A stretch of DNA of 64,000 nt, from assembly GCA_010093815.1 (NCBI GenBank), contig ML996587.1, one strand, 5' to 3'. This document shows, piece after piece, positions 1 through 64,000 of the stretch; positions within the stretch are counted from its first letter, which is position 1; each line of letters opens with the position of its first letter. Both the position numbers and the translations under genes were made by a program. The notes beneath the pieces were generated by a model, which saw only the letters and a list, made by a program, of their open reading frames with translations, did not search any database and was not told where the DNA came from. The DNA comes from Pseudovirgaria hyperparasitica. Its lineage: Eukaryota.

Positions 1-106
1 TAGTACACCTACTACTAGTAATAGTGCGATAGGAGCTTAAAATAACGACCTAGTAACTCGTAGAGAGATACTTAACTTCTTCGTAGTATTTGCGCGATAA
101 GGAAGG

Positions 107-3100
107 ATGGTACCTCTATCTACCCTAGCCCCCGAGCGCTTTAAAGGAATAAATATTCTAGCCTTCCTTCGGAAGTACGAGGACATATATATAAACTATA
201 AAGTTCCGCCTAATAAGAAGATAACCTCCCTACCGTTATACTACGAGGACCATCTCTATCCTACTATTAAAGGAATAAGTGGGTTTTAGAAATAGTAGTG
301 GGCCACGCTACGTAAAGAATTATTAAAGGAATTCTCTCTATTTAACTCCGCCCTCAAGGAAGGCACTATCTACTTTGTCCGAAAATACGTGGAAATGGTT
401 AAAGTAGACCCATTCTACTCTCTCTCTATATACTACTCCCGGTATCGTGTTATTACGGAGAAACTTACGGCTAAAGGAAGCCTAAGCTCGTATTCGCGAA
501 TAGAGCTCTTCCTAGAAGGGCTGCCTAATAGTCTTAAGGCTCGGGCTATAGAGAAATATTAACTTACGATGGAAGCATATAGTTATAACTAGGTAATTAT
601 CTATGGCTTCGTATTATAAAAGGCTAGAGCACTTAAGGAACTAGCTCGTATTAATAAGTACTTAGCCGCATAAGAGCTGGCCATAGCCATATACTATAAA
701 TTAAAGATAGGGAGTAAGAAGACTAGCTTAGAAGAGTAGTCATATAAAGAAAGAAGAACTAATGAATTTAGCCACCCCTCTCTAGTCGAAGTACACGTTA
801 CGCTAGAATCGGATAAGTTTAACGAGATGGTAGAGAGATTTAGTAAACTAGACCTCACGTTAATTAAGATAAAGTCCTACTTTACCTCTAATCCCTTATT
901 TCTATCCCTTAAGAAGTACGAACCTAAGCTACTTTTGGCTATTATTAACTAGTAGACGCGAAGGCTAAATCTTTTAACACACCCCTAAGTACGAGGCATA
1001 CCTATAGAACTAACGTAAGTTTATCCATAGAATTATATATAGAATAGAGAATACGTCTCTACCCGAGACTTCTAAGGAGGCGTTATAGCCTAGGATAGGC
1101 CTTAAAGACCGATCGTGTATATTACGTACGGAGGAGATTACCTAATATATAGATACCCGGAGATAGTAGAATATATTAGAGACGAATTACTAAATATTAA
1201 CGGGGTATAAGTATTCTAAGGGCGTTTCGGGGCGAACGGAGAAGAAATCCCATTACTACCCTCCTTAGTAGGGCTATAAGCTACTCTATAAGCTATCCGG
1301 AACTACGTAGTAACGGTTTAAAACGGCCTAAGCTAGTACGGAAGGGGAGTAAAGGTTTCCACGTCTATAGTAAATATTAACGCTTTATAGGGAGTACTAG
1401 TATATAGTATTAGTATAAAACCTACGAAGGGTCCCTACTAGGCCTCGGCGGATAGCAATTCGGAAGAAGAAGTTACGTCGCCCGAGAGTAAGAAAGATAG
1501 ATATATAGAATTCTACGAACGCTTCGACGTAGCTAGTAATAGATATATCCGCGAGGAGATAGCCCTAGAAGAGCCCGCTATACTCGTAATATCTAGAAGG
1601 GGGATCACGAAGAGTACACCTAATTATACTAAGGAAAGAAAGATTACCTATCTCCGCGGAATGCGTAAAGGGTAGTATATAAGGATTATCGAGGAATAGG
1701 AGGACGGTAAAAAGAGTAGTAACTAGGGAACGTCTAAATAAGAGCTAACGGCGCCTAAGAATAAGATAGATAAAGGGGATAGCCTAAATCCTAGTTAAAA
1801 GGCACGTATCCGAGACGTTAAGCTTAATAACTATCTACGCGAGGGATAGTGGCTAAGTATAGAAGCTAGCGAAGCATAGCTAGTGCGCGTTCTAGGGATA
1901 ACTATAAATATTACCATTAGTAAACTATTAAGCCTTAATAGCGACTTACGTCGTGCGGTATTCGAGAAGGGCGCCCCCGACTTTATAGCTAGAGAGGTCC
2001 ATAAGACTTAAGAGGAGAAAGCCGAGAAGAAAGGAAGAAACGACTATACTATAGCTCCCGAGATAAATAAACTTAATATATTAGTACCCCTCTATACTAT
2101 AGGGACGGCCATCACGTAACGAGATATTAATTAGCTTAAGGAAGGGATAGTAAGGCTAGTGGCCGAGTGTCTAAGGTACCCCGTAGAAGTTAGTCCTAAA
2201 AGAGTAACTAGTATAGTACTATTCGATAGTAGCGCGTAGATAAATAGTATTCGACTAGATGCTACGAGGCGTCTCGGGCTAGTAATATCTTCGCTTCTAC
2301 TATATATAAAGAACTCGAGTTTAGTTAGCGCTACTTAGTATAGTACTCTATTCGTGGGAATAGTATAGTAATACCCTATCCGTATAGATCGGATTATTAC
2401 GGCTACTTCGATATTTATATATAGCGAACTTAATTATAACCTTATTCTAGGGGAGCTATATACTAGGTAGGCCTTACTTACGGTATAGAGGTTAGCCTCT
2501 AGATAAGTACTCTTAATAGTCTACTCCGTATATAGATAAGAACGTATAACCTTTAAAACTAGTCCGGATAAGTATATTCTAGTCTTAGAGAAGGAGGGTA
2601 ACTCCGTGGCTAGAGACTAACTATATAGTAGAGTATATCGCTAGAAGCCGGAGTTAAGCCGGATTATTAGTTAAGGGCTACCCTTAACTAATAATCCGCA
2701 CTAAATAGGGTCTAGTAAACCCACTAACGAAGGGGATAGGATATATTTTTATATAGATATAGAAATAAGTTATATAGAGTTGCTTTCCGAGAAAATCCGG
2801 CCTAAAAATATTACTCGGTTATTAAGAAAAGATAACTTAGCCGCCCTAGTTACGGCGGCGAGGTACGCTACCTTCGTATATAAATAAGGCACGATAATAG
2901 AACGGCTTATAGTAGGCTCCACCGGCCTCTAAAGACGGTATTCTTCCGGGGTATTAAAGGGATTTAGTATAGCTACCATATATAAAAGAAAGGGAGTTAA
3001 AGTATACCCCGTGGATGACTCCGAAGCCTACCGAAAGGTCTCTAGGAATCTATTAGGGTATCTAGACTAGCGTGAACGAGTAATCGCACGGTAGGTACTT

Positions 3101-6100
3101 CTTCCGGCCGTCCACCTAGGCCTTAACGCGCTTAGTAGACTAATAGAGCCTTAAAGGGTAACTATCCCGCTAGGAACACGTCTAACGCCTCTACGTATAA
3201 GTTAGCTAAAGATTAGAATAGAGCTACGTCCCGCGGAACTTAAGTTACTATATATAATCTTATTATATCGCGAGGAAGCACTAGCATAGGAATTCTTATA
3301 CCTTAGTAAATTTCATAAAGAGGTGGCACCTCCGTAGGAGATCCGAACGGTAGAATATAAGGTATAGTAGGCCAAGAACTTTAATATTCCTAGAGCCCTT
3401 TATAGGAAGGTACTCATAATCCTAAAAGAGCGTCTTAATAGCGGAAGGCTCGAGCCCTATAGTAGTCCTTATTAAAATGCCTATTTTCTCGTAGAAAAGA
3501 AGAAGGAAGCTAATAAGGAACAAGATTATAGGTTAATTAATTCGGCGATAGAAATCAACCGAGTCACCATTCGTAATGCGGCCACGCCGCCCTTATATAA
3601 AGAATTCTCGGAGTACTTCACGGGGATAGCCGTCTTAACGTTTACCGACTTCTTCTTAGAATATAATTAGATTCTATTAGTAGAGTATTACCGAGACTTA
3701 ACGGGGTTTATAACGCCTCTAGGGTTACTACACGGAATAATATTACCTTAAGGGGCCACTAATTTAGTAGCTTAGTTCGTTAGAATTATATTAACTATTA
3801 TATAAGAATACATCCCGGAGAGGGCTCTGCCATTCCTAGATAACTTAGGTATTAAAGAACCTACGACGAAATATAACTCTAAGGAAGCCCTACCTAGAAT
3901 TTATAGGTATATCCTAGAACATTTAATTAACGTAGATAAGGTTCTCGCGGATATAGAGCGCGCTAGATACGCCCTAAGTAGTAAGAAGACTTAGTAGTAT
4001 ATTAAAGCCGCTAACGTTATAGGATACGTCTACGGCATTAAAGGGAGGCGACCGAGTAATAAAAAGGTTACTACTATTAGGGACTGGAAACCCTGCAAAA
4101 ACACGATAAATATGCGAGCCTTCCTTAGCGTTTATATATATTTCCAGATATAGATCCCCGGGTACACTATTATCACATCACCACTATTTATACTATTAAA
4201 GAATAAATCGGCCTAGTAGTAGATAGCTAAGGAGTAGACCTCGATAGACGCGCTAAAGATAGCTCTAACTACTACTCCCGTACTAATAACATTATAGTAC
4301 GGGATAGGTACGGGAGATATAATTCTAGTAGTAGACTCTAGTAACGTTAGGTAGGGGGCTACGTTAATATAGGAGAACGAGAATTATAAACGTTAGCTAT
4401 CGCGGTATAATAGAGGAATGTAGTTAAAAGCTAAGAGAAACTACGATACCGTGAAACTAGAGTACCGAGCCCTCCTCTACGCGTTATAGAAGTTCCGGTA
4501 ATACCTCTATAGCACGTACTTTATTATAGAAATAGACGCGAATACTCTAGTCGCTTAAATTAACTATACCGTAACTAACTTACTAGGGGCGCTTATTACT
4601 AGGTGGCTCGCGTGGATTTAGCTATAGAACTTTATAGTTAGATATATACCTAGGAAGCGTAACGTAGTCGCCGACGGTATCTTACGGATATATAAAGGAG
4701 AAGAACTACTAGACGTCCCTACCTTTAACCTAGACGAGTTCGTGGACATGGCTCTATATATAGATATACTAGAGACGTCGTTAATTAAGCCTATTAGCGG
4801 GAGAGATTACACGATAGGGATACTCGACTATACTACCATTAAGTCTCCCTCAATAGATAAATATAGCGATAAATAGTAGAGGATTATAAAGTACCTTACT
4901 ATACTTAAGAGGCTAACCGACCTAACCGACCGAGCGTATAAGGCCTTTATAACCGACTACCTAAAGTTCCTTATACGTGACTAAATACTCTAGTAGAGAG
5001 GAGATAGGCATCGCTAATACACACAAGTAATTAAGGATCCGAATACTAGGGCGTGTATAATTACTACCACTCACGACGAGATAGATTATAGAGGTAGTAA
5101 AGGGACCCTTAGAAGAATTAAGGATAAGTATTAGTAGATAGGTATATATAGAGACGTGCGATAGCACGTGAAAACCTATAATAAATATTAACGACGAAGT
5201 AAGCTCCTCGGAGGTCTTAATAAAGGGCTCTACCATATTATAACGCCTGTTCTTTAGTAAAGAATGCACTTAGACGTAACGATACTACTACCTTCTATAG
5301 GGTATAGTAAAGTGGTATCTATATAAGAATAGCTAAGCGGATAGACTAAGGCGGAGGTATATACGGTAGCTACGTCTATAGTCGTCGTAAAGTTTCTCTT
5401 TAAGAACGTGATCTATAGATACGGAATTATTCCTAAAATTACCTATAACGGTGGTAGAGAAAATATAGGTGCTATAGAGGAGCTCCTCCGACTCTATAGA
5501 ATTTATTAGAAGGTTACGTCTACGTATAATCCCTAAGTAAATAGAATTATTAAGAGAAGTTTTATACTACTCGCTAATGCTCTCGCGAAGATAACTAATA
5601 GCGGATTTAAGAACTGGCCCGACCACCTCTATACGGTCGTCTAGGTAGATAGAATAATAATACGTACTAGTATAGGGTATAGTACCGTATACCTCGTGCT
5701 CGGCTATAAACTAATCATGCCTATCGAAGTCGAATTCGAGTCGCTCCGAATACTCCCTTAGGATAAGGTGCGATCGACGTCCGACTTACTTACTCTTTAA
5801 GCTAGATAACTTAAGAGAAGATCCGAGGATCTTAAGGAGACCTATATCTACGCGATACGAACGCGTGAGGAATCGAGAGAGGCATAGAATAACGACTATT
5901 ACCTTCGTTAAGAGTCGTTACTAGTTAATATAATTATCCTCCTATACGACTTATAGTAATAGAAGGATATAGGGCGGAAGCTAAGGTAGTATTAGAGGGG
6001 ACCATATAGAATCTAGTCCGTGTTTAATTATACTTATAAGCTCGCGGAGCTTAATAGAGCTATACTTAGAGGGACGTTTCCTAGCCATAGGTTAAAGAAA

Positions 6101-6330
6101 TATTTCATAAGAAATGCGAGTAATGAGAGTTATAATAAGCCCTCGCGACTACTAATTAGAAGAATTACCGAGGAAAATAAGGAGAGTAGCGATAAGGAAA
6201 ACTATTATAAATAACTTACGGAATACCTTAACGACGCTACATGAACCCGGGTAGAAGTGGTAATTTCTACTCCGTAAGACTTTAATAGAGAGGAATATTT
6301 ACGTTTCCCTAGAATTAATATCTCCTTCTA
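107..6330 (+). pseudogene. RIP-inactivated single-frame gag-pol of A1
   Basis: gag fragment (ORF 107..289, PERFKGINI..FLRKYE), protease (2216) and RT (3833) motifs fall in the same frame; many TAA/TAG stops. Ends approximate; the frame may start left of 107. Confidence 0.85.
2660..2698. repeat. Perfect 39-bp palindrome (18-bp arms, 3-bp spacer) containing the shared 31-bp core, inside gag-pol between protease and RT
   Basis: CGGATTATTAGTTAAGGG-CTA-CCCTTAACTAATAATCCG read directly; counterpart in A2 at 15125-15155. Confidence 0.97.
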
Positions 6331-6661
6331 GGGGATAGAAGTTTTTTTAAGGAGAGAAGGGATACTTATAAAAGTAGTCTTATAACGATAAACTCTATTA
6401 TCGAAAGAGAATAATAAACCCTATTATTACTATAAAATAATAAAACTTATTATTAAAGTAAGTAATACTTAAAAGAAGACATAATGGCGTTTACGCGAAT
6501 TCTACCTACTATATATTAAAGCCGGTCGTGTAATCGAAGCCTACCTATCGAAGGCCTATTTCGTTACTATAGAACGGGCCCTATTAGAAACTAATAAGGA
6601 AGAAAAGAAGAAGGAGGTATAGGAGAAAAAGATACTTATAGGAAGTCTTATAAGGATAAGA

Positions 6662-6762
6662 ATATACCTAGTATCTATTTATTTATAGATTCCGCTATAT
6701 ACCTAGTAGATATATTTATTTATAGATTTCCTATATACCTAGTATATATTTATTTATAGATT
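6662..6762 (+). repeat. Three imperfect ~34-bp tandem units between pol and the extra ORF of family A
   Basis: ATATACCTAGTA..TATTTATTTATAGATT repeated three times; mirrored in A2 at ~10952-11052. Confidence 0.75.
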
Positions 6763-6984
6763 TAACACGTATACGGGCCTACGGCCGTTAGTAAGGATTA
6801 TTTATAAAAATTACTATATACCCGGCATTCGAGGAGACATAAAAAGAGAACTTAAGATAGTATATAACTCTTCCCTCTTATACCTCTCTATACCTCCTTA
6901 ATTAATAAAACCTCCTCCTCTACTTCCGCCTCGCTTAACTATCTCTTCTTAGAACGTAACTTGCTAATAGAACCGATAATAATA

Positions 6985-9966
6985 ATAGCCCCGCCGAAAA
7001 AGAAAACGCCTACCTATAAAGAGTTATAAGATCGTTAAGTACTAATAAGATAGATACGGTTCTAGTTAAGAGTCATGAGTACTAAAGTAGGGCTATTAAC
7101 GGCTATCGTGGTATTAAGGCCATCTACTACTCTATACGGATAGGCTATAGAAGCTACGGAAGTAAATAAGTCTACTATTAACCGAATTATCGCTATCTAG
7201 GACCCGTAAGAGCGATAGGACTACATTCTAGACACGTTTAATAATCTCCTTTATATTACTAGCCTCGTAGAATAGCTCTTAAGTAGTATAGTTAACCTCT
7301 TCTAGGAAGTAGGAGCCGTAATAGGGTATAGTAAGGCAAAGATTAACTCCTCTATTCCGAAAGAAGTCCATGAGATAATTTATCGTGGAAGAGATACTAA
7401 CTCCCGCATCCTAAAAGCTAAAAATATAATTCTATAAAACTAGCGAAAAGACCTCCCTAATAATAACGGCTAGTTACTCTAATCCGCCCTCGGATAGCTC
7501 TAGTAAATATAGAACTTTATAGAAAAGCTAGTAGCGCTCTTATGAGTGCGGACATGGGCGAGAGCGAGGAACTAGTTAAACGTATCCCTATAGTTCTAAA
7601 TCGGCTAGGGATAGAAGAGAAGAGGAATTAAGGTATATCTTTAGAGCTCTAATATCGATACCGCCCTAGCTAGTAATAGTAATAAGGACGGTCTATCTCT
7701 CTAGTAACTCTCGAACTACCCTAGCCGATAAAATAAACTAACGTTCTATAATAAGACGGGACTTATTATCCCCGCTAGTTAATAGTTACGGATAAGTAGA
7801 ATAGTTTATAGGCCCGTCGAATACTACCTATAAATCAAAGAGATAAGTATATCGCCTCCGCCTTAGACCTTACCGTCGCTAAAACTAGCGTAGATAATAT
7901 CTATGGTAAAGTCCCCTCCACGAAGTACACCTTCTAGTTTAGTAGTACGTCGTCTCTTTAAAGCTAGTCGTCCGTTTAAAGTAAGTATTCCTCCTACTAC
8001 TACTAGTAAACGTCCCTTACCGGGCTATACGAGAACCTCTTTAGTGCCCGTTACGGCCACGCCGACAAAACCTACTCGCGGACGTGCCTTATCTACTAGC
8101 CCTTAGTAATTACTAGGGGCGCCTACACGATAATCCCTAGTTATTCTTAGTTCGCACCCTAAGACGATAGTATTAGTCGAGGAAGAGGACGAGCCTAAGA
8201 AGTATTAATACGCGCCTTTAGTAACGAAGACTTTTAAGGTAGCTATATTATTAAAGAAGAATTTCACGAGTATTAAGGGAATGGCCCTACTAGTGCGCTA
8301 GAAAGCATAGATAGGTAACATAGCTATTCCGTATAAAGTCTACTATAAGTATTACTAAGACGTGGCTAGAAAGAATAATATACTCGTTAGCGTGTTCTAC
8401 TTAAACCTAGTAGCGAGACTTAAAATAGTATATAAGTTTAGAGATAACGTAGGGGCCCTTAAAGTTTATAAGGACCGCTATACCTAGTTCGCGAAGTACG
8501 CGTGGCCACCTTATCCGATAGAGGCATTAGATATCTATCGTTACTAGGCCCTAGAGACCCCGAAGCAAGTTATTAATATTAAAACTATCCTTACTAGTAT
8601 TATATTTATAATTTAGAAGGAGGATAGTAGGATAGGTAGATAACTCTTCGACGAGTAGGAACGTACCGGAAGTATTAATATTAAAGGGCTCTTCGAGCTA
8701 CTTAAAAAGACGACCTCTATACTTAATAAGAGTATTCTAGAACTCGCGAGGGATGAATTTAATATATATAAGTACCACCAGCGCATGTTTAATAAGAAAT
8801 CGAACTACGGCTAGCTACGAACTATATACCACTCCTATATCTAATAGTTTATTAGGCAATGCCTACTTTACTAGCTCACCTATATCGCTCTTCGGCCCAA
8901 TCTTAACCACTATCTAATCTCATACCCGTACTATACGAAGTCCTAGGATAGGGGCGATAAGACGGGTTTTAAGTATCTCGATAACGCTATTAATCGAATC
9001 CTCGATCCTAGCGATAGATATAGGTTTAATATAATCTAGGGGAGTATTAGTCTCGATGACGAACGAAGTAACGACTATACTATAATCGTTCTCTACTTCT
9101 ATAAGTTCTTAAATAAATAGTAGTCGAAGGCTAAGCTCCGTGAGGGGGTCAATCGAAATAGTATAATTACGGCTATTAACGATAAGATCTATAATACGGA
9201 CGATAGGAAACGATTTAGTCCCTTCGTTCCGGTCCCCTACTAGTCCCTTAAAATGCGCATCTCTAGCCTACTAATAATACACGGCGCCTAGGGTCCCGTA
9301 AAGGGTGGAAGACATATAATACTTCCATAGTATATCGCGATTAGCCCTAATCATATAATAATAGAAGTATCTAAAATAGGCACATGGGAATAACTCGCAG
9401 TAGCTTATAGGAATTTAACTCCGGGACCCACGTCTCCATCGGGATTTTCTAATAAATATAGCGCGATTCCTTTTACCTTCCTAGCCGTAGTTTAACTCCC
9501 GAGTTTTAACGCCGTTAGTAACGCATTAGTCGGCCGTAAAAGATAGGATAGCTAGAAGGTAAAAGAAGAGATAGCTACGTAGCTTAACGTAAGTCCTTAA
9601 TAACTTAAAGCTAAGGTAGACGCCTGGTTTAAGGAGGGCTCAAGGGTATTCATAGAGACCTTTAAGAAAATAGTAAGGTAGGAAAAGCTAGTCTATAGAG
9701 ATAGGTCGTTCTAGAAGGAATTTAATAAGGCGCGCGCCGCCAAGCGGCTAATTAATTTTAAGAAATTTAAGCCCGACGCGGGCCTAGATAACGTTAAAGA
9801 GAACTTCTACGGATAGAAGAGGCCTAACGAACTATCTAATAAGGAGGAATCTAACCTCTCTAAGATAAGCGACACGATTCTTTAGGAGCTAGCTCGCGAC
9901 CTTAAGTACTAAGATTAGGCGCCTAAAAGCCTACCTAATTATTAGTTAAGGGCTACCCTTCACTAA
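6985..9966 (+). pseudogene. RIP-inactivated extra ORF of family A: N-terminal helical region, Ser/Pro/Thr-rich linker, C-terminal PhyH-like 2OG-Fe(II) dioxygenase domain
   Basis: One frame from (M)APPKKKTP (6985) through ORF 7903..8106 to LISYPYYTK, TGFK[Y<H]LD (8974-8982), I*GSISLDDE (9034-9063), FVPVP, MRISS..HGA*GP (His 9280) and R(9310)..LP*Y. The true stop may be 9912 or 9966. Confidence 0.72.
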
Positions 9967-9969
9967 TAA
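9939..9969. repeat. Shared 31-bp palindrome at the end of the family A extra ORF
   Basis: TTATTAGTTAAGGG-CTA-CCCTTCACTAATAA (one mismatch). Confidence 0.95.
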
Positions 9970-10116
9970 TCTAGGCTAAGGTTTACCCGCGCCGAGAGGT
10001 TTACTAGGAGCGCATTTTATTCGTATTAAGGTCTTTCTTTTAGGCGTTCTTTACACGGTTTCTTATATAGTTACTATACTACTAAGGGTAGTAGTTCTAT
10101 AGGCCGGGGAGGTATA

Positions 10117-10489
10117 TATGGAAGGCCGCTCCTATAGCCCTATATATATATGTCCCTAGCTCGATTACATGGCTTTGTTATATATTTAAGGAGGGCGTTT
10201 TCCTCGGTCATTCTGCTCGGCACGCTTCCCCCATTACTAATATTCGACGATTCGACCTTTCCTTACGTTCATGGGCCTCTATAGGTATTGATTATTAGAC
10301 TTAGCTATTAAAGAATTAATTAAGAGTATTATATAGACCCGTCCTATTATAAAAGAGAACTAATAAGAAGTCGTCCGTTTAAAGAGAACTTATAATACCT
10401 AGAAGAGATACTTATGAGTTCGTCGCGACTACTATACTAAGAATATAGCCATTTATAAAAAGGGACACACGTGGCGATAGCTTACTATA
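10117..10489 (+). repeat. 3' LTR of A1 (373 bp)
   Basis: Reverse complement of 19325-19697, same length; TA...TA ends consistent with RIPped TG...CA; preceded by AGGCCGGGGAGG. Confidence 0.92.
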
Positions 10490-11129
10490 ATAGTCCCATC
10501 GCTCTTACGGGTCCTAGATGGCGATAATTCGGTTAATAGTAGACTTATTTACTTCTATAGCTTCTATAGCCTATCCGTACGGAGTAGTAGATAGCCTTAA
10601 TACTATAATAGCCGTCGATAGCCCTACTTTAGTACTCACGACTCTTAACTAGAACCGTGTCTATCTTATTAGTACTTAACGATCTTATAACTCTTTACGG
10701 GTAGGCGTTTTCTTTTTTGGCGGGGCTATTATTATTATCGGTTCTATCGGCGAGTTACGTTCTAAGGAGAGATAGTTAAGCAAGGCGGAAGTAGAGGAGG
10801 AGGTTTTATTAATTAAGGAGGTATAGAGAGGTATAAGAGGGAAGAGTTATATACTATCTTAAGTTCTCTTTTTATGCCTCCTCGAATGCCGGGTATATAG
10901 TAATTTTTATAAATGATCCTTACTAATGGCTATAGGCCCGTATACGTGTCGAATCTATGAATAAATATATACTAGGTATATAGAAAATCTATGAATAAAT
11001 ATGTCTACCGGGTATATGGCGGAATCTATAAATGAATAGATACTAGGTATATTCTTATCCTTATAAGACTTCCTATAAGTATCTTTTTCTCCTATACCTC
11101 CTTCTTCTTTTCTTCCTTATTAGTTTCTA

Positions 11130-11139
11130 NNNNNNNNNN
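11130..11139. other. Assembly gap (10 N) flanked by a ~95-bp direct duplication
   Basis: 11035-11129 is repeated at 11140-11234; the segment is single-copy in A1. Confidence 0.95.
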
Positions 11140-14100
11140 AATAGATACTAGGTATATTCTTATCCTTATAAGACTTCCTATAAGTATCTTTTTCTCCTAT
11201 ACCTCCTTCTTCTTTTCTTCCTTATTAGTTTCTAACAGGGCCCGTTCTATAGTAACGAAATAGGCCTTCAATAGGTAGGCTTCGATTACACGACCGGCTT
11301 TAATATATAGTAGATGGAATTCGCGTAAACGCCATTATGTCTTCTTTCGAGCATTACTTACTTTAATAATAAGTTTTATTATTTTATAGTAATAATAGGG
11401 TTTATCATCCTCTTTCGATAATAGAGTTTATCATTATAAGACTACTTTTATAAGTATCCCTTCCCTCCTTAAAAAAACTTCTATCCCCTAGAAGAAGATA
11501 TCAATTCTAGGGAAACGTAAATATTCCTCTCTATTAAAGTCTTACAGAGTAGAAATTACCACTTCTACCCGGGTTCATGTAGCGTCGTCAAGGTATTCCG
11601 TAAGTTATTTATAATAGTTTTCCTTATCACTACTCTCCTTATTTTCCTTAGTAATTCTTCTAATTAGTAGTCGCGAGGGCTCATCATAACTCTCATTACT
11701 CACATTTCTTATAAAATATTTCTTTAACCTATGGCTAGGAAACGTCCCTCTAAGTATAGCTCTATTAAGCTCCGCGAGCTTATAAGTATAATTAAACACG
11801 GACTAGATTCTATATAGCCCCCTCTAATGCTACCTTAGCTTCCGCTCTATATTCTTCTATTACTACGAGTCGTATAGGAGGATAATTATATTAACTAGTA
11901 ACGACTCTTAACGAAGGTAATGGTCGTTATTCTATGCCTCTCTCGATTCCTTATGCGTTCGTATCGCGTGGGTATAGGCCTCCTTAAGATCCTCGGATCT
12001 TCTCTTAAGTTATCTAGCTTAAAGAGCAAGTAAGTCAGACGTCGATCGCACCTCATCCTAAGGGAGTATTCAGAGCGACTCAAATTCGACTTCAATAGGC
12101 ATGATTAGTTTATAGCCGAGCACGAGATATACAGTACTATACCCTATACTAGCACGTATCATTATTCTATCTACCTAGACGACCGTATAGAGGTAGTCAG
12201 GCCAGTTCTTAAATCCGCCATTAGTTATCTTCGCGAGAGCATTAGCGAGTAGTATAAAACTTCTCTCAATAATTCTATTTACTCAGGGATTATACATAGA
12301 CATAACCTTCTAATAAATTCTATAGAGTCGGAGGAGCTCCTCTATGGCACCCATATTTTCTCTACTACTATTATAGGTGATTTTAGGAATAATTCCGTAT
12401 CTATAGATCACGTTCTTAAAGAGAAACTTTACGACAACTATAGACGTAGCCACCATATATACCTCCGCCTTAGTCTATCCACTTAGCTATTCTTATATAG
12501 ATACTACTTTACTATACCCTATAGAAGGTAGTAGTATCATTACATCTAAGTACATTCTTTACTAAAGAACAGGCGTTATAACATGGTAGAGCCCTTTATT
12601 AAGACCTCCGAGGAGCTTACTTCGTCGTTAATATTTATTATAGGTTTTTACGTGCTATCGCACGTCTCTACATATACCTATCTACTAATACTTATCCTTA
12701 ATCCTTCCAAGGGTCCCTTCACTACCTCTATAATCTATCTCGTCGTAAGTAGTAGTAATTATACACGCCCTAGTATTCGGATCCTTAATTACTCGTGTAT
12801 ATTAGCGATACCTATCTCCTCTCCACTAGAGTATTCAGTCACACACAAGGAACTTTAGGTAGTCGGTTATAAAGGCCTTATACACTCGGTCGGTTAGGTC
12901 GGTTAGTCTCTTAAGTATAGTAAGGTACTTTATAATCCTCTACCATTTATCACTATATTCATCTATTAAGGGAGACTTAATAGCAGTATAGTCGAGTATC
13001 CCTATCGTGTAATCTCTCCCGCTAATAGGCTTGATTAATAACGTCTCTAGTACGTCTATATATAGAGCCATATCCACGAACTCGTCTAGGTTAAAGGTAG
13101 GGACGTCTAGTGGTTCTTCTCCTTTATATATCCGTAAGATACCATCGGCGACTACGTTACGCTTCCTAGGTATATACCTAACTATAAAGTTCTATAGCTA
13201 AATCCACGCGAGCCACCTAGTAACAAGCGCCCCTAGTAAGTTAGTTACAGTACAGTTAATTTAAGCGACTAGAGTATTCACATCTATTTCTATAATAAAG
13301 TACATACTATAGAGGTATTACCGGAACTTCTATAACGCGTAGAGGAGGGCTCGGTACTCTAGTTTCACGGTATCGTAGTTTCTCTTAGCTTTTAACTACA
13401 TTCCTCTATTATACCGCGATAGCTAACGTTTATAATTCTCGTTCTCCTATATTAACGTAGCCCCCTACCTAACGTTACTAGAGTCTACTACTAGAATTAT
13501 ATCTCCCGTACCTATCCCGTACTATAATGTTATTAGTACGGGAGTAGTAGTTAGAGCTATCTTTAGCGCGTCTATCGAGGTCTACTCCTTAGCTATCTAC
13601 TACTAGGCCGATTTATTCTTTAATAGTATAAATAGTAGTGATGCGATAATAGCGTACCTAGGGATCCATATCCGGAAATATATATAAACGCCAAGGAAGG
13701 CTCGCACATTCGTCGTGTTTTTATAGGGTTTCTAGTCCCTAATAGTAGTAACCTTTTTATTACTCGGTCGTCTCCCTTTAATACCGTAGACGTATTCTAT
13801 AACGTTAGCGGCTTTAATATACCACTAAGTCTTCTTACTACTTAGGGCGTATCCAGCGCGCTCTATATCCGTGAGAACCTTATCCACGTTAATTAAATAT
13901 TCTAGAATATACCTACGAATTCTAGACAGGGCCTCCTTAGAGTTATATTTCGTCGTGGGTCCTTTAATGCCTAAGTCATCTAGGAATGGTAGAGCCCTCT
14001 CCGGGATATATTCTTATATAATAGTTAATATAATCCTAACGAACTAAGCTACTAAATTAGTAGCCCCTTAAGGTAATATTATCCCATATAGTAACTCTAG

Positions 14101-16682
14101 GGGCGTTATAAACCCCGTTAAGTCTCGGTAATACTCTACTAATAGAATCTAATTATATCCTAAGAAGAAGTCGGTAAACGTTAAGACGGCTATCCCCGTA
14201 AAGTGCTCCGAGAATTCTTTATATAAGGGCGGCGTGGCCGTATTACGAATAGTAACTCGGTTGATTTCTATCGCCGAATTAATTAACCTATAATCTTATT
14301 CCTTATTAGCTTCCTTCTTCTTTTCTATAAGAAAATAGACGTTTTAATAAGGACTACTATAGGGCTCGAGTCTTCCGCTATTAAGACGCTCTTTTAGGAT
14401 TATGAGTACCTTCCTATAAAGGGCTCTAGGAATATTAAAGTTCTTAGTCTACTATATCTTATATTCTACTATTCGGATCTCCTACGGAGGTGCCACCTCT
14501 TTATTAAATTTACTAAGGTATAAGAATTCCTATGCTAGTGCTTCCTCGCGATATAATAAGATTATATATAGTAACTTAAGTTCCGCGAGACGTAGCTCTA
14601 TTCTAATCTTTAGCTAACTTATACGTAGAGACGTTAGACGTGTTCCTAGCGGGATAGTTACCCTTTAAGACTCTATTAGCCTATTAAACGCGTTAAGGCC
14701 TAGGTGGACGGCCGGAAGAAGTGCCTACCGTGTAATTACTCATTTATACTAGTCTAGATACCCTAATAGATTCCTAGAGACCTTTCGGTGGGCTTCGGAG
14801 TCATCTATAGGGTGTACTTTAACTCCCTTTCTTTTATATATAGTAGCTATACTAAATCCCTTTAATACCCCGGAAGAATACTATCTTTAGAGGCCGGTAG
14901 AGCCTACTATAAGCCGTTCTATTATTATGCCTTATTTATATATGAAGGTAGCGTACCTCGCCGCCGTAACTAGAGCGGCTAAGTTATCTTTTCTTAATAA
15001 CCGAGTAATATTTTTAGGCCGGATTTTCTCGGAAAGCAACTCTATATAACTTATTTCTATATCCGTATAAAAATATATCCTATCCCCTTCGTTAGTAGGT
15101 TTACTAGACCCTATTTAGTGTAGATTATTAGTTAAGGGTAGCCCTTAACTAATAATCCGGCTTAACTCCGGCTTCTAGCGATATACTCCGCTATATAGTT
15201 AGTCTCTAGCCACGGAGTTACCCTCCTTCTCTAAGACTAGAATATACTTATCTAGACTAGTTTCGAAGGTTATACGTTCTTATCTATATACGGAGTAGAC
15301 TATTAAGAGTACTTACCTAGAGGCTAACCTCTACACCGTAAGTAAGGCCTACCTAGTATATGGCTCCCCTAGGATAAGATTATAATTAAGTTCGCTATAT
15401 ACGAATATCGAAATAGCCGTAACGATCCGACCTATATAGATAGGGTATTACTATACTATTCCTACGAATAGAGTACTATACTAAGTAGTGCTAACTAAAC
15501 TCGAGTTCTTTATATATAGTAGAAGCGAAGATATCGCTAGCCTAAGACGCCTCGTAGTATCTAGTTAAATACTATTTACCTGCGCGCCACTATTGAATAG
15601 TACTATACTAGTCGCCCTTTTAGGACTAACTTCTACGGGATACCTTAGACACTCGGCTACTAGCCTTACTATCCCTTTCTTAAGCTAATTAATATCTTAT
15701 TACGTGATGGCCGTCCCTATAGTATAGAGGGGTGCTAATATATTAAGTTTATTTATCTCGGGAGCTATAGTATAGTTATTTCTTCCTTTCTTCTCGGCTC
15801 TCTTCTCTTAAGTCTTATAGACCTCTCTAGCTATAAAGTCGGGGGCGCCCTTCTTAAATACCGTACGATATAAGTTACTATTAAGGCTTAATAATTCGCT
15901 AATAGTAATATTTATAGTTATCCCTAGAACGCGCACTAGCTATGCTTCGCTAGCTTCTATACTTAGCCACTATCCCTCGCGTAGATAGTTATTAAGCTTA
16001 ACGTCTCGGATACGTGCCTTTTAACTAGGATTTAGGCTATCCCCTTTATCTATCTTATTCTTAGGCGCCGTTAGCTCTTATTTAGACGTTCCCTAGTTAC
16101 TACTCTTTTTACCGTCCTCCTATTCCTCGATAATCCTTATATACTACCCTTTACGCATTCCGCGGAGATAGGTAATCTTTCTTTCCTTAGTATAATTAGG
16201 TGTACTCTTCGTGATCCCCCTTCTAGATATTACGAGTATAGCGGGCTCTTCTAGGGCTATCTCCTCGCGGATATATCTATTACTAGCTATATCAAAGCGT
16301 TCATGGAATTCTATATATCTATCTTTCTTACTCTCGGGCGATATAACTTCTTCTTCCGAATTACTATCCGCCGAGGCCTAGTAGAGACCCTTTATAGGTT
16401 TTATACTAATACTATATACTAGTACTCTCTATAAAGCATTAATATTTACTATAGACGTAGAAACCTTTACTCCCCCTCCGTACTAGCTTAGGCCGTTTTA
16501 AACTATTACTACGTAGTTCCGGATAGCTTATAGAGTAGCTTATGGCTCTACTAAGGAGGGTAGTAATAGGATTTCTTCTCTATTCGCCCCGAAACGCCCT
16601 TAGAACACTCGCACCCCGTTAATATTCAGTAATCTATCTCTAATATATCCTACTATCTCCGGACATCTATATATTAGGTGAT

Positions 16683-17620
16683 GGCTAGGTAGCGTAGTGG
16701 TAGTATACTACGTTACTAGAAGCGTTTATTATCTAACGTCATGGGTTCAAATCCTATAACGGCCATCTTTTCACATACTAGTTTTCGTACGCTCTATTAA
16801 AAGTATATAGGGCTAAGCGAGCACGTAACGTAAAGGTTACCGTTATATAACTACTTAGTCCTAAGCGACCATTAGGTAATATGAAAATAACTATACCGTT
16901 ATTATATGATAAGAATTACCTAATATAGCCACCTACTAAGCCACCTTAAGTGGTAAGAGCGACGCCTAGAGCGGCTAGACCCATAACTAGCTTAGCTCGA
17001 ATCATAGAATTTTCACTATATACTAGGGCCTTATCTACCCTAATCCGGCTTAGCTCGCGCTTACTCCGGCTTGGTAACCACGAAACAGACGGTAATACCT
17101 AATTAAGTATCCCGCCTACCTATAGACGATTATATAGCCCCGAAGAATAATTTCCGAATTCGGCCTAGCTGGGGTTAGTACTAAGGCATTGACCTATTAG
17201 ATATACACCCCCTCCGGCATTAGTTATCTTAATTAATAACTACTACCCGGCGTAAAGCTATATTCCCATGGATAGGAAAACACGGTAACATAGGAATAAA
17301 AGACTAGGCCTAGCCTAGCGACCTACCCAATTACAAGAAAGATAATACCTACTATAGTTGGTTAGGGCGTTATTAAGAGCCGGTACCAATATAGTAATAA
17401 AAAGCCTAATATAAGGATAAGAAGTAAGTTTGTCACCTAATGGGATTCAAGGACTTAGACTAGGCTAGGTTAGGTTAGTAATAGGGTCTAGTTAGGGAGC
17501 TAATCACAGGAGGTTTTCTTATATACATAGCAGCCAATACTAGAGGAGGCCTGAGCCTATGGAGCATATATATGGCTATATATATAGTTCTTCCTAGTTA
17601 AACACTAATATTATTATTAT
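16683..17620 (+). mobile_element. tRNA-derived SINE (~940 bp) with LINE-like 3' end and (TAT)n tail
   Basis: Absent from the equivalent site in A1 (~1135-1150); 11-bp TSD TATTAGGTGAT (16672-16682 / 17621-17631); A box TAGCGTAGTGG (16690), B box GGTTCAAATCC (16744), acceptor-like GGC...GCCA ends (16683-16765); last ~110 bp resembles the LINE 3' terminus. Confidence 0.9.
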
Positions 17621-19324
17621 TATTAGGTGATCTCCTCCGTACGTGATACACACGATCGGTCTTCGAGGCCTATCCTAGGCCATGATACCTCCTTAGGAGT
17701 CTCGGGTAGAGACGTATTCTCTATTCTATATATAATTCTATAGATAAACTTGCGTTAGTTCTATAGGCATGCCTCGTACTTAGTTAGGGGTGTGTTAAAA
17801 GATTTAGCCTTCGCGCCTACTAGTTAATAATAGCCGAAAGTAGCTTAGGTTTATACTTCTTAAGGGATAGGAATAAGGGATTAGAGGTAAAGTAGGACTT
17901 CATCTTAATTAACGTGAGGTCTAGTTTACTAAATCTCTCTACCATCTCGTTAAACTTATCCGATTCTAGCGCGACGTGTACTTCGACTAGAGAGGGGTGG
18001 CTAAATTTATTAGTTCTTCTTTCTTCATGTAACTACTCTTCTAAGCTAGTCTTCTTACTCCCTATCTTTAATTTATAGTATATAGCTATAGCTAGCTCTT
18101 ATGCGGCTAAGTACTTATTAATATAAGCTAGTTCCTTAAGTACTCTAGCCTTTCGTGATACGAAGCCATAGATAATTACCTAGTCGTAACTATATGCTTC
18201 TATCATGAGTTAACATTTCTCTATAGCCCGAGCCTTAAGACTATTAGGTAGCCCTTCTAGGAAGAGCTCTATTCGCGAATATAAGCTTAGGCTTCCTTTA
18301 GCCGTAAGTTTCTCTATAATCATACGATACCGGGAGTAGTATATAGGGAGAGAGTAGGATGGGTCTACTTTAACCATTTCCACGTATTTTCGGATAAAGT
18401 AGATGGTGCCTTCCTCGAGGGCGGAGTTAAATAGAGAGAATTCCTTTAATAATTCTTCACGTAGCGTGGCCCACTACTATTTCTAAAACCTACTTATTCC
18501 TTTAATAGTAGGACGGAGATAGTCCTCGTAGTATAACGGTAGGGAGGTTATCTTCTTATTAGGCGGAACTTTATAGTTTATATATATATCCTCGTACTTC
18601 CGAAGGAAGGCCGTGATATTTATTCCTTTAAAGCGCTTAGGGGCTAGGGTAGATAGAGATACCATCCTTTCTTATCGCGCAAATGCTACGAAGAAGTTAA
18701 GCATCTCTCTACGAGTTACTAGATCGTTATTTTAAGCTCCTATCGTACTATTACTAGTAGTAGGTGTACTAGTAGAGACGCTGGGGGTAAGGTTATTAGT
18801 TAAGGGATTACCTTAACTAAAGGTTGGCCTAATGCGTCTACCTATAATACCTATCATCCCTTCTCTATATTAATTAATCCCTTTATAAGGTAAACTATTA
18901 CTATCGTCTTCATCGATATAAAGTTCACGGTATCCTACTTATGTTATTATCTTCGTGTAAGGCGTTCCTAAAGTAGTTAACTCGTGTAGCCGTGTTTATG
19001 AATAACAGCTATAGTAGTACTAAATAGGTTATATTTATCGTTTTTGAACTCTTCTTTACTACTTTATCTAGCCCTGTTTTATATCCTATTCCCCTAAGAC
19101 ATTTTCGAGTCGCGCTATTACCTATGTTAGTATACGCATGCTTTTTACGGCTACTTTTAAGAGGCTAGCCCCTAGCGACTCCGGACTCCCTATTTTCCGG
19201 ACTCGTGGCTTCGATCTAGTAAGTCTAGACTACCTTATTAGACACGCCATATACTTCCCCTAAGCTAGTTTCGGAGTCCTAATCTCCCCCTATAAGTTCG
19301 TAGTCCGGGTACGATCTCTAAAAT

Positions 19325-19697
19325 TATAGTAAGCTATCGCTACGTGTGTCCCTTTTTATAAATGGCTGTGTTCTTAGTATAGTAGTCGCGACGAACTCAT
19401 AAGTATCTCTCCTAGGTATTATAAGTTCTCTTTAAACGCACGACTTCTTATTAGTTCTCTTTTACGATAGGGCGGGTCTATATAATACTCTTAATTAATT
19501 CTTTAATAGCTAAGCCTAATAATTAATACCCATAGAGGCCCATGAACGTAAGGAAAGATCGAATTATCGAATATTAGTGATAGGGGAAGCGTGCCGAGTA
19601 GAATGACCGAGGAAAACGCCCTCCTTAAATATACAATGAAGCCATGTGATCGAGCTAGGGATACATATATATAGGGCTGTAGGAGCGGCCTTCCATA
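19325..19697 (-). repeat. 5' LTR of A2 (373 bp)
   Basis: Matches 10117-10489; followed on the minus strand by ATTTTAGAG (possible RIPped TGG primer-binding site). Confidence 0.92.
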
Positions 19698-22600
19698 GTA
19701 GTTAGGCGGGATAGTAGACTATTCTAAAGATAATAGGACGACTAAAAGGCATAGTTAAAGCCGCTACCGCGCGAGGATAGTCGCGCCTCCAAGGAATAAG
19801 TATATAAGTATATATACTCCCTAGTACCTAATAAGGGACTAGAATATACTCCGAATTATATAGGTAAACATATAATATAAAAGAGAGAACTAGGCGACGC
19901 TCCTTAAAGAGACCGGGGCTATAATACTCGCTATCTAGGAACCCTATAAATACTACTAGATAAGTAAACCAACTACATACCCCGGATACCATACTATACA
20001 CCCTCTAGGCCTAGAAAGACGAGTCCTCTTCCATATTTATAGGTTAATACTACTCTTATTATAGTCGTACACCGAGCGCGATAACCTTAGGATAATACTA
20101 CACCTATAAATAGATATAGGCCCCCTATATATATATAATATATATAACTAATAACATATACTTATACTAGACGAGATACTCGAGGGTACTACGGAACTAG
20201 GGTAACATATCCTCCTAGGAGACTTTAACCTCTACTACTAATAGTAGGGAGGCCTAGCCATAGTTAGGGAAGAACTTAGAGTAAGGGAACTACGTACCCG
20301 CTACCACGACTTCCTATATCTACTTATACCTATAGAATAAGTTATATAAAAAAAATATAAATAGGATAAAGACAGGTCCACGCTTAACCTTACCTTCGCC
20401 ACGGAGTATATTAGTTACTAGATCTAATACTACCGCCTAGGCTAGGTATAGACGGATTCCGACTATAAATATATAGAAACCGTAATAAATGTATATACCC
20501 CGAATAAATAACGGGGATAATAGATATAGAAGGACACCGACTAGGAAAAGTACCTAAAGGACCTAGAATTAGCGATCCTAGATCCCTCTATAGTCGATAT
20601 ATCCAACGACCTAGCTATAGACTAGGCCGTATAGACACTCCTATAAATATACTAGAATACGAGAAATAAACACATACTATACTAAATATACCGGCCCCCG
20701 GAAGTAAAGGGGATTCCTTAAGTACGGGAAAGTAGATAAGACGCTCTAAGGCTATATAGATACGTATACTATATAAGAATACCCGAGTCATAGGAAGAAT
20801 AGAAGGAAGCGATATAATAATATAATAAAGTTCTCTATAACGAAAGGCGTGAATAGTAGCGTATAATTACTAGTTAATAGATACGACATATAATAGAGCT
20901 ATAGTATATAGTAAAATAGGCCAAGGGCGTAGACACTCCGACACCCCCGCTACTTATGCCTCCTCTAATATATTAGGGGAGAATATACTCTACGAGCCTT
21001 AAGAAAACTAAGGCCCTACGGGAGGCTATATTCCCTCTCCCGGAACTAGTAGACCTATTAGATATTCACGGCGCCGAATATCTATATATAGTAGATATCC
21101 CTAAAGAAGTTACGGAGGAGGATATACTTAATATTATTAAGACACTCCTAAATAATAAAGCACCCGGACTAGATAGAATTCTAAATCGATACCTAAAAAG
21201 TACTATAAAAGCGACCCTACCGCTTATTACTCGTATATTCTAAGCATGCGTTACGTAGGGGTACCACCCCTAGAGCTTCCGAGTCGTCTATACTATTATA
21301 CTTCTAAAACTAGGAAAGAGCCCTAACTCCCTAAAGGGATAGAGACTAATCGCCCTTCTCTTCTACCTAGGTAAGATACTAGAGGCTATGATAGCGAAGA
21401 AGATAAGTACCGCGGTATAGAAATATAATCTCCTCTCTCTAAACTAGAAGGTAAAGGTAGATAGCTCCCTAATAATAGCTATCTAATATATTATCGAAGT
21501 CGTCTAGGCCGTATAGAAATAGGGACGGGTAGTATCGCTCCTCTCCCTTAATATAGCCGGAGCGTTTAATAAGGTAAACTATATAAGACTTATTTATAAC
21601 CTCCGGATAAGACGAATACTAGAATGGATTATACGCTTTATATAGTTATTCCTTATAGGAAGAATAACTTAGATATATATCCCTAGGTACTAGAGCGAAT
21701 ATAAAGAGACGGTATACGGCATCCTATAAGGGAGCACCATCTCTCTAATCCTATTCCTCTTCTTTACGGTAGACCTTCTTTAAGGAATAAAGTATATAGA
21801 AATAGTCGGATACGCCGATAATATATACCTCCTAGCTATTAATAATAATACTAACCAAACGTATAGACGACTAGAATAGAACTATAAGAGGTACCTCTAG
21901 TAGGTAAAACGCTATAGAGTAAAGTTCGTCCTAGAGAAATACTAGCTTATATACTTTATTAATCGTTAAGGGAAATAGGTAACTAGGGAAGGCGAATAAC
22001 GCCCCCGAATTAACGTATTTAACGAACTACTAGTATAAAGTATACGCGCGCTCGGAGTTATACTAGATAGTAAGCTTAAATAGGGACCATAAGTAGTATA
22101 CGCCGTCTCTAGGGCCCTCTAGATAGAAGCCGCTATATAACGGATTATAGTCTCTATGTAGGGAACCGCCCGGGATAAGGCACGCTAGCTATATATATCT
22201 ATAGTACGACCCGCCTTCACGTACGGATATAAGTGCTAGTATACGGCCCTTATATAGACTAGGCGAATAAAGCTTAAATCCATATAGAACCGTATACTCC
22301 GTCTTATATTAGGCGTATATAAAGCTACTAACACGGTGCTACTACGACGCGAGATAGACGTTATAAGTATATATAACTTCTACTAGATATAGAGGGTAGT
22401 ATACTTTACTAAATAATAAGTATAGAAACGTATAGAAAACGTAGAATATACTTTTACCGCGCTACGTGTACGAATTAGTATATATTACCGCGTACTCCTA
22501 TATATAGGCCGGAATCAAATACGGTATAGGTACTTAATAGAAACCGACTCTAGCTAAGTAGTATAAGAAGTCTAAGATAACCTAGACGCTCTCCTAGACC

Positions 22601-23395
22601 GGTAGAGCCTTTAAGAACTTATAAAAAATATACGGTCGTAGACTTAAGATAAGTAGAAAGAGGCACTCCGTGCCTACTAGACCTCCTAGTAGAATAGATA
22701 TCTAGAGTAGATTCGAGGGCCATAGAAGGAACTAAGTAAATAGATATATAAAGGGCTAACGAAAGCCTAAGTATCTATACTTATCTAAGCCCGAATAGGC
22801 GCTATAGAACTCCTATACTATATCTATAAGAGAGGCGTTTCTAATACCTCCCTATAGTATAAGGCGTGCGGCCGGAGAGGTATAATACGCTACTATCTAG
22901 CTATATACTTTAACCTCTATATATAACGGTAATAGCTTATCTACGTTATAAAGACTTTAGATATTATATAATAGCTTAATAAGTACCCTAAGGATATCTC
23001 CCGATAGATACTTATATATCTACTACTTCTCTAGTACTAGTAGACCCGGAAATATATACCGGAAGAGACCCGGTATACGCCGGTAGTAACCTAATATATA
23101 CTAGAAGAACCCTAGGAGAACCCCGATTATTAGTTAAGGGTAGCCCTTAACTAATAACCTCCGCACCTACACGTGCTACCTAAGGGTAAAATAATAGTAA
23201 TATAGGCTATAGGCTAATAGGCGTACCCTATAGCTATATACTTAAGATAAAACAGAGGTTTAACGAGATATAGTTATAGACATAAGGAAGTTTTTCCCTA
23301 TAGGGTTTCTTCTTATATAGTAGCTTAGACTAGAGGAGGCATAGGCCTATAGAGTACTACTCTACCTAGTTATATAATATTATTATTATTATTAT
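19698..23395 (+). mobile_element. Tad1-like LINE copy L1 (ORF1 end, ORF2, 3' UTR); 5' part displaced by the A2 insertion
   Basis: APE motifs ILAI*EP, LLGDFNL, SDY; RT motifs KAPGLD, *RLIALL, AGAFNKV, GIL*GSTIS, GYADN (21808); palindrome 23127-23157; (TAT)n tail. Confidence 0.93.
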
Positions 23396-24433
23396 AGATT
23401 TATTAATCTCTAATTCTTCTTTAATAGTTTCTAAGGGTCTTAATATTCCCTAGGGTATAATTTTCTTAGTTTTCTAGTTAATTATAGGGTTAACTTCTTC
23501 GAGCTATAGTATTCCTAGAATTAAGTTATATTATTCTAGCTCTACTATATCTAATTATAGTTATTAGTATTCTACTATTAAGACTAAATCTAAAGGTTCT
23601 ATTTCTAAGTATACTATTCTATTAGTATATTCTATATTAAGTCCTTTAAATATAGATAGCTTATATAGTTCTTCTTTACTATTATAGGGTATTTTTAGTT
23701 TATCTACTATAGTTAGAGAGATAAAGTTAGACTATACTCTACTATTAATTAGTACTTTAATAGAGTATTTTTAATAGAGCTAAATTTTAAGAGATATCTA
23801 TATTTTATTATCTAAGCTACTAATAGATATAAGAGATTTTCTTTTTAGCTTAGCCGTTTCTCTTAGTATATCTAGCCTTCCTAGTTTTTTTATAGCTTAC
23901 TAAGTTTCTATTCTATTTTCTATATAAGTTAGATTATAGATTAAACTTATTTCTTAATTTTATCTAAGTCTACTTAAAGGTTATACTATATAATAGTCTT
24001 AGATATTAGATAGGTCTAGCACGTAATATCCGGGTATTAGATATATTAGTTCTCTAGATAAATCTTATTTTCTATCTACTTTAATATAAAGTAGTTTTTA
24101 TTAGTTTCCTTAGTAATTATTTTATACTATTATATATCTTTATCTTTAAAGGCTTATAGCTAGGAAAAAACTTTTTACATCCCTAAGAGGCTAACTTGGT
24201 CCATTCGGGGTAATATAGCGAGATACACACCTCAATCGATAGAGTACACCGAGTACACCAACTACTACTACACGCATATACGTGTAGCGTCGAAACCAAG
24301 ACGTTACCGCCGTATAAAGATATATATACACCCTCTTAAAATCCTTACGGAGATAGAGGTACGGACCACGCTACTAGAACGCCGATACGCCGACCCCCTT
24401 TTATTAGTTAAGGGCAGCCCTTAACTAATAAAT

Positions 24434-25860
24434 ATGGCGGCCTTAGGCACCGATATACCCCGGTATATACCGGATATACCCCTACTAGTACGATAGAAAA
24501 GGCCATATAGCGATACTACTAAGGGTAGCTATATACCTATCTAAAATGTAGAACACATCTAAAGGCGCACGCCGCTATAGATAGATAGAATAAAGGGGAC
24601 CCTAAGAGGGGAAACCCTCCTAAATCATATTAACTACTAGGTAGCACGTATAGAGAAGGAAGCCGGAGAGGGCTAGAAGACCCTCCTATATATATTCTAG
24701 GACCTTATCTAGAATCTAAAGGGAATTACGGAGGAGGAGAAGAAGATATAACTAGGAGGACTAGAGGGTAGGCTCGACTAAATGGAGGCTAGTCTATATA
24801 GAATCTAGGAGGAACTCACTTAAGGTAAGCGCCCTAGTATATAGGTATAAATAGTAGTAATACCGGAGGCTATACCACGGGCCCCCCGGACCGGCGACGT
24901 GGTATATAGTATACGCGTCGCAATCTAGGATAAGGACACCCTAGTATAGGTCTAGCGAGCATCCCTAAAGGATATAGTAAGTAAGATTAACGAATAAAAG
25001 GGAATATAGTTAAATATCGTCGCTGCTAAACTCACGCTAGGAGGAGTAGTACTTACTACGATAACGAATATCGCGTAGTAGACCATCTCGCGCGATCCGA
25101 ACGCGATTAGTAGTATCTTCCTAGGCGCCTCTATTAGGGCGGCCACATACCCGATATAGGTATACTCTATGCCCGTAAGCGGATAGGTTATTAGAGAAGA
25201 AGATATTACGCGGATGGAATAGTTAAACGAGCGAAAATACCTAGGGATTAAGATTATAAGAGTATGGTAGAAGAATATATAAGGGATTAAAACCAGATTA
25301 AAGTTATACTCTACTATAATAGTAGAGCTTAAGGACCCCGCCCTCGCGTATCGAATTACGTAAGAGGGATTCCTAGCGGAAGGGGAGCTTCTTATAGCGG
25401 AACCATGGGATAGAGCATAGGCGATAACATAGTACTTTAACTATTAGGGATACGGGTATATAGTATAGCGGTGCTCCTAAAAGACTAGGTATAGGTAGTA
25501 TCGATAAGAATATAGTACCTAGGAGTGCCCCTACGGGACATAAGGAGAGGGCTAGAGGGATAGGGATACGGCGAAGTACTCTAACTACGACGGTAAGTAC
25601 CCGTCGTAGTCGGCTACGTGCGCGAAACGCAAATAGGTTACTAAATATATCTACTTAATCTAGATAAAGGGAGTAAGGTAGCTATAAATAATGCGACCTA
25701 CCACCGTTCCTCTCTTTACTATAATACTACTACTATAGACTATCTCCTCACGAGGAAGCGGTTAGGAATAGTAAACCGTCCCGAGAAAGCTAATAATAGG
25801 ATAGCCCTAAGGAATTACTAAGGCCGCCGCCGTACGAGGATAGTCGCGTCTTAGAGGAAT
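24434..25860 (+). pseudogene. LINE ORF1 (gag-like) with three CCHC zinc knuckles, RIP-inactivated
   Basis: ATG at 24434 directly after the palindrome; de-RIPped CFNCQGYGH...C, CGWCRQEH...C and CPNCDGKH...C at ~25430-25621. End approximate. Confidence 0.82.
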
Positions 25861-25869
25861 AAATATATA

Positions 25870-28800
25870 GGCCTATACATTCCCTAGCACCTAATAAGAG
25901 ACCAAGATATACTCCTAATTATATAGATAAACATATAGTATAAACGTAAGAACTAGGCGATACTCCTCGAGGAGACCGGAGCTATAATACTCGCTATATA
26001 GGAGCTATATAAACACTACCAGACGAATAAACCAATAACACACCTAGGATATTATATAATACACCCCCTAGGACCGGAGAGGAGAGTCCTCTTCCATGTC
26101 TATAAGTCTATTCTACTCTTATTATAGTCGTATACTAAACGGGATAACCTCCGGATAACACTACACCTCTAGATAAATATCGGACCCCTCCACATATATA
26201 ATATATATAACTAGAACCGATCGCTTTAGGCGGATGATATACTTAAGGGTACTACCGAGCTAGGATAACATATCCTCCTAGGAGATTTTAACCTCTATTA
26301 TAGCTAGTAGGGTAGACTAATCGTTACCCGCGAAGAGCTTCGAGCTAGAGAACTACGCACCTAATACCACGGCTTCCTATACCTTCTTATACTAATAGAA
26401 TAGATTACCTAGCGAAAATATAAATAAGATAAGGGCGGATCTATACTCGACCTCACCCTAGCCACTAGACATATTTATAATAGGACTTAATACTACCGCC
26501 TAAGCCTTATATAGATAGACTCCGACCACGAATATATGGAGACCTTAATAGACGTATCCACCCCTTAAGACTAATGAGGGCGATAGCTATAGAAGGATAC
26601 TAACTAGGAAAAGTATCTAAAGGACCTGGAATCGACGATCCTAGACCCGTCTATAGTCGACGTATCTAATGGCCCGGCCATCGACTAGGCCGTGAATATA
26701 CTTCTATAGGCGTATTAGGGAGTAAGAGATAAACACGTGCCGTACCGAATATATAGACCCCTAGACCCGAAAAGCATACCTTAAGTACAAGAGTATAGGC
26801 GAGAAGTCCGGAGATTATATAGACGCGTATACTATAACCGTATATCTAAAGCGTAGGATAAATAGAGAGAGGTAAGAAGATAATGAGATAAAGTCCTCCG
26901 TAACGAGCGACGTAAATAGTAGTATATAGTCACGGACAGATACACACGTAATACTACTAGACTATGGCATATAGTAAAATGGGCCAAAAGCACCGCCTCC
27001 CTAATACCTATACTACTTATACCTCCCCTTATATATTAAGAAAAGACGTACTCTACGAGCCTCGAGAAAATAGAGATTCTATAAGAGGTTATATTCCCTC
27101 TCCTAGAACCTATAGACCTATTAGATATTAACGGTACGGAATACCCGGAAGCTGTAAGTATCCCTAGGGAAATCACGGACGACGATATACTCGGCACTAT
27201 TAAGATACTCCCGAATAATAAAGCGCCTAGACTAGACGGAATTCTAAATCGATGCCTTAAGAGGACCATATAGGCGACCTTACCGATTATAGGCCATATA
27301 TTCCGAGCGTGCGCCCGTATAGAATACCACCTATAGAGCTTCCGAACTGTATACACGGTTATACTTCTAAAACTAGGGAAGAGCCTAAACACGCCGAAGG
27401 GATAGAGGCCGATCGCCCTCCTCTCCTACCTTAGTAAGGTACTAGAAGCTACGATTACTAAGAAGATAAGTATAGTAGTATAGGTATACGGCCTTCTCCT
27501 AGTAAACCAGAAGGCGAAGGTAGGAAGCTCCCTAATTATAGCTATTTAATACATCCTCGAGGTTATCTAGACTATATAGAAATAAGGACGAGTCGTTATA
27601 CTACTCTCCCTAGACATAGTAGGGGCGTTTAATAAGGTAAACTATATAAGACTTATCCATAACCTCCGGATAAGGCGAATACCTAAGTAGATTATACGAT
27701 TTATATAGTCCTTTCTCGCGTAAAGGACTACTTAAATATATATCCCCGGATACCGAAGCGAATATAAGGAGACGGTATACGGCATCCTATAAGGGAGCAC
27801 CATCTCCCTAATCCTCTTCCTCTTCTTTATAGTAGACCTCCTTTAGAGAATAGAACACACAGAGGTAGTCGGATACACGGACAATATATACCTCCTCGCG
27901 GTCAATAGTAGTACTAGTAGAACATATATACGACTCGAACGAGACCACGAGAAATGCGTCTAGTAGATAAAGCGCCACGGAGTAAAATTCGCACCTAAAA
28001 AATACTAGCTTATATACTTTATTAACCGCTATAGAGGATAGGCTACTAGGGAGGGGGCACGTCGCCCCTAAATCGACGCCTTTATAGAACCACTAGTATA
28101 GAGTATACGCGCACTCGGCGTCATGATCGATAATAAGCTAAAATAGGGACCATAGGTGGCACACGCCGTCTCTAGAGCCCTCTAGGTAGAAACCGCTATA
28201 CGCCGGATTACGGTATCTACGTAGGGAATAGCCCGGGATAAGGCGAGACAGCTATATATCTCTCTAGCATGCCTAGCCTTTATATACGGACACGAGTACT
28301 AGTATACGGCCCTTATATAAGCTCGGCGGGTAAAGCTTAAGTCTATATAAAACCGTATACTCCGCCTTATCTCCGGCGTATATAAAGCTACTAATACGAC
28401 GCTCCTCTAACGCGAGATAAACGTAATAAGTATATAGAACTTCTACTAGATATAGAGACTTATATACTTTACTAAATAATAAGCATAAGAACGTGGAGGA
28501 GATAGGGTATATACCTTCGCCGTACTACGCACACGTATCTACGCGCATTACTAGGCCCTCCCTACTATAGAATAAACTCGAGTATAATATAAATGCTATA
28601 TAGAGGCGGACTCGAGCTAGACCGTGTAGAAGGTTTAAAATAACCCGGATGCTATCCCGAGCTAATAGAACCCTAAGAAGCTTAGCCGCGTCATGCGGTT
28701 ATAGATCTAGGATAAATAGAGGGAGATACTTAAAGCCTAGTAGGCCTCCTAATAGGATAGGTATCTAGAATGGATCTAAGGGCCTTAGAAGGAACCGAGT

Positions 28801-29217
28801 AAATAGATATATAAAGGGCTAACAAAGGCCTAAGTATCTATACTCCTCCAAGCCCGAATAGGCGCTATAGGTCTTCTATATTACCTCTACTAGAGAGGCG
28901 TCCTAGATATATCTCCCTAGTGTAAGGACTACGGCCGGAGAGGTATAATACGCTACTACCTCGCGACGTGCTCTAGTCTATATACCCTAAGACAAGCCCT
29001 CGTCCGTATAACGAGGACCTCCGACATCACGCGATAGCTTAATAAATACTCTAAGGACGTCGCCCGATAGATGCTCGCATACCTTCCTCTCCCCTAGTTC
29101 TAGTAGACCCGCGTATATATACTAGAAGAAGCCCGATATATACTAGAAGAACCCCGGTATACGTCGGAAGAACCCTGGGAGAACCGCGATTATTAGTTAA
29201 GGGCAGCCCTTAACTAA
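25870..29217 (+). pseudogene. LINE ORF2 (AP endonuclease + reverse transcriptase), RIP-inactivated
   Basis: LLGDFNL (26275), SDHE (26521), KAPRLDGI (~27220), LDIVGAFNKV (~27610), GIL*GSTIS (27781), GYTDN (27871). Start approximate. Confidence 0.88.
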
Positions 29218-29808
29218 TAATCTCCGCACCTATACGTGCTACCTAAGGGCAAACCATTATAACATAGGCTATAGGCCTATAGGTAGCCCCTAGGGCTATA
29301 TATATATAAAGAACGAGAGGATAGACAGAGCGTAGTCATAGATATAAGGGAGTTTTTCCTATTCGTAGGTTTCTTCTTATATAGTAGCTTAGACTAGAGG
29401 AGGCATGCGCCTATAGAGTGGTACTCTACCTAGTTTACTAATATTATTATTATTATTATCTTTAAAGGCTTTTAGGATTACTTAATTCTAGTATTATTAT
29501 AGAAACTATTTCTAGATTCGCTTTTTATAGAGATATTAAAGATAATTATTATAGAGATAGATAACTTAGAAGATTCTATTATATCCCTTATAGTAGAGTA
29601 AGATAAGTTAGTTATCTTCTAGTTAAATCTCTATACCTTTTAAAGGTATATCTCTATTATTCTTACTTATATATTTTCTATAATAATAGATAGTATAGTA
29701 AGTTCTAGAATCTTAGTCTATTATTAACTTATTATATAGTTCTTCTATAGTAAGGGTTTCTTTCTTACTATCTTCCTCTATAGTACTTTCTTCTATAGTT
29801 ACTTCTTT

Positions 29809-32800
29809 TTCGAGGGTACCACGACGCCGGGACAATACATCCTCCTAGGCGACTTTAATCTCTACCATAGGTAGTGGGGAGGCCTAGCCGTCGCGAGAGA
29901 AGAACTTAGAGTAAGGGAACTACATATATAGTACCATGACTTCCTATACCTCCTTATACCTATGGGGTAGATCACCTAGAGGAAACATAAATAGGATAAG
30001 GACGGGTCTACGCTCGACCTTACCCTCGCCACTAAGTACATTAGCCATAGAGTATAGTACTACCGCCCGAGCTGGATATAGACGGACTCCGACTACGAAT
30101 ATATAGAAACCGTAATAGACGTCTCTACTCTTAACGAATAATATAGGAAATAGCTATAGAAGGACACTAATTAGGATAAATACCTAGAGGACCTAGAATC
30201 AGCGATTCTAGACCCCTCTATAGTCGACGTATCTAACGGCCTAGCCATAGATAAGGCCGTGCAAGTCCTCCTTTAAGTATACTAAGCCATAAGAGATAAA
30301 CACGTACTATACTAAATATATAGACCTCTAGAAGCGAGGGGTATACCTTAAATACGAGAGTATAGAAGAGACACCCGTAGACTATATACACGTATATACT
30401 ATATCCGGATAACTAAGGCGTGGGAAGAGTAGAAGGAAGTAGTGCGATATCGTGATAGGGCCCTCCGTAATAAATGATAAAAATAATAGTATACGATTAC
30501 CGATAAACACACACGGTAAGCCGTAGGGCTATGGCGTATAGTAAAGTAGGCTAAGGGTATAGACGCGCCGACACCGCCGCCACTAATACCTCCCCTAATA
30601 TACTAAGAGAGGATATACTCTATAAGCCCGGAGAAGACGGAGATCTTACATAAAGTTATATTCCCCCTTCCGGAGCTAGTAGACCTATTAGACATTAATA
30701 ATACTAAATACCTAGACGTAATTAATATTCCCTAAGAGGTTACTAAGGAGGATATACTTAACGCCGTTAAAGTACTCCCGAATAATAAGGCACCCGGACT
30801 AGATAGGATACCGAATAGGTGCCTTAAACGTACTATACTAGCTACCCTACCGCTTATTAGTTATATATTTTAAGCATGTATTAAGAACGGATACCACCCC
30901 TAAAGCTTCCGGGCCGCCTATACTATTATACTTCTAAAACTAGGGAAGAACCCTAGCTCCCTAAAAGAATAGAGGCTAATCGCCCTTCTCTTCTATCTCG
31001 GGAAGATACTAGAGACTATAATCGCGAAGAAGATAAGCGCCGTAGTATAGGAATATAACCTCCTCCTAGTAAACTAGAAGGCGAAGGCTAGAAGCTCCCT
31101 AATTACCGCTATCTAATATATCCTTAAAGTCGTCTAGACCGTATAGAAGTAGGGACGTATAGTAATACTACTCTCCCTTAATATAGCCGGCGCATTTAAT
31201 AAAGTAAACTATATAAGACTTATCTATAACTTACGGAAGAGGCGTATACCCGCATGGATTACGCGGTTTATATAGTCCTTCCTCGCCGAAAGAGTTACCT
31301 AGATATATATCTCTAGATATCGAAGTAAGTACGAGAAGATGGCTTACGGCATCCTATAAGGAAGTACTATCTCCCCGATCCTCTTTCTCTTCTTTACTAT
31401 AGACCTTCTCTAGGGAATATAATATATAGAGATAGTAGGATATATAGACGATATATACCTTCTAGCTATTAATAATAATACTAGCTAAATATATAGACGA
31501 CTTAAATAAGACCATAGGAGATACGTCTAATGGGTAAAGCGCTACGGAGTAAAGTTCGCCCCCGAAAAGTACTAACTCATATACTTTATTAACCGCCGTA
31601 GGAAATAGGCTACTAGAGAAGGCGAGCGACGCCCTAGAATAGACGCCTTTAACGAACCACCGATATAAAGTATACACGTACTCGGCGTCATGATTAATAA
31701 TAAGCTTAAATAGGGACCATAGATAGTATACGCCGTTTCTAGGGCCCTCTAGGTAGAAGCCGCTATATACCGGATTACGGCCTCTACGTAGGGAACCGCC
31801 CGGGATAAGGCACGCCAGCTATATATATCTATAGCACGACCCGCCTTCACGTATAGACACGAGTGCTAGTATACGGCCCTTATATAGACTAGGCGAATAA
31901 AGCTCGAATCTATATAGAACCGTATACTCCGTCTTATATTAGGTGTATATAAAGCTACTAACACGGTACTACTACGACGCGAGATAGACGTTATAAGTAT
32001 ATATAACTTCTACTAGATATAGAGGGTAGTATACTTTACTAAATAATAAGTATAGGAACGTGTAGGAAATATAGAATATACCTTCGCCGCGCTACGCGCG
32101 TAAGTTAGCGTATACTACTAAGTACTCTTATATATAGGCCGGACTCGACTATAGTATAAGTACCCGATAGAAATAGACTTAAACTAAGTAGTATAAGAGA
32201 TTAAGAATAACCTAGATACTCTTCTAGACTAATAGAGCCTTTAAGAGCTCGGACGAAGTATACGGTCGTAGATCTAAGATAAGTAGAAAGAGATACTCCG
32301 GGCCTAGTAGGCCTCCTAGTAGGATAGGTACCTAGAGTAGATCTAAGAACTATAGAAGGAGCTAAGTAAATAGATATATAAAGGGCTTATAAAGGCCTAG
32401 GTATCTATACTCCTCTAAGCCTAAACGGGCGCTATAGAACTTCTATACTATCTCTATAAGAGAGGCGTCCCTAACGTGTCTCTATAGTATAAGGTGTACG
32501 GCCGGAGAGGTATAATACGCTACTATCTTATAATATACCCCGATCTTCACACGTAAAGGTAGAAGCTTATCCATACGATAAGAACCTCTAATATTATATA
32601 ATAGCTTAATGAGTACCCTAAGGACGTCGCCCGGTAGATAATTATATATCTACTACTCCTCTAATTCTAGTAGACCTAGAAATATATACCGGAAGAAACC
32701 CGGCATATATTAGAGGAAACCCGGTATATGCCGGAAGAACCCCTTAACTAATAACCTCTATACCTACACGTGCTATCTAAGGGTAAAATAACGGTAATAT

Positions 32801-32992
32801 AGGCTATAGGCTAATAGGTGTACCCTATGGCTATATACTTAAGAAGAAATAAAGGTTTAATAAGATGTAATTATTAACATAAGGAAGTTTTCCCCTCTTG
32901 GGTTTCTTCTTATATAGTAGTCTAGACTAGAGGAGGCATAGGCCTATAGAGTACTACTCTACCTAGTTATACAATATTATTATTATTATTAT
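29809..32992 (+). mobile_element. 5'-truncated Tad1-like LINE copy L3
   Basis: Starts inside the endonuclease domain; TSD TATAGTTACTTCTTT (29794-29808 / 32993-33007); (TAT)n tail; only the right arm of the palindrome remains (32741-32754). Confidence 0.93.
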
Positions 32993-34649
32993 TATAGTTA
33001 CTTCTTTAGATACTATTTCTTTAGTTAGTTTAGATCTTCTTATTATATCTAAGTATTTCTATAGTTCCGTTTTTTCGTAGAGTAATAGAGGTTATTTACT
33101 AGCTATTAAAATATTTCTTTTCTTTAGATACTAATCTATACTATTCTTTTCTAACTTATATATAAAGTAGAGGTTATTAGTATAACTAGTCTATAATATA
33201 GCTATATAAGGTACTTCTTCTTTTTCTATAATAAAGTTTTCTTATCTTAGTACTAGGTTCTTAATCTAATTTTTCTTATTTTTATTTTTTAGATATTCGC
33301 GGATATAGTGTCTCTTTTCCTTATAGTAGAGATACTTATCTTTCTTCTTTAGTTACTCCTTTGCCTTATTAGATAGGCGTTTTATCTATAAGATACTAAG
33401 TTCTATTAGTATAGGTCTATTATAGAATCCCTTATATAAATAATTTAGAGTCTTATTAATATAGCTCTTTCTAGTATCTTATTTAAGTATAGGTTAAAAG
33501 ATCTTTTTCTCTCTTTTCTTATAGTATCTCTTATATAGTTAGTTATTAATCTAGACTATAAGCTTAATATATTCTTAGAGGTTAGTAGAATAGTCTCTCT
33601 CTCTAGAGATTTTATCCTTAATATTATTATAGAGTTCTATATAGAACTAGAGAATTAGAGGTTTATTATTCTAGCCTAACTAACTTAAGATTTATTAGAA
33701 TTTAGAGGCGTAGTTAGATATAGATTTTATCTAGACTATTTACTAGATCTATCTCTTAGCTATTCTTTATTTATCTATATCTCTAAAGGTTATCTTAATA
33801 TATTTCTCAAATTCTTTAAAACGTTTAAAGATCTTAGTAGTATTATTATATTAATTCTATAGATTATTTTCTATAAAGTCCCTTAAGTAGAGTTTAAACT
33901 AAGTAAGTATATCTCTCTTTAGTAATCTAGTAGTATATATAACTTATTCTTCTAGCTTCTAGATTTAGTAGATCTAGAGATATATTCTAATCTATATTAG
34001 AAATCCTTAGAGTTTACTTCGCTTACCTTTAAAAGATTCTAGGATTTTTCTTTTAAAGCTCTCTTTAGCTTTTCTAAGTTTAATATTTTCTCTCTAGAGC
34101 TCTATAACTTACTCCTCTAATTCTATAATAAGATATCTAACTTATTCTATAGTTAGGGCTTATAGAGTAGTTTACGAAGATAAGGACTATCTATTATTTA
34201 CTATTTTTTTATTTAAATAGATAGCGTAAATACTTACTTTAGAGTCTAAGATAAGTAATTAAACTATAATAAACCTTCTCTAGTAAGGATATGGCTTATC
34301 CCTAAAGTAGCCTATTATATAGAGTATTCTAGCTTTCCTAAAGATAAAGATACTTAGAAGGCTTAGAAGAGTATAAGTAGATTTATAGTAAGTATTAATA
34401 GAGTATAAATAGTAACTAGCTAGTAGGCGAGTAAAGTAGTAATTATATTAGTATAAGTTTAAATTAATTACTATAGAACTATCTCTAGAGGTTAGATTTA
34501 AAGGGTCTATATAGTTCTACTAAGGTTCTTTAATTAGAATACTTATTCTAAGCGTCTAGTATATTACTTAGAATATTAGTATTCTATTTCTAATTACTTA
34601 GTAGACTACTTAGAATATCTATTCTAAGTATCTATAATTAGCTCTCTCT

Positions 34650-37600
34650 ATAGATATCTATCTTAGTCTTAGATTATTATCTAAGGCTATCTATAGTATT
34701 ATAAGTACCCCTTCTACGTGTTATACTATCCCTTATACTACTTATACTAGAGTCTATGTATCCTTCTATAGTCGTAGCTAGTAATTTATTATACTTATAT
34801 TATAGACTTTAGCTTTATCTTATCTCTAGTATTATATAACGAAGCCGGGATAGATAAGACTAGTATAGAGATATTACGTAACCTTACTTAAGACTATACT
34901 TAAGCTATAATCTACACGGGCTTATCTCTACTCTCTAAGTTAAATTATAATATATCTTAATTACTATTATAGTAATACTCTAGTTATATCTATTATATTA
35001 ATTTAACTTTATTAATCTCTTTCTATACGTAGTCTTATAGTATAAGATAGTCTTAATGTATAAGACTCTAATCTAATACGGTAACTCTCTAACGCCTTTC
35101 TTAGCTTCTAGAATAAAATATAGACCGTCTATAAGTCTATTATAGCTATCTAAGTAGTAAGCGAGTCTTATATATCTAATATTAAGTAGAGTATCTATAT
35201 AGCGCTATAGTATATTAATACCCGCCTTCTTATAGTTAAATTATATAGTCGTACTCCCGCTACGTTAATCTATAGAGACTTATCTCTACCTTAGTCTAAC
35301 CCCTCCTTAGTAGTACCTTAATATCTATATAGATCTAAGCTAGCTCTATCTATACGTACCTCTACTTTACTACTATCTACTCTATATATTATACTTAACT
35401 AGTCTATAAAGAGAAAGTACCTTCCCCTTAGTAACCTATATAATAGATCTAAGACTCTCTTCTATATATAGTCTATTATAATATAGTATAAGATTACTTA
35501 GAATACTAATTTTATTAGTATCTATAGAGACTAGATAGCTCTTATCTAGACTAATCTTACTTCTAAGATATAGAGGGGGGTTAGTATAGTATATTCTACT
35601 AGAGAGCTAAATAGCGACTAGAATCTATACATATTTCTAGACTACCTTAAGTTCTAGTTTAGAGATATATATACTAAAGAGCGGGCCCTTTAGTAGTTAA
35701 ATATAATTATATAGAAGACGAAGGAGCCGTTTACTAAGTACTTTATCTAGTTCTATACCGCCCTCTAGAAGGCTAGAGAGATATACTAGGCTAATAACTA
35801 GAAGCTTATATAGCTCTAGAACGGTCTAAACTAGAAGACTTAGACGGTAGCCTTAAACTAGGGCCTCCTAGACTAATATAAGACCGCTATAGACCCCCTT
35901 AGAGATATTAGTATAGATATAGAGTTATTCTAGCTCTATATAGAGTAAGGCTTAGTACTCTAAAGTAAGTCTAGTAAGAATAAGAATAGTAATATAATAA
36001 TATCCGCGGTTACTATTAAGGCTATTAAGATAAAGGATAAGAAGTAAGCTACCTTACTAGTAGTAAAGCGTAAGAATAGAGTTAAGAAGAAAAGTCTTCT
36101 TTATAGATTCTAAAGGATTTATTCTAGAAGTACTATATAATAGATGTATATATCTAGTATAGCTAGGCTAGCTATTAATAGTGGGGCTATCTAACCACTA
36201 TTAATATATAAGTGCTTAAGTTTACGGCTCTAGCTCTAAATAATACTAATTCTAACTCTAAGGTAGAGAGGGCTTAGTTCTCTACTAGAGTCTAGATTAG
36301 AGAATATTATAATATTTAGTAGAGAATAAAACTATAGGCGACTAGAATAATAGCTCTAACCTAGAGAATAGTACGTCTACTCGTACTATAGATAGGCCCC
36401 TACCCGTTATATTACTATTTCTCTAGAATAGAAAGTATATAGATACCTTAGTAGATATAGAGTATAAGTATTTTATAGTAGTTAGTCTATCTCTTATAGT
36501 AGATATAGCTAAGTTATATATCTTAGTTCTATATTATTAAGTAGCTCTTACTACTAATAGAGTATTAGAACTAGAGATTATAGAAGTTATTACTATATAG
36601 TATAATATTATAGGGTAGAGATAATATCTCTCCGTCTATATAGTACCTAGACTAGACTAGAATCTTATCCTTAGAAGTCTATAGCTCTACTAGGCTAGTA
36701 CTATTATTAATATATAGATAGATAAGATTACACTTTACTATATCTATAGTCTTATAGTCTAGAATATAAATATCTATATATATCTAATAAGTATTTAGAT
36801 ACTTACTAAGAAGAACTATATTATAGAGAATCTAGAGTTAGCTTATTAACGTAGATAGATAGTTACTACTAGTATCTATAATATTACCTACCTTCTATAG
36901 CTTATACTTCTCTAGCTATCTTTAATAACTAACTAGAATATAATTAAGCTTATAGAGGATAGACACCTACTTCTATTAAAACTATATATCTACTATAATC
37001 TCTTTAATAAGGCGAAGATATTAGTATTATCTCTCTACTAGAGAAGTACTAACTACTATATCTATCTTAAGTCTATACTAGCTAGAACCTCTATAAACCT
37101 CCCTTAGGGACCTCTCTATACTATATCTTAGAAGTAGCTTATAGAGCTACGCTACTAACTTACGGACCTTATAGATAAGGGTTAGATATATACTAGCTAC
37201 TCTATAGCTAGAGCGCTAGTACTTCTTATCTCTAAGCTAGAAGAAAAGTAGTAGCTATATATTAACTATAGAGTCCTTAATAGTATTATAGAGTAGAATT
37301 AGTATCTACCCCCTCTAATATATAAAACCCTATATACTATTAGTAATATATTATAGTTTAGTAAGATTAATATCTAGACGGCGTTCTATAAACTATAGGT
37401 AGCCGCTAGAGATAAATATAAGATAGCTTTTTATATCTAGTTCGGCCTCTTTAAATAGACTATACTTCTATTTAGTCTCTCTAGTACCCTAGTCTCTTTC
37501 TAATACTATATTAATAGAGTACTAAGCGGGGTTCTAGAAGTTATCTATATAGTATATCTTAATAATATTCTTATCTATACCCTAGGTATACTAGAGAACT

Positions 37601-39916
37601 ACTAGACTACTATAAAGACTATTCTATCTCTTCTTACTAAAGCGGACCTTTACTATAACCTTACTAAATATTATTTTACTACTAAGGAAGTCTAGTATCT
37701 ATGGTATATTATTACTACTAGTAAATTAATCCGCTCTAACCCGGAGAAAATTACTATAATTTAAGACTAGAAGCCTCTAACTATAGTCCGGGGTATCTAG
37801 TAATTTATTAGATTTATAAACTTCTACTATAACTTTCTCTCTAACTTCTCTATAGTAGCGGCTCTACTATATACCCTTACTAAGGCCGGAATAACCTTCT
37901 ACTAGAGTCTATCTAAGGACTACGCGTTTATTAAGCTAAAGAATACTTTTATTATAGAGCTAATTCTCTAGTTCTAGAATAAGATATATAATATAATAAT
38001 TAAGATAGATTACTCTAACTATATAACGGGTAGATATCTATTCTAGAGGGTTCGGGGTATTTAGTATCTAATAGTATACAACTCCGCGGCCCTTACGGCT
38101 ATCTAGTAGAACTATATAATCTATAATAAGAAGCTTCTTACTATAGTTTAGTATCTTTAGATATAGAAACCTAAGCTTTAGAGTATCTACTATCTCTTTA
38201 TAATCTATATAGACTATAAGAACCTTAAGTACTTTACTAAATCTTATCTTCTTATTCTATAGTAGTAATAATAGTCTAACTAGCTTATACTCTTTAACTA
38301 TAATCTAGTATACTAGCTAGGATTCTAGACGGCTCGCCTAGATGCCCTTAGCTATTATAACTAGAACTTATCTAAGAAGTCCCTTCTATAGAGGTAGCTT
38401 ATAACTCTATAAGCTATTTAAATAGTACTAGCAAGTACCCGTACTAGAGAGAACTATCTTCTCTAGGGATAAAGTATCTTTACTAATCTCTATCTCTAGA
38501 AGCTCTAGAACTAGGCCGTTTAGTCTATCCTAGTATATTAGATCTACTATATAGCTATAGTAGATAGAGTCTATCTCTTTCTACTAGAGATACTTATAGC
38601 TAAGTAGATTACGGACTACGCTATATTAGTATATAGAATACTTATATAGTATAGAGTTATCTAGATATCTAAATAGAAAACCCTTATAATAACTCTTATC
38701 TAGAAGTTCTATACCTTCCCCCTTACGGGCTACTCTAGTAAGAATAAGATATATATAGCTATCTAGCGGGAGTACTACTAGAAGTAGATATAGACTAATA
38801 TCTAGTAATTTATATAGAACTATAACTACTATAGAGCTTATATAAATTAGTATAAGGCCTCTAGGCTTCTCTAGCCGCTTCTAATACTAGACTAGTTCTA
38901 GTTCTAGATTTCTATAGACTTTATAACTAACCTTCTCTAATTAGATCTATTATAGCCCTAGTATCTACTTATTATTATAGATTAGCTCTCTAAATTTATT
39001 TAGCTAGAGATAATTACCTCTATAGTAGCTAAAGACTATATAACGCGATTCTATAATATATAGTAGTACTTCTAGAGATTTCTCTAGTCTATTATTACTA
39101 ACTAGAGCTTAGACTAGCTAGGGTAGTTCTAGATAACCCTTTACTCTATAATAGACGTATACTAGAATCTCTCTATAGTATATTATCTATATATAGATAG
39201 TAGTACTAAGTAAGTAAACTAGAAAGTCTAGATAGTACTTTATATTATAGTAACCTTTAAGTAAACTAACTAGCTAGAGTATATTCTAGTATACTAGCTT
39301 ACTCTAAATAACTATATCTTATTAGTAACTAGTATAGTACTAAATCTACTTCTAAATAGATACTATATTAAACTATTATCTTAATAGCTACTCTCTAATA
39401 TCTCTATAACCTTAGTAAAAGATTAGACTATAAATTTTCTTAAATACCTCTATAATAGTACTACCCTAGTATAGATAGCTATCGCCTAGACTAAGTAACA
39501 TTCTTAGAACTTAGCTAACTAGTTATACCGCCTAGCTAAACGCTTTAAGCGTAGTAATATAGTATAGTTCTTACTCTAAAACGTAAAGATAAATTATCTA
39601 AGCTAGAAACTTAACTAGCTATAGACTAAATATAAGGTTATAGTCTAATCTACTCCTCTAATAGTAACTCTTAATCTTTCTAGAGACCTTTATAAGATAG
39701 TCTATATTAGTCTAGTTAAGTGTACTATAGAGAACCCCCTTTCTAGCTAGAAGTAGCTAGATACTTATCTAGGCCTAGTACTTAAGCTTAACAAAGCTAA
39801 TAAAAATATTACTAAATATAAGGTTAAGAATATTCTTTAAGCTAAAAATATATATAGATAAAATAAGAGATAAGTACTTATAAAATAGAAGGGCTAGCTA
39901 TAGCTAATATAGATAC
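34650..39916 (+). mobile_element. Ty3/Gypsy chromovirus family B, heavily RIPped, cut inside the chromodomain by C2
   Basis: TLVDIEY (<ALVDTGC protease, ~36445), *GPLY, LYINYRVLN, FSKINI, VYLNNILIY (<VYLDDILIY, ~37552), RNase H NYIIYNKKLL, integrase ISIDFITNL, chromodomain YKVKNIL...VLIK*KG (~39817-39895). 5' boundary approximate. Confidence 0.85.
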
Positions 39917-40716
39917 TATAAGAATAGAGTTATTAGATAGTAGTATAGTTAGATAGAATAATAGAGTATATTCTATTATAGAATAAATTACTACTAAACC
40001 CTTTTAGTAGAAATCTAAGAGTATATATATAAAGGGATACTAATCTATCTAGTATATAACTATTTACTACCCTTTATACTACCTTCTAACTATATTAGCT
40101 AAGGTATATATAGATTAGATTATATCTAAAGCTAAGTTCTAATAATTATTCTCTCTCTTTAGAGAGCTACTCTTAGTAATCTAGATTATTATCTATCTCT
40201 ATATTTCTATTCTAAGTCTTATAAGACCTTAGTTATTCTCTATACTTTATCTTAGATATATATAGATACTAGCTAATCTAAAAATTATATAAGTATTTTT
40301 TTAATAAACTAGATTTTATCTATTCTAAATTCTTATATAGATAGAATTATCTAATTAGGCCTAGCGTATTACGTAATATAATTAGATAAGTCTAGGTACT
40401 ATCTATATTAAAATCTTTTCTTAGAAATATTCCTTTCCTTAAAAAACTTTATAACTTATTATAGAGTTTTTTAGATTATTAGATATATTATCTAATTCTT
40501 ATAGATATAGATTTATATAGATTTACTATAATTTACTATAATTTATATAGCTTACTAACTTTTATAGTATACTTAGCTAATAATAATAATAATCTATAAG
40601 AATCTATATCAATTAGTAGTAATTATAATATAGTTTTCTAAAATCTTAATACTTAGAAGTAATTAGTATAGAAATAGATACCTTTAAATAATTCTTATCT
40701 TATATATATTACTAAT

Positions 40717-41610
40717 ATATTAAAAGCTATTAATCTATTCTAACCTAGGCTAGACTCTAATAATCTAGCTATATATTATTATAGTTATTACTTTCTATTA
40801 TATACTACTTATAGTAGTACTAATTCTATAACTTATAGTACTTATATAACTAAGAAGTATTATTATTTATAGATATTTAAATAAGTTTAAAAAACTTTAT
40901 ATAGATTTACCTATATTAGTATAGATTACTACTAGACCTCTAGTAACCTCTACTAATAAGAAGTATAGTACTACTAATTATAATACCTTAGAGAAAGCTT
41001 TCTATAAATTATATATCTATAGTAAAAAGTATACCTAGAAGTATAACTCTAATATAATCTATAAAGATTTATTAGAATCTACTATAGCTATTATTACTAT
41101 AATTACTAGATAATATTATTTTTCTTAAATTATTATAGATTCTTACTAATATATATTAATCTCTATAATAGTACTAAGATCTCTACTACTTTAGACTTTT
41201 TATATATACTAGTAATATTAAGATTTCTAGAAAAGATTCTAGTAAAAAGACTAAGATTCCTTTCTTATATATATCTAAGAATTATAAATTTAAAGAAGAT
41301 AGCTCTAATCTAGAAGTTTCTATACTAAAGATATATAGTTCTATACTAATTATTAAATCTTTTTACTAATTTATATAATTCTTAGTATATCTATACTAGT
41401 CTATCTCTCTCTATTCTAGTTTCTACTACTCTATAGATTTCTATAGAGAAATTTATAGCTATAAAACACACTATATAGAGTTTATAGCATTAGAATAAAA
41501 GACTAGAGACCTATATTATAAAGCTCTATACTATACTAACTAAAAATTAGTAGAAGAAATTAGATATAATTATTATATTAATTAGTTCTTCTACTTCTAC
41601 TCTAACTTAA
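40717..41610 (+). pseudogene. C2 copy of the family C antisense intron-containing gene
   Basis: Colinear with 54873-55767 (reverse complement), more heavily mutated. Confidence 0.6.
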
Positions 41611-41907
41611 TTAGTTTAGATCTATACTAATTAGTACTAATATATTTCTTTTATCTAGTATTTTTAGTTTTTAGTTTTAATTTTAAAGTAATATTATTTT
41701 TTCTAGATAGATTAGTATAAGTTTATATAGATCTATATAGATCTCTATATTTTCTTCTAGTTTTCTTAATTTTATCTTTCTTTAATAATAACTTCTTTAA
41801 TCTCTTTAGTAATCTATACTAATCTATACTAATTAGTACTAATTTTTAATATCTCTTTCTCTTAATAAATTATTTTTCTAAGTCTCTTTTTTAGTTAAAT
41901 TTTTAAA

Positions 41908-42011
41908 GTTCTAAGTTTAAACTTTCTAAGGGGATTCTAAGTTCGAACTTTCTAATAGAGTTCTAAGTTTAAACTTTCTAAGAGAGTTCTAAGTTTAAAC
42001 TTTCTAAGAAA
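41908..42011 (+). repeat. 26-bp tandem repeat x4 downstream of pol in C2
   Basis: GTTCTAAGTT(C/T)(G/A)AACTTTCTAAGRRR units; x3 in C3 (62983-63060), x1 in C1 (~54548-54573). Confidence 0.88.
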
Positions 42012-42469
42012 GTTTTATTAATTCCTTAGAATACTTTAAAGGTCTATATTTCTTTTACCTTCTTTCTTTTAGGCGGCTATCCTTAGTACCGAACTATACT
42101 AAAAAATATTAAATTACTATACTTTAGTATAATTCTCTATAATTCTATAGTCTTCTTTACTAATTACTACTTATATACTAATATTACTACTTTACTAATA
42201 TTTACTATAGGTTTCTAAGTATCTTTATTAGAATTATATTCTTTCTAATAAATTTTATATAGCTATATACTATCTTTAGTATAATATTAGCTAAGTATCT
42301 ACTTAACTTTATAGATATCCGTATCTTCTTATATAATTATTTTATATAGTATCTATTTAGAATAATCTAGTAATAATAAGATATAGAATAGCTTAAGAAG
42401 CGTAATATAGAATATATTATATATCTTTAATATAGAAGGGAGTTTTAACTTATACATCTAGTTATTAAT

Positions 42470-42473
<4 letters not shown>

Positions 42474-42527
<54 letters not shown>

Positions 42528-45500
42528 TTATATAACTAGATAGAGTAGTATTCTATAGACCTATATCTTCTCTAGTCTAAGCTACTATGTAAGAAGAAAC
42601 CCCATAGGGAAAAACTTTCTTATATCTATAACTATATCTTATTAAACCTCTATTTTATCTTAAGTATATAGCTATAGAGTACGCCTATTAGTCTATAGTC
42701 TATATTACTATTATTTTACCCTTAGATAGTACGTATAGATATAGAGGTTATTAGTTAAGGGTTACTCTTAACTAATAATTAGGGTTCTCCTAGGGTTCTT
42801 CCGGTATATACTAGGGTCTATCTAGTATATATCTAGTCTCGTCTAGTATATATATCTAGATCTATTAGTATTAAGGGAGAGAGAGATATATAAGTATCTA
42901 CTAGGTAATCTTCTTAGGGTACTTATTAAGCTAGCGTATAATATTAGAAGTCCTTATTATATAGATAAGTAATTATCTCTATATATAGAGGTCTAGATAT
43001 ATTACGAGATAGTACTATATTATATCTCTCTAGCTATATACTTTATACTATAGAGATATATCTAGGATACCCCTCTAATATAGATAGTATAGAAGTTCTA
43101 TAGCTTCTATTTAGGCTTAGAGGAGGATAGATACTTAGGCTTTTATAAGCCCTTTATATATCTATTTACTTAGTTCCTTCTGTAGTTCTTAAATCTATTC
43201 TAGATATCTATTCTATTAGAATACCTAATAGATCTAGAGGACTTCCTTCTATTTATTCTAGGTCTATAACTATATAGCCCGTACGAGCTTCTAAGGGTTC
43301 TACTAGTCTAGAGAGACGTCTAGATTATTCTCTATCTTCTATATAATCTAATTTAAGTCTATCTCTATTAGATATCTATATTATATCTAGATTTAGTCTA
43401 TATATTATAGTACTTAATAGTAGATACTAACTTATATACGTAGTATAGTAAAAGTATATTCTATATATTCCTTCTATTTCTATACTTATTATTTAGTAAA
43501 GTATATTACCCTCTATATCTAGTAAAAGTCTTATATACTTATTATATTTATCTCGCGTTATAGTAGTACTATATTAGTAGCTTTATATATACTAGATATA
43601 AGGCGGAGTATATAGTTCTATATAGATTTAAGTTTTATTTATCTAGTCTATATAAGGGCTATATACTAGTACTTATATCTATATATAAAGGCGGGTCGTA
43701 CTATAGATATATATAGCTAGCGCGCCTTATTCTAGGTGGTTCCCTATATAGAGGCCGTAATCTAGTATATAGTAGCTTCTATCTTAAGGGCCCTAGCTAT
43801 AGTATATATAATCTATAGACTCTATTTAAGTTTATTATTAATTATAATACTAAGTATATATATACTCTATATTAGTAGTTTAGTAAAAGCTTCTATTCTA
43901 GAACATCGCTCTCCTTTCTTAGTAGTCTATCTTCTATAGTAGTTAATAAAGTAAATAAGTTAGTATTTCTTAGGGGTAAACTTTACTCTATAGCGCTTTA
44001 TCTACTAGATATATCTCTTATAGTCTTATTTAAGGTATTTATATATTAAACTAGTATTATTATTAATAGCTAGAAGGTATATATTATTAGCGTATTCTAC
44101 TATCTCTATATATTATATTCTCTATAGAAGGTCTATAGTAAAGAAGAGGAAGAGAATTAGAGAGATAGTACTTCCTTATAGAATACTATATATTATCTTC
44201 TTATATTTACTTTAATATCTAGAGATATATATCTAGGTAATTCTTTTAGTAAGAAAGGACTATATAAACTTTATAATCTATTCGGGTATACGTCTCTTCT
44301 ATAGGTTATAGATAAGTCTTATATAGTTTATCTTATTAAATATACTAGCTATATTAAGGGAGAGTAATATTACTATACGTCTCTACTTCTATATAGTCTA
44401 AATAACTTTAAGAATATATTAGATAGTAGTAATTAGAGAGCTTCTAGTCTTCGCCTTCTAGTTTACTAGAAGAAGATTATATTCTTATACTATAGTACTT
44501 ATCTTCTTTATAATTATAGCCTTAAGTATCTTACTAAGATAAAAGAGAAGGGTAATTAGTCTCTATCCTTTTAGAGAGTTAGAGTTCTTCTCTAGCTTTA
44601 GAAGTATAATAGTATAGATAGTCTAGAAGCTTTAGGGGTAGTATCTATTCTTAGTATATATCTAGAAGATAAGACTAATAAGTAGTAGAGTTATCTATAT
44701 AGTATATTTAAGGTATCTATTTAGTATTCTATCTAGTCTAGATACTTTATTATTTAGAAGTACTTTAATAGTATTAAGTATATTCTCTTCTATAATCTCT
44801 ATAGAGATATTAACTATATCTAGATATATAGTATCGTTAATATCTAATAGGTCTACTAGCTCTAGAGAGGGAAATATAACCTTTTAGAGGATCTCTATCT
44901 TCTTAGAACTTATAGTATATATTCTTCCCTAGTATATTAGAGAAGATATTAGGAGTAGTAGCGTTAGTATATCCACGCTCTTAGCCTACTTTACTATATA
45001 CTATAGCTCTATAGCCTATTATATATACTTATTAGTAATTATATACTAGTATTTATATTATTTATTATAGAGAGCTCTATTATAAGATTAGATTATCTCT
45101 TTCTATTTCTTCTATACCTTAGCTATCTAGATATAGTATACACGTATATATAGTCTCTAGGCTTTCTATCTACTTTTATATATTTAAGGTATACCTCTTA
45201 TATCTAGAGACTTATATATTTAGTATAGTATATATTTATCTCTTAAGTCTTAGAAGGCTTAAAGAAGAACTTATATAGCTCTATCTATAGCCGGGCTATT
45301 AGATATATTAACTATAGAGAGATATAGAATTACTAATTCTAGGTCCTCCCTATACTTCTTCTAGTTAGTATCTTTCTATAGCTATCTCCCCCTTTATTTA
45401 TTAGATATAGATATATCTATTATAGTCTCTATATACTTATGGTTAGAGTCTATCTATATCTTACTAGGGCGGTAGTATTCTACTCTATAGCTTATATATT

Positions 45501-47827
45501 CTATAGCGAGAGTAAGGTCGAGTATAGATCCCTTCTTATTCTATTTATACTTTCTCTATATAATCTATCTAACTAGTATAAGAAGATATAGAAGGTCTTA
45601 GTATCTTATATATAGTTCACTCGCCCTAAGCTCTTCTCTAATAACTATTAGGCCTCTCTACTATCTATAGTAGAGGTTAAAGTCGCCTAGAAGGATATAT
45701 TATTCTAGTACTATAATACTCTCTAGTATAGTATCTAGTATAAGTAATTCTCTCTAGTTATAGATATTATAGATATAGAGAGGCCCTATATTTATCTAGA
45801 GATATAGTATTATCTAGAGGTTATCTCGGTCTATATAGAACTATTCTAAGAGCGGGATTAATTTACATATATAGAATAGAACTCTTCTATCTAGGTCTAG
45901 GAGGTAGATAGTATAGTATTCTAGGTGTGTCGTTAGTTTATTAGTTTAGTAGTATTTATATAGCTTCTAGATAGCTATTATCGCGGTATCTATCTCTTCT
46001 AGAAGTATAGTCTAGTTTTCTTATTTATATTATACGTTTACCTATATAATAATAAGTATATCTTAGCTTCTTATTAGATACTAGGGAATACTTAAGTCTA
46101 TATACTAGTAGTATTAAGGCGTAACTATCTCTATATAGTAGCTACCTTAAGGATACCCTAGGGTCGCCTAATCTTCCTCTATATAGTATACTATTATATA
46201 TTAGTTCTACTCTCTTATAGATTAGTAGATATAGTTATAGATAAGGTTAGAGTAGATAGTAGAGGCCTTATAGCCTAGTATATCTACCTTACTTCTCTCG
46301 CCTTTATAGCGTTAATATACTTAGTAACTTATTTATATTTTATATATATTACTAACTAGAATAGGTATTTTCTATTATAGTTAGAGTACTTAGTAGTTTC
46401 TCTATCTTATATACTATTACTCTAGGTCCTATAGGGGTATTTCTAGGTACTATAGCTTTAATAATACTAGCTATATATAGCCTTTTAAGAGTACCTCTAC
46501 CTAGTATATCTATACCCTTAATAGTTAAAGTATTAGATTATTATCTATACTTAGTTCTATAGTTCTACTATAAGTAGTTCCCCTTTAGCTAAGAAGCCTT
46601 TCTATATAATCTTATAGATAAGAGCGGGGTCCCTAAGCTCTACTATTATAGTAGAGTATTTTTTTAATTTTATCTTAATTCTCTATATATTTTTCTACTA
46701 TATCTTTATAATCTTAATTCTAGGGTATTTTTAGTTATTAGATCTCTCTATTTACTTAATATTATTATCTCTAATAACTTAGCCCTAGATAGAGATAGTA
46801 TATATCTATATTAGGTATATATTTATATAGATAGACGCGCTAGAGAAGATATTATTTATTATGTTTAGGTTATAGAAGATAGTCTACTAGACTATATTAG
46901 TAGTAGTTATTAGTACTATACCTTCTAGAGTAAGTTCAGCTATAACTATATTTAACTATATTTCTTTCTATTTATTAATTTTATTAATAATATTCTTTAG
47001 GGACGTCTACTAGACTTATATAAGTACTTTCTTATTCTAGATAGTAACTTATATACTATACGCTCCTCCCTTAGATATCCTTAGTATCTAGACTATCTTA
47101 ATTATACTATCTATTAGTATAGTAATCTGTATCTATATACTAGAGCGTTTCTTCTAGATAAGGCCCTCCTAGATTCTTAGTAGACTAGCTTTAATTTAGT
47201 CTAGTCTAGACTCTAGACTTACTTCTAGCGTCTATTTTACTTCTATAGTAAGCTCCTTAATATTCTAGACTAGACTCTAGAAGATATTAAGAAGAGTAGT
47301 CTCTTCTTTCTTAACCTCTCTCTCTATATATACTATCTAGTATTTAATCTTATCTATAAGGGTATCTCTAATTGGAGTCCTCTCTATCTTAGTTATCTAT
47401 AGTATTTTATACTCTTAGTTATTTTCTATTTTTTAGATATTAGATTAGTTATTCTAGAATATACTACTATATAGCCGTTTCTACTATACTAATAGTAGAG
47501 GTATATCTAGTAGAAGCTAGGGTATATTAGTACCTAAGGCCGCTATAGTTTATTAGTTAAGGGCTACCCTTAACTAATAAAAAGAGAGTTAGCGTGTTAG
47601 TATTTATTAGTAGTAGTCTATACTTACTACTCTAAAGAGTTTTTAAGTATATATATATAGTATCTCTATACGTTAGTACTATTATATATTATATACTATA
47701 TATATATATATGTATTAAAGGTTATTATACTCGGTATACTCTATTAACTAATATATATAGATTACTATATCGCCCCGAATTAACTAGTTTTAGTCTCTTA
47801 GAGTATTAGAAGTTTAATTCTTATATA
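42474..47827 (-). mobile_element. Full-length Tad1-like LINE copy L4, heavily RIPped
   Basis: (AAT)~18 tail at 42471-42527; TSD TTATTAATTATA (42462-42473 / 47828-47839); palindromes at 42748-42778 and 47550-47580; colinear with L2/L3 on the minus strand. Confidence 0.93.
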
Positions 47828-49429
47828 TTATTAATTATATAAGTAATCTTATATAGATCTATTATTATATAGTAAAGCTTCTTCTTTAGTCTAATACTAT
47901 AAATATTCTTACTATTTAGTAAAACTTAATCTCTAATATTAAAGATTATAGGTTTTCTACCCTTATTATAGTATAATTTACTATAATCTATAGTATCTTA
48001 TAGTAACTTTATAATACTTCTTTATATTTAGAATAGTTCTATAGTAATTTCTATTACTTTAATATTAGATTATTCTACTTTAAACTATATTTCTAAGAAC
48101 TATATATTATAGTTCTAACTAAAGGTTACTTTAAATAAACTTACATAGATTAATATATAATAGCTATTATTATATATAAATTCTATAATATAGACTAATC
48201 TTATCTAGTTATTCTACTTATAGTTATAATATATATATAAATATACCTTAACTATCTAATTCTACTACTCTATCTATCTATCTATTTATAGATAGAATAT
48301 AGTACTAAGTTTCTACTTAATTCCTAGTATATAGTAGAAATCCTTCTAAAATTTAGAGATTATCTATAGACCTCTATCTAAAACTATACTATTTAGTATA
48401 CTATAGAGCTAAACTATATTATAGAGTAGTATATCTATAAGATCTAGTACTTAGATTATCTTTCTTATAGAAATATAGTATAATATCTTTATAAATCTAT
48501 CTAGAACTATAAGTAAACTATTATAAATATATCTAAGATACTTACTTAGGGGTAGATCTATAATAAAATCTATTAATAATTTCTTCTATATCTTCTTTAG
48601 TATAGATAATAGCCTTAATTTACTATATAGTAAGTATCTATATACTTTTATATACTAGTAAACGTTATATATTTTTATATAGTCCTTTATATATCCATAA
48701 AGACCTAGCTAGTTATATATTCTTTAGATTAAAATAACTATTCTTATAATACTAAAGTATTCTACTAATATATAATTATATTATTCCCTTAAAATATTAA
48801 TTTATAAGCCGCCTTCTAGTATATATAGTTAGCCTTAGAAGTAGATTATATCTAATTATTATTTCTACCTTAATAACTATAGTAGATCTATAGTACTTCC
48901 TTTTATACTTATAACTTTCTTTACTAATATATTAGAATTCTAGGTAGATTTAATTAAGTCTTTAAGGGTTTTCTTAGTTTCTTAGATATTTATTTAGATT
49001 ACTTAATACCTACTTTAATTCCTACGGAGAATTACTAAAAGTATCCTAGCTTCTAGTATTCTATTAGATAACTAGTCTTATAGTATCTATAGTATAGTAT
49101 AGTCTAGATTATACTAACTATCTATATTATTCTATAATAATTTCTTATAATCTTTATACTATAATGGAGAATTAGCTTTATTTGTTAGGACTTAGCCTTA
49201 GATAGAACCCGACCTACACGTACCTTAGCTAACAGGGATAGGAGGTGACGTGAAGGGCGGTAAACAGTCACGTGCTAGATAGATCGGCGTCCCTTTATGT
49301 ATATACTCTCGGATTCCTACTAAAAGGGTTTGGTAGTAATTCGTTCTATAATAGAATACACCCTATTATTCCATCTAACTATACTACTATCTAATAACCC
49401 TATTCTTACATTCGAATTACTCCCTATAT

Positions 49430-50760
49430 AGTACTATAGTTAAGATAGTCTAACTAGAACCGAGAAGGTCGACACGATCCACTATAGGGATAAGTAATAC
49501 TATATTAAATAATAGGGATCCTCTATAATCGGTATTAATCCCGGCCGTTTCTAACCGAGAAGTGGAAATATTAGACTAAATCACGGAGCTTTTAGACGAA
49601 GAAATGGTAGATACGCCGAGTAACTTCTAATAATATAAAGCCGGATAACGAGTCGTGGCGGAGCCACACGAGGTATCATAATAAACCATTACCGAACTTT
49701 AGAAATATATCGTAAATTAGGCTCGAGAGATTCAAACCCTTAAAGAATAGATAGAACGTGCGAAACTCCTCGCAAAGAGACAAGAACTTAAGGAGTCTCT
49801 TAAAGAACTACGCCGAACGATAGTAGGTGGACGACTTCCTATACTAATTCAGGCGGAATTAGTTTACCCACCATTAGAGTTACGACAATCTACTATATAC
49901 CTAGCCGCTTCGTTACCGATTTACCCTACTCCTTCCCTAGATATACTAAAACCTAAAGACCCGACTATATTTATAGGGAAGAACTAAAAGGAGTAGAAAG
50001 ACTAGAAGAGAGACTACGAAAAGTACTTCCTTAATAACTCTCTACTCTTTTCTACTAAAGTATAACACATTTCGTTCGGAGAACGATACCTAGACTTATA
50101 ATCCCGCGATCAATAGGATAGATAGAAGGAAGTATAGCTACTATCTACGATAACCTAGGAATATTTAGCTATATTTATACTAAACACCCTCGGAACGGAT
50201 AGAGAACGTAAAAGAAAGGTACTATCTAAGTTAAGAAGCGTAGCATAACGACCGAACTAGACACCTACTTAACTACTATAATACCTCTAAAACCTATAGA
50301 ATAATATCCCTATACTATAGGAAAATATTCGTATATTCTAGTTTCGCAAAGTACTACTTCCATTAATCCGCGAAAGACTAGGAATAGTATTATTAAGTTT
50401 TAACTATCTACACGAATTAGAGGAGAAAGCTAATAAACACTACCGTATCCTTAAGGAACGCGGCTCTCTAGGTAAAACTAACGAACCCTATACGGGTTAG
50501 AAACGAGGTCGATCGAATACGTTCGATTAAGAGTAACCTTACCGCGATTAGTACTAGAAGAGCGTAAATCGAGGTAGAAACGCGTTAAGAGGACACCGAA
50601 ATAATCGAGGCGGTGCTTCTTAACGCGGAAAAGGATAAGATATAGGCTTAAATATAACGCCTATCGTAAAATAGTAGGATTATAGCGCACTTCGTTACTA
50701 TAAGTATAGAGAAATAGAATATATTTCACCTAACTATAAGAATCTAAAAAAAGAATAGAC
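49430..50760 (+). pseudogene. gag: gag of C1 with CCHC knuckle
   Basis: PKDPTIFIGKN*KE (~49950), de-RIPped CYKCGETGHISPNC (~50696-50738). Ends approximate. Confidence 0.78.
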
Positions 50761-50789
50761 TAGTACACGAGACCTAACCACGTCCTTAG

Positions 50790-53700
50790 CTAAATTATAT
50801 ATACTTAGAAGGAGCCGTAGCGCCTTCCGGCGAGTAAAGATCTAATATTACTAAAGATATTATTATCTATAGTAAATAGTAATAAAACTATATAGGCTCT
50901 TATAGATACTAGTATAGAAGATAACTATATTTCGTTAATTCTTATAAAGACGTATAGATTATCGTACGATCTCGGTAAAGTTAGCCGAACTATCGTAGTT
51001 AATAGATATGAAGTTAGAACTTTAGGCAAAGCTATAACGAATTACGAAGTTTATAACTCGAAGATAATAAAATAGTAGATGTCTAATAAATTTATCGTGG
51101 CTAATATTAGCTAATAGAATATAATTCTAGGGATGCCTTAGCTTAGACGCCTAAACCCTATCCTTGATTTTTAGAAGGAGATATTGACGTTCCGATAATA
51201 CTATAGTAAATTATACTAGTAAGTCATAACTATTAGTAAGGAGGCATTGAACCTCGCTGTACGGACCCGATCGTCGCTAATCTATCTTACGTCCTTATCG
51301 ATCGTTAATAAAGATAAGGATAATAGTAATAATCGGGGCGAAGACACGCTACCCAACGTATATTCGTAGTATATGGATGTGTTTTCGGTAGAAGATACGT
51401 CACTTCTCCCTAATCACGGGCCGTATAAGCTAAAGATCGAGCTCGAAGAGGGAGTAGACGTCCCTTATAGTCTACTTTACCTACTTTCAAGACTAGAACT
51501 TAAAGTTCTTTATAAATATATTAAAGAATACCTCGAAAGAGACTAGATACGTTATAGTACGTCATCGGCCGGTATACCTATTCTCTTCATAAAGAAGAAA
51601 GACGGAAGTTTATATCTATACGTCGACTATTAGGTACTAAATACGGTGACTAAGAAGAATCGTTACCTATTACCGCTAGTTAGTAAATCTTTAGACTAAT
51701 TAACGAAGGTAAAGTACTTTATAAAGCTAGATTTATAAGATATATATTACCGGCTTTAAATTCGTCGCGGAGATAAGTGGAAAACCGCATTTCGGACTAG
51801 ATATAGTTATTTTAAGTATACTATTATACTATTCGGGCTAATAAATGTGCTAGGAGCGTTTTAAGGATATATTAATACTATACTCGTAGGATTACTTAAC
51901 GTGATTTACGTAGTTTATCTCAATGATATACTAATTTACTCCGATAGTATATAGGATTATAAAGGACACGTGAAATCGGTGCTAAATCGTCTAAGGTAGT
52001 ATAAACTCTACGTAAAATTATCTAAATGCGAGTTTCACTAATAAGAAGTTGGGTTTCTCGGCTTTATTATAATATATGGCGGCCTAAAAATGGAGCCGGA
52101 GCGTGTAAAGACTATCATAGAATAGCTAGAACCTACTACTATACGTTAAATTAGAATATTTATAGGTTTCGTGAACTATTATCGTAAATTTATTATAGAC
52201 TTCTTACGAATTACGGCGCTACTTAATAAACTTATAGAGAATGGCGGTAAAATTCCTATAGATAGGCGAGTATAGCGTAAAGCTAAGTCGGTCGAGATAT
52301 AGTTAACGCCGGAAGCGCGAGATGCGTTCCGATCATTAAAGAATTACTTTATAACTACGCCGATTCTTAGGTATTTCGATTCTAAGAAGTATATTCGGGT
52401 CGAAACTAACGCGTTAGAATTCGTAATTACTAGAATCATTAGTTAACCGTATAAAGATGCGAAAGACAAGGTATAATAGCACCCGGTCGCTTTCTTTTCC
52501 CGTAAAATGGCGGATATAGAGACGCGTTATAATACGCACGACTAGGAACTACTTATAATCGTCGAGAGTTTTAAGTAATAGCGATATTATTTAGAAGGCT
52601 CCGTATATTAGATCGAATTATTATTAGATTATATAAATCTACGTTACTTTATATCGACTAAGGTCCTTAATCACTAATAAGTACGTTAGGCTAAGTAGAT
52701 ATTAATATTTAACTTTAACATCTTATATAAAGCTAGAAGAGAGAATAAAGCTAATCCTCTATCGCAGCATAAAGATTATAAGAAATCGTTATAGAATAAC
52801 GTAGATAGTTAGTGTAAGTTAGACTATACTATACTTTAGATACTATAAGACTAGTTATCTAATAGAATACTAGAAGCTAGGACACTTTCGGCGATTCTCC
52901 GCGGGAATTAGAACGGGTATTAAGTAATCTAAATAAACGTCTAAGAAACTAAGAAAACCCTTAAAGACTTAATTAAATCTACCTAGAATTCCGATATATT
53001 AGTAAAGAAAGTCATAAGTATAAAAGGAAGCGCTATAGATCCGCCGTGGTTATTAAGGTAGAAATAATAATTAGACGCGATCTACTTCTAAGGCCGACTC
53101 TACGTGCCGGAAGGCGGCTTACGAATTAATGTTTTAAGAGAATAGCACGATTACGCGTTAGTAGGGTACTTTAGCATTATAAGGACGGTTAATTTAATCC
53201 GAAGGATATACGACTAGCCGGGTCTTTATAAATATATAAAAGACTACGTAAAAATGTATAACGTTTACTAGTATACGAAAGTATATAGATACTTACCATA
53301 TAGCGAATTAAGGCCATTACCTATACTAAAGGAGGCATAGAAGGAATTATTAATGGATTTCATTATAGATCTACCCCTAAGTAAGTATTCTAGATACATT
53401 TATAATAGTTTACTCGTAGTTCTAGATAGATTTATAAAGATATTATACTATATCCCTATAAGGAAGACGATCTAAGCACCGAATCTTATAGATATACTAC
53501 TCTATAACGTAGTCCGGCTCTACGGTATACTAAACGGTATAGTTTCGGATAGAGATCCGTAGATAACGTCTAAATTTTAGAAGGATTTCTACTATACGCT
53601 AGGAATTAAGCGGAAACTTAGTACTATATTCCATCTATAAATAGATAGATAGACGGAGCGGTAGAATCAGATAGTCGAGGCGTATTTACGCGTATATTAT

Positions 53701-54530
53701 AACTATAAGTAGGATAACTAGGTAAGGTTAGTCTATGTCGCGGAATTCGCGTATAATAATAGCCGATATACGTTAACCCACGTGAGTCTATTCGAAGTAA
53801 ACTTCGGTTAGAACCATAATATATAGTTCTTAGAGACTTAGTTTAAAGTAGAATAACCTAACGTTAAAGTAATAGAAATTACTATAGAACTATTCTAAAC
53901 GTAAAGAAGCGTTATAAAGTTACTATAAGATACTATAAATTATAGTAAATCGTATTATAATAAGGGTAGAAAACCTATAATCTTTAATGTTAGGGATAAA
54001 GTTTTACTAAATAGTAAGAATATTCGTAGTATTAGGCTAAAGAAGAAGCTTAACTATATAATAATAGGTCTATATAAGATTACTCGTGTAATTAATAACC
54101 AGGCGTACGAGTTATAACTCTCTCCTACGTTAAAGATATATAATATATTCTATATTACGCTTCTCGAGCCATTTCATGCCTTATTATTACCGGATCGTTC
54201 CGAATAGATACTATATAAAGTAGTTACGTAAGAAGGTATAGATATCTACGAAGTTAAGTAGATACTTAGCTAGTAACGTGCCGAAGATAGTACGTAGCTA
54301 TATAAGATTCGTTAGAAAGGATATAATTCTAATAAAGATACTTAGGAACCTATAATAAACATTAGTAAAGTAGCGATATTAGTATATAAGTAGTAATTAG
54401 TAAAGGAAGCCGCGGAATCGCAGAGAATTATACTAAAGTACAGCGATTTAACGTTTTTTAGTATAGTTTAGCGCTAAGGACGGCCGCCTAAAAGGAAGAA
54501 GGTGAAAGAGATATAGATCTTTAAAACATT
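50790..54530 (+). pseudogene. pol: pol of C1: protease, RT, RNase H, integrase, chromodomain
   Basis: ALIDTS (~50896), KKKDGSL..VDY, RRGDKWKTAFRTRY, VVYLNDILIYS (~51910), KLSKCEF, VETNA, YNTHD*ELL, MDFIIDLP, YEVK*IL...IR*KGY...DT*EP (~54247-54350). Ends approximate. Confidence 0.92.
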
Positions 54531-54872
54531 CTAAGGAATTAAGGAACTTCCTTAGAAAGTTCGAACTTAGAACTTTAAAAAATTTAACTAAAAAAGAGAC
54601 TTAGAAAAATGATTTACTAAGAGAAATAGACATTAAAAATCGGTGCCGATTGGTATAGATCGGTATAGATTACTAAAGAGATTAAAGAAGTTATTATTAA
54701 AGAAAGATGAAATTAAGAAAGCTAGAAGAAAATATAAAGATCTATATAGATCTATGTAAACTCACACTAATCTATCTAGAAGAAGCAAGATCGCTTTAAA
54801 ATTAAAACCGAAAAACCAAAAACGCTAGATAAAAGAGATATATTAGTACCGATTGGTATAGATCTAAACTAT

Positions 54873-55767
54873 TTATATCGGAGTAGGAGTAGAAGTACTA
54901 ATTACCGCGATAGTTACATCTAATTCCTTTTACTAGTTCTTATTTACCATAGTATAGAGCTTTATAATATAAGTCTCTAGCCTTTTATTCCGATACTAGA
55001 AATTCTATATAGCGCGCCTTATAGCTATAAACTCCTCTATAGAAACATATAGAGCGGCGGGACCTAGGACGGAGAGGGACGGACCGGCGCGGGCACGCTA
55101 AGAATTATATAAATCAGCGAAAAGATTTAACGATTGGTATAGAACCATATACCTTTAGTATAGAAACCTCTAGATTAGAGCCATCTTCCCTAAATTTATA
55201 GCTCTTTAGCATGCGCGAGGAAGGAACCTTAGCCTTTTTACTAGAACCTTTTCTAGGAATTCTAATATCGCCGGTATATAGAAAGAAGTCTAAAGTAGTA
55301 GAGATTTTAGCACTATTATAGAGATTAATATATATTAGTAAGAATCTATAACGATTTAAGAAAAACGATATTACCTAGTAATCGCGGTAATAATAGCTAT
55401 AGTAGATTCCAATAAATCCTTATAGATCTTATTAGAATTATACTCCTAGGCGTAACCCTTACCTTAGATATATAGCTTATAGAAAGCCTTCTCTAAGGCG
55501 TTGCGATTAGTAGTACTACGCTTCTTATTAGTAGGGGTTACTAGAGGCCTAGTAGTAATCTATACTAATATAAGTAAATCTACGTAAAGTTCTTCGAACT
55601 TACTTAAATATCTATAAGTAATAACGCTTCTTAGTCATGTAAGTACCGTATATTATAGATTTAGTACTACTATAAGTAATATACGACGGAAAGCGACAAC
55701 CATAATAATATATAGCTAGATTATTAGAGCCCGGCCTAGGTCGGGGTAGATTAATAGCTTTCGACAT
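54873..55767 (-). pseudogene. Antisense four-exon cargo gene of family C (~241 aa) with Zn2Cys6-like N-terminal cysteine pattern
   Basis: Exons 55767-55612, 55559-55375, 55312-55153, 55097-54873; introns of 52, 62 and 55 bp with GT...AG ends (first GT preserved in C3 at 61946); introns 2 and 3 have CTRAY-like branch sites; splicing keeps one frame with only RIP-type TAA/TAG stops. Confidence 0.7.
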
Positions 55768-58700
55768 ATTAGTAATATATATAAGATAGAGATTATTTAA
55801 AGGCGCCTATTTCCGTACTAATTACTTTAGAGCGTCGAGATTTCGGGAAACTATATTATAATTATTACTAATTTATGCGGATTATTACGAATTATACTAT
55901 TACTAGCTAAGGACGGTATAAAAATTAGTAAAATGCGTAAATCGCACTAAATTATAGTAAATCTATATAAATCTATGTCTATAAGGATCGGGTAATATAC
56001 CTAATAATCTAAAAAACTCTATAAAGAGTTAAGAAGTTTTTTAAAGAAAGGAATATTTCTAAGAAAAGATTTTAATATAGGTAGCATCTAGGCTTACCTA
56101 ATTAGATCACGTGATACGCTAGGCCTAATTAGGCAATCTTACCTATGTAAGAAGTTAGAATAGATAAAATCTAGTTTATTAGGAAAACGCTTATATAAAT
56201 CTTAGATTAGCGAATATTAGTAAATATCTAAGACGAAGTATAGAGAACGACTAAGGTCTTACGAGACTTAGAATAGGGATATAGAGATAGGTAACGACCT
56301 AGGTCGCTAAGGGTAGCTTCCTAGAGGGAAGGGATAATTATTAGAACTTAGCCTTAGGTAGAACCCGACCTATATATACCTTAGCTAATAGAGTTAGGAG
56401 GTGACGTAAAGGGCGGTAAATAGTCACGTGCTAGATAGATCGGCGTCCCTTTATATATATACTCTCGGATTCCTACTAAAAGGGTTCGGTAGTAATTCGT
56501 TCTATGATAGAATACACCCTATTGTTCTATCTAACTACACTACTATCCAATAACCCTATTCTTACATTATTCTCTCTTCTAGCTTTATATAAGATTTTAA
56601 AGTTGAATATTAATATCTACTTAGCCTAATATACTTATTAGTAATTAAGGACCTTAGTTAATATAAAGTAATATAGATTTATATAATCTAATAATAATTT
56701 AATCTAATATATAGAACCTTCTAAATAATATTACTATTACTTAAAACTCTTAATAATTATAAGTAGTTTCTAGTTATATATATTATAATATATCTCTATA
56801 TCTACTATTTTATAGAAAAATAAGACGACTAGATACTATTATATCTTATTTTTTATATCTTTATACGGTTAACTAATAATTCTAGTAATTATAAATTCTA
56901 ATATATTAGTTTCGACCTAAATATACTTCTTAGAATTAAAATACCTAAGAATTAGTATAGTTATAAAGTAATTCTTTAATAATTAGAATATATCTTATAC
57001 TTCTAGTATTAACTATATCTTAACTAACTTAGCTTTATACTATACTTATCTATCTATAGAGATTTTACTACTATTCTCTATAAGTTTATTAAGTAGTACT
57101 ATAATTTATAAGAGGTCTATAATAAATTTATAATAATAGTTTATAAAATCTATAAATATTCTAATTTAATATATAGTAGTAGATTGTAGCTATTCTATAA
57201 TAGTCTTTATACGCTCTAGCTCTATTTTTTAACCGCTATATATTATAATAAAGCTAAGAAACCTAACTTCTTATTAGTAGAACTTATATTTAAATAACTT
57301 TATATAGAGCTTATACTATCTTAGATAATTTAGTACTAATTTTATATATTCTTTATAATTCTATATACTATTAGAGTAAATTAGTATATTATTAAGATAG
57401 ACTATATAGATTATATTAAGTAATTCTATAAGTATAGTATTAATATATTCTTAAAATACTTCTAGTATATTTATTAGTCTAAACAGTATAATAGTATACT
57501 TAAAATAACTATATCTAGTCTAAAATATAGTTTTCTACTTATCTCTATAATAAATTTAAAGCTAGTAATATATATCTTATAAATCTAGCTTTATAAAGTA
57601 CTTTACCTTTATTAATTAGTCTAAAGATTTACTAACTAGTAGTAATAGATAATAATTCTTCTTAGTTACTATATTTAGTATCTAATAGTTAATATATAGA
57701 TAGAAACTTCTATCTTTCTTCTTTATAAAGAGAATAGATATACTAGCTAATAATATACTATAATATATCTAGTCTCTTCTAAGGTATTCTTTAATATATT
57801 TAGAAAGAACTTTAAGTTCTAGTCTTAAAAGTAGATAAAGTAGACTATAAGAAATATCTACTCCCTCTTTAAGCTTAATCTTTAGCTTATATAGTCTATA
57901 ATTAGAGAGAAGTAATATATCTTCTACTAAAAATATATCTATATACTATAAATATATATTAGATAGCGTGTCTTTATTCTAATTATTACTATTATTCTTA
58001 TCTTTATTAAGAATTAATAGAGATATAAGATAGATTAGTAATAATTAAGTCTATATAGTAAGGTTCTATACCTTCTTACTAATAACTATAACTTACTAGT
58101 ATAATTTACTATAATATTAGTAGAATATTAAGATCTTCTTCTAAACATTAAGAATTAGATTTTAATATTTAAGCTAAGGTATTTCTAGAATTATATTCTA
58201 TTAGCTAATATTAGCTATAATAAACTTATTAGATATCTACTATTTTATTATCTTTAAGTTATAAACTTTATAATTTATTATAGCTTTATCTAAAGTTCTA
58301 ACTTTATATCTATTAACTATAATAGTTTAGCTAACTTTACTAAGATTATATAATAATCTATACTTCTTTATAAGAATTAATAAAATATAGTTATCTTCTA
58401 TACTAGTATCTATAAGAGCCTATATAGTTTTATTACTATTTACTATAGATAATAATATCTTTAGTAATATTAGATCTTTACTTACTAGAAGGTACTATAG
58501 CTCCTTCTAAGTATATATAATTTAGCTAAGAATATAGTTAGATCTTATATACTAGTCTATTCTTTTTTTAGATTCTTATAGTTAGGTAAAATATATTCTA
58601 TTTCTCTATACTTATAGTAATAAAGTATACTATAATCCTACTATCTTATAATAGATATTATATTTAAGTCTATATCTTATTCCTTTCTATATTAAGAAGT

Positions 58701-60132
58701 ACCGCCTTAATTATTTTAGTATTCTCTTAATATATTTCTACTCTAATTTATACTCTTCTAGTACTAATTATAGTAAGGTTACTCTTAATTAAATATATTT
58801 AATTAACCTTATTTCTAACCTATATAGAGTTTATTAGTTTTATCTAGAGAGCTATATTCCTTAAGAATATAGTAGTATTTATTAGCTTTCTTCTCTAATT
58901 TATATAGATAATTAAAACTTAATAATACTATTTCTAGTCTTTCGTGGATTAATAGGAGTAGTACTTTATAAAACTAGAATATATAAATATTTTTCTATAA
59001 TATAGGGATATTATTCTATAGGTTTTAAAGGTATTATAGTAGTTAAGTAAATATCTAGTTCGGTTATTATACTACGCTTCTTAACTTAGATAGTACCTTT
59101 CTTTTATATTCTCTATCTATTCTAAGGCTATTTAGTATAAATATAGCTAAATATTTCTAGGTTATTATAGATAGTAGCTATATTTCCTTCTATCTATTCT
59201 ATTAATTATAGAATTATAAGTCTAGGTATTATTCTCTAAATAAAATATATTATACTTTAGTAGAAAAGAGTAGAGAGTTATTAAGGAAGTACTTTTTATA
59301 GTCTCTCTTCTAGTCTTTCTACTCCTTTTAGTTCTTCTCTATAAATATAATTAGATCTTTAGATTTTAGTATATCTAGAGAAGGAGTAGAGTAAATTAGT
59401 AATAAAGCGGCCGGGAGTATAGTAGATTATTATAACTCTAGTAGTAGATAAACTAATTCTACCTAAATTAGTATAGGAAGTTATCCGTCTACTATTATTC
59501 GGTATAGTTCTTTAAGAGACTCTTTAAGTTCTTATCTCTTTATAAGAAGTTTTATATATTTAGTCTATTCTTTAAGAATCTAAATCTCTTAGACTTAATT
59601 AGTAATATACTTCTATAGTTTAGTAATAGTTTATTATAACACCTTATATAGCTCCACTACAACTTATTATCTAACTTCATATTATTAGAAGTTACTTAGT
59701 ATATCTACTATTTCTTTATTAGAAAGCTCTGTGATTTAGTCTAATATCTCTACTTCTTAGTTAGAAATAGCTAGATTTAATACTAATTATAGAGGATCCC
59801 TATTATTTAATATAGTATTACTTATCTCTATAGTAGATTATATTAACCTTCTTAGTTCTAGTTAAACTATCTTAACTATAGTACTATATAGAGAGTAATT
59901 TAAATATAAGAATAGGGTTATTAGATAGTAGTATAGTTAGATAGAATAATAGAGTATATTCTATTATAGAATAAATTACTACTAAACTCTTTTAGTAGAA
60001 ATCTAAGAGTATATATATAAAGAGACGCCGATCTATCTAGTATATAACCATTTACTACCCTTTATACTACCTTCTAACTATATTAGCTAAGGTATATATA
60101 GATCGGGTTATATATAAGACTAAGTCCTAACA

Positions 60133-60989
60133 TTAGCTAGCTAACGTTATATTAGAAGAGTTAAGTACCGCTATTCTATCTCCTCTATCTATTAATATTA
60201 ATATACTAGCGATTATAATCTAATCGCCTTATAAATTAATATATAATAAGAGTTTAAGCGAATATATAAAAGTCTAATATTATATACTATTTAGGGCTAG
60301 AGAGGAAGCGTCTACCGGCGTAGTAGTTATTAAGGTAATAGTAGAAGTCTATATATAACTAGATATACTAAGTCCGCCTTCTTCTTATATAGTTCTATTA
60401 CTAGATAATATTACTAGTTTTAATATTATAGAAGAGGAGTTTATAGATACGAACCTATGAATGTTAGTATAATATTAGCTTAATAGTATATATTATAGTA
60501 TAAGGTAAGTTATATTTAGACTATAGTTAGATATATATACTAGTATACTAACGGATATATAGTATCTCTACTATAAATAGAATAGATAAGATATAGCTAG
60601 TAATATCTTACTATCTAGAAGAGATAGTTACTATAGAATTTAGAAGATAGACTCGGTATCTATAGTATTAGTATATTAGATAGTTAAACCTTTATACAAT
60701 ACTATTTACTTATATCTATATTTATCTAAGCTCTAATTTAATAGCCTTCTATAATATACTATATACTTAGTTAGTAAGCTACTAGACTTATATAATAGTA
60801 GTATACTACTCTACTTTATATACTACTTAAGCTACTATTACTTTAGTCTATGTTAATCTTAGCTTTCTTTAGTTATCTCTATATTATAAAAGAAAACTTC
60901 TATAAATCTTTTCTCTACTTATCTTAGTTTTTAAATCTAAATCTTACCTTCTATACTTTATTCTATATTAATTATAACTATATATAAAT
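60133..60989. other. Unclassified RIPped segment between C2 and C3
   Basis: Same RIP signature (so probably repetitive elsewhere in the genome) but no match seen in this window and no motif I can assign. Confidence 0.4.
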
Positions 60990-63900
60990 TGTAAGAATAG
61001 GGTTATTAGATAGTAGTATAGTTAGATAGAATAATAGAGTATATTCTTTTATAGAACGAATTACTACTAAACCCTTTTAGTAGAAATCTAAGAGTATATA
61101 TATAAAAAGACGCCGATCTATCTAGTATATAACTATTTACCGCCCTTTACGCCACCTTCTAACTATATTAGCTAAGGTATATATAGATTAGGTTATACCT
61201 AAGACTAAGTTCTAATAATTATCCCCTTCCTTTAGGAAGCTACCCTTAGTAACCTAGATTATTATCTATCTCTATATTCTAATTCTAAGTCTTATAAGAC
61301 CTTAGTCGTTCTCTATACTTCGTCTTAGATATTTACTAATATTTATTAATCTAAGATTTATATAAGCGTTTTCCTAATAAACTAGATTTTATCTATCTTA
61401 AATTCTTATATAGGTAAGATTACCTAATTAGGCCTAGCGTATCATATAATATAATTAGATAAGTCTAGATACTATCTATATTAAAATCTTTTCTTAGAAA
61501 TATTCCTTTCTTTAAAAAACTTCTTAACTCTTTATAGAGTTTTTTAGATTATTAGATATATTACCCGATTCTTATAGATATAGATTTATATAGATTTACT
61601 ATAATTTACTATAATTTATATAGCTTACTAACTTTTATAGTATACTTAGCTAATAATAATAATAATCTATAAGAATCTATATCAATTAGTAGTAATTATA
61701 ATATAGTTTCCCGAAATCTTAATACTCTAAAGTAATTAGTATAGAAATAGGCGCCTTTAAATAATCCCTATCTTATATACGTTACTAATATATTAAAAGC
61801 TATTAATCTACTCTAACCTAGGCCGGGCTCTAATAATCTAGCTATATATTATTATAGTTATCACTTTCCATCGTATATTACTTACGGTAGTACTAAATCT
61901 ATAATATACAGTACTTATATAACTAAGAAGCGTTATTACTTATAGGTATTTAAGTAAGTTCGAAGAACTTTATATAGATTTACTTATATTAGTATAGATT
62001 ACTACTAGGCCTCTAGTAACCTCTACTAATAAGAAGTATAGTACTACTAATTATAACGCCTTAGAGAAGACTTTCTATAAGCTATATATCTAAGGTAAAG
62101 ATTATATCTTAGAGTACGATTCTAATATAATCTATAAGAATTTATTAGAATCTACTATAGCTATTATTACCGTAATTATTAGGTAATATTATTTTTCTTA
62201 AATTATTATAGATTCTTACTAATATATATTAATCTCTATAATAGTACTAAAATCTCTACTACTTTAGACTTCTTTCTATATACTAGTAATATTAAAATTT
62301 CTAGAAAAGGTTCTAGTAAAAAGGCTAAGGTTCCTTTCTTATATATACTAAAAGACTGTAAATTTAGAGAAGATAGCTCTAATCTAGAAGTTTCTATACT
62401 AAAGGTATATAGTTCTATACTAATTATTAAATCTTTTTACTAATTTATATAATTCTTAGCGTACCCACGCTAGTCTATCTCTCTCTATTTTAGGTTCTAC
62501 CGCTCTATAGATTTCTATAGAGGAGTTTATAGCTATAAGGCGCGCTATATAGAATTTATAGCGTTAGAATAAAAGGCTAGAGACTTATATTATAAAGCTC
62601 TATACTATACTAAATAAGAACTAGCGGAAGGAATTAGATATAACTATTACAGTAATTAGTACTTCTACTTCTACTCCGACTTAATTAGTTTAGATCTATA
62701 CTAATTAGTACTAATATATTTCTTTTATCTAGTGTTTTTAGTTTTCGGTTTTAATTTTAAAGTAATCTTACTTCTTCTAGATAGATTAGTATAAATTTAT
62801 ATAGATCTATATAGATCTTTATATTTTCTTTTAGCTTTCTTAATTTTATCTTTCTTTAATAATAACTTCTTTAATCTCTTTAGTAATCTATACCAATCTA
62901 TACTAATTAGTACCGATTTTTAATGTCTATTTCTCTTAGTAAATTATTTTTCTAAGTCTCTTTTTTAGTTAAATTTTTTAAAGTTCTAACTTTAAACTTT
63001 CTAAGGAAGTTCTAAGTTTAAACTTTCTAAGGGAGTTCTAAGTTCGAACTTTCTAAGGAAGTTCCTTAATTCCTTAGAATAAATGTTTTAAAGATCTATA
63101 TCTCTTTTACCTTCTTTCTTTTAGACGGCCGTTCTTAGCGCTAAACTATACTAAAAAACATTAAATCGCCGTACTTTAGTATAATTCTCTATAATTCTAT
63201 AGCTTCCTTTACTAATCGCTACTTATATACTAATATTACTACTTTACTAATATTTATTATAGGTTTCTAAGTATCTTTATTAGGATTATATCATCTAAGC
63301 CCGAACGGGCGCCATGGGACTCCTATACTACATCCATAAGAGAGGCGTTCCCGACACCTCCCTATAGTATAAGGCATACGGCCGGAGAGATATAATACGC
63401 TACTATCTAGCTATATGCCCTAATCTCCATATATAATAGTAATAGCTTATCTACGTTATGAAGACTTTAGATATCGTATAATAGCTTAATAAGTACCCTA
63501 AGGACGTCTCCCGATAGATACTTATATATCTACTACTCCTCTAGTACTAGTGGACCTGGAAATATATACCGGAAGAGACCCGGTATATGCCGGTAGTAAC
63601 CCGATATATACCGGAAGAACCCTAGGAGAACCCCGATTATTAGTTAAGGGCAGCCCTTAACTAATAACCTCCGCACCTACACGTGCTACCTAAGGGTAAA
63701 ATAACGGTAATATAGGCTATAGGCTAATAGGCGTACCCTATAGCTATATACCTAAGATAAAATAGAGGTTTAACGAGATATAGTTATAGACATAAGGAAG
63801 TTTTTCCCTATAGGGTTTCTTCTTATATAGTGGCTTAGACTAGAGGAGGCATAGGCCTATAGAGTACTACTCTACCTAGTTATATAATATTATTATTATT

Positions 63901-64000
63901 ATTATTAGGATTATATTCTTTCTAATAAATTTTATATAGCTATATACTATCTTCGGCGTATTACTAGCTAAGTATCTACTTAACTTTATAGATATCTATA
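60990..64000 (-). mobile_element. Family C copy C3 (3' LTR 60990-61217, cargo gene, pol end; continues past the window)
   Basis: Reverse complement of the C1 3' part; starts TGTAAG; cargo gene copy at 61790-62684 has the same 895-bp span as in C1. Confidence 0.93.
63292..63901 (+). mobile_element. Strongly 5'-truncated LINE copy L5 (~610 bp) in the chromodomain of C3
   Basis: TSD TTATTAGGATTATAT (63277-63291 / 63902-63916); near-identical to the 3' end of L1; palindrome 63637-63667; (TAT)n tail. Confidence 0.94.

Follow-up and report, generated by a model that had tools for sequence, protein, structure and literature searches.

A 31-base palindrome common to a LINE and a Gypsy-type retroelement in a fungal genome

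Results

Degraded retroelements in the window

The DNA analyzed here, referred to as the window, is a stretch of 64,000 nucleotides from contig ML996587.1 of Pseudovirgaria hyperparasitica. Two of its retroelement families are of concern. A Ty3/Gypsy element, Gypsy A, is present as two copies, the second an inverted duplicate of the first, with a 2.9-kb unclassified RIPped segment between them; its gag (74-526), protease (2174-2467) and RT-IN (3173-6115) regions all lie in frame 2. The other family is a LINE, which we take to be Tad-like from its domain order, ORF1 features and tail, and partly from general knowledge. LINE copy b (24160-29450, plus strand) has endonuclease and RT regions, ends in a (TTA)n tail and is flanked by a target-site duplication (24135-24159 and 29451-29475, 88% alike). 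Homologues of its ORF2 reach an identity of at most 32%. A SINE at 16680-17614 matches the LINE at 29370-29458 alone; what the two share is ~110 nt at the 3' end and the (TTA)n tail. The window holds just one stop-to-stop ORF of at least 150 aa and no intact element, and every "ORF" is thus a read-through reconstruction; a preliminary description of this DNA went too far in speaking of full-length LINEs.

Five independent sites of one palindrome

A scan of the window with up to 3 mismatches allowed revealed a 31-base hairpin-forming palindrome, TTATTAGTTAAGGG-NNN-CCCTTAACTAATAA, with nine matches that have at most one arm mismatch (starting at 2664, 9939, 15125, 23127, 24401, 29190, 42748, 47550 and 63637). 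The arms are perfect in seven of these nine, the copies at 9939 and 42748 having one mismatch each, and 100 dinucleotide-preserving shuffles produced no match. Besides the nine, a degenerate copy occurs at 18793 (left arm perfect, right end altered) and a half copy at 32741; the palindrome was thereby recovered at all 11 positions where it had been reported. It was also confirmed to be absent from the SINE and from 33000-42700 and 47600-63600, the stretches previously given to Gypsy B, C and D, and the ~30 kb of other TEs in the window contain no palindrome. Single arms outside palindromes were not found in the window, and neither was an element combining palindrome ends with a transposase. 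The arms are 14-nt perfect inverted repeats, or 11 nt if the outer TTA/TAA represents target plus duplication. TA stands at nt 2-3 and nt 29-30 in every canonical copy, and stop codons are carried in six of six frames. Read on the sense strand, the spacer is CAG or TAG in the LINE and CTA in Gypsy A, just as described before.

The 11 places reduce to only five independent sites, two in the LINE (L5, at 24401 and 47550; L3, at 23127, 29190, 32741, 42748 and 63637) and three in or beside Gypsy A (G1, at 2664 and 15125; G2, at 9939; G3, at 18793). Similarity between sites ends 0-2 bp beyond the 31-mer, a LINE site and a Gypsy site share a stretch of 33-35 bp at most, and flank alignments score no better than chance, in agreement with the earlier claim that the flanks are unrelated between the classes. 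The occurrence of the same 31-mer at five sites with unrelated flanks requires copying, as opposed to convergence.

In LINE copy b, L5 (24401-24431, plus strand, spacer CAG) is located 2 bp upstream of the ORF1 ATG (24434), and at L3 (29190-29220, plus strand, spacer CAG) the ORF2 frame stops at a TAG formed by nt 5-7 of the palindrome. L3 is also present on the plus strand in the 5'-truncated copy a (23127-23157, spacer TAG) and the 3' fragment e (63637-63667, spacer CAG), and on the minus strand in the heavily RIPped copy d (42748-42778, one arm mismatch), which has L5 as well (47550-47580, minus strand). The half copy in LINE copy c (32741-32754, plus strand) is a deletion derivative of the L3 site that has lost its left arm and spacer together with the 16 nt preceding them. 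These positions are homologous between LINE copies that are 72-93% alike, and the sites are retained in all copies that span them (L3 in 5/5, one partly deleted; L5 in 2/2). No private insertions were found in the window, each LINE copy carrying the palindrome solely at the two family-wide sites. Among LINE copies that differ by 7.6% transversions, the arms show a transversion in 0 of 56 columns versus 101 of 692 flank columns (Fisher p = 3.5e-4). In the LINE the palindrome has stayed the same as the sequence around it changed, which suggests that the palindrome probably also does something for the LINE. A 16-nt stretch of ORF1 (24638-24653, plus strand) is the perfect complement of 29230-29245 (plus strand), 10 nt past L3, and the pair is retained in copy d in RIP-modified form. 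A search for a TIR-like extension around the LINE coding block yielded just one 11-nt common motif.

G1 (2664-2694, plus strand, in Gypsy A copy 1; 15125-15155, minus strand, in copy 2) falls in the unconserved linker between protease and RT, with its TAA in frame. It corresponds to about query residues 189-199, upstream of all alignments among the best 150 homologues; since none of the best 150 of 1740 aligns before query residue 250, insertion versus native sequence is not readable from protein alignment. G2 (9939-9969, plus strand, one arm mismatch) lies in the 2.9-kb segment between the two copies and is the center of a longer imperfect palindrome. G3 (18793-18823, minus strand), the degenerate copy, is in the leader of Gypsy A copy 2, where the gag-homologous frame has its first Met ~80 nt further downstream, and has no TA on the altered side. 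The preliminary description had placed the palindrome mostly at ORF boundaries. Sites at or near frame boundaries are indeed what we find, with the qualification that these ORFs are only read-through reconstructions; a proposed "cargo ORF" has 73 stops, and its protein has no Pfam family and no homologue at E ≤0.001 among 7999 scored candidates, making that label an overstatement.

The flanks of G1, G2 and G3 are self-complementary, with an energy at or below the observed value at 0.5%, 0% and 0.3% of 1456 random insertion points, respectively, and z = -3.7, -4.6 and -3.0 relative to shuffled flanks. The same random-insertion and shuffled-flank tests detected no extra symmetry in the flanks of L3. 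At G1 and in LINE copy b, GA|TC adjoins the palindrome, making the restored targets locally symmetric. Removal of 27 nt restores TTAA at all canonical sites. It leaves an in-frame TAA at L3 and G2 and the same frame on both sides at G1 and L5, and the frame relations thus fit a 27-nt gain in four of four testable cases, each having a chance of ~1 in 3 and that of G2 depending on an unsupported ORF.

The arms are native in a second sample

Runs X3 and X4 come from another sample and study, and their contigs were compared with the window; most of Gypsy A has no cover in these runs, which was not counted as absence. The LINE in X3/X4 is far less RIPped than in the window (T>C at 345 places versus C>T at 21). 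Its contigs reach the palindrome, one from run X4 bridging the L3 site of copy a gap-free, and among the X3/X4 matches listed there is no 27-31-nt joint or deletion that would mark an empty site at any palindrome site. Over the palindrome junction the X3/X4 LINE consensus reads GAAGACCCCGAGAAAACTCCGATTATTAGT, that is, TTATTAGT. Within the window, the RIP-sensitive CAG spacer is kept in 3 of 9 copies, and C or G is found at the proposed de-RIP positions in 0 of 18 arms, all of which have T. The palindrome arms are native, not RIP-derived. The ancestor with TGATAA (GATA-type) ends that had been proposed by undoing RIP is contradicted by these sequences. Because the X3/X4 LINE has this same reading, the in-frame TAA in Gypsy A pol is native to the insert, and there is no CAA to infer at position 2672, where one had been held necessary for an open pol frame. 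With arms nearly free of RIP-prone dinucleotides, the motif survives RIP intact.

Searches outside the window

Exact scans for the 31-mer returned nothing in metagenome contigs and nothing in viral contigs. A degenerate core pattern that allowed the de-RIPped letters suggested earlier hit nine metagenome and two prokaryote-genome loci, all of which were rejected as chance look-alikes (TTA/TAA spacers throughout, unrelated flanks, two of them from a Candidatus Nomurabacteria MAG). The LINE had no match in a plasmid collection, which is ill-suited to such a query, and the curated RNA families of Rfam 15 gave no match in the window at gathering score. Literature searches turned up nothing related to the arm sequences, judged by title among the matches listed, and nothing relevant on palindromes in fungal LINEs or very short MITEs among the matches listed.

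Discussion

Origin of the palindrome

The 31-mer is identical at five unrelated sites, and the reading frames around it fit a gain of 27 nt. Of the three ideas that the preliminary description put forward, a mobile or recombination unit and a shared RNA hairpin are now the two leading readings; the third was a protein operator. The first of these in our estimation, held at somewhat below even odds, is a REP/MITE-like insertion: the palindrome would have gone into TTAA in master copies and been kept thereafter. With the same measure of reserve, it may be regarded as a self-contained copy-pasted module that is foreign to the ancestral sequence of both elements. A 25-nt core, consisting of 11-nt inverted ends around CAG, would insert into a TTAA target, and duplication of the central TA would bring the net gain to 27 nt and produce the 31-mer. 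Lineage-founding copies would have been entered twice in the Tad-like LINE and at least three times in the Ty3/Gypsy element, before the amplification and RIP of both families. The target TTAA itself contains the stop codon TAA and could thereby give rise to placement at frame boundaries. With stops in all six frames, insertions within essential coding sequence would kill an active element, and only those at frame ends or in linkers would persist in lineages still copying themselves, which would explain why amplified families have boundary and linker insertions alone. A symmetric, transposase-type choice of target would yield the self-complementary flanks of the Gypsy sites. The TA duplication, the DNA-level mechanism of insertion and the order of events are inferences.

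Several observations sit awkwardly with such a module. No empty site was seen among the X3/X4 matches listed, the window has no transposase-bearing element with these ends, G3 is without TA on one side, the L3 flanks lack extra symmetry, and the frame at G2 depends on an unsupported ORF. Occurrence solely at family-wide sites, with no private insertions, is odd for a promiscuous DNA element, and the absence of arm transversions in the LINE argues against a neutral passenger, which should have decayed. To our knowledge, 25-31 bp is also far below the size of any known MITE. Several specific mechanisms were considered and rejected. A piggyBac-type TTAA duplication would leave TTAA at both ends, which is not the case; a PIF/Harbinger 3-nt duplication would call for direct repeats, which TTA and TAA do not form; and a Helitron 3' end is contradicted by the symmetry and by a hairpin that runs straight into CTAA. 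A spliceosomal mini-intron has no workable GT..AG pair with in-frame removal, and for translational bypass a matching landing codon would shift the frame.

Conservation in the LINE makes it probable, as far as sequence comparison goes, that the palindrome serves some LINE role, the likeliest being an RNA hairpin or pairing element. Somewhat less probable than the TTAA insertion, with which it is compatible as to origin, is the possibility that a selected cis-acting RNA element accounts for the palindrome as such. Modeled as RNA, it would form a 13-14-bp hairpin, and any two copies would pair into a ~30-bp duplex. The ORF1-side and ORF2-stop copies could then cyclize the LINE RNA or pair two RNAs, with the built-in stops punctuating translation, and in Gypsy A the palindrome might do what dimer-linkage palindromes do in retroviruses. 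In the same tentative sense, the RT may have switched templates between RNAs that were paired or co-packaged and so carried the palindrome from family to family, which would account for an occurrence that is restricted to retroelements and to family-wide sites. In line with an RNA element are the conserved LINE arms, the retention of both LINE sites in every spanning copy, the exact positions 2 bp upstream of the ATG and over the stop, and dead copies devoid of private insertions. The predicted energies (-15.8 kcal/mol for the hairpin and -44.2 kcal/mol for the two-copy duplex, versus 2 x -15.8), flanks that lengthen the hairpin at G1-G3, and the second, 16-nt perfect pair between ORF1 and the 3' UTR point in the same direction. 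On the other hand, the sense-strand loop differs between the families (CAG in the LINE, CUG in Gypsy A), the single gag-pol frame receives an in-frame TAA at G1, and scanning should be impeded by a stable hairpin 2 nt upstream of an AUG. Since the two long-range pairs cross one another, they cannot both form as nested helices, and because RIP makes compensating changes in the two arms of any inverted repeat, the pairing in copy d is not evidence of covariation. A double template switch adding an identical 27-31 nt five times is also unlikely. A bolder version, which we consider rather improbable, has the palindrome as an RNA "handle" shared by different retroelement classes. Pairing of the ORF1-side copy with the ORF2-stop copy would loop the coding block and bring terminating ribosomes close to the start codon, and carrier RNAs could pair with one another, so that LINE and Gypsy RNAs could be co-packaged and recombine and the handle could jump between families.

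The remaining readings are weaker. It is unlikely that both families independently recruited the palindrome as a DNA operator bound by a dimeric protein of the host or of a TE (a transcription factor, silencing protein or insulator protein). The perfect 14-3-14 dyad is the classic form of a dimer-binding site, and the LINE conserves the sequence; but it is implausible that 28 identical bases were recruited convergently at five sites unless they were copied, and a place inside pol or over a stop codon does not look like that of a promoter. The GATA-type form is refuted by the X3/X4 LINE, and no candidate binding protein was found, the "cargo" frame having neither homologue nor domain. Even less credence is given to the core site of a Crypton/DIRS-like tyrosine recombinase or a serine recombinase, with bracketed segments such as the LINE ORF1-ORF2 block as exchangeable cassettes. 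Inverted arms do flank a short asymmetric spacer, and both LINE palindromes share one orientation and bracket the coding block; however, the spacer is 3 nt, compared with 6-8 nt in known tyrosine-recombinase cores. No recombinase domain was found in the scanned stretches of the LINE or of 1-10116, and no chimeric junctions were found: beyond the palindromes, the UTRs of different LINE copies are homologous. Least plausible by far is that Gypsy A captured a piece of the LINE, or that the palindrome is a library or assembly artefact; no support was found for either. The preliminary description had named more extended homology, or absence from independent reads, as what would betray these; LINE-Gypsy similarity stops 0-2 bp outside the 31-mer, and the palindrome occupies homologous positions in diverged LINE copies and is contained in second-sample contigs.

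Comparison with known systems

Palindromic MITEs of the Tc1/mariner type, such as human MADE1, plant Stowaway and Fusarium mimp, are roughly 80-250 bp long and consist of inverted ends with little between. The palindrome resembles them in having almost no interior, in folding as a hairpin over its whole length, in a terminal TA that fits TA duplication and in dispersed copies with unrelated flanks. It differs in its size of 25-31 bp, in ends of 11-14 nt that are shorter than known transposase binding sites, in its occurrence in two retroelement families only and at family-wide sites only, and in that neither an autonomous partner (in the window) nor an empty site (among the X3/X4 matches listed) was found. 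Bacterial REPs and BIMEs are palindromes of 20-40 bp just past stop codons that are mobilized by RAYT transposases (Y1 HUH). They too are identical palindromes in unrelated contexts past stop codons, but they are prokaryotic, whereas the palindrome is carried by retroelements in the nuclear DNA of a RIP-competent fungus. The mobile hairpins of fungal mitochondria (GC clusters, double-hairpin elements and the "byp" elements of Magnusiomyces) are mitochondrial and GC-rich; like the palindrome, they are hairpin inserts of tens of nt that spread in a genome, at gene boundaries or in frame within genes, although the palindrome shows no sign of translational bypass.

On the RNA side, the dimer-linkage palindromes of retroviruses and Ty1 (DIS, PAL) and the cyclization sequences of RNA viruses are element-specific. 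Self-complementary retroelement RNA with a predicted intermolecular duplex is a common trait, and G3 occupies the leader, the usual place of such signals; yet the palindrome is common to a LINE and an LTR element, the only leader copy is degenerate and the pairing is a prediction. The RT-recognized 3' stem-loops of "stringent" LINEs likewise place a hairpin in the 3' part, but the palindrome is absent from the SINE-common 3' end. A LINE 3' RT-recognition element was rejected, as the partner SINE lacks the palindrome, which lies ~150 nt upstream of the SINE-common part.

Implications

The palindrome marks both families well in heavily degraded, AT-rich fungal DNA. If it is a mobile unit of 25-31 bp, it falls well under the size at which MITEs are usually recognized and would be missed by TE annotation pipelines, and such inserts could ride within retroelements and be amplified by them. 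Should the RNA handle prove true, it would be the first cis-element with one and the same sequence in LINEs and LTR retroelements, and bacterial REPs would have a counterpart in the eukaryotic nucleus. If the LINE needs the palindrome, as its conservation hints, it would offer a compact handle on the coupling of coding-block ends or RNA pairing in a fungal LINE, and also on sequence exchange between LINE and LTR elements.

Copies of the palindrome

The pattern TTATTAGTTAAGGG-NNN-CCCTTAACTAATAA (two 14-nt arms around a 3-nt spacer) was matched nine times in the window at three or fewer mismatches, as compared to no match in 100 dinucleotide-preserving shuffles. Seven of the nine matches have perfect arms, and a single arm mismatch is present in each of the other two (9939 and 42748). 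Adding one degenerate copy (18793) and one half copy (32741) gives all 11 places listed in the preliminary description, which self-comparison and alignments reduce to five independent sites. A single-arm search of the window, allowing two mismatches, yielded nothing convincing beyond these copies. The stretches 33000-42700 and 47600-63600 and the SINE at 16680-17614 are free of the palindrome, in keeping with the earlier statement that it was not seen in Gypsy B-D or the SINE.

The exact 31-mer was not found in metagenome and viral contig collections, from which this organism is absent, and matches to the degenerate pattern in metagenome and prokaryote contigs proved to be unrelated bacterial palindromes. 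Loci L001-L011, from metagenome and Candidatus Nomurabacteria contigs, carry 23-nt palindromes of the CAGTCAAGGG-TTA-CCCTTGACTG type; these occur at several loci of CPR-bacterium contigs, are unrelated to the 31-mer and are possibly an operator or repeat of those bacteria's own. A title-level literature search found no description of the 31-bp motif, and Rfam gave no match anywhere in the window.

Sites in a RIP-degraded setting

The window is AT-rich (GC 0.20-0.41), with TpA/ApT of 1.55-1.78 throughout and a single stop-to-stop ORF of at least 150 aa. Gypsy A (RNase H and integrase domains) is present as a large inverted pair of copies (1-7223 and 10117-19697) differing almost solely by RIP transitions (285 of 286 differences in 5540 aligned positions), mostly in CpA and CpG context. 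Given this degradation, all "ORFs" here are read-through reconstructions.

In the LINE, which has endonuclease and RT domains and a (TTA)n tail, the palindromes do bracket the coding region as first described: only 2 bp separate the 5' site L5 (24401, and 47550 on the minus strand) from the ORF1 ATG downstream, and the ORF2 stop falls within the 3' site L3 (23127, 29190 and 63637, and 42748 on the minus strand). Alignment of the LINE copies places ∼240-270 nt of homologous 5' UTR upstream of L5, and about 230 nt of 3' UTR follow L3. The half copy of L3 at 32741 has lost its left arm, its spacer and 16 nt upstream. LINE copy b is flanked by a target-site duplication (24135-24159 and 29451-29475). 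Just 5' of the 3' palindrome is a 21-nt tandem repeat of ∼3 units (29100-29161, 63562-63622 and 42804-42853), whose translation is a 7-aa repeat at the C-terminus of ORF2 and which includes a 14-bp palindrome, CCGGTATATACCGG; one related unit lies at 24457-24481, 25 nt past the ORF1 ATG.

For Gypsy A, frames were assigned by tblastn with long gag-pol relatives. Frame 2 of copy 1 holds gag (74-526), protease (2174-2467) and RT to integrase (3173-6115), so that site G1 (2664, identical to the inverted 15125) falls between protease and RT, as had been noted. The palindrome there corresponds to query residues ∼189-199, in a linker without conservation in relatives: none of the best 150 of 1740 matches aligns before query residue 250. 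The degenerate site G3 (18793) lies in the leader, ∼80 nt 5' of where the gag-homologous frame has its first Met, which agrees with its reported position near the gag start. Copy 2 has its LTRs at 10117-10491 and 19323-19697. Copy 1 breaks off precisely where the internal region meets the 3' LTR (7223), and in place of an LTR comes a 2.9-kb unclassified segment within which site G2 (9939) lies. The putative "cargo ORF" (7075-9942) contains 73 stop codons, and its frame gave no Pfam match and no homologue in a large protein collection.

Flanks, independent contigs and the SINE

The longest stretch common to LINE and Gypsy sites was 33-35 bp, consisting of the palindrome plus GA and sometimes TC. 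Flank comparisons, both anchored and local, were within chance (best local score of 11 in 40 comparisons, against a random-pair 95th percentile of 10). The flanks are thus unrelated between the classes, as originally claimed, and since homology does not reach well beyond the palindrome, capture of a LINE fragment by Gypsy A is rejected.

Four sequencing runs matched LINE copy b: X1 and X2, from one sample that is possibly the window's source, and X3 and X4, which belong to a different study and sample under the same species label. To positions 9700-29699 of the window were aligned 53,509 contigs from X1 and 19,029 from X2; because their differences from it are nearly all transitions, the LINE and Gypsy families are very abundant in the X1/X2 genome as many RIP variants. 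The end of the "cargo" also appears to be repeated there, because the bin 9700-10366, which overlaps it, is as deep as Gypsy A. Contigs of up to 4383 nt from X3 and X4 cover LINE sequence, and one of them (X4 record 27), aligned gap-free over 22974-23190, crosses L3 (23127-23157) and extends 153 letters before it and 33 beyond it. This bridging contig from the second sample, and the palindrome's homologous placement among LINE copies with 72-93% similarity, rule out a library or assembly artefact.

If the palindrome were a LINE 3' element recognized by RT, a SINE using the same 3' end might be expected to carry it. The last ∼110 nt of the SINE match LINE 29370-29458, the only part common to the two, and the SINE has no palindrome, which rules this reading out. 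The SINE (935 bp) lies inside Gypsy A copy 2, where its ATTAGGTGAT target is duplicated, and runs from a tRNA-like head to a (TTA)n tail; ARAGORN called no tRNA in the whole window. Its empty site is found in Gypsy A copy 1 at ∼1140-1155, an X1 contig joins 16671 to 17621 across it, and its depth is high in X3/X4.

The arms are native

The preliminary description had de-RIPped the arms to an ancestor with TGATAA (GATA-type) ends. Compared to the window, the X3/X4 LINE has T>C at 345 (X3) and 343 (X4) places and C>T at only 21 and 16, and is thus far less RIPped, yet its loose-end consensus behind 23083 is GAAGACCCCGAGAAAACTCCGATTATTAGT, with the arm starting TTATTAGT. In the window, all 18 arms have T or A where de-RIPping had been proposed, even though the RIP-sensitive CAG spacer is kept in three of nine copies. 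The arms contain no CpA, TpG or CpG, and RIP therefore barely touches them; the TAG and CTA spacers are ordinary RIP products of CAG and CTG. The arms being native rather than RIP products, the TGATAA-ended ancestor is refuted. The CAA held to be required for an open pol frame falls with it, as the in-frame TAA at G1 is part of the insert.

Proposed insertion anatomy and flank symmetry

Each of the four canonical sites, once 27 nt are removed, has its flanks joined by TTAA, and the 27 nt may be read as a 25-nt core plus one TA. The TAA restored at L3 and G2 is in frame with the incoming sequence; here the insert would have entered the stop codon itself, and the TAG of the palindrome now closes the frame two codons on. 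No shift of frame is seen between the two sides at L5 and G1. A 27-nt gain therefore fits four of four frame relations, each with a chance of about one in three, the G2 case being weak because of the stops and missing homologues of its frame. For L5, the ORF1 frame upstream in LINE copy b (24161-24400) has one stop in 80 codons and no Met, as compared to seven and three stops in the other frames. This low count is only suggestive; it may mean that the 5' UTR was formerly coding, or may be due to chance. All six frames of the 31-mer contain at least one stop codon, a property of ∼8% of same-composition palindromes that is notable, not extreme.

Folding with the palindrome stem forced and 25-nt flanks was compared with 1456 random insertion points and with shuffled flanks. 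Energies were -35.4 kcal/mol at G1 (0.5% of random points at or below; z -3.7 against shuffled flanks), -38.4 at G2 (0%; z -4.6) and -36.6 at G3 (0.3%; z -3.0), as compared to -32.5 at L5 (2%; z -1.9) and -28.7 to -25.0 at L3 (9-30%; z ∼ -0.4). At G1-G3, therefore, the palindrome forms the center of a longer, site-specific imperfect palindrome, which could reflect symmetric target choice, pre-existing hairpins as targets, or selection for a longer stem.

Conservation and origin of the palindrome

Among all LINE copies spanning the sites, the half copy excluded, none of 56 arm columns has a transversion and one has a transition, as compared to 101 and 169 of 692 flank columns (Fisher p = 3.5e-4 for transversions). 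Since 271 transversions distinguish copy b from copy d over 3579 aligned positions, the two lineages parted long before RIP; a neutral passenger palindrome should have decayed in the LINE. The predicted RNA fold of the palindrome is -15.8 kcal/mol and that of two-copy pairing is -44.2 kcal/mol. A second, perfectly complementary 16-nt pair joins 24638-24653 in ORF1 to 29230-29245 in the 3' UTR, 10 nt past L3, and by our estimate is not expected by chance within 5.6 kb (below 0.01). It is kept in copy d at equal offsets with RIP-type changes (21 of 25 matches), but as RIP acts on the two arms of an inverted repeat in the same way, its retention is no evidence of covariation.

The palindrome has certainly spread by copying. 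It would have arisen as a DNA-level insert at TTAA, with its placement at boundaries due to selection, a reading we adopt tentatively and at somewhat less than an even chance. Such an insert is favored by the TTAA/27-nt anatomy, by the frame relations and by the symmetry of the targets; its tiny size and the LINE conservation count against it, as does the finding of no empty site among the contig joints and gaps listed, no partner element in the window and no private insertions in its ∼60 kb of dead TEs. Selection for an RNA hairpin or pairing element would account for the lack of private insertions, the conservation and the exact placement, but must still explain five identical acquisitions of 27-31 nt, and is the somewhat less likely primary explanation. 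The remaining weight is shared by a DNA operator, a site for a recombinase, and possibilities outside those considered. Insertion at TTAA and an RNA role are compatible, with insertion first and retention after. The main evidence that the palindrome is needed by the LINE, or else kept homogeneous by some process, is the conservation of the arms.

Follow-up and report, generated by a model that had tools for sequence, protein, structure and literature searches.

Between pol and the 3′ LTR of a chromovirus from Pseudovirgaria hyperparasitica lies a minus-strand locus that is, on balance, probably the RIP-inactivated remnant of an antisense accessory gene. The element is part of the window, by which we mean the whole 64,000-nucleotide stretch of contig ML996587.1 (assembly GCA_010093815.1) that was analysed. 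A dead antisense gene is supported by the anatomy of the element, by RIP-type decay, by a frame-specific coding signal and by intact genes in relatives. Two results carry particular weight in this support: in each of the four exons the proposed reading frame scores highest of the six, with a locus score that none of 104 controls in comparably degraded DNA attains, and L009, the nearest unmutated relative in a pol tree, has an intact four-exon antisense gene in the same place.

Element anatomy and RIP decay

The sequence of copy 1 places the element among the Ty3/gypsy chromoviruses, judging by its LTRs, 5-bp target-site duplication (TSD), RT–RNase H–integrase order and C-terminal chromodomain. 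The plus-strand 5′ LTR (49183–49410), whose TG...CA ends were read directly, forms a direct repeat of 92% identity with the plus-strand 3′ LTR (56339–56566), which was placed by repeat comparison and direct reading. TTATT, the left copy of the TSD (49178–49182, read directly), is repeated right after the 3′ LTR at 56567–56571, and the BLAST pieces of host copy 2 overlap by 5 nt, matching a 5-bp TSD. Between the LTRs, a RIP-degraded gag-pol occupies 49411–54372 on the plus strand in the frame of 49402, with 115 stops in 1657 codons. Pfam searches of its translation, with X at stops, found RVT_1 (~51589–52071; E = 2e-19), RNase H (RT_RNaseH_2, ~52306–52692; E = 1e-17), the integrase zinc-binding domain (Integrase_H2C2, ~53119–53253; E = 7.5e-7) and SH3_Tf2-1 (~53995–54177; E = 4e-10), all on the plus strand. 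The plus-strand chromodomain is weak (Chromo, ~54247–54372) and at E = 0.045 misses the cut-off in this degraded copy, but most of the listed pol relatives have a precomputed PF00385 match.

The spacer beyond the chromodomain is not uniform. Its first part (54373–54850, plus strand) encodes a Lys/Arg-rich stretch with a variable tandem repeat at ~54550–54640, the repeat number of which differs between copies; plus-strand frames top the purine/pyrimidine coding scan here, and this stretch is possibly the C-terminal tail of pol. The antisense model lies inside the element, on the minus strand from 55767 to 54874, between the end of pol (~54372) and the 3′ LTR. Upstream of its ATG, the region 55768–56322 resembles non-coding DNA, with stops at 8–13% of codons in all six frames and without the antisense coding signal, and its conservation across copies is similar to that of the remaining spacer; it would be a putative promoter or 5′ UTR of the antisense gene. 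A presumptive polypurine tract, recognized from its position and composition on direct reading, occupies 56323–56333 on the plus strand just upstream of the 3′ LTR.

The preliminary description had reported that the spacer is conserved in all three copies of the family, and we find it at 83–87% identity. The antisense region of copy 2 (40717–41650) and that of copy 3 (61790–62720) were located by BLAST and alignment, both on the plus strand because their elements lie on the minus strand; copy 2 is the most heavily mutated, and the element of copy 3 is cut by the window end. In the spacer alignment, 299 of 334 variable columns hold C/T or A/G only, gap columns number 2 in 1735, GC content is 19–36% across 33–64 kb and the TpA fraction at the locus is 0.18. 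The repeat is thus RIP-mutated, as shown by its transition-only differences, TpA excess and low GC. Every copy of the antisense gene is dead: in-frame stops number 7 in copy 1, 9 in copy 2 and 8 in copy 3, and exon 3 of copy 2 also has a 1-bp deletion. Consequently, the earlier proposal that the element encodes its own regulator can hold at most for an ancestor and fails for the present copies. The three copies do not constitute independent evidence.

Additional depth came from family variants in DNA contigs of runs X1 and X2 (40 of 81 variants listed). The element family is very high-copy and has retained the antisense region, and CpA/TpG retention across the family is below 5% at most sites. 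Decay of this kind bears directly on how Cys codons should look. When the translation of copy 1 is compared with the consensus of its relatives, both conserved Cys residues of the integrase zinc motif have become Tyr, and Tyr in place of Cys is therefore the expected appearance of a real Cys motif in this DNA.

Antisense gene model and coding signal

Translation from the minus-strand ATG at 55767 yields exactly the peptide quoted in the preliminary description, and the three GT–AG introns described there could be rebuilt with lengths of 55, 62 and 55 nt, starts of GTAAGT, GTAATA and GTATAT, and TAG at every end. The resulting minus-strand model has four exons and 240 codons. Exon 1 (55604–55767) contains the ATG, the G of which is kept in ~15% of family depth, and a Tyr/Cys-rich motif at codons 21–50 (55707–55618). 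Intron 1 (55549–55603, 55 nt) begins with the canonical GTAAGT donor, 13 nt past the last Tyr/Cys codon. Exon 2 (55375–55548) has 2 stops in 57 codons, each of which is a non-stop codon in one other copy, and is followed by intron 2 (55313–55374, 62 nt; GTAATA...ACTAAT...TAG). Exon 3 (55153–55312) runs, as claimed earlier, for 53 codons without a stop, against 1–10 stops in the other five frames. In intron 3 (55098–55152, 55 nt; GTATAT...TAG), the donor G is present in two of three copies and the acceptor AG in all three. Exon 4 (54874–55097) is the weakest, with 4 stops in 73 codons; it holds three TAG codons common to all copies, and the true end of the gene may be the TAG at 55007–55005.

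Stops make up 2.9% of codons in the antisense model (7 of 240), compared with 6.8% in the true pol frame of copy 1 and 8–11% in other frames; the unspliced ATG frame contains 19 stops in 298 codons. Three of the seven model stops are sense codons in another copy, and codon 222, for example, is CGG in copy 3 and in ~48% of family depth. By contrast, TAG at codons 52, 197, 200 and 221 is common to all three copies, and a secondary origin cannot be shown for these stops. A stop-minimising search recovers introns 1 and 2 independently. The splice signals are themselves abundant in the window: GTAAGT occurs 55 times on its two strands, GTATAT (2.2 per kb) and GTAATA, the donors of introns 3 and 2, are common hexamers, and CTAAT is also frequent. 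Introns that lie antisense to the genomic RNA persist through retrotransposition, and the earlier argument built on this established principle is sound.

We scored coding potential with a purine/pyrimidine dicodon measure, which RIP does not affect, trained on the pol genes of relatives. In 15 test pieces of the relatives’ antisense genes, the true frame scored highest of six in 13; the exceptions involved L045, where the true frame in fact scores best, and exon 1 of L009, which fails. An alternative RIP-aware score based on the best possible ancestor of each codon was dropped as too permissive. At the locus, the proposed frame is the best of six in exons 1 to 4, with 3.2, 9.0, 9.2 and 8.3 bits, respectively, although the exon 1 score is weak, and introns score ~0, introns 2 and 3 included. 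Exon 2 reaches 14.6 bits when the model is trained on the antisense genes of relatives. In sliding windows, the best frame switches from -f1 to -f2, back to -f1 and again to -f2 at the proposed introns, windows at 55150–55374 being best in -f1, and the antisense signal is absent upstream of the ATG.

Controls were built from ATG starts with up to three free GT–AG introns and the same stop-minimising procedure. Across the whole window, 117 of 464 controls have six or fewer stops, and 116 of these come from the less degraded 1–33 kb. In the comparably degraded 33–64 kb, only 1 of 104 controls is as stop-poor, and the locus score of 27.3 is reached by none (maximum 21.9). Inside copy 1, six or fewer stops occur in 1 of 53 controls and the locus score in 0 of 53. 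The proposed antisense frames thus have protein-coding character, and the RIP-invariant signal is best read as the preliminary description had proposed, as an antisense coding region with introns that lies after pol and before the 3′ LTR.

Cys motif and antisense genes of relatives

A GAL4-type cluster follows the pattern C-x2-C-x6-C-x5-12-C-x2-C-x6-8-C, and the preliminary description had assigned exon 1 to this class by reading Tyr as Cys. Codons 21, 32, 40, 43 and 50 are TAT or TAC in all three copies. The single surviving Cys codon that had been described exists, as TGT at codon 24, but only in copy 1. Even with every Tyr read as Cys, the spacing is x7 where x6 is required, and the window motif has no basic residues after the second Cys. 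The preliminary description had itself named consensus codons for Tyr or His in place of Cys as a refuting outcome, and at the position of the third Cys (codons 31–32) a less-mutated copy carries GCT CAC, or Ala-His; codon 31 is ACT in the window. Evidence for this copy comes from a loose end at 55678 and from 55674 A>G at 36% depth in X1 and ~30% in X2. A six-frame search of the window for the loose [C/Y] pattern gave five stop-free matches, three at the locus copies (that of copy 2 at 40777 and that of copy 3 at 61850) and two unrelated; the Tyr pattern by itself thus arises by chance about twice per window. With stops read as X, the translation had no PF00172 match at E ≤ 1, a miss expected either way, as RIP had turned Cys into Tyr even in the integrase motif of this copy. 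The GAL4-type assignment is not supported for this element, a six-Cys Zn2Cys6 domain is not demonstrable at the locus, and the sequence points to a Cys-rich N-terminus instead.

Broader searches for homologs were negative: phmmer returned 0 matches for the antisense frame among 1.84 billion proteins, Pfam gave none on the antisense strand, and tblastn of the six spacer frames against 76 related loci found nothing below E = 5. A regular-expression count of intron signatures downstream of the relatives’ pol genes, 12 antisense and 7 sense, was set aside because it missed known introns.

In a FastTree phylogeny of 60 pol rows, the window element groups with L009, a metagenome chromovirus, with support of 98, in a grouping that joins two long branches. 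L009 carries an intact antisense gene of four exons and three introns in the same place and orientation. Its introns (49, 72 and 58 nt) all have the form GTAAGT...AG, and their removal leaves a 296-aa ORF without a stop. As at the locus, exon 1 is Cys-rich, with an early C-x2-C and a C-x2-C-x6-C at its end followed by a GTAAGT intron, and it likewise lacks a Cys at x6 after the first C-x2-C. The two genes differ in exon size (267, 227, 211 and 204 nt in L009, the last running beyond the stop codon, versus 164, 174, 160 and 224 nt at the locus), in intron phase (0, 2, 0 versus 2, 2, 0) and in the number of residues between the two Cys groups (49 versus 15). RIP-aware alignment of the locus with L009 yielded p = 0.055, 0.46, 0.125 and 0.49 for exons 1 to 4, respectively, none of them significant, and the locus is not among the top matches when the whole window is scanned in this way with the L009 protein. 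The L009 protein is an orphan, with no relative in the other 75 loci, Pfam, viral contigs or the ESM Atlas.

Other relatives carry a distinct family of antisense proteins. A six-frame search of the 76 related loci with a six-Cys pattern gave 17 matches, 11 of which are clean, stop-free and antisense to pol; a further antisense match, in L068, is interrupted by an in-frame stop, and just two matches lie on the plus strand, both of low complexity and with stops. The zinc-cluster-like antisense class as a whole rests on intact ORFs in 12 of the 76 loci, on more than 345 database homologs and on the conservation of Cys residues at 22–30% identity. In alignment A2 of the six-Cys family all six Cys are invariant, in alignment A3 five are invariant and the sixth is conserved in at least 90%, and the spacing is 2-6-8-2-6 in 122 of 129 family members. 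Members such as L014, L035 and L042 have no introns, contain a long coiled coil and overlap the 3′ end of pol. The family also includes Pleosporales proteins that bear the UniRef name ‘Zn(2)-C6 fungal-type domain-containing protein’. Matches of the relatives’ proteins to PF00172 are sub-threshold; the best has E = 0.006 and scores 17 bits, short of the cut-off of 21. In a PDB profile search with these relatives, the top zinc-finger chains were Pho7 (a Schizosaccharomyces pombe Zn2Cys6 protein), Leu3, Lac9 and Gal4, at non-significant E values of 0.17–2 and with coiled-coil and ribosomal S27 chains ranking among them. Taken at face value, these sequences suggest that fungal chromoviruses of several clades carry antisense genes, with or without introns, for small zinc-cluster-like coiled-coil proteins, which would in effect be GAL4-style regulators encoded by the elements themselves. 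Full-text literature searches on zinc-cluster antisense genes found no description of such a class, and the zinc-cluster-like antisense class of these relatives appears to be undescribed.

The locus resembles the six-Cys family in lying antisense just downstream of pol and in having a short N-terminal leader followed by the Cys motif, and its Tyr/Cys residues are in register with the family at five of six positions. It differs in the Ala at the third position of the less-mutated copy, in its apparent introns and in its pol clade. The six-Cys carriers form two other chromovirus clades with intact antisense proteins, whereas the window pol, itself a long branch, falls in a 10-row clade (support 99) without a six-Cys carrier; by this phylogeny, the window element would stand outside the carrier clades. 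In a RIP-aware scan with the core profile of the family, the three copies rank 5th, 8th and 24th of 127,774 positions, or approximately p = 0.1 for the spacer, with four unrelated positions above all copies and seven positions, one of them copy 3, above copy 1. One high-scoring chance match, at 21883, lies inside the reverse-transcriptase frame of another element. The full-profile local score of the locus reaches 23.6, below the 99th percentile of 24.2, in an alignment swamped by coiled-coil noise. That the window gene is a true but divergent member of the chromovirus antisense zinc-cluster-like class, RIP-killed, five-Cys and four-exon, is an idea that we put forward only tentatively.

Alternative readings and a possible element regulator

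Several observations are compatible with a spacer that never encoded a protein, in which the Tyr pattern, the GT–AG ‘introns’ and the open stretches would reflect RIP composition combined with post-hoc choice of frame. The two unrelated [C/Y] matches, the quarter of whole-window controls (117 of 464) that are equally stop-poor with three introns, the empty Pfam, phmmer and tblastn searches, the four stops common to all copies and the frequency of GTATAT, GTAATA and CTAAT would all be expected of such DNA. We nonetheless regard this explanation as rather unlikely, as the comparably degraded half of the window almost never produces so few stops and never the score, the RIP-invariant signal tracks the predicted frame switches and ends at the ATG, and relatives have real genes in the same place and orientation. 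A coding signal could also originate on the sense strand, from a third sense ORF or a long extension of the pol C-terminus, whose purine-N-pyrimidine pattern would be mirrored in antisense. For example, the plus-strand segment 53722–55419 scores 23 bits in the pol frame, plus-strand frames are best between 54400 and 54850, and genuine coding regions in other parts of the window likewise score high on the opposite strand. Exon by exon, however, the antisense frame outscores the top sense frame (3.2 versus 1.2, 9.0 versus 5.3, 9.2 versus 2.7 and 8.3 versus 3.3 bits), sense frames contain 7–12% stops across 54874–55767, and a single sense ORF would generate no frame switches at the introns, making a sense origin improbable.

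Two further possibilities accept an antisense gene but assign it a different history. In one, the locus is an intronless homolog of the six-Cys family, of the L014, L035 or L042 type, and the ‘introns’ are artefacts that skip stops made by RIP from, for example, Gln codons of the coiled coil. The family genes do lack introns, their motif also begins 20 codons past the ATG, and the fit to the 2-6-8-2-6 register is good at all but one position; yet that third position is Ala, the best frame moves from -f1 to -f2 after exon 1, the continuous ATG frame accumulates 19 stops, the window pol lies outside the carrier clades and the profile score is non-significant, and we judge this reading to be highly improbable. 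The other supposes that a host gene fragment with introns was captured in reverse orientation and has no function for the element, which would account for an exon–intron structure antisense to the element without detectable homology to the antisense genes of other elements. But phmmer finds no cellular homolog either, the model starts with an ATG in a position and orientation that fit the relatives’ accessory genes, and a very high-copy family has retained the region; a captured fragment is thus also improbable.

If the locus is the remnant of an antisense accessory gene, the ancestral gene would have been split into four exons by three short introns, with a product of ~196–240 aa. This protein would begin with ~20 residues followed by a Cys-rich module, C-x2-C ... 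C-x2-C-x6-C, which would be at best a five-Cys, non-canonical relative of the zinc cluster rather than a six-Cys Zn2Cys6 domain. Transcription would proceed antisense to the element, driven by the 3′ LTR or by a promoter within the adjacent 570 nt, and the introns would be kept through retrotransposition since the sense genomic RNA does not present them as introns. If the intact Zn2Cys6-like, coiled-coil antisense proteins of related elements are a guide, the ancestral protein may have bound zinc and nucleic acid, probably as a dimer, and regulated the element.

A retrotransposon with its own sequence-specific regulator, if real, would be a self-contained regulatory module; such a regulator could tune the element’s own LTR promoter, resist or exploit host silencing, or rewire host genes near its many LTR copies. 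An antisense gene with introns also parallels, in nature, the intron-marked reporter cassettes with which retrotransposition is scored. The dead locus has led to intact relatives in which these ideas can be tested, namely L009 and the six-Cys family with its annotated but uncharacterised Pleosporales proteins. More generally, reading frames in DNA that RIP has destroyed remain accessible to a purine/pyrimidine coding score.

An earlier example of an antisense gene in a fungal gypsy element is brtn of Boty, which reportedly goes back to Zhao et al. 2011 (Virology 417:248). According to two articles, brtn lies antisense in the Boty-like Ty3/gypsy elements of Botrytis cinerea (PMC8365987, PMC4227169); by these descriptions, it shares with our locus a fungal Ty3/gypsy element and an extra gene on the antisense strand, whereas the window gene is dead from RIP. 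Antisense ORFs are also described for plant Ty3/gypsy lineages such as Retand (PMC11963269), a non-chromovirus lineage that, by description, likewise has extra, partly antisense coding capacity in a long stretch separating pol from the 3′ LTR.

A nested family of RIP-mutated chromoviruses

The window consists of fungal repeat DNA, with a GC content down to 19–36% in its second half, and holds three copies of family C, a Ty3/gypsy chromovirus family mutated by RIP. Copy 1 is a complete plus-strand element with LTRs at 49183–49410 and 56339–56566 (92% identity), a polypurine tract at 56323–56333 and a flanking 5-bp target-site duplication, TTATT, at 49178–49182 and 56567–56571. Copy 2, on the minus strand, is its host, hit in pol and now in pieces at 60132–56567, 49182–47828, 42471–41969 and 41931–39913; copy 3 shares this orientation and extends past the window end. 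Because copy 1 lies inside pol of copy 2 and is bounded by this duplication, the family was still transposing after copy 2 landed, and both copies were hit by RIP after that insertion. When the plus-strand translation of copy 1 (frame from 49402, stops read as X) was run against Pfam, it matched RVT_1 (E=2e-19), RNase H (E=1e-17), the integrase zinc-binding domain (E=7.5e-7), SH3_Tf2-1 (E=4e-10) and, weakly, a chromodomain (E=0.045) that ends at ~54372.

Among the three copies, 299 of 334 variable columns are C/T or A/G only, and gaps occupy 2 of 1735 alignment columns. The divergence is that of RIP on near-identical copies, which makes dN/dS and indel comparisons between the copies uninformative. 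As a calibrator of decay, the true pol frame of copy 1 carries 67 stops in 991 codons (6.8%), with 8–11% in the other frames. Directly after the chromodomain, at 54550–54640 in copy 1, is a tandem repeat with a ~24-nt unit and equivalents in copies 2 and 3; its copy number varies across the three, and it is the sole sizeable indel of the spacer.

Other repeats share the window. A second insertion of ~5.3 kb (42472–47827) interrupts copy 2 and is probably another degraded element, given its strong minus-strand purine/pyrimidine coding signal (for example, 43567–44928, 34.7 bits, and 46560–47396). A different family has three partial copies at 19730–33000, spaced by 6063 and 3567 nt, in which a frame around 21800–22260 resembles reverse transcriptase with a degraded YADD box. 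A run of ten Ns lies at 11130–11139.

An antisense gene model between pol and the 3′ LTR

The preliminary description placed an antisense gene with three introns between pol and the 3′ LTR of copy 1, and read its tyrosines as RIP-mutated cysteines. A minus-strand ATG at 55767 does open the peptide quoted there, and the model can be rebuilt exactly, with exons at 55767–55604, 55548–55375, 55312–55153 and 55097–54874 and introns of 55, 62 and 55 nt, all on the minus strand. Its 240 codons contain 7, 9 and 8 in-frame stops in copies 1, 2 and 3, respectively, exon 3 being stop-free as described, and its stop density is 2.9% versus the 6.8% of the true pol frame. The single surviving Cys codon is also present: it is codon 24, a TGT confined to copy 1, and all three copies have TAT or TAC at codons 21, 32, 40, 43 and 50. 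A GC-rich island, purine-rich on the plus strand, persists amid the AT-rich spacer of copy 1 at 55045–55097, the start of proposed exon 4; its copy 2 equivalent is TA-rich.

The reading of this locus that we consider most likely, with somewhat better than even confidence, is an antisense accessory gene that RIP has killed, with four exons and an N-terminus rich in Cys. Its chief competitor, which we consider rather unlikely, is a non-coding spacer whose gene-like features are compositional. By itself, the Tyr pattern is no more than chance: all frames of the degraded half have ~10% Tyr codons, and a loose Tyr/Cys pattern has two unrelated stop-free matches within the window. The intron model alone, judged over the whole window, is likewise not beyond chance, as 117 of 464 control ATG starts, each allowed up to three free GT-AG introns of 45–75 nt, reach six or fewer stops. 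All except one of these 117 fall in the less degraded 1–33 kb half; at 33–64 kb, 1 of 104 controls does as well, and that one is a true pol-sense start. Of the 53 controls inside copy 1, one is as poor in stops.

A score that RIP leaves intact bears on the same choice. Since the C-to-T and G-to-A mutations of RIP swap pyrimidine for pyrimidine and purine for purine, they leave a copy's purine/pyrimidine string untouched, and we scored dicodons in this two-letter alphabet after training on 32 intact pol ORFs of relatives. The true frame ranked top of six in 13 of 15 test pieces from relatives' antisense genes; of the two exceptions, the L045 piece reflects a coordinate offset, its true frame ranking best, and exon 1 of L009 is the failing piece. 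At the locus, the proposed frame is top of six in all four exons (3.2, 9.0, 9.2 and 8.3 bits; 1.8, 14.6, 13.6 and 8.5 bits with a model trained on the relatives' antisense genes), and the three introns score ~0. In sliding windows, the best frames are -f2 at 54850–55075, -f1 at 55150–55374, -f2 at 55300–55600 and, weakly, -f1 at 55600–55824, switches that match those required by the model; the same windows give no antisense coding signal upstream of the ATG at 55767. As picking stop-poor frames biases the score, the stop-minimised model of each control start was scored too. At 33–64 kb, none of the 104 controls reaches the 27.3 bits of the locus, the best of them scoring 21.9. Of all 464 controls in the window, 32 attain 27.3 bits, and each of these lies at 1–33 kb, a half in which genuine coding regions of other elements occur. 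The purine/pyrimidine pattern has near strand symmetry, and a true gene scores on its opposite strand as well; in each proposed exon the antisense frame outscores the best sense frame, and sense frames at the locus have 7–12% stops.

Antisense genes in related chromoviruses

Pol searches reached 76 metagenome loci with related chromoviruses, none of which resembles the window spacer in any frame. A six-Cys pattern scanned across their six frames gave 17 matches, 11 of them clean and stop-free and every one of these antisense to pol; L068 has an additional antisense match with an in-frame stop, and the only two plus-strand matches are low-complexity with stops. The antisense carriers are L014, L016, L017, L020, L021 (two), L035, L042, L046, L045, L056 and L068. 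These ORFs of 170–220 aa lie directly downstream of pol, overlapping its 3′ end, and comprise a short leader, six invariant Cys, a long, coiled-coil helix and an acidic tail, with Cys spacing 2-6-8-2-6 in 122 of 129 family members. In the L045/L068 type, which occupies the interval from pol to a confirmed 3′ LTR, the first exon is charged and a canonical intron directly precedes the first Cys. The family is widespread, with more than 345 homologs, including Pleosporales proteins named Zn(2)-C6 domain proteins in UniRef and annotated homologs in Bipolaris, Pyrenophora, Exserohilum and Stemphylium genomes.

Likeness of this family to GAL4-type domains is consistent but weak. All PF00172 matches are sub-cut-off (best E=0.006). 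In a PDB profile search, the zinc-finger chains that rank highest are Pho7, Leu3, Lac9 and Gal4, at non-significant E values of 0.17–2 and with coiled-coil and ribosomal S27 chains interspersed. In an AlphaFold model (pLDDT 79), the Cys region forms two short helices and a further helix spans 83 residues; the first 11 Foldseek matches are all Zn2Cys6 domains, but at E ~1–5.

In the pol tree, six-Cys carriers form two clades, and the window falls in a third, beside L009 (support 98, with a long-branch warning). L009 has an intact four-exon antisense gene in its pol–LTR spacer (L009:3679–4748, minus strand), whose three GTAAGT...AG introns of 49, 72 and 58 nt, once removed, leave a stop-free 296-aa ORF. 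Its exon 1 is rich in Cys and closes with C-x2-C-x6-C, two codons upstream of intron 1; Tyr-x2-Tyr-x6-Tyr of the window ends five codons before GTAAGT, a hexamer with 55 occurrences across the two strands of the window. No search made found relatives of the L009 protein, and exon-by-exon comparison with the window (p=0.055, 0.46, 0.125 and 0.49) does not demonstrate homology. Another relative that shares the pol clade of the window, L032, carries a Cys-free antisense ORF of 107 aa (7444–7764, minus strand) in its 1.2-kb spacer.

Cysteine spacing and the putative ancestral product

As proposed, the GAL4-type Zn2Cys6 assignment fails for the window element. The proposed pattern has x7 at a gap that is x6 in the domain, and alignment to the spacing of the relatives would put the third ligand at codon 31, which is ACT in all three copies. 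Same-species DNA contigs contain thousands of family C pieces, in which 55674 A>G makes up 36% of depth in run X1 and about 30% in X2. Together with a loose-end consensus at 55678, this variant gives a less-mutated version with GCT CAC GGT GGT at codons 31–34, the older state because RIP cannot create C or G; codons 31–32 of that version encode Ala-His rather than Cys. RIP is near saturation: over 1051 nt, the older base persists in at least 5% of copies at only ~29 sites, against 189 TpA. Tyr can stand for lost Cys here, since both conserved Cys of the copy 1 integrase zinc motif are now Tyr. At best, the ancestral module would read C-x2-C-x15-C-x2-C-x6-C. Against the six-Cys core profile the copies rank 5th, 8th and 24th of 127,774 positions, with unrelated positions equally high, and phmmer with the window antisense frame gave no match; at the level of sequence, homology to the relatives' proteins is not demonstrable.

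Judged from intact relatives only, the ancestral product may have been a dimeric, zinc-binding regulator that the element itself encoded, with transcription starting from the side of the 3′ LTR. Full-text literature searches returned no account of LTR retrotransposons with zinc-cluster-like antisense genes; brtn of Boty, cited in PMC8365987 and PMC4227169, is a precedent for an antisense gene in a fungal gypsy element.
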